Below the pieces are notes generated by a model. The model did not search any database. It worked only from the letters and a program-made list of their open reading frames with translations, and had not been told where the DNA came from. The translations under genes and the position numbers were made by a program. DNA of 53,875 nucleotides, counting the filler, from Sluysia triapertura (taxonomy: Eukaryota): the NCBI GenBank assembly GCA_046118255.1. It is 4 parts of 4 records of this genome, joined end to end, with 100 filler letters (N's around TTAATTAATTAA, not from the genome) between each part and the next. Parts side by side here need not be neighbours in the genome. Positions count along the whole stretch, not along the records: positions 27,118 to 42,208 come from JBJNIA010239772.1; 3 more parts are not named here. One strand, written 5' to 3'. How positions within the stretch are numbered: the stretch's first letter is position 1; every line of letters starts with the position of its first letter. Below are positions 1 to 53,875 of this stretch, one piece after another.

Positions 1-424
1 TGTTGAAATTATTAAGGCATAAAACGATCAAGATAACAATAGTGAGTCTTAATAATTCATAAGCTTCAAAGACGCAATAATAATAATAATAATAATAATA
101 ATATAAAATATATAGAAATATAAAATAAAAAGATTGTAATATATAGATAAAAAGGTATTGTATCATAATGATGACAAGGTGATAATGCGTTGTGTTTTAT
201 TTTGATGAAACGATGTTAGTAAAAAGTTTTTTATTAGGCTTGTGAGATTTTATAAGGATGAGTGTTGTAACGTTGAGATGAGACTTGTTATAATGTAATT
301 TTTGCCATGAGCTTTGTGTAGATGAATGTTATGATTGATGTGATATATAGGTAGGTGTAGGCTGGGCCACCACAACTTTACTGAAGAAATAGCGTTAGAC
401 GATATAGGAAAATATTATGCAAAA

Positions 425-660
425 ATGTTAAATTTGAGGAAACAAAAAGATGATGAAAGAGTTTATGAATTTGCTTGTGCACTTAAGAGTTTAGCATCAA
501 GAGTTAAAGTTCCGGAAGATAAAAAGGAAGCAACATTAATAGATAAGTTTAAAATGTGCTTCGTCCCGAATTAGGAATTTATATGGGTTTAATTGATAAT
601 TAACCATTTAGAGATATAATTAAGAAAGTAAGAGCTATTGAACGAACAGGAAAGAAACAA
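425..660 (+). pseudogene. LTR-retrotransposon gag (capsid-like) remnant, frameshifted
   Basis: Manual translation from 425 gives MLNLRKQKDDERVYEFACALKSLASRVKVPEDKKEATLIDKFK, then after a frameshift LRPELGIYMGLIDN*PFRDIIKKVRAIER. This resembles the Q..E.V..F...L..LA ... F..GL pattern of Ty3/Gypsy gag. Confidence 0.55.
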
Positions 661-1416
661 ATTATATAGATGATGATACTAACACTAAAGGAGAAAGAAG
701 TAATAAATTCTCCAAATAAAAATATAAATATTGTTAAAATAAAATAATGAAATTATTAAAACTGTTAAATATCAAAATAAAATAATATTGTTAAATAAAA
801 CAATCTAATCATTAAAATTGTTGGATAAAACAATTATTGTTGGAATATTAACAAGAAGATTTAAACATCAACAATGACATTTTAAATAAGAAAATTTATT
901 TCTGAAGTAATTTATCAAAAATATACAGATTTCCTGTTATGATTGGCTCATTTTTATTTAAGTTTATTGTACTATTTAAGTACCTTGTAAATTTAAACGT
1001 AATATTTATTTAATAAAGTGTTATCTTTGGAATCATTTAAGGATTCCAGTGTAAAATTATTGCTATAATGGATCATTATTATATTAATTATATTAAATTA
1101 ATATTGTAAATTATTAATTGCAAATCGTATTAATTTTTTTATTTTTATTGGTCATCTTTGAATAATATAGTTTCGCAAATTACTTATTATTTTATCTTTT
1201 TAATAAAAGATTCCTTTAACGAATCTTGTGTAATTTATATATCTATAAAATTTATAAAATTTGCTTCGTATTTAGTTTTTTTATCCGAAGTTTATTCGGA
1301 TTTGTGAAATCAAAAAACTTTTTGAATAAATCCTTTTCATAGGATTTTTGTAAAATCACTATTAAAATTAACCTTTAATAAATTACATAAACTTGGAAAT
1401 ATAGTCATACAAGTAA

Positions 1417-1503
1417 CCTCGATATAGATTTTATCTTTTTAACTTACTTGGAAAATCCAACGGCTTACCCTAACCGATAAGCCTAATACGTTGATGAACT
1501 CAC
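1417..1503 (+). repeat. Dispersed structured motif, copy 1
   Basis: CCTC box at 1417; core 1452-1503 AAAATCCAACGGCTTACCCTAACCGATAAGCCTAATACGTTGATGAACTCAC. Confidence 0.85.
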
Positions 1504-2224
1504 TAAAGTTTTGCTTTATTCTGTAAGGTTAGGAAAAAACGCAGCAATACAAAATAATGTTTAATTTAAACATTTAATTTAAACTAGCTGAGACTAGAAA
1601 ATAAATCATAAAGAGTTGTGCTATTGTTTTATCTTCAAGGTGTGCCACATAAAGGATTTTGTCGATTTAACTCCCGGTGAGAACTTTCTTGACCAAAGAA
1701 TAATCATGTTTTTCGTCGGTTTTTTCTGATTTTTTGCAGGAATTTCAGTTGTGTCTTGAATATTGTTGTAGAATAATTTGCTTTAGGTCATTATACGCAT
1801 TTTTTGATTGTGAACAGGTTTGGATTACGGTATTTAGTTTGCTAAGTAAGAATTTTCGTAAATTGGCAAAGTCTGGTTCAATTTTGATCTTTAGTGCATT
1901 ACTGAATTTGTTTTAAAGTTGGCTTCTATCACCATAAACCGATCTCATCTTTGAAAAATTTTATGAGTTGTGGCCTTTGAGAGGTTATTGTGGAGAGAAC
2001 TGTGTTTCAATATCACCGCCGACGGATAATTGGTAGCTCAATCAGTTATATTACATTCGCAGAAAATTTGGTGTTCATGCAATGGTCTAATATATGTGTA
2101 TACCATGTATGTTTGTGATTTGTCATCCGATGCAACGAATGCAACATACTTAATACTTATTTTGATAGTGTCGTTGAATTTACTATTTTGATGTATTTCT
2201 TTTGGTTACTTTGTTTCTTGCATG

Positions 2225-2720
2225 TATTGTTTGGTGCATGAACTCGTGCAGTTTTTCAAAATTATGAAAAATGAATACTGATCAAGAATAAGAAACATGC
2301 AAAAAATTCTAGATAACAAAATGAATTTATTAAATCATTAGAAAGTTGGCCATTCAAGAGCTAGGTTGGGAAGTTCTTCCTCATTCCCCGTATTTGTCCG
2401 ACTTAGCCCCAATAGATCTTTTCCGTTCCATGTCGAACCATCTTTCTGGTCTCACATTTGAAAACGAAGAAGCAATAACAACATTAATTGAAGAATGTTT
2501 TGACCAAAAATCACCAAGCTTCTTCAAACGTGGGATTGACAAACTTCCAGAACGGTAGAAGAAAGTGATCGATTGTGGCGGAGAATATCTCACCGACTGA
2601 GACTGAGATATTTGTTCTTTCTAATGATTTAATAAATTCATTTTGTTATCTGGAATTTTTTGAATGGATTTTATTCATGATCAGTATGCATTTTTCACGA
2701 ACTTATGCACCAACCCAATT
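2225..2720 (+). mobile_element. Non-autonomous mariner derivative with ~100-120-bp inverted ends
   Basis: 2225-2345 is the imperfect reverse complement of 2617-2719. The termini resemble mariner TIRs (TTGGGTTGGTGCATAAGTTCGTG), and the interior encodes a mariner transposase C-terminus. Confidence 0.9.
2346..2590 (+). pseudogene. Mariner transposase C-terminal fragment
   Basis: LGWEVLPHSPYLSDLAPID-LFRSM...FFKRGIDKLPER*KKVIDCGGEY matches the mariner HPPYSPDLAPSD and GI..LPERW.KV motifs; the W codon is mutated to TAG. Confidence 0.93.
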
Positions 2721-3332
2721 AAATAGATCATTTTGTCTTTTTAAATTAATTATCGTTGATATTCTTTTTATTTTCTTGGGTTTCTTTTGACATATATACG
2801 AGGTTTGAATTAATTGCTTTTGGGTGTCTGTGTTTTGCTTTGTTATTGTTGGATATTGTTATGGTTGATTTTGATGAAATTTTTTCTTTGTGTTTGACAT
2901 GTTACTTTTAATTGGCTTGATTTAATTTGTAGGCCACGAAGGCACTTTTATTCTTATCTCCATCTATACATGCATTTTATCATGCATAATTTTTAGCGGG
3001 TTTTAAAAAATACTTGTTCGTTGCTCAAGTAAATTGTGGAATCACTTTATTTTGGTTTCTAGGTTCAGTGCTAAGGATGGTATTTTTTTAATGGACTAAG
3101 GAGATTTTTAATGTTAGACCTACTTACAGTTCGCACGTATCGAACTAGAAGCTTTTGGGTGGAAAACCTACATGTCGTATATGTCGTATGGTTTTTGTGA
3201 AAGTGTTTTATTTTTGTAGAATTTTGAATAGACTGAAAATTTTTTGATTTTTTTGGATTTTATTTGAATTTTCTGTGCGTTTTTTGGAATGGCTTTTTTT
3301 GTTATTGTTTTAAGTGCTTGGATATAAGAAAT

Positions 3333-3370
3333 TATCGCACATATCGCATATATCGCACATATCGAATATA
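3333..3370. repeat. 9-bp tandem repeat (TATCGCAYA) x4
   Basis: tatcgcaca tatcgcata tatcgcaca tatcgaata. Confidence 0.8.
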
Positions 3371-5074
3371 ATTAATGTGTTTTAATTATTAAATGCTTTT
3401 AATTATAATTTAATTTTAAATTAATTTTGATGTAAAATAATTACATTCGAAATCATGATGATAAATTATTGCTACGTTTTCTCTAAAAACTGCTGACAAA
3501 TAATAAACTTAATAACTTACGGATTAGCCTGTAGTGTATGATTTATATCCAGCGGAAGACGCAGCTACATGACTTGAATACATAGAAATTCCATTAGAAA
3601 GTGGTTACCTTACTCCTTAAAAATCAACGGTGAACGTTTAAAATACGTATTGACTTTTCCTGAATAATTCCTACTACTATTCCTTCTAACCTATAATTTA
3701 ATAAGTCGAGAACAAACGGGAAATTTTATTAATAAACTAATTTATGCAACTATCAATAATAAAAATTCGAAGAATAAAAATGGATTCAAAGATAATAATA
3801 ACAATAATACATTAAGGTTGCCTTTAATTATTTATAAATACTTACCTAAAGTCGCTTTCATAACAATCGATCATTTTAATTCTGCATGTATTCCATCTAC
3901 TTGGATAAACGTCAATGACTTAGCCAAGATATCGTAATACATTGATGTATTCAAATTCAAGATAATAACCTAATTAATCATCAAGAATATATATAATGGA
4001 TAGCTTGAATATCCTAAGATAAACTATTTTGTATAACAAGTAGTTGGCATTTGAAGATAATATTAAAACAGTAATATACTAATAATTTTAATAATAGTAC
4101 ATAATAATATAATATAAAAATAATAATGATTTTTAGTTTAATTTTTTGAATGAATATTTTTCAGCCTTTGGATAAGAAAATAATGATGTGATACATTAAA
4201 GTATTTGAGGTTTTAAGCGATATAAGGATGATAATAATAATAATAATAAAATTATAAATTTATAAAAAACTTACATAAACATTTATTTAAAAAGGTAATA
4301 ATAATAATATAAAGGCCTAGAAATAAAATATTTGCATTGCAAAAGATCTGTAAAGTCAAATTTATATATACACAAGCACCAAAAATAGTCCTCAGTTATT
4401 AAGTTTTAAAAGTAACCTGGTTAACACAAGTTTCAACAAATTTCTGTTTTGATTATTCAACGACATTACAATTTTTTGAGTTTTTTTGTATGCTTTATCT
4501 TTCATACTATCATTAATAAACACATCTTAGTTATACTAGAACGTAATTATTTTCGTCTGGGTGAATTAAAATTTACATATAAAATTTGTACAATCAAATA
4601 TCTCTATCAACAAAGACGAATTTAATTTCAGCGCAATATGAGTTAAATTGAAACTTTTATAAAGTGATAATTACTGCTATCTATAACCGCATTTAAGTGA
4701 TAGAAAACTCTAAAGAATAATTTTGCTAACAATTAATTATTTACAAAACTTTTGATAACGTTTGCGTTACCAGAGAACAATAAGTTGAAGAATTAACATT
4801 TTACGAATTTTGACTAAAACCGTGGAGTTGCATCCAATTTTAATAAAAATTGTAAATAGGAATTTATTATTATAAATTAATCATTTACATTTTTGACTTA
4901 CAAATAATTTTTTATAATTATAATATTGCTTAGTAAAAGTAACATTTCAAAATTTAAGTTTATCTACACGTTTTGCTCGACATTTGAAATTATTGTGCAA
5001 TAATTAAATAACCTACTTTAAATATGTTTGGTACTACACATCTAACATATAATATTCATTATAATTTTATATCA

Positions 5075-5195
5075 GTAAGTTTGTCTATGATTCGAGTCTT
5101 TCGCAATTAAGGGCTCCTCACAGGATTTTAACAAAAGACAAACTAATGTCAATTTATATATCTTTATGTGACAGAAATCACATATTTTATAGAGG
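5075..5195 (-). repeat. Dispersed structured motif, copy 2 (diverged)
   Basis: Reverse complement of 5075-5129 is AAAATCCTGTGAGGAGCCCTTAATTGCGAAAGACTCGAATCATAGACAAACTTAC, with a CCTCT box at 5191-5195. Confidence 0.65.
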
Positions 5196-5621
5196 TAAAA
5201 TAATAAATACGTTACAAATATTAAAAATTGTTACTAATGGTTTATTAATAGTAACAGAATTTCACACTTAAATGATTTTAATTGTCAAAATAATCTTTTA
5301 AAAAATAGTTTACATGCTTATTTAAAAAAGCTTTTTAAAAATTCAATGTTGATATTACTGCTTTTTTATCTAAACAATAAATGAAATTTATGTTATGAGA
5401 TCGCCTATGACTCTAGTTTTACGGGTTATGATTTTAAAGAATATGAATAAAATTATCGGAGGTCAATTACGAAGATGTGAACACTTTAAAATATTGTCAA
5501 ATATTAAACTGTAAAAACTGTGGATTTGTAATCCACTTTAGAGCGAGATTAAATTAATTTGAACCTTAAAGCCTGACGCAATTCAATTTTTCTCTAAATA
5601 GCGAGTTAAGTATGTGTCATA

Positions 5622-5705
5622 TTTTATTTAGGTTCTTTATATATAGAACCTGCAATGAAATGTGGTTTTACTTAGGTTCCTTATAAATAGAACCCCCAAT
5701 AAAGT
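5622..5705. repeat. 44-bp tandem duplication, each unit holding a GGTTC...GAACC hairpin around a TATA-like loop
   Basis: ggttctttatatatagaacc at 5631 and ggttccttataaatagaacc at 5675. Confidence 0.75.
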
Positions 5706-7091
5706 ATAACTTAATAATTTACATATTATTATACGTTAATTTATAAAGATCAATTAAAAAGTAATTTAATTGAATAACTGTAAATTTACGATTAAAAGCT
5801 TTGTAAAGTTATTAAGTTTCATTAATTACAAGAATTAGATACAATTTTGAATAAAACTTAAACATAACTTTATAATAAACGAATAATGACTGTTATGTTA
5901 TTATTATAAGTAATGATGATTATATAAGGACTAAATATATCTTTAAATAACACTTTAATAAAAACTCAGTATAAATAATGATTATTTTATTAAGATTGTT
6001 ATTATAAACAATAATAATCTTCGTTTGATAAATTTTGAATTAGAAGTTTATTAAAATCGTTTATAAAATATTTCACTTAAAGTCGTGGATAAAATCTTAA
6101 TTAAATACAACTAACTAATAAAGAAAACCGATATGAATTTAGAATTTGTAGAATAATGATCCTTTAGATTTAGCAGATGTAAGTTAATGATAATTCCTGA
6201 CAGAATAGTATTATTTTTTGTGTAGTCGATCTTTGAGAAATTAAATTAAATGATTCTCGATATTGAATTAAAATATTTAAAATTTGTAAAATTATCGTTG
6301 TGCTTATTGAACGTGAAATCATTACACTTTGACCTTAAAATATCTACTTAATGATTCAGAGTATTATCAGTACTTTTATTTTATATAAGATATTTATTTT
6401 TGCACTTTTATTTTGAATAAAATATTTTATTAAACTGTTTGATAATTTTATGTTGATTTTTAACAAAATAATTAAATCATTTTGTAATAAATCTAACAAT
6501 TCATTTTCCAAGTCTATCTAAATTTAAACAGTTGACTTTGTGCGTATTTATCTAGGCAATTGATTGTCTACATAAATATTATTTGATTTTGCGTGCATAA
6601 ATGATATTTGAAATATTTATCGTTTTATTTGAAACATTTATTGTTTTACTTTGAAATATCTATTGTTTTATTATTTAACGTTATTATTTGAATAATTATT
6701 GTTGGAGGGCTTGTTTACTTTGACAAATTTTCATTTGCAATTTAGTTGCAAATTTAGGGAATTAGGTTTGAACTCTTGACACCAATTTGGGGGATTTGGT
6801 TTTGTTTGTAGACACCAGTTTAGACATTTTAGTTTATATTCATGACATGAAATTAGGTTATAAAGTTTGATTTCTATACACTTATTTAAGGTATTATTGC
6901 TTTGAATTATATCATAATTTGACATGGTATATTTGATGGCCGAATACCACGTTATGACCGAAATTTTATAATTAAAAGGTTGTATTTTGTTGAAATTTTC
7001 GATTTTATACTCTATATCTTCAAAGTTTGTCACGAACTTAGTAAAATATATTAATAAGTTTATATTTAATGAAATACTAATGCGTTTTGTT

Positions 7092-7127
7092 AAAACCTAA
7101 TGAGTCGTTTCTATTAGGTGAACTCGC
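7092..7127 (+). repeat. Dispersed structured motif, copy 3 (internally deleted)
   Basis: AAAA-CCTAAT-gagtcgtttct-ATTAGG-TGAACTCGC; the outer stem is retained with a different sequence. Confidence 0.6.
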
Positions 7128-8130
7128 CTTCAGAATTCATTCATTGTGTAAGTATAAGTTTAAACTTTTAACACAAACACTTGCAGATAATTACAAATTG
7201 TGACTGTGTTTATGTTTGGAATGATTCGAATATCTTGTTTAGCATTTTATTTGTAAGAAATGGTTTGTGATGAAATGCGTTTATGATTGCGATGTGTGGT
7301 TGTGGATAATATTATATTTATTTATTTGGATTATTTTGTTTTAAATCTTATCAGGGTCAAAAATCTACTATAAATATAGTAGATATTTGTAATAGAAAAC
7401 ACAATAAGATTACAAGATTTTGTGACAATTAAATTCGAATTCTATCGCAGTTTTTTCTTTTGAGCTGAAAAATATCTGTACTCTTTAGTTTGTTTTATTT
7501 AAATTTTTTGTGCTTTTCATGTACATTTTTGTAAATTTATTATTAAAATCATTTACTTAAATTTTCGTGGACCATTTAAAAGGTTCACGGTAAAATCTTT
7601 TTAAACGATCAATTTTCTATTTCTATTAATGGCCACGTTGTCATTAATCAGATAAAATTTATGACCTTGATATATTCTTATAAACTGTATAAAATTTTTA
7701 TTGGTGTTGTTGTTTAATACATCTATATGCCTGTATAATCGTTCTTTTATATATTGAAAAATAATCTGATCCTATTTAAGAAGGATTATTTGTAACTTTT
7801 ATAGTTTCAATCTATTTAAATTAGATTACTCGCATTAGTTTTTAAATCCGAATTTTTATATTGGATATATCGAATTTATAGATCATATTTAAGAAGAATC
7901 TTTCGTAAAATCTTATTTAATAACTTAAAATCTATTTAAAAATCCACAGAGAATTATATAAACCCCAATAATTTTTGGACACTATTATTAAATATAGCTA
8001 CGGAGAGTATAAATTTTTAAGGATTAGAATTCATTTATTTTTGTCTAAAGAACTGTACATTTAAATTTGTTCATGCATTTCAGTATTAAGTGCTATTAAA
8101 AGTTGCTTACAAGTTATTAACTAAAATAAA

Positions 8131-8215
8131 CCTCCAGTAATTTCACATTACTAATCCTCTTAAATTCCTACTGACTAGCTGTAACTCGTAAGACTAGGAT
8201 CGTAGGTGGACTCAC
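8131..8215 (+). repeat. Dispersed structured motif, copy 4
   Basis: CCTCCAG at 8131; core AAATTCCTACTGACTAGCTGTAACTCGTAAGACTAGGATCGTAGGTGGACTCAC. Confidence 0.85.
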
Positions 8216-9246
8216 TTAATATTTAGACATTTCTGTTAGTAATTCGTCTTCATAATTTTTTGACAACTTGATAATATTTTTAATATTTTATTTAATAATC
8301 ATTATTTTTATGCCTATATACATAAATACAAATATAAAAATCCTAATTAAAACATTTACATAAATAATACATAATACATAATTGCCTGGTAAAGTACTGA
8401 TGATCGTATTAGGTTTCTATAACAAACATTTAAAATCTTTAAAAATGCAAAAATAGAGTTAGTGTTTTTGAAAAAAGAAACTAAAAAATTCTAGAATTCT
8501 ATTCAGTTTTGATTGGCTACTAGCTGACTACAGTGAATCATAAATCATGATAAAAATTCATTATTTAGTATCATTTTTGTCTTACAGATTTTCAACATTA
8601 TTCATCCAAAAGTCGATTCGGTGTCAGGGAAATTAGTAGCAATCATCGGAAAATTTTATTATTATTTAGTAAGTTATTTTATTGTTAAGGTGCTTTCGGA
8701 TTAAACTCTCATTTTAAAACATTTTCAACAACTCCTATTTAATGAGGGAAAAAATTAAAATTAAAATTTTTAGAATTTAAATTAAATTTAGTGATTGATT
8801 GAATAAAAATTATTTTGTTCGAACTTGTTAACAAGATATTTATATTTTTAAATTATATTGTAATAATTTAAATTATCATTATTGCTAAGTATAAAATTAA
8901 AATAACACACTTGGTTTAATATATTTATAACAAATTTTAAATTTACTTTAACACAATCAGAACATATTTAGTAATCATAATTAATAGGCACTAAAGGATA
9001 TTCATAACACAAAACGTAAATAAGAGACATAGGATAAAAAGAACATGCTTTGTGGTTGTGTATTTAGATGGTAGGAATTTAAATTAACTTGTTTATCTAA
9101 TAGACTAATATCATTAAATTTAAGAAACATATAAATTAATTAAAGGATTATTTTCTTGTGCTTTACAAATACTAATTATTCTTTTATTTTTTAGAATTAA
9201 AGGAATATAAAATCTAAAAAATGAGTATTATTATTTACAAATATAT

Positions 9247-10098
9247 TTAAACATTTTTTATATTGTTCTTGAAGGCGAAAAACCTAGTCCTGCATACGAT
9301 TCTTGGAAGGCCATGTTCTCTGCCTGAAAAATAAACAAAATTAATAAAGTCATAATGTTGAGTAAAATTATAGAATACCTCTCGCTCATTACTGTTCTTT
9401 TTATTTTTTGCGCTTATAGGATTCTGTACCATTAGGTCTTCTAAAAGTTCAGCTATTCTAAAAGTTTGCCATTCGTTCATTGATCTTGAGTCTTCCTGAG
9501 GTACCAGTTCATACGTCATATGTGCGTAGCGGAACAGGACTCCGTTTTTGATACATAGACCATATTCATCGGTGTAGTATGGGCAAATCGCGGTAAAATT
9601 TATATTTATATAGTCATAATATTTGTAGAATTTTTATTGATGTTGTCTTGAAAGGTTTAATATTTTTATGATTAAAATTCAAAAATGTTTTTGAAAAATT
9701 ACAAAATTTCTCGTTATCTTTAAAACTTTGGTTGTTTACACAATCCTTATTAATAATTTTGTGCTTAAGGCAATTAAAGACACTTAGTATTTGCGTTAGA
9801 GGTCGAACAAAATAAAAGTAACACGAATTATTTATATCATTAAAAGCGATGGTTACGGTTGATATACAATAGTTATCTAATACACTAAATAAAATTGTAA
9901 ATAAACCTAACAAACATTTCGTAGTCCAAAATTTAATGTGAGCTCGTATAACTTTACTTGAGTCTGATAATCTATCAAGATAAGTAGCAAGTGAATATAA
10001 ATAAACTTCTCCTGAAAGTTTATCAATCTAGGTTTTAGAATCTCGTACAACTTCTCGTTGTTGCCCATTAGTGAACGAACAATAATTGCTTTTATCAT
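9247..10098 (-). pseudogene. Frameshifted orphan coding region with a putative 55-nt intron (9324-9378)
   Basis: ORFs 9907-10098, 9614-9913 and 9247-9519 (frame open upstream to ~9615) tile the strand almost end to end. A GTATTC...TTTTTCAG intron-like segment lies at 9378-9324. No family recognised. Confidence 0.4.
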
Positions 10099-10780
10099 CC
10101 ATTTTTAAACTTTGTTGATTTCTAAAACGTTGTCTCCGTCTAATAGTATATTCATCTTTACGATTCTGGAACAATACATAAACTCGATGTTGAAACTCCA
10201 ATACCCTCGCCTGTAAATTTAAATTTAAATATTCGGTCAAGTACTCAACTGAGCACAATCTCCATACGCAACTTGAACAACAATTCTGATACTTCAAATC
10301 TTGTTTCGATCTACAACTTTTAATAATTGATTGCATCCCATCAACAACATGATAATGTAGACACTTCGTAGAAAATAACGGTTCGAATGTATTTACTATC
10401 TCCGGAACTATTTTAATTTGTGGAGATTGACTTTCATATAATTCTTTATTCAACTGACCCATAGTTATTTGAAATGAATGAGTTGCATTACAACATAATT
10501 CTTCAAAACTAGCACTGTTCATTCGTTGTGGTAACTCAAGGTTTAGATTTTTGAAATCTTTCGTACTGACTAATTGTTGCATGTAATCGTATCCTTCGCC
10601 GTAATAGATACCAAATTTACAATCTTCAGGTACTTTAAAATTGTTAAATTCACTTTCGATTTGATTTTCCATTGATCTCACAAACTGATCGATTATGTTA
10701 ATTTCACATTTTTGCTCACTCATGTCTTTAAAATATTTAAAGTAATAAGAAACAGGATTAATAATTTTTTTGTGTTTCAA
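10028..10780 (-). CDS. Orphan ORF, 250 aa (first ATG gives MSEQKCE...), Cys-rich central part
   Basis: Longest ORF in the window, with protein-like composition and a CCSSC..C cluster. No family recognised. Confidence 0.5.
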   Translation of the reverse strand: MKHKKIINPVSYYFKYFKDMSEQKCEINIIDQFVRSMENQIESEFNNFKVPEDCKFGIYYGEGYDYMQQLVSTKDFKNLNLELPQRMNSASFEELCCNATHSFQITMGQLNKELYESQSPQIKIVPEIVNTFEPLFSTKCLHYHVVDGMQSIIKSCRSKQDLKYQNCCSSCVWRLCSVEYLTEYLNLNLQARVLEFQHRVYVLFQNRKDEYTIRRRQRFRNQQSLKMDDKSNYCSFTNGQQREVVRDSKT

Positions 10781-11120
10781 TATTCAAACAAATTAGTATT
10801 CATATTAAAATGCAATTAAGTGATACCAAAAATATTTAAAGATATTTATAAACACAAACGAGAACATTTTAAATGATAATATTAGCAAAACTTATAATAT
10901 CATCAGAACCAAAACTTAATTTTAAATCTATAGACAATACATTGTTATGTTCAGAGGTGAAATAACTTTTCGAAAAAAATATGACAATGTTTGTTACTGG
11001 TTAATATACGACGATTATCATTGAAAATGGTTGTTGGACTACGAAACTGATATGGCGGTAGAGTATGTATAAAAAACCGATATAAGAATAAAATTGAGAA
11101 GACGTACTATTTGGTATTGT

Positions 11121-11399
11121 TTAAAATTCATTTATAGTACAATTTTCAACAGATTTCAACAATATCCCATTAAATAATGTACCATATTTTAAATATAATA
11201 ATTTACTGGCATTAAAATTAACCAATTTTGATACTGTATGTTTACCAAACGTTTTGTTTTTGTAAACACCAATCAAATCATCGTATGCATCTGTGTAATC
11301 TGTTAGTGTATAATAAGAAGTTACATAATTGCTTGGAATGTCTTTACGAAAGTACTGTATAAATCTTAAATATAAAATATTACACAATGTATGAAGCAT
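11121..11399 (-). CDS. Orphan ORF, 92 aa
   Basis: ATG-initiated, co-oriented with and upstream of the 250-aa ORF. No family recognised. Confidence 0.3.
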   Translation of the reverse strand: MLHTLCNILYLRFIQYFRKDIPSNYVTSYYTLTDYTDAYDDLIGVYKNKTFGKHTVSKLVNFNASKLLYLKYGTLFNGILLKSVENCTINEF

Positions 11400-12329
11400 T
11401 TACAGTAATTGTGTATAAAAAGGATACAGTAAAGGAATGATGTTGGCGTAGTGATGACGTGACGACAATTGTTACTTCTATATCAATAAACAGAATATTA
11501 AAAAAATGTTAGAGTTTATTATATGTTTTGTTAATGATGAAAGGTGTAAAAGTGTAAAGATTACAAATGTACTATATTTTAGTGTGATTTTTGATTAAAG
11601 TAAGGGTAGTGTACGTAATCTATGAGGCTGTACCACCACACTATGTAATTAATTGGTTATTTATGTTTGATTGCTTAATGATGGGTTAAATTTCCGCTTA
11701 TAAGGTGAGATTAGATTTCATTATTTTAAATGTGATACCAATTTAAAAGGATCTGTACAAAATGAATTTGCTACCGAATGGTAGAATCGGTTTTTATGGT
11801 AAAGGATCAATTTTAGAAATTTATAACTGGTATGATTTAGGAAATTATTTATTGTTTTTACCTACTCTCAGCTGACGTTGTTTATATTTCATATTTTAGC
11901 CCATAATTATGTCAAGGCAGACATCTAATTTCCTAATCTTTTGAACTATTCAAATAATTCTGCTTGAAGTTATTGGGTTTGATTTCTGTTTCTTTATCTT
12001 TTAATGTTTTTATAAAATGCATCATTTATTTTTCTAAATCTTTACTTGCGTCTTTTAACATATCTAATTCCGAGTTACATTTCTCGTAATTTTCTTTCAA
12101 AATGTTAATTTCTATAATTGTTAACTAAATTTACATAACCAAAAAATTCTTCTTAAATTGGAAAAAAACTGTAAAATGAAACAGGCATCAAAATTATTGA
12201 AGCAGCATAATTTCGAAACATTTGTTGATGGTGAACAATGTTTACTTTAATAATAATATGGAAGAGTGTTGTGATAGAGAATTGATGAAGTTAAAGATGT
12301 TAACAGAAATTCCATTTAATTTATAATGC

Positions 12330-12458
12330 ATGAAACAGGAAGATATAGAGGAGGCGTTAACCAAGTTAAAGGAAGGAGTTATTGGATTCAATGAAGCTCA
12401 TAGACAATATAATATCCCTAAACCAACGTTGCGGCGTCATTTTAAAGGGTTAAATAAA
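12330..12458 (+). pseudogene. Pipsqueak-type HTH (pogo/Tigger-like transposase N-terminus), truncated by the gap
   Basis: MKQEDIEEALTKLKEGVIGFNEAHRQYNIPKPTLRRHFKGLNK fits the psq HTH pattern (E.M..A...V..G.....A...Y.IP..TL). Confidence 0.8.
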
Positions 12459-12558
12459 NNNNNNNNNNNNNNNNNNNNNNNNNNNNNNNNNNNNNNNNNN
12501 NNTTAATTAATTAANNNNNNNNNNNNNNNNNNNNNNNNNNNNNNNNNNNNNNNNNNNN
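12459..12558. other. Assembly gap spacer
   Basis: 44 N + TTAATTAATTAA + 44 N. Confidence 0.98.
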
Positions 12559-12581
12559 TAATTTATTTTATTATCTTAATA

Positions 12582-12671
12582 CAGTGGTGTCAAAGTGGCG
12601 TCCCACGGGCCGCTTGTGGCCCGCGGAGGCAAATCATGCGGCCCGTAAAGCAAAAAGGTTTGACACCACTG
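12582..12671. mobile_element. 90-bp hAT (Charlie/Buster-type) MITE
   Basis: Perfect 13-bp TIRs CAGTGGTGTCAAA/TTTGACACCACTG and internal GC-rich GGCCCG/CGGGCC motifs typical of this group. The 8-bp flanks TCTTAATA and GTGTAAAG share a central TA but are not identical. Confidence 0.88.
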
Positions 12672-14083
12672 GTGTAAAGTATTATATTGTGTTTATCATA
12701 TAATAAAATCGTCGGTAAGCGTTTAGGCCACCACAAAATTTACCTTCAAATATTTCTAAATTACTTAACACGTTTTTAGTTTCACTTTTTTATATATTAT
12801 ATGTATCCAATGGTTGTATCCATTCTCATTTCTCAATGTCTATTCGATTTCAATAAATATAATGCATGCGTAAACATTACTTCGTTTAAATCAAGATTAT
12901 AACTATTATTATTCTAATTATTGTTTTTTATATTATCATTTTATAATTTTTCTTATTTTTATTTTTATCAATCTTATCATTATTGCTGTTATACAATAAT
13001 TTTGCTTTTTAATGTTTAAATATGTGATCAAAGAACAATATTTTTTAAATAATAATGGCAATAAAATTCGAGACGCCTTAAATTTATTATTTAATGGACA
13101 ATTTTGATGAACCAGTTTAAGTAATAGCCATGATCGTAATGTTGAGTATTAAATATGTATATTAATATTCTGTAAATAAATATAAATATAAAATTTAGTT
13201 ATTTAAATATTAAAACTTTAAATTGTTTTAAACGATGTAATTAAAATTAAAATGACAAATAGTTAAATATTGTTGTGATGAATCATTTTGAATAACAATT
13301 TATGTTTATTATTTATGACTTTTATACTTGAACAATTTATAAGTCATTTAAATATTTTGTAATATTTTGGATTTTATTAAATTTGATATTTTAATTATTT
13401 TGTAATTTGTAATATTTTGGATTTTATTTTATGAAATTAATGATAAGTGGATAAAATTTTAATAGTAAGTTATATTTTGATATTTTAAAATTAATATTTT
13501 AAGTAACTAATATTTTAAATTTTGTTTTAATCTTACTTAATCTTAAAATTAGGTCAAGGTTGACAGTTAGAAAACTATATAAGGTACCACAATCTTCATA
13601 AAAGACACAATAATAACAGTTTTAAATTGTTAATAAAAATTTTAATTACTCGCAGCAATAAAATCTTAATTCGTGGATCAATTTTGATAACTTAAATATA
13701 AAAACCTGACAGTTCAATTTTGAAGATTTCAAAAGAAGATTTTGGTTCATACTTTCTGAAAAAATACGATCTTTTAGCTTATTTTTATTAAGGGTGATAT
13801 TATTTAATATCAGTGCAAAATCAAGGAAAATTTATTAATTTAATATTTATGATCTTATCATAGATCATTGTAAAATCTTTTTTTAATTTATATTTGATAT
13901 TAAAAATTACATCGATAATTTATGCAAAATTTATATTTTTATTATTATGTTGCTATTTTCCTTTATATAAATAAATATTCAAGAAAAAACAAGTGTTGTG
14001 TTATAATATAAGAAATAAAATAATTTTTGATTAAAAAATTAAAGAATCCTCATTTTAAAGTTGAGTAGGATAATATTAGATTA

Positions 14084-14205
14084 CCTCCAGATTTCTAGTT
14101 AGGAAATCAATCGAAGTTTTGTGAATTTATTGAAGCATCTCTTCTTTTACGTTAAAATCCAACGTCTGGCTCTCGCTGGTAAGTCCAGTACGTTGGCGAA
14201 CTCAC
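14084..14205 (+). repeat. Dispersed structured motif, copy 5
   Basis: CCTCCAG at 14084; core AAAATCCAACGTCTGGCTCTCGCTGGTAAGTCCAGTACGTTGGCGAACTCAC. Confidence 0.92.
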
Positions 14206-14268
14206 AGCTTTAAATTTAAATTAATTATTAGCGTTTTATTCCCACAGTAAGATAATTTTTTATTTTGT

Positions 14269-15284
14269 TAGGTTGTCATCACAATCCTTAAAATGATGAT
14301 AAATTCGTGAGGAAAGCCATTTTCAGCTAAAGAAAATGATTTTATATAAAAAAAATACCTATTTCTAAAAAAGAAAATAATTGTTTTAAAACAGAAATCG
14401 AAAATTCTAGATTGTTCTGGAATTTTCGAGAACCTTCACTAGTTTTGATTAGTGTATATACTGGCATCACTTCACTTAGAATCTCAATTAATTTTTTCGA
14501 TTTAGCTTATTCGCCATTTAAAAAATTTATTCTTTATAGTAATTTTTAAAACAAATGACTAAGTTTTACATATTGTAAGGCAGATTTTACTCATTGAGTG
14601 TAAATCATAAAATTATAAATTTTAATACCGATTATCCCAATTTATACAAGGTTGTTGTTTCATCTGTTCCGAGAGAACGATAGAGGTAATATCTGAATAA
14701 AGCATAAGTTTTTGATAATTTGCTAAGCTTTAGTAATTATAATGACTAAACTGTAACAATAAAAAACTGTACATATATTGTAAATATGCATATAAATGTC
14801 CATGTTTACACATTTAAGACTAAAATTTTGATTTTTTTGATATTTCAATTTTAATCATATTTATTAATTAATCCTGGAAGTATTTAATAAGTATCGTGTT
14901 GTGGTTTAATCATGAGCAATCAGATTTTCAAATTTTGGGTATTTAATTCCAAAGCACGAGATTTTAAACGATAAGTTTTCCATTTATTAGGTTATCAAAA
15001 GTGTAACACTAAGATTTTGAGTTGATTTTAATATTTTAATATTAACAGTAAAACCACTTAAAAATGGAAAATACTTACTAATTTTATGAATCAAAAATAA
15101 TATTTTCAAAATGGCAGTTTGGTACTGATAATGAAAGTGTGATAATAAATTCACTTGTAAATTGTGTAGTGATTTTCAACTGAAGCTAGTCAGTGATCAA
15201 TCAAAATTCTAGAATTTTCCTTTTCATAAAATCACTTTCCTTTTTCGAAAGTTTATTATTTTAAAGAATTACGATAGCAACCTA
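14269..15284. mobile_element. Candidate ~1-kb non-autonomous TIR element (repeat family B, TTCTAGAA core)
   Basis: Imperfect inverted ends TAGGTTGTCATCACAATCCTTAAAAT and (rc) TAGGTTGCTATCGTAATTCTTTAAAAT, with inverted similarity extending ~150-200 bp. Related arms occur at ~8460-8580, ~42560-42680 and ~47520-47680. No TSD found. Confidence 0.55.
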
Positions 15285-18200
15285 GCAGACTTAATCTTGG
15301 TTACTATTAATGTTCAAAAATGGCGAATGATAAACTATACCATTTAATCTTAAAATAAACCTTTTTTTCAAATGATTTAAATAATAGACTAAATACGCTT
15401 TAATTAATTGTTTTCAAAATGCATTTTTATTTTTCCCTATGTTACTAATGTTATTTTCCATGTTTAGTTAATCTAAATATTTATTTGAACAGTTGTTTTA
15501 TTTATACAACTTTTTCTATTTCAACACTGCTGTACTGAAAAAGTAATGAATTTTGTTGATTAATACCAAAAATAGAAATTAATAATAATTTTATCAAGTA
15601 GAAAAAGTGAGTTGATTAATAAAAATTGAAGATTAAAATAGAAATAGCTATAGTTTAATTGTATTATATAAAATAAAACAAAATATAAAAATGGTCAAAC
15701 CAAACATAATAGATAAAATCTTCTGACATTTTAGGTATAAATCTGATTAGACAAGATTTACTATAAAACAATGCTATTCAAATGCTACCAAAGCTAAAAT
15801 GAATTATGCTTTGAAGTAAATCTTAAAATTTTATATGAAAAATAAAAATATCAAATCAAATAAGAAATAAAGAAATTCTTGACAATTTATCCAATGAATA
15901 TTTTATTAGTTAATATTAAATTTTAAATGAATTGAATATTTAATAAAACATTGCTTTATTTATTGATTTTATTTTGTTATTAATAAATTAATATAATTTA
16001 GTATTTATTCTGAATTCTGGGATTCACAATTTTTTAAATATTAAATAATAATACTTTAATTTGAGGTGCTAATAAAATATGTATATTGAATGTTTATAAA
16101 AATATAACATAATGTGTGCATTAATAATTAAAAAACTTACAATAAAAGCTACAAATGTGAATTTAACCAAAAAATAATTTATTCACTCAAAAGAAATATG
16201 CTTTTAATACCCAATGCAATATTGTGATGTTATTTCAACTATGGAATCTTTTATCGTGATATTTAATTCTTTTTAGGATTTGCATTTACTGAATCTTTCC
16301 ATTAAGAAATTAAATTTGCATCAGAATTCAAAAATGAAAAATAAAAGCATATGTCTCTTTTGCTCTATTAAATCCTTTATTGATTGTCCTTTATATTACT
16401 ATATGTAAGCTTTTTAAATTCACTATCAGTGTTTTATGACAAATTGATTACAACTTTCACTAATAAACGAAACATTTTGAGATTTATGGAAAACTATTAT
16501 ACATTTCTACTTTTCAGATTTGAAATACAGGATGAATTTTTCTTTTTAACGATAATTTTCTAGAAAAGAAACTCATCTTAAAACTAAATTTGTTTTTCTC
16601 AAAAAATAGTTTGAGTAAAAGTACCAAAATAAATTTTGCAAGTCCCGATGATATATGGAGTGTTTCTATTTGCTGGTATTAACGATGCACGCTTCAAGGA
16701 ATAAGAAACTAAATCCAGTACTCTATGATCAGTTCTTTAACTTTTAATTTTCTCTAATTATGTTGCCATTTTTTAAAATTATTAATGAATTTTCATCAAT
16801 CCAACATCTTTTTATTTCTGAGATAATTTGGGAGTCAATTAATTGCTTTTGCCTTGTTGTGAATAAGAGTTTATTTTGAACAGACATTAATTACACTACT
16901 ATTTGTCGTATATCTAAAGGTCTACCAAAATTTTGTACTTTCTTTAAGTTGCTTTCTTTCTACATTTGTTAATTCAGTCTTGATTTGTATCAATGTTTAT
17001 TTTTATTAAATAAAATAAATTTTATTATGAATAAAAAATGATTAAATTAAATTTTATTTACTAAATGTTATGTAATATCAATTAAATGAATAATTTATAA
17101 AATCTATCTTAATTAATTAAAATCACATTATATTTGTAATAATTTTTGAATAAAGTTTATTTCGTAAATCATTCACAGTAAGAAAAATAAATTACTACTA
17201 TTTCAATAGTTATTTTATAATATTACGTTAAATTAGTTGTCCAGGTGACTTTATAGATCATATGTATTACATAAATTGTTTTTAGCTAAATCTTTATTTT
17301 TATGCCAATCATTTTAATTTACTTTTTGATTGATTTTTAAATCAACAAACAATATGTAAATAATTTTTTTAAATGTACTATTGTTATATATTACAAATAC
17401 GATTTTTTTAATGCATTTAAGTTTTAATCACGATATATGGAATATGTTATAGTAAAACAGTAAAACTAAAAATAAATACATAAAAATAATCAAGATTAAA
17501 TCAATAAAATCAATTTACCATATGTAAATTAAAAAAATAATCTATAAAATAATTTTATTATTAAGCGTTTTTATTTTTAAATTATTTTAATATATATAAA
17601 AATATTATTATTTTAATATATAATAATAAATTATTTTAATATATATCATAATTATTAGTCTAAGATCAATTCATATGGAAAATTAATTTTAAATAATAGC
17701 ATTAAAAATGTCAAAGTATAAATTTTCTTTCATGAAGTGCTTAAAACAAAATCCTAATGTATTTTCAAAAGTTTTTTCAGAAATTTATAAAAAGGTTTAC
17801 TTTCAGTGTCTGAAATATTGCAAAGAAATACATTTTGAAATATGTTTTCAATTTTATTTTGATTGTAAATATAAATCAAGACTAGAATGTTGCCTTAAAG
17901 ATAATAATTATTATAAAATTATTATAAATTATTATAAACCATTTCTAATAATAGGTAGTTGTTTTCTCTATTTGGCTGTCGTTGTGCTGAAATTTATTTT
18001 AAGTCATGCCTTTTTAAATAAGGCTTAAAATAAACATAAAAATAAAAACAAATAATAACAATATTTAAAAGATTCAAACTTTTAATTACTAAAATTTTTT
18101 AAAATATCTCTTTTTCGAACTTATACATACATGCGTTGATTAAGATATTAATTATTTAGTTAATTTTGTTTATTATTTAATTTTAAGGGAATTAATTTAG

Positions 18201-18902
18201 TGTGCTAGAGATCATGGGACGTATATCAGATTTTAAGATGACTGCTACAATTGCTATGTAACGTGTTAAGTTACATTCATTAGCATATCTAAAATTGATA
18301 CAATATAAACGATTGATAATCTTCTTAAAATATAGTTAATTTAACCGAGACTTTAGCATAAAATCATGTATAAAAACTTTCGCTCATTTATAAGACTGGC
18401 AACAGGCAAGGTAATACATTCTTGTCATTCTTGATTGTAAGGTTTAAAAACATTAATTAAAAAACCCATTGGATGTTACTAATTGTTTGCATTTTATGTT
18501 TATATTCTGATAAATTATAGTAACGATATCTTTTCTTTTGCAGTTTATTTATTTTCAAATTATTTTATAATATAATATATTCCTTTATTTTTATCTTTTT
18601 AAATAAATAATTTAATTCAACGAATGTTTAGTAAACCAAATTATTTGCTTTCAGGAATGATTATTAAATATAATTTTTACATTTGTGTCGCTTTTAATAA
18701 TGTAAAATTTAAAATTTTACTGGCACTCTGGGATCTGATCTAGATTCAACATGTGTTTTTAATAAAAAATTTAAATTTAGATTTGATGTCAATAAACATG
18801 AGTTTTAATTAATTGATATGAATTTCGAATGTATTGATTGGTTTGTTTTATCACTTTATATTTTATAATTTTAGTTTTACATACAACTTTAGGGAAAAAT
18901 AA

Positions 18903-18945
<43 letters not shown>
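18903..18945. repeat. (ATT)n microsatellite
   Basis: About 14 perfect ATT units. Confidence 0.95.
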
Positions 18946-18949
<4 letters not shown>

Positions 18950-21468
18950 ATATCTCATACAACCATAAAATGAAAAAATTTCTTCAACACACTTTAACAC
19001 AAATGAAATATTATTAAACGAAATACACAATAATTACCAATCGAATCCATGCAAACTTGTGAATAAACACCACCCTTATGTTTCATTTCAAGTGATTGGG
19101 ACGAATATTAAAATGATTATATTGTTCGTATCATCATTGCAACATATCCACAATATTGGTTTCATCATTCATTTTGATGAATGCACTTGTAAAACATTTG
19201 GTACCGTAATATTAAAATAGTTCATATTGAAATTGAACTGATAATGTAAATGCGAATGTAACTTTCGTCCAAAAACACATTTCATGGGAATTGCATATTC
19301 TTGGCTTATTATATTTATATTCTATTGCCTCAAAATGAATCAACAATAACAATATTTTGTAATAATATAACGATAATAAAATAAATTTATAATAATTAAA
19401 CTTCGTTGGATAATAAAACCTTGAATTTCGAATATTAAAACGTCGTATAATTAAAATAATTAAACCTTGTTGGATAAGAAAAGACAAAACCTTTTGAATA
19501 ATAAAATAAAACATCGTAATAAATTAGTAATAAAACTAAACCATTAGTTACTTAATTTCGTTACATTGAATATATCGCTATATATTTATTTTAGTTATTT
19601 GTATATTTACATCAGTATAATTTATTCGTAATCATATTTTAGTGAAAAAGTAAATTTCAGCAGTTCTTTTATGTATCTGGAATTTTTGAAAAGAAAGTAA
19701 AGTGAAAAGTACATTAAAGTTATTGTTTTCGGGTGTATGATTTATACACAGTTCAACTCATTTGTGTGGCAAGTTTCATTTCCAGAGGAGTACTTAAAGA
19801 AGTTAATTATATTAAGAACAGTTAAATATAACTACAAAGTTAATTTTTAATTACAAATTTTAACTGATAAATGAGAAAATAAAACTTTTGCGTACATAAT
19901 TTACAATTAAAAAGCGTTGATATTGATCAAATTGAATTTAGACCCTTTTAAATACTAGAATTAGTTATGAGATGAATTGTATAAGTACGCCTCTCGAAAA
20001 CAGCATAAATAGTCCACAATAAGCTTCAGATTATTTTTTGAGTAGTTTTCCTTTTTAATGGAAACACCTTCATTTATACAAAAATGAAAAATATCTATGC
20101 ATCAACAAAGAAATCATTTTATTATATTAGTCATTTTAAATTTAATCAATGCAAATTAAATGATTATTCATAGGTTATTTTTGTAAATGATAAATGCAAA
20201 GTTATGAGTTACAAAAACCAATAGAAAATATTCTGTATCTAATCAGAATTCAAATTCATACAAACTTGTATGACCGCATTTAGAATGGACAAAACATTGA
20301 ATTTATACAAGCTATCATCTAATCTTGGAATCTAGTACAATTTCTCAATAAATAAATTACTTGTATCGAAAATGGTTAATAAAAATCATGGAACGGAGAA
20401 ATTACAATATTATGCCACCTAATAAATGGAATTCTGTTTCAGTGTAATTTTATTTTGTTTAATATCTTGAGTTAAAATATTGGCGTTGACCTTTACTATA
20501 GGTTAATTAAAATTAAATAAATACCAATAACATTTTTTAATACCAATCTCAGAAAAGAAACCCAAAACTTTATATAAACTAATATAAACCAACATAAAAT
20601 TAATACCATTATACCAATAGGTCAAAACCAATGTTACTGGCACCAAATTCAAATTTAAGCTGACCGCTCTAGATCACTATTTTCACAAATAACTCATTTG
20701 CTAATTTTAGCTGTGTGAATATTTTCTATAAACTATACTTTGTACTTTTATTATATAACCTTTGTATTTGTGATCAAATTTTCATTTTCGAATTAATCTT
20801 TAATTATCGATATGGTTTATTCAGTATCAGATAAAATTTTGACCCTCCGCAAATATAAAAATTATGTATGTAACCTGAATTCTTCATATAAGCTTATATT
20901 GCTGAAAAAGAAGCATTTTTGTACCCTTAAAAGAATAAAATTATCAATAATAATTAAAGACTAAACGACTTTTATTATTTCTGATTTTATTTTAACACTT
21001 GGTGCGGGACTTATGGGTGCAGCAGACGTTTCTTGATGTGTCTCGCAGGAGTTTGATCATAGAGTAAAATCATCAAAAGACCAACTAACTCGACAAATGA
21101 AACCTCTGGGAATAAACAATTTATAGAGTTACCTAGCAACACAAAAACAGAAATAAAATGCTAATAATATTTATACGATATTCGCTGTTTCGCTCTCCAG
21201 TAGCAGACTGGGAAAAACGTAAAAGAAGGTTGTGAAGAATTTCATAGATACATTGTTTGTCAAGTATCATAACAATATGTAGTTTTGCTGCGTTTGATAA
21301 AACATATCCCTACAATTTCAAAGTAATATTTACAAAAGCGTGTTTATCTTTAATCTACTGATTTCTATTGTGATAATATTCAAGTGTAGATTTTGTATTT
21401 TGCTCTTGCAGTTATAATTGTGGGGAAAGCAAAGTAAAGATGCGATAGGATAAAGCAAAAGTTTTAAC

Positions 21469-21614
21469 GTGAGTCCACCAACATACTGGACTTACCAGTT
21501 AGGGCCAGCCGTTGGATTTATAAAAGATTTTTAAAACTGAAGTGATTTCTTAAAAGAGTCTTACTACAAGGACTCCGTATTTTAATTATTTTATTCAGTG
21601 AAATTTTCTGGAGG
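21469..21614 (-). repeat. Dispersed structured motif, copy 6
   Basis: Reverse-complement core AAATCCAACGGCTGGCCCTAACTGGTAAGTCCAGTATGTTGGTGGACTCAC; CTGGAGG at 21608-21614. Confidence 0.92.
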
Positions 21615-23479
21615 CATTTAAATATTCAAATTTAATTATTTATAAATCAGCTAATGTCATATTGATAGTTTACATGGATTCTGTGAATAAAGATCTTTAA
21701 TAAATAGTTTACGAGGTTATAATTAAAATCTAACAAGGGAAATCTTTCTGAAGTATAAATTTTATATTTAAAACTATTTAATTTAATAACAACTTTATAG
21801 AAATTTTATTAGACAATTAAAGATATAAGGATATAATAAATTACACAAATTGGATAATAATGAAATGTATTACGATGGAATTATTTATTATAATTCGATA
21901 TCATGAAATTTTAATGATAGATTTTGCGGGGTCTATTATAAAATCCAAACAATTATTAAATAATTTTAGTGGATTTTATGAGGATATCTCTTGGATATTC
22001 AAACCTTAATAAAAATAAACTAATTATTTAACAAAAGTATCTAGCAAAGTAGGAGTTTGAATGTACTGCTGCGTTCCAACGATTACAGAAATCCTGATAA
22101 AAATTATGTCTTAACAAGCTGAAAAATCTGCGTCAAAAAATCCAATCAATTAAAAATTGCGAAATGAATATCGTATCTTTACAAGTTGTAAAAAATTGTG
22201 AGATAGCATGATTTATGCATTCCTTATTTATAAATTTTATTGACCTTGGCCAGATCATTCTTTTAAAACAAAATTTAAAATTCAATTTAATAAAACAAAA
22301 TATGTATAGATTTTTTAAAAATAATTAATATTTACAATAAAAATTCAATATATATTTAACGTACTGTTAATAAAAATAATAGTCCCGAATAAATATCCAA
22401 AATTAATTCTTTAATTCCGTATCAACATCAATAAATTATAAAATCATATAAAACTCATATAATACAAAAGTCCTTTAATTCTAAAAATTTATGAAATCAA
22501 CATCAATAAATTATAAAATTATCAATATCATTAATTTACATCAAGGTCAAAATATCATCGTTAATTTTATATCATCATTAATTTTACATTACATATTTAT
22601 AGATTGATATAATTAAAAGAATTTTTCTCATACTTACAAATAACACATGATAACAAATATTTTTGTCTATCACTTATAAACATCTAATTATTGTTTTATC
22701 GTGCATAAAGAAATTCTTAGTACATATGAATGAAATTAATAAGTCTTGGTTCTTAAAACACCTATGACCATTGGTTAATTATTAAAATTGTTTTTAGGTA
22801 GCCTTAGGTTCCTGGCAATCAATAAATATACTTATTTCGATTTGTAAATAAATAGATTTAATTTAATACTAAAATTTCATAATAAAATATGTTTTGTTTA
22901 TTTTAAATTAAAATTTTGATAAACAAAATGGTAACACATTTTATTCATATTTAACTTAAATACATTTTAATTATTTTTATGAATAAACAAATTTGCAAAA
23001 TATGTAATACATGCAAAATATATAAAACTTATTAATATTTTAACAAAATATATTTTTTATCTAAATTTATTTAACTTACAAAAATGTATTATAAAATTGC
23101 CATCAAATAATTTTATCGTTAAAATAACGTCAACAGTTAGGTAGTGGTTTTAGTATGTTATTTTAATCTAAGCAATGGAAATATTTGATATTAATATTAA
23201 AAGTGTTGTAACATTTATTACTTTTATAAAACAAATTTCTATTCAATGTTATTCTGTTTTTCGTGAATGTGAAAGAATAATATAAATGAATCTAGTAGTA
23301 TTGAAACTATTATAAAAAATTAGAATCCTTAAAAAAAGAAAAATTACGATAATGAAAAAATAATTTGCTGATAAAAATAAAGTGACATTTGTAAATCATT
23401 GGGTGATTCAATGTTGTGAAAATAATAGTAAATGAATAATTAAATATTATATATTTAAATCATTATTTATTTATTTATA

Positions 23480-25252
23480 AAGTAGAACTGAAGATTAAAA
23501 ATTCTATCTGGTATAAAATGACTGAATACAGAAATGTGGTGGCTCATTATATTACAAAAATAATATTATAATATAATACGAAAACAATGAAAATACATTC
23601 AATGCTTTATTAAAAATCGGTAATTTTGGTTTGTTTAAGTGAATTTCTCAACGACTTTTTAATTTCATCTCGAATTTTTCTTAAAGATATAGTCGAAGCT
23701 CCATTGATCGACATATTCTAGTATCGATAGAAGTCAGTGCTGTGTCGTGACTAATACGATTGGTAATATATTCTACCTCGCTTTCATTTTCATTTGGATC
23801 AGATGAATCAAATTCCATCCATTTCTCAATATTTTGGTCATCAACATTTTCAAAGCCATTTAAATTCTTCATTAGTTCACATAATTCTGAAAAGTTTCAT
23901 ATTTCGAGTTCGGTAGAGTCCGAAACATTACTTCCTATATTTGACAAAATTTTCAACCACGATCGAACTAGTGTTATTGATTTAATTTTGTTCCAAGATT
24001 TAACAACTCCATATATTGCATCCAACATTGTCATTTTTTTCATAAATTCATTAAATTATCATTCTCGCTGCAAAAGCTTCTAAGGAGATCATTGCATTTC
24101 ATTAAAGAGATAACTCCTTGATCCACAAGTTGAATTAATTTTTACATTTTTGCGGCTATGAGATCGTCGTCTGTTTTCAGTATGCTTTCATTTGGATGAC
24201 AAGAAGCATTATCTAATAACAGTAATGCCTTATGTGGCAATCCTTTACTTTTTAAAAAAACTCAAATTTTTAAACTAATGTTCAAAGATTCTTCTGTCCA
24301 TCCATGCTTCTTTTTGATTGTATTAGTCAACAGGATGATTCTTTATTTCTGTTCCTTTAGATGATCTTGGCTTTTTTGCGTTTCCAATCACAAGAAGTTT
24401 CATTTTATGAGTTCTGGAAGCATTGCTACAGCAAATGATTTTGATACGTTCTTTAGATGATTTATGACCTCAAGTCGATCATTCATTAGACGAAGCAATT
24501 GTTTTTGTAGGCAAATACTTTCAGTATAAGCCTGTCTTATCGCATTATATATTTGGTCGGGTTTCAAATTATTTGCTTGAACATATTCCTCAAATTAAAT
24601 CCGGAATTTAGTAGCGGCGTTCTCCTTGGATTGAAAGCTCACGGATACCATGACGTTTCTTAAATATGGTTAGCCATCCATAAGATGCGTTAAAGTCGCT
24701 TTGTAATCCCAATAAATCATAAAAGAATTCGGCTTTATGTGCAATTACAGAGCATGTAATTGGCATTCCTGCCATTCGTTTTTAATCAAACTATTTAAGC
24801 ATAGCTGTATCAAAATGTCTTAATATGATGATATTTTCATACTTTTCCGAGTTGAAGGACCTGCATTACTATCACAGTCTCTTCTAAACTCCTTTTTTGC
24901 TTAATTATACCCAGAACTGTTTGAGAATCAACTCTGTATTCTTACGAAAGTTTCGATGTGGATTTACCATTTTCACTCATTTCAATTAACTGAAGTTTTT
25001 GTTTCACAGTCAGTACGACTCTTTTGCGATTTGATATTGAAATAGAATATTTTTCTAAAATAAAATTTACTTTTTATTAAAATTTTAAACCTAAAGAAAA
25101 ATAAAAATTCATACCGGTAAATCAATAGCAAATCAATAAGATTAAAATTTTCCTTCTTAAAATAAATAGATGCGTATTTATTTAAACAATCATGCATTTT
25201 CTAAATATTATCCACGGATAATCTGCGCAAAGATGATCGGGATTTTATTATA
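23480..25252 (-). mobile_element. Decayed Tigger/jerky-type pogo DNA transposon
   Basis: Minus-strand motifs: CENP-B HTH FNASYGWLTIFKKRHGIR (~24640-24695), frameshifted NAD.TGLY, SKERIKIICCSNASRTHKMKLLVIGNAKKPR (~24365-24455) and DDE_1 GLPHKALLLLDNASCHP (~24190-24243). Degenerate TIR-like ends lie near 23481 and 25250. Many stops and frameshifts; boundaries approximate. Confidence 0.9.
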
Positions 25253-26429
25253 GTTACGTTTTTGTTTTTCTAGTCCTACTTTAAATAAATTTTTTAAAAA
25301 TTTAATTCTGATTAAAATTTTAATTATTATAAGGTATTTTAAACCTAAAGAAAAATAAACAATACATGAACAGCTATTGAACATGAATACACGCAATACC
25401 AAAAGGAATTGCTTCGTGATGTGTGCGTTTTCATTGCTTTGTGTTATAAGCAGTGTCTCGACCAAAATAAGTCGTTTTGTGAACATACAGAGGCAAAACA
25501 ACAAAATGATGTTTGCAAATTCTTTTACATTTCGAATTTTAATAAACACTTACTTTACCATTGCGTACGTATTTTTTGGGATATTAATACTATAAACCTA
25601 AAACTTATAACTAAATTGATAAAATGGTTTGAAAATAAGTCAGAATTTATCATTATAAGTAATAAAAATATTTACAGTGTTAAAACAAATGATAGAAATA
25701 ACACACGTACTAATGGTGCGAAATATAGGATGTTATATGAATTAGAAATGAACATGGAAGAAAATATTAATTACATTACATAAAAATATAAATACTAATT
25801 AAAGAAATGTAAGAAATTTATTAAACAAACTGTTCATTCATTGATAATTAATATAATAATTGATTGTTATAAAGGAGTACTGTACTCAGTTTTATGCAAA
25901 AAAGTGCAATTATTATTGAATTAGTCAGCAAAAATAATTTTCCAATGAAAAAGATCACACATAATACTTGCGATTACTAGTATATCAGTTATTGTTATTT
26001 GTAGTTATATTATACTATATTGTTTATTATTATTGTTATTATTACTGCTTTATTTAAGCGCTTTTGAGTACCTATTTTATATTAGATATGAGATCTGTAA
26101 AAATTATTATATTATTCCTATTGTTAAAAAATTAATTTTGCACTTTTAAAATTCACACTGTTAAGTATAAATTCCGTAATCTGATTACGCAGTCGTTATT
26201 AAGTTACTTGACTCAAATAACTAGAGTCAAGGTTGAAGTTCTTTTTGTCCGTATGGGCAGTTAGAGTAAGTTATGTATAACCAAAATAATCTACTAACTT
26301 TTATTACCTAATATGACTAAGCCATAGCAATAAAACAATACATACTTTGTAACTATACAGATAAACATTTGTGTTTATGTGCATAGGATTGAAATTTTGA
26401 ATTTGGATATTGTATGTTTAATTATATTT

Positions 26430-26525
26430 GGTGTTCTCTTAATATTTACCCTACAACAAAATAGAAATTAAACATGGTACGGTTACATTAAACGTCTTAT
26501 GTCGTAAATGGGGCATTCCTATAAA
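26430..26525 (-). repeat. Repeat family C, copy 1 (adjacent to motif copy 7)
   Basis: Reverse complement TTATAGGAATGCCCCATTTACGACATAAGACGTTTAATGTAACCG aligns with TTATAGGAACGTCCTTTTTACGACATATGACGTTTTCTGTAACCG at 43285. Confidence 0.8.
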
Positions 26526-26567
26526 TCTGTGAGAATAATAAAAGCAAAGTTTATTTAAAAACTTATT

Positions 26568-26667
26568 GTGAGTTCACCAACGTACTGGACTTTAATGTAA
26601 AGTAAGAGTTTAACTAAGTTCGTTTAACAATATAAATCGATGTCAGTTATATGTCTCAAATCTGGAG
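26568..26667 (-). repeat. Dispersed structured motif, copy 7 (5' half of the hairpin deleted)
   Basis: GTGAGTTCACCAACGTACTGGACTT at 26568; CTGGAG at 26662. Confidence 0.85.
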
Positions 26668-27017
26668 TTGTACTATCTGTATTCAAAAAATAATTTATTA
26701 AATATTAAAAATTTAAATGAGATTACGTAAATCCCGTTATACGGGATCAATCAAAGAGATATTACTTACTAGAATTACAATCTAGTGTTTGAAAACTGAT
26801 TAGGTATTTTAAAGATTTTATAATAAATAAAAGAAAATAATTTAATTATTCAATAATTTATTTATTAAATAATACAAAATTAACAATATAAAAGTGATGA
26901 TATAATATAAATTTTGCCTTTAACTAGGTATAACTAGTTTCACAATGTTCAATAAATTTTAAAAATTGATTTTACTTTGAACCCTTATATGGTTCAGTTA
27001 TATATTAAAAATTTTAA

Positions 27018-27117
27018 NNNNNNNNNNNNNNNNNNNNNNNNNNNNNNNNNNNNNNNNNNNNTTAATTAATTAANNNNNNNNNNNNNNNNNNNNNNNNNNN
27101 NNNNNNNNNNNNNNNNN
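27018..27117. other. Assembly gap spacer
   Basis: 44 N + TTAATTAATTAA + 44 N. Confidence 0.98.
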
Positions 27118-28521
27118 TATATATATATGGTTTATTTATTATTTATTTATTGTGTGCGGGTTATATTAAAAAAGTTGATTTTTATCATTCGAGCTATGTA
27201 TTAAGTGCGGATTATACACAAGAAAATACAGTACTTAAAATAATTTTTTTACAATAAAACATTTTGAAATATAATTTAATTTTAATTTCTAACACAAAAT
27301 GATCAAAAATTTATTAAACTTTTAACTTTTTTTATTCCTAGCTGTAGCATTAATATTATTATAATTATAATTATTATTATTACTACTTTTGTACCTTAAA
27401 TAAATGTACCGTTTAAGTCTTAGTTTATAAGTTTATCATTCTCCTAACTAACTGTCGCGTTCGTATTAGCCCTGATAGATTGATATAAATGAGCTGAAAT
27501 ATGACAAAAGTAAGTCTAAGGTTAATTTAATAACTTTTATTCGCTTCAACAATACATTGAAATGACAGGAAAGAATTCACGTTTTTTATCTTAGAGATTT
27601 CAAAACAATTTTTACATGTTTGAATTTTAATTTATAATTTTCGGAAAATCGTCTCTAAACAAATTATTTTTAATTTTACAAATTTAAAATATTTGCAATT
27701 TATTTTCTTAAATTTAGTAATGAATACAGACTCGAATTCCACAATCACGTCAAAATTAGTTTATCGGATAATTTACTGAACTACATCTTGAATCACTTTA
27801 AATAATTATATCTTTTGTTGTTAATGTACAAATTGTTGTTAATGGTCATACAGATTCTGTATAATTGAACACATATTAGAAATAATAGTACCGATTGTAC
27901 AATTTACTCTCACCAAATGTGTATAGAGAGTGATTCATTAAAACCAGTTTTGCTCTAGGTTGGACCTAGGTGTAAATGTTGTGGTGATCCAACTCATTCA
28001 TTTAAAATTTTCCACTACGTAAAGCACCGAACAATTACACAACCACATAACAGCTAAATAACGTAATATATTAAACCTTAATAATTTAAAATCTAAAATT
28101 TAAATGAAATTTCTATAAAAAAACAATTTCATTTCAATGAAATTCTTTACTATAACGCTTTTTCTCACACTCACTTCTTCGAAACTCGCTACCACCTATC
28201 GCACAGAAAGAAAACTAATGATTATTTGAAGCTAACAAGAAGCTTATCTCAAACATTGCTTGATAGAATATGAGAGAATCAAAAAATAAGTAAAGAAACC
28301 TAATTAATTCATAAACATTTAGTACAACGCACGTAATTATTCATTAAATAATTGTACTATTTATTTTACTTGCGAAGCACATCTTTAGTTTATAATTTAA
28401 ATTGGCTTTGGAAAAATAATTATATCTTGATATTTTAAAAACTTCACAATGAAATTAAACGTTTATAACAAAAAGTACTCGAATTACAGTTTGAATTTTC
28501 ACACCTTCCGGAAGATCCTGA

Positions 28522-28705
28522 TCACACTATCATTATGTTTTAGATGAATCTATAATAATAAAGAGTGGAAAGACATTTATTTGGAAAGTTCAAAACATTC
28601 GAGAACGTATTGAAGAATCGTTTGAAATTTATGATTATTCTATCCAAAGTCAACCATTCTATATTATCCAAGACTATGGTTCAAGATGTTAAAATTTAAA
28701 CATTA
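28522..28705 (+). pseudogene. TRAF-type MATH domain N-terminal fragment (putative)
   Basis: KSGKTFIWKVQNIRERIEESFEIYDYSIQSQPFYIIQDYG, then FKM after a frameshift, resembles the TRAF-C pattern G..IWKI....R..EA......L.SQPFYT...GYKM. Confidence 0.5.
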
Positions 28706-31700
28706 AAAAAAATTAATTAACGCATCGTATGATGTGGTTTGATATTTTATATTTATAGGCTACTAAAATTATTAGCTTTCACAACAAATTAAACATAGTT
28801 TATTCAGGCATTGTTATACAAACAAGTTATAAGTTTATTCGGACATAAATTAATCATCACAATTAAGGAGTTATACAGACATTGTAATTCATACATCAAT
28901 TGAAAATAATTCATTTTAAATACAATGAAACTTTATATTAAAGTTTTTTATAACTAAACTATTATTTTCATCTCAATTCTATACTCTCAGCCTAATGGTT
29001 CTCACCCTTTTATCAGACAAGATAATGTGTAAAATTTGCTTCACCTCAATATTACACAATTTCGATTAAAGAGAAACATCTTCAACAATCTACTCACCCC
29101 ATGTAGAATCGTCTCTACGACACCCAATACTATGATACATTCAAGACTATTTTGATATTAAATCGGTGCAGACTCTCGAGCTTTGGAGTTCTTGAGGTTG
29201 GATTTCATTCTATTTGTATTGATATTCAATCAATTGTCTACATGAAGTTTGATTTATATAAATTCTCTTTGTGTTGTTTTATTCTCCCAAATCTTACAAA
29301 TCTAAAATTAATTCTAATAACAAAATCCGAACCTAAATATTGTTTGTTAATCTTAATAAATATATCGCTTTCAAAAAATCAGCTAACATCTACAAATAAA
29401 ATTAATTTCTTCGCAAACAATCTAACATTTTCTATAAATGTCACTAGTTATTTTCTAGTTTTATATTGCATGAAAATTCTTTTGACTTCTTGACCTTTTA
29501 TATAGTAGACTGATGCATTTATTTGTATGATTGGTTTAAATTTAAATAAATAAATAGATGGAAGGTTAAAAATTTGTCAGAATTATTAAAAAATAAGCTT
29601 TATTTGAAAATTATTAAAAATTATTATTAAAGAATAAAAATTATTTTAATAATAAATTTAACTGGCCAAACAACAGAAATTAAGTATAAGAAAAACCGGT
29701 TATATATTAGATTACTGAACGAATAAAATTAGAAGAAAAACTACAAGACACAAAAAAGAAATACAGAAAAGGACCGAAATTTATTTGAAAGTCGATATAT
29801 TTAGCATCGAAATTGAGATCAATATTTTTGGACTTTTGATTCGACACTGATCCTTGTAACATTGTGTTTGATTTAGCTCAGATAATATTAAATTTATATT
29901 TTTTGTAAAATTATAAATCGAATAAAATTTATTCTAAATTTAAACCTAATTATGCATGGTTCTTTTTATTTTCTGAGCTTACAATTCATTTGTTATAGAA
30001 TTTTATTTTGTTGCAACAAATAAATTTTGTTTAAGTTTAAAATTTAGAATTATTAAATTAAATTAATTCTAAATTTATTATTAAATTAAGTGATTTTATC
30101 TAATGAATAATTTTGCTTAACGAATTTTGAATAATAACGTGAATCACGGTTGCTAGATGTTTATATATTATACAATCTACTTTTGAATATTTTATTACAT
30201 TATTACATCATCATTATTATTATTATCATCATCATTATTATTATTATTATTAATATAATTATTGACTGATAATAGTACAAGTACTTAACAAATTAATTCG
30301 TAACAGAAAAGTATTACAAGGTATCAAAATAAAATGAAAATTTGCTTATTACAAAAATATTAAAATTTTGTAAAATATAATAACGTGATATTATCATTTA
30401 AGCATATCTATACATTTTCAATGTTATAAATTTATTATAAAATGTTACCATATAAAATTTTATATTAGATGAATAAAATTTATATTTATAATTACAAACT
30501 GAATTTGGCAAAAATGCGAGAACTAGTTATAATTTATTTTTCTTTTATTTTTTACTAAAAAATTCCACGTTTTCTTAAAATATTTAAAAATTAAAAATAA
30601 GATTAAAAAGGTAATTTATGAGCGCTTTCTAACTAAATGGTACCTACATTTTAGTTTCATTGCTGTTGATTATTTTAATATTTTGTCGATATTATATTTT
30701 ATTGATATAATTATTAATCTATTTGAATTTTTTTGACCCATTTTTTACAAGTCTTGTTTTAACAATATATTCGTTCTTTCTAAGAAACTAAAACAAATAG
30801 TGCCAACAAATAATAAGGCAAAAAGTCCATTTATATTAAAGGTATTAATTTCAAATTACTCCAAATGATATTTTTGGTGATAACTTAAAAACTAAAAAAT
30901 CAATGACGAATGCAAAATAAACACTAAAGGAGCTGTTTCTAAATGTGTAGCGTAGAATTGTTTAATAAATTTGATTTTAAATATAAAATTAGAATTAAAA
31001 TATACAGTAGAATAAAGTAAGATATTTTGCTTCCAAATTAGATCCTAAGACATTTTATAAGACATTTTATAAGATATAAGATATTTTATATATTTTATAC
31101 ATGTGGTCTTTCTTAATAATGCGAATTTCTTTACCGATCTATTTTCAACAAAATTAATTTCTAAAAAAAGTTTTTAATATTTTTAGAGCTTACAATGATT
31201 TCTTTAAATTGGCAAAATTTGAAATTTTCGAAAAAAAAATTTTCGAACGGTAAAATATTAAGCCAATGTAATTAATTATAAATTTAATTCTTTCCAATCT
31301 ATTAGCTACTTAGATTAAAAATGTGACATTTTATATTCAAAGCACAGAAACTATTAATAATAACAAATAAAGCATAATAATTAAAATAAAATAAATCTTT
31401 TAACTGTTTCCTAATGTTATTGGAATTTGGAGATTTGATTTGTAAATAATTATATTTATAAGTATGTTTATTTTCCAGCGTACATAATATAGTATCTCTA
31501 TATATTAAAGCTTAAGCTGTTGCTTTCTAAAGAGCAAAAGTAATAACATTGATGTAAAATTTGTCAGTGCATCAATAAGCAATTTGTTACTACATGAAGA
31601 TTTAAATGGACGTTTCGAATTTGTGAAAAAATTGTTAGCTGTGTTAAATATAAATATCAAAAGAATGCTTTATTTTAATTGTTAAACTATACATGAAAAT

Positions 31701-32151
31701 AAGTTTAAATATTAAGACTAACATTTAATTCATATTTATGTTAAAATATTTTTCACTAAAATATATAATTTCATATTATCTTAGAACATCTTAGATCACT
31801 TTAAATTCGACATTTCTTTCTAAAATGCTAACTTTTTATTATACAAATTAATATTTACCTTTATTAATTTTTAATTAATTCATAATAAAATTATTAAATA
31901 TATAATTACTGGTACTACGTTCCAAAATAAAATTAAAAAATTTTATTATTAAAAAATTACATAATCAATGAAATTCAATCTAATCAGAATTAAGGTTTCT
32001 CAACACCTGATTATTGATTTTTATGTAATTAAACTTAATTAAACCTTTACTTTAAATATTATAAATTATAAAATTAAATGAAAATACAACATAGTTGTGA
32101 CATTATATGCTTTAATTATATATTTAATTATGATGAATGAGACAATATAAA

Positions 32152-32529
32152 CTAACTGTCGTTAGAAACGCTGAGAAAAGCTTTAGCTAATATTTTTTGT
32201 TCTAATTCTTTAATTTTAGCTTCGTACTCTTGTACAGATTTAAAAGTTTTATCTCGATCTTCCTTTGTTGACCATGGAAACAATGTTGGTACATAATCAA
32301 CATGATTTGAATCCAGATTTGGCTTGCCAGTAGCAAAATGTGCATTACATATTCTCGAATTACTTGAAATTGTTCCATATTTTATTCGATTTTCACCACC
32401 AATTTGTGCTAACCACATTTGTTTTCGATCAAAGTTTTGTGGAAACCGATAAAAAATTTTTTTTCGCTTTGTATTTACAGTGGTTGATTCAGTATCACAA
32501 TTCAAAATACAACAAAACAATGTAGGCAT
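32152..32529 (-). CDS. THAP-domain (C2CH zinc finger) protein with a short coiled-coil-like tail
   Basis: MP...CCILNC, FYRFP, R..W, RICNAHF and VPTLF give the complete THAP signature. Confidence 0.88.
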   Translation of the reverse strand: MPTLFCCILNCDTESTTVNTKRKKIFYRFPQNFDRKQMWLAQIGGENRIKYGTISSNSRICNAHFATGKPNLDSNHVDYVPTLFPWSTKEDRDKTFKSVQEYEAKIKELEQKILAKAFLSVSNDS

Positions 32530-35043
32530 TATATTACGACTTTGTTATAGTGCAGAAATCGACTGATTCAATATACAAAATAATAATAAAAATTACAAAT
32601 ATTCCAATTAGAATTTGAATTTTCATTTATATTACAATTGGACATCGTTGCATTAAAAAACTATTTTGATGAGTAATAAGGATACGCGATGTATATAATG
32701 ATAAATACGGACGAATTTGAGTGGTTGATTTAAAAGTACAACGCAGTGTTTTGTTTTCTGGTTGTAAATACTGTTCCTTTCCTTTCACACAAATTAAATA
32801 ATGTAGATACGCTATATAGATTTGTAAAATGACAAATTATTGAGAAAGTAATTTTTCAAAATGAAATACACACTGGACAAGTAGCACACAAAATAGCTTG
32901 ACACACAAGGCTGACAATAGACAGAGAATCAATATTATTAATAAATTGAATTAACCAGTATGAAACGAGATAGATAATGAATTGATATATCTATATCGAT
33001 CGATTTTTAAACATATTTAATAACATTTATATAATAAATTTTATAATTTTTAAAATTTGATATTTAAATTATAAAATATTATAAGTGATAAAATTTCATT
33101 AGTAAGTAGTATAGAAAATCTATAATTTAATCGATTATTTGGAAAGTTGAATTTCCTTACATATAAACGTAAAATTTAAATGATTGTGTTAATATTAATT
33201 TAAATAAAATTTCAGTGCACTCTACTGTATACAGTGTGTAAATATTCGAAATGCACACTAAACTGCCTATCAAACAATTATTGATTTGTTATGAGGTAGA
33301 GAATCAATATTGTAGTATACTGTATATATCATTTTTAAATGAATCAGTTTTTCCATACCAAACTGTAGTGTACATAAATGTGAATATATTGATGTGTTGG
33401 ACAAAAATCAATTTAAGTATTTTTCTGTATATTATGCAAATATATGATTTAATAAAATAACGACATTGATGATACTAATACAACATACTTTACTTTTGTT
33501 TAAATTTTAAATTTCCTCACATGATAAAGTCTCACCACTCTTACTGTTTAAATAAAAATACGTCAACAGCATATAGAGACCGTCATTTGCACACTGACGT
33601 GTTGTATTCATTATAAAATTTGTTAATACACACATTTATATGTTATCAAGAAAAAAGCTACTTTTTAAATTTAGATGATCATGAATTTTAATTGGGCCAA
33701 AACTTTTTATTACTAATATTGATTTTTATGCCTTTTTGACAAAATCTATATGCACAACCTATATAACTATTAAATGCATACATTACAATTTTTTGTTAGT
33801 TTTAAAATTGTTGTTTTTCTTTTCCGTATTTTGGAAATGATTTTGCCTTTTCTTTTACTTTCCCCCTTCAATTTTAAAAAATCAATATTTACATCTATAA
33901 ATTCCCACAGTTCGATTTATCGATTTTCCCCTTAAAGTTTTTTTTATAAAAAAACCAAATAAATTCACTGATATTGTAGACGAAAAATTGATCATTTTTG
34001 TTATTAAAATTTAAACTCAGTGCCAATTTATATTTTAAATCTTTTTTAATTTGATTTTTATTTTGGTAAAAATAAAAAATATTAATGTAATAATTAATTT
34101 TCTATTTTATAATAATTATCGACAATTGCAAAGAAATTCAAAATAAATTTTGTTAATTTTATATTTCTTCATTTTGTACATACTACTTACATACATACAT
34201 CTGATACAGAGTAAGTAAGCATACTACTTCATTCTGTTATGCAGTATAATACTGTACCTCATCGATTGAAACTGCTTTCACATACACTTCGATACTATAA
34301 AAAATTAATAATTATTGGTATTTTTCATATAAAAATATAAAAGAATATAAAGTATATTTTTCAACAGGAATATTTACATATATTGGTTTGGGTTTATAAA
34401 ATATCGATTGTTTTTTGGGTTTAAATGAAGAGATATTGATTTATTGCATTTCTTTTAATTCTGTATTTTTGAAATAGTTTTTGGCTCTATATTAATTTTT
34501 TAAAAAAATATTAATTAAAGTCAATACGAATAATTTTTTTAGAATTTTTTAATAATTGTTTCAATTGTTATTAAATTAATATTGGCTAATATATGATTAT
34601 TTTGCAAAATATTTATGTATCCAAGTTTTAATTATATAAATCAGTTATTAAATCAATTTATAAAATGGAATAAAACTATTAAATGTGTGTTCTAACCATG
34701 CAACGTTTTAAACTGATTCCGGATTATGCATTGCAATTTTAGCAAAGTTGTTAAATTTCTGAAAAATAACATCCGGCATAATTCCAAACATTGATGTGTT
34801 GTAAAAAGTAAAATTATTTTAAAACATTAAAATAGCGGCGCATTTAAAACCTAATTTTAAAATAAATTACAAGTTAAATAAGATCTAATTCGACATATAG
34901 ATCTAGTATTAGTCTGGTGCTAATTATTAATGAAATTAATGAAATTACGTCAATATATCATTGTCACCATAAAGTAATAGTAAATAATATATTGTGAGGA
35001 TTTAATGTAGTTAAATTAAATTAAACTAAATGTGGTTTTAGAT

Positions 35044-35128
35044 GTGAGTCCTCTATGATACTGGGCTTATTCAATTAAGGGCCAGCACATATATTTTTGC
35101 AGTTTTAACGAAAGATAATTACTGGAGG
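35044..35128 (-). repeat. Dispersed structured motif, copy 8
   Basis: Reverse-complement core AAAATATATGTGCTGGCCCTTAATTGAATAAGCCCAGTATCATAGAGGACTCAC; CTGGAGG at 35122-35128. Confidence 0.85.
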
Positions 35129-36069
35129 TTCTTTGTTTCTAACTTTTATTAACGTTGTCAGTTAACTGAATCTTCCTTAGCACGTGGCTTATTATAATTT
35201 AGTGAATAACTATTACAAAATATTAATTTGACTATTTTTGTAAAAATGAAAGGTACGTTTAAGCTCACCTTGAATTACGAATTATATTTAAAAATTATAT
35301 TTAAAATTATCAGCTAATGATACAAAGGCGAGTTAACTAAATTAATAAATGTCAAAATATGATATCGAACAAAACTATAAAACGAATAACACAAAGTATA
35401 AACTAATTCAGTGAATAAAAAGAAATATATTAAACGCTATATATAAAAGGAAAATTATTTATTTAACTCTACTTTAATTTATATATGAATTATAGGACAC
35501 AATGTTAGTTATAATACGTCAGATATCCAATTTATACATGTATTTATAAATATTAATTTTATTAATTAATATTTGTTTGATATATTTTTAAAACTGATTT
35601 TATTTAGTAATAGAAGTTACGAAATAATTTGAGTTTAATATTACCTGTATTTTGTAAATTTTAAAAAAATCTAAAAATAATTTAAACTACGATTTAGCGT
35701 AATATAGTCACTCCAAATCAATAACTATTTTTTAAATCAAACTAATTCGATTTAACTTTCAATGTAATCTATTCTAAATCTTAAATTATAATCTTCTTTT
35801 TCCGATGTAATTTGTTTTTTCAATTCTCAAGGTATAGTCTTCTGAAAATTTGTTTTCTAAAAAATTCTTAATTGTTTAATGAATGAAATTTATAACTTAC
35901 TTACTATTTATATATTTATATTTGTTATGGTAACATATTGATAAACTTTATTTGTTTTAAATTTTTATAATTTTAAAATAAAAATTTTTTAAATATAAAA
36001 GTATTTTATTTTTTAATATTTATAATAATAAATTTAAATATTTAATATATAAAATTTTCTACATCATAA

Positions 36070-36200
36070 TTTTATAATAATTTAATTATATTACTTTTAC
36101 AAATAATAATTTAATAATAATTTAATCTTAACAATAATTTAATTATATTAATAATTTAATTGTATTACTTTATAATCATTTAATTATATTACTTTTACAT
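36070..36200. repeat. AT-rich minisatellite (ATAATTTAATTATATTACTTTT-like units)
   Basis: Four to five imperfect tandem units. Confidence 0.65.
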
Positions 36201-36232
36201 ATACATATATATAAATTCAGCAAATAATTAGG

Positions 36233-36310
36233 CCTCCATAAATTATATCTTACTGTTAAAAATCCAAGTCTACCCCTAACTGGTAAGACTAGATACCTTG
36301 GTGAACTCAC
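36233..36310 (+). repeat. Dispersed structured motif, copy 9
   Basis: CCTCCA at 36233; core AAAATCCAAGTCTACCCCTAACTGGTAAGACTAGATACCTTGGTGAACTCAC. Confidence 0.9.
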
Positions 36311-38295
36311 CTAATCAATTGACATTTATTCTTGTTTAAGAAAATGTTTTAACATTTTCTAACAGTATAAATAATTATGCACCAATATTACGTTGTTTCA
36401 AATTTTACTTAATTCGAAATATTTATCTTTAATGTCGTCATCTTATACTCGTCTTAATTGACAATGTGTCGTTTAGTATTAAAAAATTTCACTTCGTTTA
36501 CTCTTAATATTATATCATGTCTTGCAAAGAAGTTATCTAATTTCACAAAAACTTTTATTCTATCGCTCAATAAATTTTATCTTAAAAGCTTTATTCTATT
36601 TCACAATGATCTTACTCATATTTCGTGATAAACTTATAATATTTTATTTTGTGGCGACTTTATTTTATTTTATAAAAACTATATTTCACTTTCTAAAAAC
36701 TTTAATTTCCTTTATAAATGTTAATTTTTATTTCTTAGTACCTCTATTTCCAACCTTTTTAAGTTATAGATGATTATGCAAAATTTATTTATATAAAATA
36801 GCCAATAAATTTAAAATTTATTAATTCGTTAGGTTAAATTAATATAAAATAGTCAATATTTATTCAGTTAGATTAAGTGAATTCAGTGTTATTACAATAA
36901 AACGAATTTGAAAATATTAACTTATTTTAAATCAAACGAAAGATTAAAAAATCTTACTTTGTTTGGAATCAAATACAGATATTTTGTTGAGTCTTTTCGA
37001 TTAGTCTTTACGTGGCTGAATTCACGAGATTTCTTGAAATTATCTCTGGTTTATATGCAGCCAAAATGAATACTTTAACGTGATTTTATTTCATTTACAA
37101 AATATCTTGCTTTTAAATGATTTTGATCGAAGCTTAAATTTTCATTTCACGTTGTTTATATTCAATTTCAATCTTAATTTAAAATGATTTTATTTATTTA
37201 ATCAGCTATGATATCAGAGTTTAATGTTTATAAATTTGAATTTCGCATTGTTTCTATACGATCTCAATTTAAAATTACCACTATAAGATTTCGATTTAAA
37301 ATGATACAAAAATATTACGATCTCAATAGTTAAACATTATAGAATATCGGACATTAAAGTAATTATTATTATTGAGCATTATGTCAACATTATTATTCTT
37401 CTTTACTTTTATTATTGCATTATTGTATTACTAATTATTAACATTGTTACGATTATGATTGTATTATTTTGATATTATATGTTGATAAGAATTGTGATTA
37501 CAACTTAATAATGATAATAATTTAATAACAATAAAAATTATAATACACTAATTTAAATAACCCTAATAACCACTTTGAAATAAGTACTCAAAAGTGCTTA
37601 TTAATTATAATATTTCTTAAGTAGAAAGAATGCTTTCTTTTAATTCACTATCTTGTAGTAATAGTTTGTTGTAAATGTTTAAAAGTTAAAAGACATATAA
37701 CTTATCACTCATTTTATTATCACTGTGTATTTTATATAAATTGTTTTAAGTTATGATATATTCATTTTGATATATTTTGATTTTTTCCGAGTGGTATTAC
37801 TAATACACAAAATCAATAAAAATAAAATAATAATTCGCACATTTTTATAAAACATTTAATTTATCTGAAACACATAATTAATACTATATATTTTAAAATA
37901 ACCAATTTTGTTATTTTCTAATAAGATTGTTACATAATACTTACATATCAGCAATTGAATGTCGATGAAACTATTTTCAATTAATTGTTTTTTATATTTC
38001 GCTCAAGTATTTTTGGATTTTTATATCATCAAAAAATTAATAAAAATCATAGACTAAATCAATATGCCATTTGTTTAAAAATAAATAAAGTAGATCCTTT
38101 GTTAAATAATCTCAGGGTTTAGTACTAATATTTTGTGGTTCTACTATTTTTTTAATTTATTCCTTAATATTTAAAAATAAAATGTTTTAATAACTGATTG
38201 TGTATATTTCTATTGAAACAATTTCTTTTTCTTATATTTGTCATTATCATTACTGTATCTTGAACATCTGTGCCAATTCCTGATGAATCAGAATT

Positions 38296-38682
38296 TCATT
38301 CTAATGTAACTGTGATGGAGATTCCACGATATATCTGATAAGTGAAGTGTAGATGCAATGATATCAGGTAATGGTAAGTCGAAATTGGCATTTGATACAA
38401 GGTTAATTCATCACCGATTTGTGGAACTATTAGTTGTGTCATAATCATATTTGAGCCTGGTGGTACTTTTATACAGCTATATTTACTGTGAATGACCATA
38501 TATTCTAATTTATTGATAACATCCATAACTAATATTAATTCGTATGGGCTACTTTCCCAAACATTTACTAAAACTTGTACATATTGCCTTAATACTTCTA
38601 TATAGCATAATAGAGTTCCGTTGATGTTTATGGGTGTTTGGTTAACATTATGCGTGACCAATCTTGGTCTATTTAAGAACAC
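38296..38682 (-). CDS. Orphan ORF immediately 3' of the truncated integrase
   Basis: 128 codons open and co-oriented with pol. No family recognised. Confidence 0.25.
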   Translation of the reverse strand: MFLNRPRLVTHNVNQTPININGTLLCYIEVLRQYVQVLVNVWESSPYELILVMDVINKLEYMVIHSKYSCIKVPPGSNMIMTQLIVPQIGDELTLYQMPISTYHYLISLHLHFTYQIYRGISITVTLE

Positions 38683-38698
38683 TGATCCCCAAGTAGTT

Positions 38699-39330
38699 TT
38701 ATAAATCCCAATCAGTTTGTCTGTCGTTCACATAAGATTGAATCATATTAATAAGAGTTTTGTTAAAGCGTTCCACTAGTCCGTCTGTTTGTGGTTGGTA
38801 AGGTGATGTATAAATTCGAAGTTTATTAAAGATTTTAGCTACTGACTTGATTACATCACTGGTAAAATTAGTTCCTTGATCTGTTAGTAATTTACGAGGC
38901 GTACCATATCTGTAAATGATCTTTCTACTAATATTTGTGCCACTGTTTCGGCTTTTTGATTCGGCATGGGGTAAACCTCTGGCCATTTAGTTAAATAGTC
39001 CACAAATACAATAATATACTTATTACTATTGATAGTCTCTGGGAGATGACCCATAATATCCATAGGGGTAAATTCCATTGGTGATAATGGTACTGGCATA
39101 GGTTTCAATGGTACCTTTGTCTTTTGTCCTGTATTTTTACGTCGACTACATATTGAACAATCTTTACATCATTTTCTGATATCTGATTCCATGTTTTCCC
39201 AGTAGTATTTACTTTTAATTCTTGATAACGTCTTTCTTGTTGATAGATGACCTCCCAACTGTCCATCATGAATTTGTATTAAAAGAAAGTACGAAAGATT
39301 CTGAGATGATAGTTTTCCACTCATCTTTAT
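38699..39330 (-). pseudogene. Ty3/Gypsy integrase (HHCC zinc finger + rve core), frameshifted
   Basis: HD...GGH...YYWENM...C..C zinc finger; MDIMGHLP, IIVFVDYLTKW, LLTDQGTNF and TSPYQPQTDGLVERFNKTL core motifs. Confidence 0.95.
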
Positions 39331-39435
39331 TATTTTTAAATCCCATCCTGTCCATAATAGCTAATCTCTTTGCTTGTAATTCATTTAAGGTTCCCTTGGC
39401 TAATACATCTAAAATAGCCGAAATCTCCTTTAGTC

Positions 39436-40145
39436 CATTTAAGTTTTACATTTTTCTTTGTTAATTTCCTGAGAGGATGTGCGATTTTTGCGAAATTTTT
39501 TTACAAACCTTCTATAGTAGTTGGCTAATCCCAAAAAGCTCTGAACCTTTTTAACATTATCTGGTTGAGGAAATTTAATTACCTTTTCAATATTCCTTGG
39601 ATTTGGTTTAATACCCACCTTTATATACTATATGTCCTAAGAATTCAACCTTTTCTTCCGCCCATACACATTTCGTAGGTTTTATTTTAAGTCTTGCGAC
39701 TTCTAATCTTTTTAAGATATTGTCGAAGTCTTCTAGATGAGTCTTAAAATCTTTTGAAAATATTATGATGTCATCTATGCATACCATGACATTTTTACAT
39801 CCTGATAATACAAAATTCATACAACGCTGGAAAGTCGCTGGTGCGCCGGTATAATTCGTATAATTCGTTTCCACACATGAAAGTTGTTTTGTGTTTATCT
39901 TTTTCTGCTATTTCAATCTGCCAGTATCCACTTTGTAAGTCTAAAGTTGTAAAATACGCAGCATTACATAGTTTATCCAACATCATAGTCTGTTGGATAA
40001 AGTGGGAATGTATCTTTTCGTGTTATCTTATTCAATTCTCTGAAATCTATACAAAATCGCATTGTGCCGTCCTTCTTTTTAACTAGTAATACTGGTGATG
40101 AAAATGAAAAGAAGCTTGGTTGTATTATTCCAGCTTTTTCATAGT
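39436..40145 (-). pseudogene. Ty3/Gypsy reverse transcriptase, frameshifted and internally deleted
   Basis: [60 protein letters not shown] (YxDD mutated), FLGHIV and VQSFLGLANYYRRFV. The MPFGL motif is deleted. Confidence 0.96.
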
Positions 40146-40709
40146 CAATCTTGTAGTTGATTTTGTTAATGTTGTTTGTAAAATAATACGATTAAGTGTT
40201 ATGTTAGAATTAGGCGTTATCAAAGTCTTTGAGGGTTTAACTTTAAGGAAAAAATAAATATATCGACAAAATTTAGACTTACTAATATTATAAACAAAAT
40301 TCAATAGTTTGAAAACCTTAATATTAAACTGTAAGAGAATATACGTCTTTAAAAACCTATAGAATGTTAATTCATCTTGACTATTTATGTCATCGTTATG
40401 AAAAGATATTTCATATTGTGAAAATTTGACCACGACTTTGTAATTGTCATCTTTAGGTTTTATTTTATCAACGTCGCGTTCAATTTCTTTAGATACCTTA
40501 TTGAAGTTTTGTCTGTTGTGCAACTTAACATCTTTATTAGTCCTTATGTTATTAGTTTTAAAATCCTTTTGTATTATTCTAATATTTAAATTAATATCTT
40601 TACATATATGGAATAAAGAACGAAGCCTAAAACATTTGACAAAATGATTTATTAAAATTTCTAGTTTACGTAAAATTATATACATTGACTGCTGTACACA
40701 GAATGCCAC
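40125..40709 (-). CDS. Orphan 194-codon frame between the BCH fragment and RT
   Basis: Long open frame in AT-rich DNA; no gag zinc knuckle or D(T/S)G protease motif is visible. Confidence 0.3.
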
Positions 40710-41362
40710 ATCTCACCATCCCAAGATCTAGTTTCGTTACTAAAAGTCCTACAATAAATAAAATACAAATATTTACAATATACAAGGATATAATTAAAAT
40801 TCAATGTTAATTTATTACTTGTAAAACCTCCGTAGTTTCCATCACCTTCTTCCAATTTGTCATCAAATGGTTCATATTTTTCTTCCACGTCGGCTTCACA
40901 AGTGAGCATTTGATCTAAACAAAATTCAGTTTCTGAATCCTTCAACCTTTCCACCTTTACAATCTTTCTTCTTACTTTTATACTGAACAACGGCGGTAAT
41001 GTATTGATAATAACTTTCAGTAAATTTGTTGGATGAACAATGAATACACTTTTCAAATTTTTCTTGAGATCTCTATCAATTTCTCTAAATGCATTTATCG
41101 AAAATCGTATATCAGGATTATATTTACTGTTTAAAGCATAATGAAAATATACAAGAGGATAATCATTAGATACAGATTGTTGCAAAGTTTTAGCAATATG
41201 TTTATATAAGCGAATGAGATTAATTTCATTTGTTGGTGGTACACGACACGCATAAAATACTATTACCTTCTCTTCTGATTCATCATCTCCAACTACTTGA
41301 GCAACATTTAACTTAACAATTTCCTGAAATTCTTCATTAATCATATCTAGTGTCGTGATCAT
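40676..41362 (-). pseudogene. Intronless BCH/CRAL-TRIO_2 domain copy of an ARHGAP1 (p50RhoGAP)/RhoGAP68F-type gene, without the GAP domain
   Basis: QVVGDD..EKVIVFYACRVPP, DYPLVYFHYALNSKYNP and AFREIDRDLKKNLKSVFIVHPTNLLK align with ARHGAP1 EVAGDD..RKIIVFSACRMPP, DYTLLYLHHGL and AYREFDRKYKKNIKALYIVHPT. Confidence 0.9.
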
Positions 41363-41766
41363 CGATATACCAAATTCTTTGTCAAAATGAGCTTTAAAAG
41401 GTTAGTTTCGGAAATTATTTCAACCGGACTTTCTAACTGACAACATGAAACTAATTTATCTGGCAATGATTGCAAATTATTTTTACTAACATGTAATACC
41501 ATCAAATTAATTAAAAACTCGATTGCATTCGGGATGTTACACAGTTCGTTATCACTTAATATCAGTTCATGCGATGAAACACAACAAAATAATTCTTTCG
41601 ATAATTCTGAAATGTTGTTATTGTCAAGATTAAGTACTTCTAATGAACGTTCGTGATTAAATATATCTGTAGGAACTTGACGAAAATATCTGCTGGAGTA
41701 ATCTAACACTTTGACTTGAGGTGTCTTATGAATACAGATACGTTTGAGAAAACTTTTCTTTATCAT
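41359..41766 (-). pseudogene. Intronless N-terminal LRR fragment of a LAP-family (Erbin/Densin/Lap1-type) gene
   Basis: LDYSSRYFRQVPTDIFNHERSLEVLNLDNNNISELSKELFCC...LSDNEL..IP.AI..LINL..L.VSKN aligns with Erbin [42 protein letters not shown]...LINLRELDVSKN. Only about four LRRs are present. Confidence 0.88.
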
Positions 41767-42208
41767 TAAGTTTTATCGACTGATCAAACCCAGAAAATAT
41801 GATTTCTTTATTTACTATCAACAAATTCTGATTTCATAATATTATTAATAAATGATTGTAAACTAATTTTAGTTATGTTTTGTTCACCCAATCAGAGTGT
41901 TGATATTGGTATATTTTCTGATTAGTTTTATTATTCTCTGATTGGGTGATATCTACTATCACTGTAACGAACGAAGAAAAAGACTGATGGCTAACCGCCA
42001 TCAATACTGACAGGTCAATATTAACATGAAATTGGCTGTCAGCATTGGTGGTGGTAGCAACCAGTGCTATCGTCAAATTTTTAGTTTAATTGAATTTATT
42101 ATTATTTAGAAAACAAAATGGCGAATAATGAACGATATTAATGATTAAAAATAATAATAATAACAATAACGAAATAGTGAAATCATTGTTATTATTATTA
42201 TAAGATGA

Positions 42209-42308
42209 NNNNNNNNNNNNNNNNNNNNNNNNNNNNNNNNNNNNNNNNNNNNTTAATTAATTAANNNNNNNNNNNNNNNNNNNNNNNNNNNNNNNNNNNN
42301 NNNNNNNN
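42209..42308. other. Assembly gap spacer
   Basis: 44 N + TTAATTAATTAA + 44 N. Confidence 0.98.
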
Positions 42309-43284
42309 ATTTTCCAAAAAATAAAGTTTTTAATAATAAATCGTAAAGACTTAAAACGATGACCAAAAAATTCGAATTTGGAAATTCTAAAATCTTTTCT
42401 CGATTCGAAACTTTTAAAATTAAAGATTTAAAAAATATCAGCAATTCAATTTCAGGCTTTGTAGCATCCTCTCATATTAATTTTGATATAATTCTAATGA
42501 TTAGATGATTACTGTTAAATTGTCACCGGCAACACTTTAATACTGCAAAATCAACTTTGATTTAAGCTTATTTTCTAAAAAAGAAAATTCCTTACTAAAA
42601 ATAGAAAAGAAGTTTCTAAAATATTCCAGTACATTCTAGAATTATACTTGTTTATGAGTGACTATTGGTTAATCATAAAGCTCAATTAGTTGTTAAGTCT
42701 CCGTATTGGTTAATCAGATTCTCCATCTTGCTTTTGGAGAGGTTCTTGAGCTGGTTCATTAGTGCAAATAATATTGTTGGCTGTACAATTCTACAATTTT
42801 ACAAATTCGCAACTTGGATCGCTGACAGTGAGCTAATTGATCAATTTTTGTCCAAATTTCTATATCAAGTTTAAGTTGCTTTATTTTCCTCGAGGACATA
42901 AAAATATAAAAATCAACTTAAAATTTCTGTAAAAGATATTTTTTACCCGATGTAATGAGGATAATAATTTATAATTAAACTTATTTATATATTGAAAAAA
43001 ATTAAATATCCAACTTGATTTTAATTTTAAAATATTAATTATTTTTCTTTGTTCTGACTATCGTATTTAGTATCGTATTTAGTTATTTCATTATTATGTT
43101 TTTATAAGTTAGGGGTTTTTCGATTATTATTATTATAAGTGAGAACAATAACGAAAGTGTAATTCATAGACTAAACGTAAAGTGCAGTTTTAATAATTTT
43201 TAAGATGGATCATTGATTTGGTTGATTGAGATCATCAAATTGTTAAGACTCTTTTAATAGACGCTAAGATTTCCTTAGTTTTAG

Positions 43285-43380
43285 TTATAGGAACGTCCTT
43301 TTTACGACATATGACGTTTTCTGTAACCGGACCCGGTTCAGTTTTATTTTACCACAGTTTAGGAATTAAGAAAACAAAAA
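43285..43380 (+). repeat. Repeat family C, copy 2
   Basis: Aligns with the reverse complement of 26430-26525. Confidence 0.8.
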
Positions 43381-44130
43381 TTTTTTGACCTCAAAAGGTC
43401 TATTTTATTATTATGTTTATTATTATTTAGTTATGATTATGATGATTATTATTATTATTATATATCAGCATTAGTTTATTTCTTTTCTCTAATATTTCTG
43501 ACCTGACAGATCATAAAAATGCTTCAAAACAATTATTAAATTATCCAACCTTAAAAAACTATTTTAATGTTTAAATATAATTATTTGTTGATTAAATATT
43601 AAAAAGTTATGATTATAGAAAACATTCAATATTTTATTTCAGTAGGCATTTTAAATGTTTCTGCAGTATGTGGTTTATATTTAAAATCTTTAGTGTGATC
43701 GTTGGTGTTGAAATTTAGGTTGTTATAGATATGTAAAAAAATGGAACTCATATGATTACATGAAAAAATATTGGTGTTAAAATATGTTGTTATGGTGTTA
43801 TGAATGTTGTGTTTAATTGTGAACTGAGCTCACCACATAAACTCCCCCCTATCAAAGGAGAAGCGTAATGAATATTTTTCTGATCTTTAATTACAAAGGA
43901 AACACATTTTCGATTATCAAACAATTTTATATTGTCTAACAATATCGACATTTTGCATTGTTAAAATTATTTTAAAATTATTATTTTCCATAACGAATAA
44001 AATATTTTATTATTTAACGATTTTTAAAATAAATTATTTCTACAAAAATTGTCAGTAATAAATTCAATCGAAACATATATTGTTTTAATTATGATTTCTT
44101 GAAATGACTTAGAAAATAAAAAATATTCAG

Positions 44131-44360
44131 ATGTTGGACCAGCTAAAATAACAACGTCTGCAAAAGCATTTAATAGATATTTAGACATGGTATATACTCA
44201 GGGTGGTGGTGATTGCCCGGAAATGACTGTCAGTGGTATAGAGATGGCTTTAGAGGCTGCAAGACCAAATTCATTAATATACGTTTTCACAGATAGTAGT
44301 GCCAAAGATTATGAGAAGGCGAAGCGTGTTATGAATTTAATTCAAAAGAAGCAAAGTCAG
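44131..44360 (+). CDS. HMCN1: Internal coding exon of a hemicentin (HMCN1/him-4-like) gene, N-terminal VWA domain
   Basis: Acceptor ttcag|AT at 44130/44131 and donor CAG|gtctgt at 44360/44361. Translation (D)VGPAKITTSAKAFNRYLDMVYTQGGGDCPEMTVSGIEMALEAARPNSLIYVFTDSSAKDYEKAKRVMNLIQKKQSQ matches hemicentin QGGGDCPEM...IYVFTDA..KDY...LIQQKQSQ. The symbol indicates family, not tested orthology. Confidence 0.93.
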
Positions 44361-47265
44361 GTCTGTGTTTAATAATATAATTAAAAATGCTTTTTTTAAA
44401 CGTATTAAGTTTAATTAATTGTTAAAACATTTATTTAAAATATTCTTTCATGTGTTATTGAAGCACGAAAATTAAAAATAAATAAAATTATATTACAACT
44501 CAGGATAATATTTATTAAATCTTCCATTTTGAATTAATAAAGTTATTGACTGATATGGAAGACTAAGATTTCATATTTAAGGTTTAATATAGAAAAATGA
44601 AGATTTTTCTTTTATTCATTTTTGAAACTACTTATTTTAGTGACGCATAATTTTTTATTAAGTTTTTTTATTAATTTGTAGTAAAATTAAAAATAATTAA
44701 AATAATATTTTTACTGTCATCGCGATAAATCATAACTATTTTTATTTCTATTTTTATAAGCTTGTATAAATTACTTTTTATTAGTGTTCCGATTGTTTTT
44801 GGAAATATTTCTTGATAATTTTTTAAATTTCTGTGCTTTCAAACATTTCTGTAAGTGTTTGAACAACCTCAAAAAAGTCAAGAATAAGTTCTGGGCTATT
44901 TCTGCAGGTAATATACAAAGTTTAAATATGAAACATAGTTACACAAAAGACACACTCATTAAATTTCTTATTGATAAATTCGTATACTTTTTTTATTTGT
45001 ACTAATCCACTACTTTGTTTACATTAAAAATCATACTTAATAATTGCATGCAATAGGAATTCATTTTTTCTACAATTTTTGGTCTCTATTCACATAATGG
45101 TTTATCTAATAATTCAAATTTTAATATTATCAAAGTTATCTATCTATATAAAACAGAAATTAATGTTTAAACAATTGTTACACATTGAGTAAACAATTAA
45201 CTAAATACATTAAATGCATTAAGCCCAATACATTGAAAAATTCAAGCTCAAACTTAGTAAATTCAATACTTATATTTCTTCTTCAAACAATTCTGAATAC
45301 TTTCTTATGTCAATATATTAATAACTGCTCACGAAAAATATACTTATAATAAATATAAATAATTATACTTTCAAAAAAATTCTGTAAAACGTTACTATTT
45401 CTCCATATCTTTAAGTTACTTTATAATCGATTCTCAACTTTAGTCAATACGTACTTTATTCCTCAATAATACTTTAAATATTTTCACTTATATAAATTAT
45501 TGTTAGTCATCAACAACCTAAACTCTTTATTGTTTTACTATTTTATTAATGTTTATTTATTCTATCTAGAAGTATGAGTTCGGATACTCGTTCCGATGAC
45601 TTGGAATGGAAACTCAAAAAATATGTCGTAAGTTTATTTTAAGATGAAGTTCAATTTACTATACAAAGATTAATAATTTTAATCTTTGTCACAACTGTTG
45701 TTCTTTGATTATGATTTTATGTTAATTTCTTTTTTTGAGAAACTACTCTCAGAACACAAAAAATTCAAATACGAAAATTTATTAATTAAATACTTTATAC
45801 AAAAAACAGTAACACTAAAACTCATAATAATGAATATAAATATATACTGAAATGTATGTTTATAACAATTTTAAACTGGAAGTACAATAAATATCATTTA
45901 CTTAATCGACAATAACTATAATTAATTTTGATTTGTATCTTTGATTTCGAAATGTTAACAGTTGATCCTACACATTATTTTCAGATTTCTTTTTCAATTT
46001 TTCAATACCAAGAATGAATTTTAAGTGATCTTCTCAAGTCTTCTTTAATTTAGTAATATTAATGATTAATCTTCCATGGAATATGCAGCAATATTTTCCC
46101 TATACTACTCCTCGTAATACTGTTTGCAATAACTAATAATCAATCGTCGAATGAGTTGTCAAATATTTATTCGTGCTATTTATAATAGTTTTATTATAGT
46201 TTAAATTATTTAATTTTCTAATTCATTTAATTATTTATTTAATTATTTAATTCATTAGTTATGTTACTATAATAATTTCATAATAATCATAGTAAGTGAT
46301 GGTTATAATAATTCGATTTGTATGTTGTTATCATTTCATTTGTTAATACATAATGTTAACGTGTAAATAACAATACATTTATAAATGTGTATCTATTATA
46401 TGATTAATTTGCTAACTTTAATATTGGTTTTTGAAATGCGTCTACTAAACAACCATAATTGTGTAATTTTATTGTATATGTTAATGTGTCTTAATTAACT
46501 TTATTATTGATTTTGAATAATTATTAATTTACTTTATTTTAATCAATTTACATTTTGAATTTTATTTGGAAATTTATTTATAATTTTATTAATTATTTTG
46601 GAAATTTATTAGCTCAATGGTGAGTCTTATTTTAATTAAACTTTTATTAAACTTTTAATTAAACTTTATAAATAATTTTGTTTAAATAATTAATGTAAAG
46701 TAACATCTAAGGTTAATAGGCAAAAGAATATAAATAGCACTATAGTTAACATAATTTTCACAATTTTTTTAAACACAAATTTGGTCAACTTATTTGTTAC
46801 ACCATTAAATCTTTGGAACAAACAATTCTTTCGCCTATTAGCTCAAATAATTGTATACGTTAGTTTGTTTTCTTTAAGGCAGGATATTTTTTAAAAATAT
46901 CGTTGTAAAATTCACTCAAAATCTTTTATCCATTTAATTTTTTTTGTGATCTTGAATATATCATTGTAAAATCATCTTTAAAATTTTAGTAAAGTTCGAA
47001 TTACAATTTGTAAAACATATTATTATTATTATTATTTTATTGTTTTATTTCATAATTTTTTTGTATATAATAAATATTCGTAGAAGAGAAAGCATTGACT
47101 TTTATATAATTATAAGGAAGAAAATCATCGATTTAAACATAAAATAGTATTGAGTTTTTTGATTAAAAAGAATAAAATCGCTAATTGAAAAAATCCTCAT
47201 TACAGGATTGTGTAAAATACTTCTTAAGTAAATAAGACAAGCTATAGTAACAATAACTGTAATAG

Positions 47266-47380
47266 CCTCCAGATTTTAGTTAGGAAGTCATTAAACTTTT
47301 TAAGACTTTAGACACATTTTATTTACGTAAAATCAAACGGCTGGCCCTCGCTGGTAAGTCCAGTACGTTAGTGAACTCAC
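47266..47380 (+). repeat. Dispersed structured motif, copy 10
   Basis: CCTCCAGATTTTAGTTAGGAAGTCA at 47266 (shared with copy 5); core AAAATCAAACGGCTGGCCCTCGCTGGTAAGTCCAGTACGTTAGTGAACTCAC. Confidence 0.92.
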
Positions 47381-48164
47381 GATATCACAGTTTTAACTTT
47401 TATTCTATCACTTCTGTAACTTTATAATTCTCACACTGCCAAAAACAGCTGAAACTCCTCGAAGGAAAGACACATGCATTAATATTAAAATTTCCAATAC
47501 GGCGACGATTGAAATGACGATTTTCATTATACTGATGTTAGTTTATATACTAGTCATCAGTCAATGAAAATCATGGAATATTCTAGAACATTCTAGAAGC
47601 TTCTATTCTTTTTTAGAAGCGAATTTTCTTTTTTCGAAAAGTAATTTCTTTTTGCAAAGTAATTATTTTTTTAAAGTGATTTTAAAGATTTGTAAATAGT
47701 TTTAAATCACTTTATATTGTTTTAATTAATAATTGTAAAGCATTTTACGCAATTGTTGAGAGTTGTGATGATAACATAACAGTGTTGTATCTTTAAAAAT
47801 TATTAATTGCTCTAAATCAATATCAATTTAATTGACTTTAATAAAATCTCAATAATTTAATTATAAATTTAATTAATTTTCTTACTTTGATAATAATAAT
47901 TATTCACCCAAAATTAAGTTTTTGAAAATCAAATCAATAACCACAACAAAATAATTTACTGGTTAAACAAAAATCAGATACAATTTATTATTATTATAAA
48001 TCTCCACTAAACAATACTAAAAATCAGTAAAATGACGAGATTAACAATAACGTTTATAATAGTATCAAGGATGTGAAAAATTTAGTTATAATAGTAATAA
48101 TATTGTTGGGGTGAAAAGGTGCCATTTGGTATAATTGAATAAAATAATTTAAAATTGTTAGTCG

Positions 48165-48236
48165 AGGCTGATAGCTTAGTAGTAGAGCATCGAACTGCGC
48201 AACTAGAGGACCTGGGTTCGATCCCCGGTCAGTCCA
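48165..48236 (+). pseudogene. tRNA-derived sequence (pseudo-tRNA or SINE head)
   Basis: 72-nt cloverleaf spacing with acceptor GGCTGA/TCAGTC, D arm GCTT/GAGC with an A-box, and T arm with B-box GGTTCGATCC. The anticodon stem (TCGAA/ACTAG) does not pair. Confidence 0.8.
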
Positions 48237-49110
48237 TCAACAGATCCATCAAAAACATGTTACTCGACATTCATAACAGCCAAACTACAACCACATTCGA
48301 AAGTATCCACCCGACACCTTCAAATCAATTACAACACTTTAAATTCATCACTTCTTATCATATATTCCCTAAGACCATACCACTTAAAAATAACAAGAGA
48401 ACAAATCATATTATCAACATTGTTCAGTAACCTTTCGAATGTACTAAGAGTTGTACTATAATTTATCTTTTCACATTCACTAAACCATACTCTTCTCAAT
48501 GCATCTTGTGGTCACAATCTTCCAATATTCAAATATTACTTTCAATCAAAAACGTCAGTCACCATCTAAAAATTCATTCTAGCGTTCTGCATTTTGCTGC
48601 ATGGCATAAGAACTGCTATCATACCTTGAAACGTTAATTACATATGTAAAATTCATTTAAAATTCATTTACTTAAAGATTTTAGCTTCAAACATATTTAA
48701 ATGTATTGCAATATGTTTAGAAATATAAAGGATTTAAAGTAAGATTGTGTACAGTTTTTAAAGAATTCAAGAGTTTATGCAGTTTAATAACAACAATAAA
48801 TATAACATCGTTCCTCTTGTTATTACTGTTATTGCACTCAATTAAATCGTTTTTAGTTTTGGATTCAAAATATGTTAAGAAATATTAAGACAATTATAAG
48901 AAAGATCGTGTAAGGTTTAAGAAGAATTTATGTATATTTAAATATTTAATTAATGCTAATAATAATAACATTATTGTTGTTATTGTTGTTATTATTATTA
49001 TTATAATTTTAATTAACGACAAAATCTGTATCTACCATCACCAGTACTGACATTGCTGATTACTCTATATAAATTTATGTCAGCACTGATGCTTTTGATT
49101 TAATTTTAAT

Positions 49111-49174
49111 ATTAGTCGTCCAATCTGTGTAATACTGATTATTGAATTATGCGCTATCTGATTGGACGACTAAT
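49111..49174. repeat. Perfect 15-bp inverted repeat containing inverted CCAAT boxes
   Basis: ATTAGTCGTCCAATC (49111-49125) / GATTGGACGACTAAT (49160-49174). Confidence 0.9.
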
Positions 49175-49292
49175 CAGTTTAATTAATTGTCAGACGAACA
49201 ATCACAATTATTAAAATTATAAAATTAGAAATTTTCTAAAGCGTAAATAAATTTAAAAAACAAGTAAATTAACGCCAAACCAAATAAATAAA

Positions 49293-50618
49293 AATTCACA
49301 GTGTAATTTTAAACTTAATTCTGAAATTGAATTAATTGTATCATTTCGTCAATCAGTAAATGAAACTAAAAAGCTGTTTGGAGCACAATATGATTCTAAT
49401 TGTCAAATATCTGATATCCTAATGAAGCTTTCTTTAGTATCAACTGAGAACAGCAGCAAATTAGTTAGATTAATAGTTGGTAATTTAGATGAAAAATTCA
49501 AATGTGTCAATTTTGAGTGTATAGAACGATGTTATTCAATTCTCGTACGCAATTCAGGATACATAGTTCCAGTTTTAGAATGGATAAAATAATTGTTTCA
49601 AATTTATAGTTTTGAATCATTGGATCCAATTTATACATATAGTAATCATTTATTATTTTTCAAAGAACAAGTTCAGTTACTAATAGCGAACGTTTCGATT
49701 CTCATTTACTTGTAGAGAATACGCTTAAAGAAAAAAAAGTAATACTACATTAAGTCAAATGAATAATGTGGATGAATATATGATTTCCTTAATTGATTTT
49801 CTGAAAAGCTACGGTTGTAATAAAGAGAATATTGCCGTTCCATTTAACATGTTGATGACTGTTTCTACTAAAGAAAATTTAAAATTTGCAGCACAAGATA
49901 ATGTTTTACTGCATGTTGCATATTTATTCAGTCTTTTTGCATCTTTTCATAATGAATAAACAATAACGTTTTGTGATTACTTACTTTATTTTGTGTTAAA
50001 TACGAAAGAAGAAATAAATGTTCGTAATAATTCTGCCCATCATGTGGCAAGTTATCTCATTCATTTTGACAATGACAATATCTATTGATTTTATATTTAC
50101 AGTGATTGATCGATATTTCAGAAGTGTTCTAAAGTTATTAGATTTACCAAATTTTTTGAATTACAAAACAAACATCGTCTATAAAGTCTAAAAAACATAA
50201 ATTAAATAAAATTGCTGATTATGGTGATGTTATTAATGATAGTTTTACAAACGTTTGTATGAGTATTAGTAGAGGCGGCGATAATATCACAACTCGTGAA
50301 CTAATGCGAAAATTATCCAAGCGTGATGCAACAGCTGTTTTTGCTCGATTAGAAATTTATTTGTCCCAAAATAATATCAAAGTTAATTCTAATAAAATTA
50401 AATGTACAGACTGCATACTATTTCAAGACCAAAATATAATGGCGTGGATTTTACAAGTCTTACAGTATCCTCATAACGTAATTATTTCTTTTGTTTACCT
50501 TAACTTAAACTTTCATTTTATTTTAGATAATCAATCTTGGGCGAAGCTAAATGACGTGCACAAAGGTATAACAGCAAAATTTAAACCTTTTATTATAATA
50601 GAAACAATAAAATTATAA
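49293..50618 (+). pseudogene. Decayed ~440-codon orphan reading frame
   Basis: Open segments 49293-49592 (99 codons), 49593-~49715, 49759-49959, 49960-~50088 and 50259-50618 are separated by single stops or frameshifts, all on the + strand. Confidence 0.5.
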
Positions 50619-50968
50619 TTGTTAATTTCTTTTTAATTGATTTTCTTAAATTTTTGATCATAATATTCGTAACGAACTTAGATTTAATGATACAAATAAA
50701 AATTATATCAATTTTGATTTCAAAATTAAAAGGCTCATTACTCAACTAAATTGGTGTCAGTTAAAATTAACATTACCAAACACAACCTTACCAAATAATT
50801 GACTAAGCAATCGACGAATAGAGGTTCTGGAGATGTTTAATTCCATCGATGCACGTTTTGTCGACTTTTTAGGGCTTAAAGAAAAAGCTAGATATAAATA
50901 TTATTAACCTCGGCGCTTGTTATATGTGTAGGTGAGTGATTGAATAATTTATGACACTGTCCCCTAAC

Positions 50969-51002
50969 TTCTAGCTGTGCTTTCATATCTTTTCTCACCC
51001 AT
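50969..51002 (+). repeat. Repeat family D, copy 1
   Basis: TTCTAGCTGTGCTTTCATATCTTTTCTCACCCAT; near-identical to 52593-52626. Confidence 0.8.
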
Positions 51003-52592
51003 GTATATGGTTGATGATCACATGATGTTAATGTCCAAAATCGAAACTAAAAAAATCAGTAGAATGAAAAATCTTCGATTATAGAGCGTTGGTTTAAGCT
51101 TGAGGGACTTATTACTCCAGGCCATTACAAGACTTTTTCAGAAACATGATCGCTTCAAAAAAGTAAAATTATATTGAAAATAAATTACAAATTTTGTTTT
51201 AGAGTGATTATTATAAAGTGGTTTCTAAATATGATTATTAAAATTATAATTATTGCATTTTATCAATTAGGAGTTTCATGTGTTAAAATCGTTGTAGTAG
51301 AATAACATAAAATTAAAATTAATGTAAATAAATATATTTATTAATTTAGAAATCTGAAACACCATTAATAGTTATGGAGTATTGCAATTTGGGTTCTCTA
51401 TACGATTTATTGATTTTACGTAAAGGCTTTTGTGATGATATTTTACTTAAAACATTGGAATGTCTTAGTAAGTTTTATTTAATATTTTAAAATTTTGAAA
51501 AAAACTATAAATTTGAATAGCAAGTGATAAAAAGTATTATTCAAAGAATAAAATTTGGAATCCCAAGTTACAAATTGCCCTTTCTAACCGGGAATGGAAT
51601 CTCAGTATATCAAATAAAATGAAAACTGGCGAATAACATAGCTTTAAGTCAAAACAATAAGACAAAGTGTGTAACAATGAACTAGGAACAGATCTTGCTG
51701 ATATTAATAATTAAGACAAAAAAGTTTTAATGAATTAGAAAATATACACTTGATGATTGAAAGAAAGAAAATACTATGAATAAATAAATAAAAATTTCCG
51801 AAAAAATATTGCCGTTATACTTTGCAAATATTTTAACTAAATATCAATTATTGTACAGATGTAATTCTGATTAGAAGATAATGAACGACTTTAAATAATG
51901 CCAAATACACATCTATTTTGTAAGGATGCCAACATTAATCAATTTAAATGAGAATATTTATACAAAATTTCAAGCAAGAAAGTCTTTCAGGTCATACTTC
52001 AAGATTCGCAATATCGTAATTTGAGACCAGATTTTAGTTTGTGTTTGTTTGATTAGAATACTTATGTTCAGGGTTCAACAAATGAAAGTTTTGAAAAAAA
52101 GACGTTTAAAAAATTAATTCATCAACTATCTCATTTTGAATTACTTATAATATATTTGACATGAAATTTTAGACTAATCTGAAATCATATTTAGTAAATG
52201 TTAAATAAGCATCCACATTTGCATATAAACTAAAAACACAAACAACGATATACTGGAAAATTTCACGTAACTTAATACAACTTAATAGTTGTCTACCTCT
52301 TAAATTTTCAAGAAGACCTCGTGTACTCATAGAATTTTCTTTATGAAGAATAGTTTCGGAGACAATTCGTGTTTAAATAATAAAATTTTAGTAAGTAGTC
52401 AAGTATTGCAACATTACTATGAATAAAACGATATAAGAACTGAACTGTCTTTAATAATAAAATTTTTATTCGAATTTCGTAAAAATTCTTTAAAGAGAGA
52501 TATTTTATTGGCCAACAGTTTTATGACTTTAAAAACGTATTTCAAATTTTGATTCAATGTACTGATAAAGTAAACTTATAATTTATGCAAGT

Positions 52593-52626
52593 TTCTAGCT
52601 GTGCTTACATATCCTTTCTCAACCAT
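52593..52626 (+). repeat. Repeat family D, copy 2
   Basis: TTCTAGCTGTGCTTACATATCCTTTCTCAACCAT. Confidence 0.8.
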
Positions 52627-53309
52627 AATAGGAATCAGCAAGTATTTATCATTTCTTTCTTGAACAAGAAAATTTTTATAAGGTATTTTTACATTTGATA
52701 TCCAAATTTAAATAAAAGTTCAAATTTAAATTGTAATCTGTTCAAAATCATATCTATCGTCTTCTCAGAGCCTATTTGAAAACAGAATTTACCTTGCAAT
52801 AATAAGAATATTAATTTTTGAGTGCGTAGTTATGTGCTGTACTATATTTTATATTGTTATTAGGGTTTGCACAAGTAAAAATCTAATGTTAATAATTGTA
52901 GGGAAATCATATAAAATTCATCACACTTCATCACATAAAAACATCACTTACTTAAACAGAACATTAAACGAACTACTAGACTCATTCAAAAAACAAACAT
53001 CCATTGTACATAATTATCATGAACTATAGCTATTGTTATTGTAATTCCAGTCGTATTAAAATATATAGCAATTATTAGGATTATTGTCGTATAATATAAT
53101 TACCACGATTGTCAAATAATAGCTTTCATATTAACATCAACAATACTATTATTTTAAAACATATAATAATTACGTTATTATCATTATTATTTCTTTTATC
53201 CTTGTTATCAACCTTTATTATTCTTTCGTTTTTCCGAGTCTATATATATTTATGTATGTGTTTATCGGAAAAGTACTAAAGATATAATATCAATAACAAT
53301 TTACAAAAA

Positions 53310-53860
53310 ATACTTGGAGTGATATTTACAAACAATATCCAAATTGTATATCACCGATAGATCAGTATGTACGTGATTGCGATTTTATACCACGTCGCAA
53401 ACCGTAAGTTTTTTAAATGAAAGATTATCTAGTAAGTAATAATAATTTAAGAAACGTTCGAGTAACGGGTGATATGTGTTCAAGTAAATTTTGTTTAAAT
53501 GCTACAGATTGTATATTAATTGAAAAACACGGTAATGATGACATCAATATTATGAATTTGATGGTAATTATAATAAAAGTAATGGATATTCAATAAATTT
53601 GGTGTTTTGTTGTAGTAAGTTTTGTGTAAATCATACGAATTAACAAATAAAGTATTTTTGGATCAAAAAATAAATTTGATTCAACTTGTCAAAATGGCCC
53701 AATAACGGCATTTGCGAAGGTAATGATTTGTATGTCAAACCAATACAATATAAAGGAATTAATTTTACTGACGAAGTAAACATTACTGTAAAATGTACAC
53801 TTAATTTAAATAAAGTCCATTGTTTTAATTACATTGATTGTAAAACATCTGAAATGTATT
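53310..53860 (+). pseudogene. Decayed Cys-rich, glycoprotein-like coding remnant with a putative 48-nt intron
   Basis: TWSDIYKQYPNCISPIDQYVRDCDFIPRRKP joins in frame across GTAAGT(53404)...AG(53451) to NVRVTGDMCSSKFCLNATDCILIE. Later frames give FCCSKFCVNHT and GICEGNDL...INFTDEVNITVKC...HCFNYIDC. Confidence 0.35.
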
Positions 53861-53875
53861 TTTATTTTATTAATG

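Follow-up and report, generated by a model that had tools for sequence, protein, structure and literature searches.

A structured motif near one end of abundant TGT...ACA repeat units in the flatworm Sluysia triapertura: a candidate RNA signal for mobilisation

Background
As given in the sections of the papers drawn on here, Helitrons have a 5' TC and a 3' CTRR end with a palindrome ~11 bp from that end and use an A/T target, and Helentrons and the non-autonomous HINE elements carry 12-15 bp subTIRs and T flanks (PMC4067079). Replitrons have short direct terminal repeats and terminal hairpins are general in Rep transposons (PMC10288648), and animal Cryptons are described as lacking terminal repeats and giving rise to abundant non-autonomous derivatives (PMC3212892). 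Among self-cleaving RNAs, the hammerhead has a core around three helices (PMC4209133), hatchet combines a 5' hairpin P1 with three conserved bases and stacked P2-P4 (PMC6561176), and in twister the terminal loop pairs back to the internal loop, the L4 loop making pseudoknots T1 and T2, with a U-A cleavage step in L1 (PMC6154101). Terminal repeats of retroelements can carry ribozymes (PMC4209133; preprint 10.64898/2026.07.22.740005), and plant LTR retrozymes have a 4-bp target-site duplication (TSD), a PBS and a PPT (10.64898/2026.07.22.740005); planarian genomes contain thousands of LTR elements (PMC6431247).

Here we describe ten copies of a short structured motif in 53,875 nucleotides of the flatworm Sluysia triapertura (GCA_046118255.1; four parts joined end to end with filler, hereafter the window). 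With a probability of roughly 0.4, we read it as an RNA signal in repeats that have TGT...ACA ends and would be non-autonomous and retro-mobilised; it is predicted to fold on the reverse complement of the strand on which the motif was first noticed. No description of the motif was found in the literature covered, which took in few subscription papers or Repbase Reports.

Results and discussion

Ten copies of a very abundant core
All ten copies reported by the first-pass annotation are in place with the correct coordinates and strands (Table 1), and every outer and inner stem variant that it listed is present in the sequence. A degenerate pattern of the motif matched six times in the window and never in any of 100 dinucleotide shuffles, while a profile built from eight copies recovered nine at E<=6.6e-7 (following match in the window E=6.2). 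The covariance model proposed earlier, trained on nine copies, found exactly the ten at E<=0.0025, including copy 7 which was outside the training set, with the following match at E=0.15. Summed contig depth was ~34,000x unique flank for the motif and at most ~360x for the motif's own flanks (rough figures from one run); the genome-wide copy number is estimated at tens of thousands. Identity between copies is 55-90% in the cores and 45-75% in their flanks, where it is mostly no higher than background; each of the ten copies represents a different family. A mosaic (template-switch) origin of the tails was unsupported, the flanks having simply diverged.

Table 1. Positions of motif modules and repeat units in the window. 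Module strands are those of the putative functional strand, opposite to the CTCAC-ending strand, which is given in brackets with the core.
Feature	Position	Strand	Core	Remarks
Copy 1 module	1417..1503	-	1452-1503(+)	Leader, nested stems, loop, variable spacer, distal box; decayed
Copy 1 whole unit	935..1551			617 bp, TGT...ACA; hairpin modules 969, 1027, 1328; no TSD
Copy 2 module	5075..5195	+	5075-5129(-)	Stems most diverged; sole double change of leader-box helix
Copy 2 probable whole unit	5025..5723			699 bp; far end is TGT plus hairpin module 5694; weak similarity to other units
Copy 3 module	7009..7127	-	7092-7127(+)	Apical loop lost; ACA end 7173-7179; far end not found
Copy 4 module	8131..8215	-	8162-8215(+)	Stems compensated; closing helix in flanks good by eye
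Copy 4 whole unit	7477..8265			789 bp, TGT...ACA; hairpin module 7566; no TSD
Copy 5 module	14084..14205	-	14154-14205(+)	Dominant genomic type; depth peak of run X1
Copy 5 unit	13774..14246			~473 bp; depth step 13753-13803; hairpin modules 13795, 13849
Copy 6 module	21469..21614	+	21469-21519(-)	Longest spacer, 88 nt
Copy 6 whole unit	21419..22033			615 bp, TGT...ACA; no TSD
Copy 7 module	26568..26668	+	26568-26592(-, half)	Half of hairpin deleted
Copy 7 unit	26528..27017			From ACA end to assembly gap at 27018; hairpin modules 26939, 26997
Copy 8 module	35044..35128	+	35044-35097(-)	ACA end 34993; far end not found
Copy 9 module	36233..36310	-	36259-36310(+)	Shortest spacer, 19 nt; best closing helix; ACA end 36364
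Copy 10 module	47266..47380	-	47329-47380(+)	Closing helix in flanks strong
Copy 10 whole unit	46852..47435			584 bp, TGT...ACA; hairpin modules 46881, 47190; no TSD

The nested stems covary
The compensatory double substitutions claimed for the two nested stems are real and exceed both shuffle and neutral nulls. Six of ten stem pairs were changed on both sides in nine copies, and of 500 shuffles none reached the paired-cell level and one reached the pair count; in an opposite-strand alignment of eight copies, 6/15 pairs were altered on both sides, which 7/500 shuffles matched. A neutral star-phylogeny simulation gave a mean of 2.2 distinct compensatory events against the six observed (P=0.008), ignoring relatedness of the copies and with one G-C/A-U pair missed through a tie. 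The alignments drew on the ten copies, all from one genome. As the cores outlast near-background flanks and the double changes exceed the nulls, we agree that several parent lineages maintained the fold.

Paired changes might also arise without selection if template switching perfected palindromes in an old and very abundant repeat, quasi-palindrome correction being a known route of mutation. Such an origin would suit two results that also speak against the covariation, the weak folding of single copies (z-scores of -3.5 to +1.0) and the failure of RNAalifold to return a consensus structure on a MAFFT alignment, but it leaves without account the fixed distance to the unit end and the long-range pairing that depends on G-U, and the unpaired bases are near-invariant while the flanks decay to background. 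We consider it very improbable.

Conservation of primary sequence was narrower than first described: the CCTCC box is present as exact CCTCCA in six of the ten copies and as variants in the other four, and the loop is kept in part, its dominant base at 14175 (that of copies 5 and 10, kept in 84% of run X1 depth) differing from the earlier consensus base.

The opposite strand is most likely the functional one
The first-pass annotation had treated the CTCAC-ending strand of a ~52-nt motif as functional, and had regarded box and tail as sequence motifs that do not pair. The motif extends further than this: it includes the distant box, and every copy sits just inside one end of a longer unit whose ends are fixed. 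On the opposite strand the tail becomes a leader (GTGAGT in eight copies, GTAAGT in copy 2, GCGAGT in copy 3) that is predicted to pair both with the box (37/40 cells, 28 Watson-Crick and 9 G-U) and with the loop (39/40 cells, 30 and 9), compared with 29/40 and 30/40 cells on the CTCAC-ending strand, where no box/tail 4-mer pairs fully. Eighteen cells of these two helices are G-U on the opposite strand and A-C on the CTCAC-ending strand, and the stem wobbles do not favour the latter either, five stem cells being G-U on the opposite strand, three in copy 1. The opposite strand is therefore most likely the functional one, although G-T is better than A-C in single-stranded DNA too, so that the asymmetry is no proof of RNA.

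In the leader-box helix, C-G alternates with U-G in copies 4, 6 and 8, besides the one double change (partner permutation p=0.20), and in the leader-loop helix no pair is doubly changed among the aligned copies; both are predicted from conservation and wobble rather than from significant covariation. For a closing helix, cognate flanks out-paired permuted flanks at p=0.012-0.16 on the opposite strand and p=0.04-0.22 on the CTCAC-ending strand (five lengths tried on each), with the signal coming mostly from copies 9 and 10, and a spacer helix was not significant (P=0.07). Folding z-scores of five whole modules ranged from -1.8 to +0.5 over both strands, and whole units showed a weak strand bias (mean z -0.65 vs -0.41; background -0.14). 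The apical loop measures 15-17 nt and caps a 10-bp bulged stem. The pairing patterns suggest that the opposite strand would form a pseudoknotted three-way RNA junction, composed of a 4-bp leader-box helix, a 5-bp leader-loop pseudoknot and a variable closing helix. The conserved junction and loop bases, variable peripheral helices and 19-88 nt spacer would fit a folded RNA.

The carrier units have fixed ends and no target-site duplication
All ten copies are subterminal, with an ACA end 39-55 nt from the core (ACA background 26%), extended to CYCACA in five (background 0.3%). The units are non-coding, ~0.5-0.8 kb long and bounded by TGT...ACA, and their far ends share a block starting with TGT; a TGT end is present in five window units and in loose ends for copy 5, whose terminal TGT is missing in the window and present in three loose ends of run X1; the copy 9 unit is truncated beyond its box. 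None of five units has a TSD or a TIR longer than 3 nt, the best 5-bp flank matches being 0, 3, 2, 3 and 1 of 5 for copies 1, 2, 4, 6 and 10, at unit ends deduced rather than read from empty sites. AATAAA lies ~15-25 nt from the far end on the opposite strand in 4/5 aligned units, a word that is common here (background 15% per 45 nt at 76% AT).

The units also contain hairpin modules in a single orientation, each a 5-9 bp palindrome with an AT-rich loop and a GTAAAAT-like motif; 8/10 window matches to their pattern fall upstream of the core in 7.4% of strand space (shuffles 0-3), the pattern having been drawn up on copies 1, 2, 4 and 10 and the two copy 7 matches being new. The hairpins outside the core covary as well. 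A heat-shock-element module beside copies 4, 5 and 10 was not counted with the unit, since it has opposite orientations in copies 5 and 10 and is also found alone.

Termini of the TG...CA type (ACA in 10/10), the length and an AATAAA near one end are what would be expected of solo LTRs from many Gypsy/BEL families, with the leader as a hairpin-borne splice-donor/U1 site governing splicing or polyadenylation; all three leader variants are donor-like, and LTR elements are plentiful in planarians (PMC6431247). This is at odds with the lack of a 3-9 bp TSD in all five units, of a primer-binding TGG at any of ten ACA or five TGT ends, of a purine tract beside any end and of a conserved acceptor downstream, and pairing also accounts for the conservation of the leader. 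No PBS/PPT internal region was seen at the 15 unit ends in the window, and, unlike in Ty3/Gypsy and BEL/Pao solo LTRs, the core is kept across families of which the remaining sequence is unalignable. A solo-LTR origin seems to us quite improbable.

Alternatively, the units may be non-autonomous, TSD-free DNA transposons, moved by HUH enzymes (rolling-circle or peel-and-paste) or a Crypton-like tyrosine recombinase, in which the hairpins would be single-stranded DNA sites or palindromic protein-binding sites. The one-orientation palindrome modules clustered upstream of the cores agree with this, as do the absence of a TSD in 5/5 units, TIRs of at most 3 nt and the traits that Cryptons and Rep transposons have in common with the units (PMC3212892, PMC10288648). 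Three known classes nevertheless did not match: the units are not Helitrons, having TGT/ACA ends, a hairpin 48-64 nt from the end and no target dinucleotide. The Helentron-derived HINE and DINE-1 elements resemble them in very high copy number, no target modification, hairpins near both ends and a core conserved among families (PMC4067079), but the subTIRs and T flanks are absent: the two ends of a unit show no inverted match, and the flanks are neither T-bounded nor T-rich. Replitron terminal direct repeats are likewise absent, as the longest words common to both ends of four units are 4-7 nt, AT-rich and non-terminal. CryptonA and CryptonI share with the units the lack of terminal repeats and abundant short derivatives, and differ in that no structured RNA-like module is described for them in the sections of the source drawn on (PMC3212892); here there is no linked recombinase. 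The missing TSD itself agrees with Crypton or DIRS/Ngaro elements. A Penelope-like pseudo-LTR (5' truncation, partial tandems, RT plus GIY-YIG ORF) was rejected on the fixed ends and on each copy being another family, and the window has no Penelope-type RT plus GIY-YIG ORF.

Pfam scans of 136 window frames gave pieces of Gypsy RT/integrase, THAP and pogo-like sequence, and no recombinase, GIY-YIG or HUH domain. The orphan ORF at 10028-10780 was rejected as a partner gene, having no relatives; a CRAL-TRIO frame search found no match, and neither did ten window ORFs in the protein collection searched. To our knowledge a junction with a pseudoknot exceeds what HUH enzymes read, and overall we rate a DNA-transposon signal as possible, if rather unlikely.

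Comparison with known ribozymes
The invariant bases in internal loop, junction and apical loop, the predicted pseudoknot and the variable outer helices also recall a self-cleaving ribozyme, which would be of an undescribed class and process the unit RNA, a role that hammerheads have in retrozymes and Penelope repeats. The twister loop-to-loop pairing (PMC6154101) and the ribozymes known from retroelement terminal repeats (PMC4209133; 10.64898/2026.07.22.740005) are precedents. No Rfam family was matched, with no ribozyme among the matches at E<=10, and the earlier statement that hammerhead, twister, pistol and HDV do not fit is upheld by descriptor searches and Rfam, for pistol as for twister-sister by the Rfam scan at E<=10 alone.

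Hammerhead core words are CUGANGA and GAAA; the core occurs in no module on either strand and GAAA is absent from the conserved columns. A lone hammerhead core word lies 180 nt outside copy 10. For HDV-like ribozymes (five helices, nested double pseudoknot, catalytic C), 20 strand-windows gave no strict or relaxed match and the whole window no strict match, using a descriptor of our own making, run without a positive control. The dominant loop variant on the CTCAC-ending strand resembles the HDV L3 motif. The HDV-like ribozymes of R2/RTE share variable linkers with the module and differ in that the module is not at the unit start; there is no nested double pseudoknot on either strand, and the covarying inner stem is incompatible with one.

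Twister has a comparable layout, made up of a closing helix, an internal loop, a 4-bp helix and a junction, with its terminal loop pairing to the internal one (PMC6154101), but its L4-type loop (8 nt, 3-bp closure) was found in 0/20 strand-windows, UAA beside the 4-bp helix and the U-A cleavage step are missing, and the module has one predicted pseudoknot instead of two. Hatchet was rejected since the stem is not preceded, at a distance of 3 nt, by a conserved hairpin. Compared with retrozymes and Penelope-like pseudo-LTRs, the units lack the hammerhead core and tandem or inverted copies of one family, and both ends are fixed rather than 5'-truncated; the TSD, PBS and PPT of plant LTR retrozymes are all absent. 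Inspection also excluded a spliced-leader RNA gene (exon side not conserved), an attC site (AAC/GTT lost in copies 2, 3, 4 and 9), a telomerase-template loop (a minority variant), a primer-binding site (just 6-7 nt kept) and an IS605-type right end (box non-terminal).

No structured match was found in collections of phage, prokaryote or metagenome sequence, settings in which most classes of ribozyme are also represented. Exact-pattern scans, which diverged relatives would escape, gave 0, 1, 0 and 11 matches in viral contigs, 0 and 0 in prokaryote genomes and 28 in metagenomes, and phage BLAST gave none. The 29 matches (one viral, 28 metagenome) are close to chance expectation, and the best, L005 (28 bits; partial stems), was rejected because it is contained in an open frame of 240 aa on a contig with 58% GC; in the last viral scan none of the 11 matches had both stems, vs 5/5 window matches. 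The module is offset from the ends of the unit, so that cleavage is not obviously what sets them. We regard a cleaving module as unlikely.

A possible route of mobilisation
Under the RNA-signal reading, the units would be transcribed from the ACA end toward the TGT end, with the poly(A) signal near the latter, and the folded RNA would be bound by the proteins of a partner retroelement, reverse-transcribed and inserted without TSD. The partner may be of a type of which integration leaves no duplication, i.e. a tyrosine-recombinase or Penelope element. TGT...ACA ends are normally accompanied by a TSD, which counts against an RNA signal in TSD-free units.

Conclusions
On present comparisons, no Rfam family, ribozyme descriptor or tested transposon class appears to fit the motif together with its carrier, which combines integrase-type ends with no target duplication. 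The widest claim, a new class of self-cleaving ribozyme (a pseudoknotted three-way junction) spread over at least 100 families of an unclassified TGT...ACA, TSD-free element in tens of thousands of copies, is more doubtful still than cleavage by itself. Several ribozymes and groups of transposons first came to notice as structured cores common to many families of repeats. Should the module cleave, it would represent a new class of catalytic RNA, found in an animal genome; a module that does not cleave would still mark a repeat that is among the most abundant in this genome, and may provide a handle for finding the enzyme that moves it.

Compensatory changes in a dispersed motif

All ten copies of the motif of about 52 nt reported in the first-pass annotation, with every stem variant listed for them, are present in the window sequence, where a degenerate pattern gave six matches against none across 100 shuffles, a profile search recovered nine copies (E≤6.6e-7), and a covariance model search recovered all ten, with nothing else below E=0.15. 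The compensatory stem changes claimed for the motif are borne out, with two-sided changes in 6/10 stem pairs, exceeding shuffled and slid controls; the control slid by +2 also had five two-sided pairs, yet just 37.5% of its cells were paired. A neutral simulation gave P=0.008, and we regard neutral palindrome repair as a highly improbable source of the paired changes. All alignments were built from the ten window copies only; RNAalifold found no consensus structure in an automatic alignment of these copies and single-copy folding was only moderate, which is expected of decayed copies and is equally a caution. The motif is real, very abundant, structurally constrained and bigger than first reported.

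Predicted fold and functional strand

The CTCAC-ending strand (the reader's strand) had been chosen from G-U wobbles, an argument that does not hold, since the nested stems have wobbles on both strands, and the functional strand is probably the opposite one. On that strand the hairpin has at its foot a 9-nt leader, formed by the former tail, and the CCTCCAG box follows 19-88 nt downstream. The box can pair with leader bases 6-9 (37/40 cells), and the first part of the apical loop with leader bases 1-5 (39/40 cells, eight copies); each helix contains nine G-U cells, which become A-C if read on the reader's strand. In the leader-box helix a pair toggles from U-G to C-G in copies 4, 6 and 8, and copy 2 has changed on both sides of a pair; covariation of this helix was not significant with permuted partners (p=0.20), and both predicted helices are supported by sequence conservation and wobble pairing rather than by covariation. 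Outside leader and box, cognate flanks outpair permuted flanks (p=0.012-0.16, mainly from copies 9 and 10), and the predicted fold of copy 9 includes this closing helix as well as the leader-box helix; pairing of a candidate helix in the spacer was not significant. Taken together, the leader-box, leader-loop and closing pairings predict a pseudoknotted three-way junction spanning about 110-190 nt.

The repeat units carrying the motif

On the reader's strand, ACA follows the core (the conserved motif part) at 39-55 nt in 10/10 copies against a background of 26%, the range having been set from five copies with CYCACA (background 0.3%). A common block lies 430-730 nt upstream of the core in copies 1, 4, 5, 6 and 10, and probably in copy 2, and occurs in the window upstream of cores only. 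It opens with TGT in copies 1, 4, 6 and 10; for copy 5 the TGT start was seen in three loose ends of a public run, at a step up in depth. The resulting units are about 470-790 bp long. Five units can be followed to both ends within the window, and none of the five shows a duplication of 3-9 bp, copy 2 having just a 2-bp TA; a primer-binding TGG was absent beside every unit end. The TGT...ACA ends point to an integrase, which conflicts with the missing target-site duplication, and we consider it quite improbable that the units are solo LTRs. Read inward, the ACA ends of copies 5, 7 and 10 are TGTGRGAA, identical to the CSL/Su(H) binding consensus, which may be coincidence.

Extra hairpins, with differing but fully paired stems, occur in mid-unit and close to the TGT end; a GTAAAAT-like motif comes after each, and 8/10 window matches to the hairpin-module pattern fall within 7.4% of strand space. 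Non-autonomous DNA transposons using hairpins as DNA signals would account well for these repeated palindrome modules and for the missing duplication; known DNA hairpin signals are simpler than the predicted fold, and we judge such an origin somewhat unlikely.

Abundance

Depth was taken from one public run that contains the window and is possibly its own source, hence not independent, by comparing run contigs with 13600-15100 at 80% likeness and summing contig depth. This gave 372,691 over the copy-5 core, 680-3,960 across the remaining unit upstream of it and 10.9 in unique flank, that is, ratios to the flank of 34,000 for the core and at most 363 for the rest, which suggests a core count of roughly 10^4 and families of a few hundred copies each, the summed depth itself not being a copy number. 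Pairwise identities of 55-90% between cores and near background between flanks agree with this picture, and each window copy comes from a separate family. Copy 5 seemingly lies inside a larger composite (about 13600-14466) repeated about 20-30 times, with flanking depth of 244-465 on both sides, and a small inverted-repeat element abuts its TGT end.

Surroundings of the motif copies

The window has a GC content of 24% and few long frames. Its hemicentin exon best matches flatworm proteins (76-79% identity, against 53-55% for other animals), which identifies the host as a flatworm, and base composition suggests, as a guess, a free-living planarian. Domain fragments of Gypsy reverse transcriptase and integrase, THAP and pogo-like type are present. 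A search of 1.84 billion representatives yielded no relative for the 251-aa frame, longest of a broken run, and the Atlas no match, and the intronless LRR and CRAL-TRIO frames are possibly captured mRNA pieces. A separate repeat end with heat-shock-element-like words has an inward-facing TATA-like box, preceded by a block starting TAGGTTG that we take to be hAT-like; in three of its five occurrences the ACA end of a unit is no more than 350 nt away, and depth suggests a few hundred copies. The three gap linkers are assembly artefacts, the second of which cuts the copy-7 unit.

Other features of the window
Feature	Position (strand)	Remarks
Hemicentin exon	44103-44372	vWA domain
Separate repeat end	8441-8556(+), 14347-14481(+), 15165-15219(-), 42571-42678(+), 47521-47659(-)	heat-shock-element-like word array
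Three identical 100-nt linkers	12459-12558, 27018-27117, 42209-42308	44 N, TTAATTAATTAA, 44 N
Broken-frame run (251, 137, 128, 92 aa)	9247-11399 (-)	CCCH zinc-finger, sub-threshold only
LRR and CRAL-TRIO frames	40676-41772 (-)	directly upstream of broken Gypsy pol (38296-40191)
Lone long inverted repeat	41979-42069	pre-miRNA-like shape; Rfam score sub-threshold only
90-bp GC-rich MITE-like element	12582-12671	13-bp terminal inverted repeats starting CAGTGG; internal hairpin
tRNA-like head	48165-48236 (+)	likely tRNA-derived SINE; Rfam score above gathering, no ARAGORN call
Pogo/Tigger-like transposase pieces, THAP domain, mariner-like piece	23900-25073 (-), 32152-32544 (-), 2334-2558 (+)	mariner-like assignment by motif only
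81-bp inverted repeats of mariner-like piece	2265-2345, 2617-2697
Two-copy repeat	26459-26529 (-), 43282-43354 (+)	former begins 5 nt beyond copy-7 ACA end
Another two-copy repeat	14715-14862, 26286-26429

Affinities and possible mode of action

The repeats make up an unclassified superfamily, in which the motif is a structured cis-element. Structured relatives were absent from the viral, prokaryote and metagenome collections scanned, and a literature search found no description of it; the repeat as such may already have an entry in Repbase or Dfam. The units lack the defining features of Helitrons, Helentrons, Replitrons and Penelope elements; of those of solo LTRs they share the TG...CA termini and lack the target-site duplication. 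The comparison literature comprised PMC8557442, PMC11167929, PMC6561176, PMC6431247, 10.64898/2026.07.22.740005, PMC10288648, PMC4067079, PMC3212892, PMC6154101, PMC3774820 and PMC4209133.

An Rfam search with the window and three single copies, a check proposed in the first-pass annotation, gave no relevant match at E≤10, and the motif's reported lack of fit to hammerhead, HDV-like and twister ribozymes held, in that descriptors of our own making, run without a positive control, matched no module (leader, nested stems, apical loop, spacer and box). A ribozyme would account for the invariant-base pattern but leaves the position of the unit ends unexplained; we think it unlikely, and put the chance of a new ribozyme class at roughly one in six.

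Our preferred reading, at a probability of about 0.4, is that the motif serves as an RNA signal in non-autonomous units, which a partner element would copy by way of RNA. It draws on the complexity of the predicted fold, on AATAAA near the far end on the opposite strand (4/5 units) and on the donor-like leader on that strand, the latter two being weak motifs in a genome so AT-rich. The module on the opposite strand would act as a cis signal for this copying, and the partner would be of tyrosine-recombinase or Penelope type, because a target-site duplication is lacking.

Compared with its first description, the motif is larger and probably belongs to the other strand, and if it were a new ribozyme class, this would place a catalytic RNA within an unclassified repeat superfamily of the Sluysia triapertura genome.

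Follow-up and report, generated by a model that had tools for sequence, protein, structure and literature searches.

Pieces of an ARHGAP1-Type BCH Gene and an LRR Gene Upstream of a Decayed Ty3/Gypsy pol in Sluysia triapertura

Introduction

How do pieces of host signalling genes come to lie where gag and protease are expected in a Gypsy element? The question is raised by a locus within 53,875 nt of Sluysia triapertura DNA (the window), for which an initial annotation had described an LRR frame and an ARHGAP1-type BCH frame in tandem ahead of a Gypsy pol, and had interpreted the pair as a chimeric, retro-transduced cassette. Given that the three best matches of the BCH peptide are flatworm proteins, the source genome is very likely that of a flatworm, and its composition and repeat load suggest that it is probably of the free-living, planarian type. 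Three N gaps (12459-12558, 27018-27117 and 42209-42308), each made up of 44 N, TTAATTAATTAA and another 44 N, are artificial linkers, and contiguity across them is not assured.

Results

Sequence Context

The window is AT-rich and eukaryotic, with 16-33% GC per kb, and transposon debris is plentiful. A THAP domain frame and Tc5/DDE_1 transposase debris occupy 32152-32544 (minus strand), 23684-24781 (minus), 2334-2555 (plus) and 344-571 (plus), and mariner-like and gag-like remnants were recognised among these intervals by eye only. A dispersed repeat of ~53 nt, present in both orientations at 1451, 14153, 21469 and 47328, probably marks one end of a small non-autonomous element. Adjacent long frames of 251, 137 and 128 codons at 9247-10783 (minus), of which the third shows weak similarity to a UNK-like CCCH zinc finger (E=1.6e-5), probably belong to a real gene with short introns. 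ARAGORN returned 0 matches, as did Rfam for positions 36000-46000.

The pol Remnant and Its 3' End

On the minus strand, the locus reads LRR frame, BCH frame, orphan frame, RT, integrase and polypurine tract; stop-to-stop frames and Pfam bear out the coordinates and order originally assigned from the LRR frame to the integrase. That the pol is of Gypsy type is likewise confirmed: RT is followed on the same strand by H2C2 and rve (Pfam), and the RT is nearest to Ty3, its two PDB matches being 4ol8 (RT/RNase H) and the Ty3 Gag-Pol polyprotein. RT and connection (~40190-39442, minus) are broken over four successive frames (RVT_1), the broken integrase (38702-39360, minus; H2C2 zinc finger and rve core, Pfam) ends after the core, and, as counted by eye, pol changes frame seven times within ~1.5 kb and has one in-frame stop. 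RNase H gave no Pfam match in three frames of 39621-39200, and gag and protease are missing as had been claimed, no such Pfam family appearing at E<=1 in three frames of 40930-40179. Judged from its sequence, the element classes as a deletion derivative of Ty3/Gypsy and not as an autonomous member, with none of gag, protease and RNase H found.

The integrase is followed by a 143-codon frame (38296-38727, minus) that is repeated in the genome and matches nothing in Pfam, PDB or PHROGs; it might be an accessory or env-position remnant. Further downstream lie a polypurine tract (38233-38222, minus) and a TG at 38220, and the repeat ends ~15 nt after the tract (feature 38205-38233), where the unique contig 37185-38235 starts. 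Tract and TG are likely the stub of a cut 3' LTR; as a motif alone such a tract is weak, there being 3 on the minus strand of 36000-44200 and 7 in the window. A second copy of the stub was not found in the window. Neither a 5' LTR, nor a PBS, nor a target-site duplication was seen, and the 5' end of the element runs into the N gap.

Truncated Host-like Frames Upstream of pol

The BCH frame comprises 228 codons (40676-41362, minus; M41362 to stop 40676) and matches CRAL_TRIO_2 at E=1.5e-18. An ARHGAP1/8 BCH (Sec14-like) domain extends from ~41395 to 40900 and gives way, in the BCH frame, to an unrelated tail. The ARHGAP1-type assignment made at the outset is sound, because the best matches are BCH-RhoGAP proteins: the peptide matches human ARHGAP1 (PDB 6r3v, E=2e-28), and the best three of its 673 matches (150 listed) belong to the RhoGAP family and come from Macrostomum lignano (48%), Anoplocephala and Schistocephalus. 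Such flatworm best matches fit the expectation for a host-derived piece. Word-index protein searches at near and longer lengths returned no BCH protein among 23 and 349 candidates, and no BCH relatives were found in metagenome contigs.

Has the domain evolved like a working protein? In a tree of 33 rows, built from the full-domain matches among P0001-P0045 only, the copy groups with cestode ARHGAP1s (support 96/93) on a branch of 1.21, which is long beside the median of 0.2. We defined conserved columns as those kept in at least 80% of 77 full-domain relatives, 73 of the 150 matches being left out as partial; the peptide keeps 25 of 34 such columns and loses 9, where the median is 32, which makes it the second lowest of 78.

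Both host-like parts are truncated, in agreement with the initial annotation. When 156 BCH-family proteins were aligned to the window, they gave 0 alignments outside the BCH block, and the only outside alignment from the protein set came from an LRR protein (P0157). Since no BCH-family relative aligns outside the block, the window holds no RhoGAP exon. All 156 also leave the LRR part unmatched, so that the claimed lack of a native LRR-BCH protein is true within that set.

The LRR frame counts 135 codons from its ATG (41359-41766, minus; M41766 to stop 41359), matches Pfam LRR_8 at E=2e-9 and holds about four repeats, reaching ~41430. LAP-family proteins combine a long LRR array with LAP-specific domains and a PDZ domain. 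Of these hallmarks the frame offers only about four repeats and no PDZ, and Pfam finds LRR families alone. We take the motifs LDYS, QVP..IF and LINL..L.VSKN to be of Erbin/Densin type. In the ESM Atlas, LRRC1-like and LRRC7 clusters score 0.97-0.98 and the top match is a generic LRR cluster; no LAP protein appears among the best 60 of 213 or the best 60 of 190 PDB matches, and the word-index search at longer lengths yielded one unnamed LRR protein among 117 candidates. The frame is probably the N-terminus of a LAP-family (Erbin/Densin/Lano) gene, and the more specific label of Erbin/Lap1 serves as a lead.

A Diverged, Amplified Family with and without an Intron

Is the cargo part of an ordinary gene, or is it a repeat? 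Contigs of two public runs, X1 and X2, were aligned to 35500-42208 with a likeness threshold of 80%. What kind of run X1 is has not been recorded; that it covers the unique flanks evenly suggests DNA, and the assembly may have been built from it. Over the unique flank at 36281-38235, three X1 contigs show 0-1 differences at a depth of 12.3-14.7. Single X1 contigs over the cargo reach depths of 887 (~40240-40283, in the 3' part of the orphan frame), 165 (the one LRR sibling contig, spanning ~41608-41815) and 103 (BCH start), that is, about 65, 13 and 8 times the flank. It is these single-contig depths that carry the repeat claim, because summed depth (2290-3635 in the BCH bins, 230 over 41548-41771 and ~45,000-158,000 over pol) gives no copy number. 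X2, at ~1/150 of the X1 depth, contains mainly repeat parts; its BCH pieces are 83-95% alike, and it leaves 41548-41771 uncovered. Over the cargo, sibling contigs are 81-95% alike. High single-contig depth and diverged siblings thus identify an amplified, diverged family.

These findings bear directly on whether the segments are ordinary host exons, or an assembly mis-join, beside Gypsy debris. The draft assembly has gaps, and a vWA exon, presumably of hemicentin type, lies across the linker gap, both of which would suit such an explanation. It is nevertheless largely refuted by the many diverged, high-depth sibling contigs in two runs, which point to captured and amplified cargo as the initial annotation had proposed; moreover, the window has no RhoGAP exon, the domains are cut and conserved residues have been lost. 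We consider this explanation extremely improbable. The vWA exon itself (44103-44361, plus; Pfam VWA_4, E=1e-26) is on the other side of the gap from the element, a motif scan found no neighbouring exons, and it may belong to a gene with long introns or be another captured piece.

A sign of an RNA step is a 42-nt intron at 40241-40282 (minus), which begins GTAAGT and ends in a pyrimidine tract and AG. It is kept in the studied copy and absent from sibling contigs, in which the joint 40240/40283 (ends CT..AC on the plus strand; letters between not known) has a depth of 887 in X1 and 5.8 in X2. If X1 is DNA, the missing intron implies that siblings were copied via spliced RNA in the sense of pol. 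A second candidate intron at 40669-40627 was rejected, most siblings differing at its first base (depth 1623/1913).

The claim that introns are absent holds for the LRR and BCH homologous blocks, to which it referred, but intron-like pieces occur downstream of the BCH domain. Besides the 42-nt intron, there is a 70-nt GT-AG piece at 40749-40818 (minus), with 16% GC between flanks of 38-40% GC, through which the BCH frame reads; it is one of three such pieces in the whole window by the filter used, and it is absent among the 15 of 125 joints shown. Within the domain, the alignment runs unbroken through query positions 124-125 and 97, where 14/150 and 3/150 relatives, respectively, end. These positions may be conserved exon edges, which would be an indirect sign of intron loss in the BCH domain.

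Upstream of the LRR frame, a high-copy repeat (41780-42208, minus) ends in a (TAA)n run at the N gap. Its summed X1 depth is 5158 and 26833 in two bins, the second inflated by the simple repeat, and it could be further cargo or 5' sequence of the element. By eye, a cadherin-repeat-like remnant is visible at ~41930-42075 (minus), broken over three frames; neither Pfam nor PDB gave a cadherin match there, and it could be a third recognisable cargo gene.

Boundaries between the Modules

The stop codon of the LRR frame overlaps the start codon of the BCH frame in an ATGA; being out of phase with each other, the two frames do not encode a fusion protein. The junction zone lies at 41386-41436 (minus), with ARHGAP1 similarity reaching ~41386-41398. 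Some siblings skip an 86-nt piece (41310-41395) that carries a 5-nt TTAAA repeat at both ends; the joint 41309/41396, the letters between its ends not being known, has a depth of 103 in X1 and 9 in X2. An in-frame LRR-BCH fusion in sibling copies was considered and rejected, since the LRR-side match of the skip variant is limited to 34 letters in X1 and 41 in X2. The skip-variant contig of X2 has 210 letters on that side, with the letters between the joint ends again not known, and X2 record 16 ceases to match at 41399 with 24 letters remaining.

The two host-like modules are not equally abundant. Sibling contigs over the LRR part are much scarcer than those over the BCH part, and X2 has none of them, so that capture of both in a single event is unsupported; the simplest reading is that the LRR piece was a later, lower-copy addition, in one lineage, to an older BCH-bearing repeat.

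Further downstream, an X2 contig (40791-40955) bridges the boundary between BCH domain and tail at ~40900, and two X1 contigs with a total depth of 40 cross the cargo/RT boundary, placed by eye at ~40170. Both differ from the studied copy at 40158 and extend at least 43 letters to either side. A mis-join, allowed for initially, is made unlikely at the first boundary and, more narrowly, at the second. The boundary-crossing X1 contigs argue against it, yet they link pol to only a few cargo copies: it is on these two contigs, with their difference at 40158, that continuation of the cargo siblings into pol rests.

Might the cargo then be a separate non-autonomous element (a derivative of another LTR family, a Helitron or a Pack-TIR) that inserted into a Gypsy pol remnant or recombined with one, so that few copies carry pol? 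The mosaic depth, which is only 40 at the cargo/RT boundary and 887 just upstream, would be accommodated by such an origin, as would the retained intron-like pieces and the failure to find an LTR pair. However, an RNA step is required to account for siblings that lack the intron, no interruption is seen in the LRR and BCH blocks, every part runs in the orientation of pol, the boundary is common to two other copies, and Pfam found no Helitron or transposase family adjoining the cargo. On balance, we regard a separate element as unlikely, though worth serious consideration.

Open Frames without a Sign of Selection

Between the BCH frame and RT lies an orphan frame of 195 codons with 25% GC (40125-40712, minus), the third-longest of 8116 stop-free runs in the window. 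It stays open in 0/20000 shuffles under each of two models, and the 74-codon tail of the BCH frame in 42-59/20000. No homologue of the orphan frame was found in Pfam, PHROGs (best E 0.06), PDB, the Atlas (best 0.81) or metagenome contigs, and a single-sequence structure model has a pLDDT of 45. The frame is most likely a third captured coding piece; that it is a maintained accessory ORF is a minority reading.

This minority reading deserves a fuller statement: the source element could keep a functional accessory ORF, made of the BCH domain and the orphan region in the manner of planarian Burro elements, and the locus would be one decayed daughter of that source element. Beyond the shuffle results, 820 nt of cargo are unbroken, for which P is about 0.007-0.02 at the lesion density of pol, although the block edges were chosen where homology ends and this inflates the test. 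The break between the BCH and orphan frames sits where most siblings differ in length from the studied copy (depth 1080/1116), so that it may be private to that copy and the coding layout of the family may differ from the one seen here. Host-like domains are, furthermore, carried by Burro elements, to judge from the part of that report available (PMC6431247). Against these points stand the lost conserved columns and the long branch of the BCH domain, the skip by which siblings differ inside the BCH start, and the pattern of substitution. In the LRR and BCH frames, 9 of 11 listed sibling differences change the amino acid, where ~74% would be expected without selection, and in the orphan frame 3 of 6 are silent; over the three cargo frames 5 of 17 are silent, near the neutral share of ~26% computed for the LRR and BCH frames. 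These counts draw on the 40 differences shown of 910, most of which look private to the studied copy and so say little on the source element. We hold an accessory ORF of this kind to be improbable.

A bolder variant proposes a stepwise-built accessory region (BCH and orphan, with the LAP LRR cistron coupled via ATGA in one sub-lineage) that would be under selection and express a GAP-less BCH decoy acting on host Rho/polarity signalling; this seems to us quite improbable. The initial annotation was right that the cargo is open beside a broken pol, but selection on the cargo frames of the studied copy, one of the two causes it had suggested, is unsupported, and the copy looks unconstrained. The frames are probably open since capture was younger than pol decay and not through protein maintenance. 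Neutral decay leaves the orphan frame unexplained unless it is young coding sequence.

Discussion

How might this arrangement have come about? We favour, as a probable though far from certain account, a dead non-autonomous Ty3/Gypsy derivative in which pieces of host transcripts replaced the gag-protease half through repeated template switching while the element RNA was being reverse-transcribed. We envision a scenario whereby a piece of ARHGAP1/8 mRNA, comprising the BCH exons, and a further intron-bearing piece were initially taken into the element RNA. The chimera would then have been copied in trans many times, and in some lineages the 42-nt intron would have been spliced out of the RNA intermediate. 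Later, in a sub-lineage, the 5' end of an LRR mRNA from a LAP-family gene would have been placed ahead of BCH, in a different phase. Finally, as the element no longer depended on pol in cis, pol might have decayed, and the studied copy would have been left with little of its 3' LTR. Template switching, the order of capture and mobilisation by this Gypsy family are what we infer from the arrangement; the retained 42-nt and 70-nt intron-like pieces fit capture at the DNA level or from pre-mRNA equally. The chimeric cassette initially proposed is thus retained as captured, amplified host cargo with an RNA step, but not as an LRR-BCH protein, the frames being out of phase.

Why does this matter? 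The locus would provide a flatworm example of at least tens of copies, built in steps, in which spliced and unspliced forms occur together, and both the order of capture and any selection should be readable from a tree of the siblings, given a long-read assembly. Many near-copies of ARHGAP1 and LAP pieces might, in addition, mislead gene annotation as well as RNAi design and small-RNA targeting directed at the real genes. If a cargo frame were under selection, it would represent the second flatworm case, after Burro, of a retroelement with a host signalling module.

The process of capture is already known; BCH/LRR cargo was not found in print. Our literature search found no retroelement cargo with BCH and LRR or RhoGAP, and the supplements of the Burro paper or repeat libraries may list such a family. 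Among known systems, planarian Burro/GYPSM1 is described, in the portion of the report available, as a set of giant Gypsy elements with host-like domains upstream of RT and one gag-pol polyprotein of ~4900 aa (PMC6431247). The domains named there are AIR1, Smc, MATH, BIR, ankyrin, BCL2, SUMO-like, dUTPase and env, LRR and BCH not being listed in that portion, and decayed Burro fragments are reported in one planarian species (PMC6431247). The locus shares with these elements a flatworm Gypsy background and host-like signalling domains upstream of RT; unlike them, as far as they are described there, it is a 4-kb remnant without gag, protease and dUTPase. The frames scanned between 44021 and 38199 contained none of the Burro features (gag, MATH/BIR/BCL2/ankyrin, env, dUTPase or kb-long LTRs). 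Elsewhere in the window, a short TRAF/MATH-like piece (28522-28689, plus; TRAF5, E=0.07) may be a Burro remnant, MATH_TRAF_C being a Burro domain, or a piece of a TRAF pseudogene.

LTR elements of bdelloid rotifers have, according to the accessible text, whole enzyme or env ORFs (ORF3) added to gag and pol (PMC5408684). They resemble the locus in being invertebrate LTR elements with added ORFs, but at the locus cut host pieces stand in for gag and protease.

Closer counterparts are the chimeric retrocopies of LTR elements. In the sections available, partial and sometimes two-gene retrocopies are described that replace internal ORFs of LTR elements and then spread non-autonomously (Tan 2016, PMC5131818); template switches depend on microsimilarity, and the cases in Drosophila are young, occupy few insertion sites and in several instances show both LTRs (PMC5131818). 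Likewise, the locus has partial host pieces in place of internal ORFs, and its cargo family has spread as a non-autonomous unit, as indicated by many diverged, high-depth sibling contigs, pol linkage being seen in few copies. The joints described there have short shared sequence; at the locus there is the 5-nt TTAAA repeat at the internal skip, the parents not being seen. In contrast to the cases covered in those sections, the flatworm family is diverged by 5-19%, is much more amplified and has modules of unequal copy number; it includes forms with and without an intron, and neither LTRs nor parents are seen at the locus. Maize Bs1, in the accessible parts of two reports, is an LTR element with three host gene pieces, acquired by separate uptakes and not all in frame, and reportedly gave rise to a new chimeric gene (PMC13317346, PMC5131818). 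The locus also combines pieces of several unrelated host genes that are not all in frame; Bs1, as described, is a plant case with a new chimeric gene, whereas the studied animal copy shows no selection and has its LRR and BCH frames in different phases. By analogy, the best reading is that the locus works like the LTR chimeric retrocopies and Bs1, as a member of a putative non-autonomous, multi-gene LTR retrocopy family.
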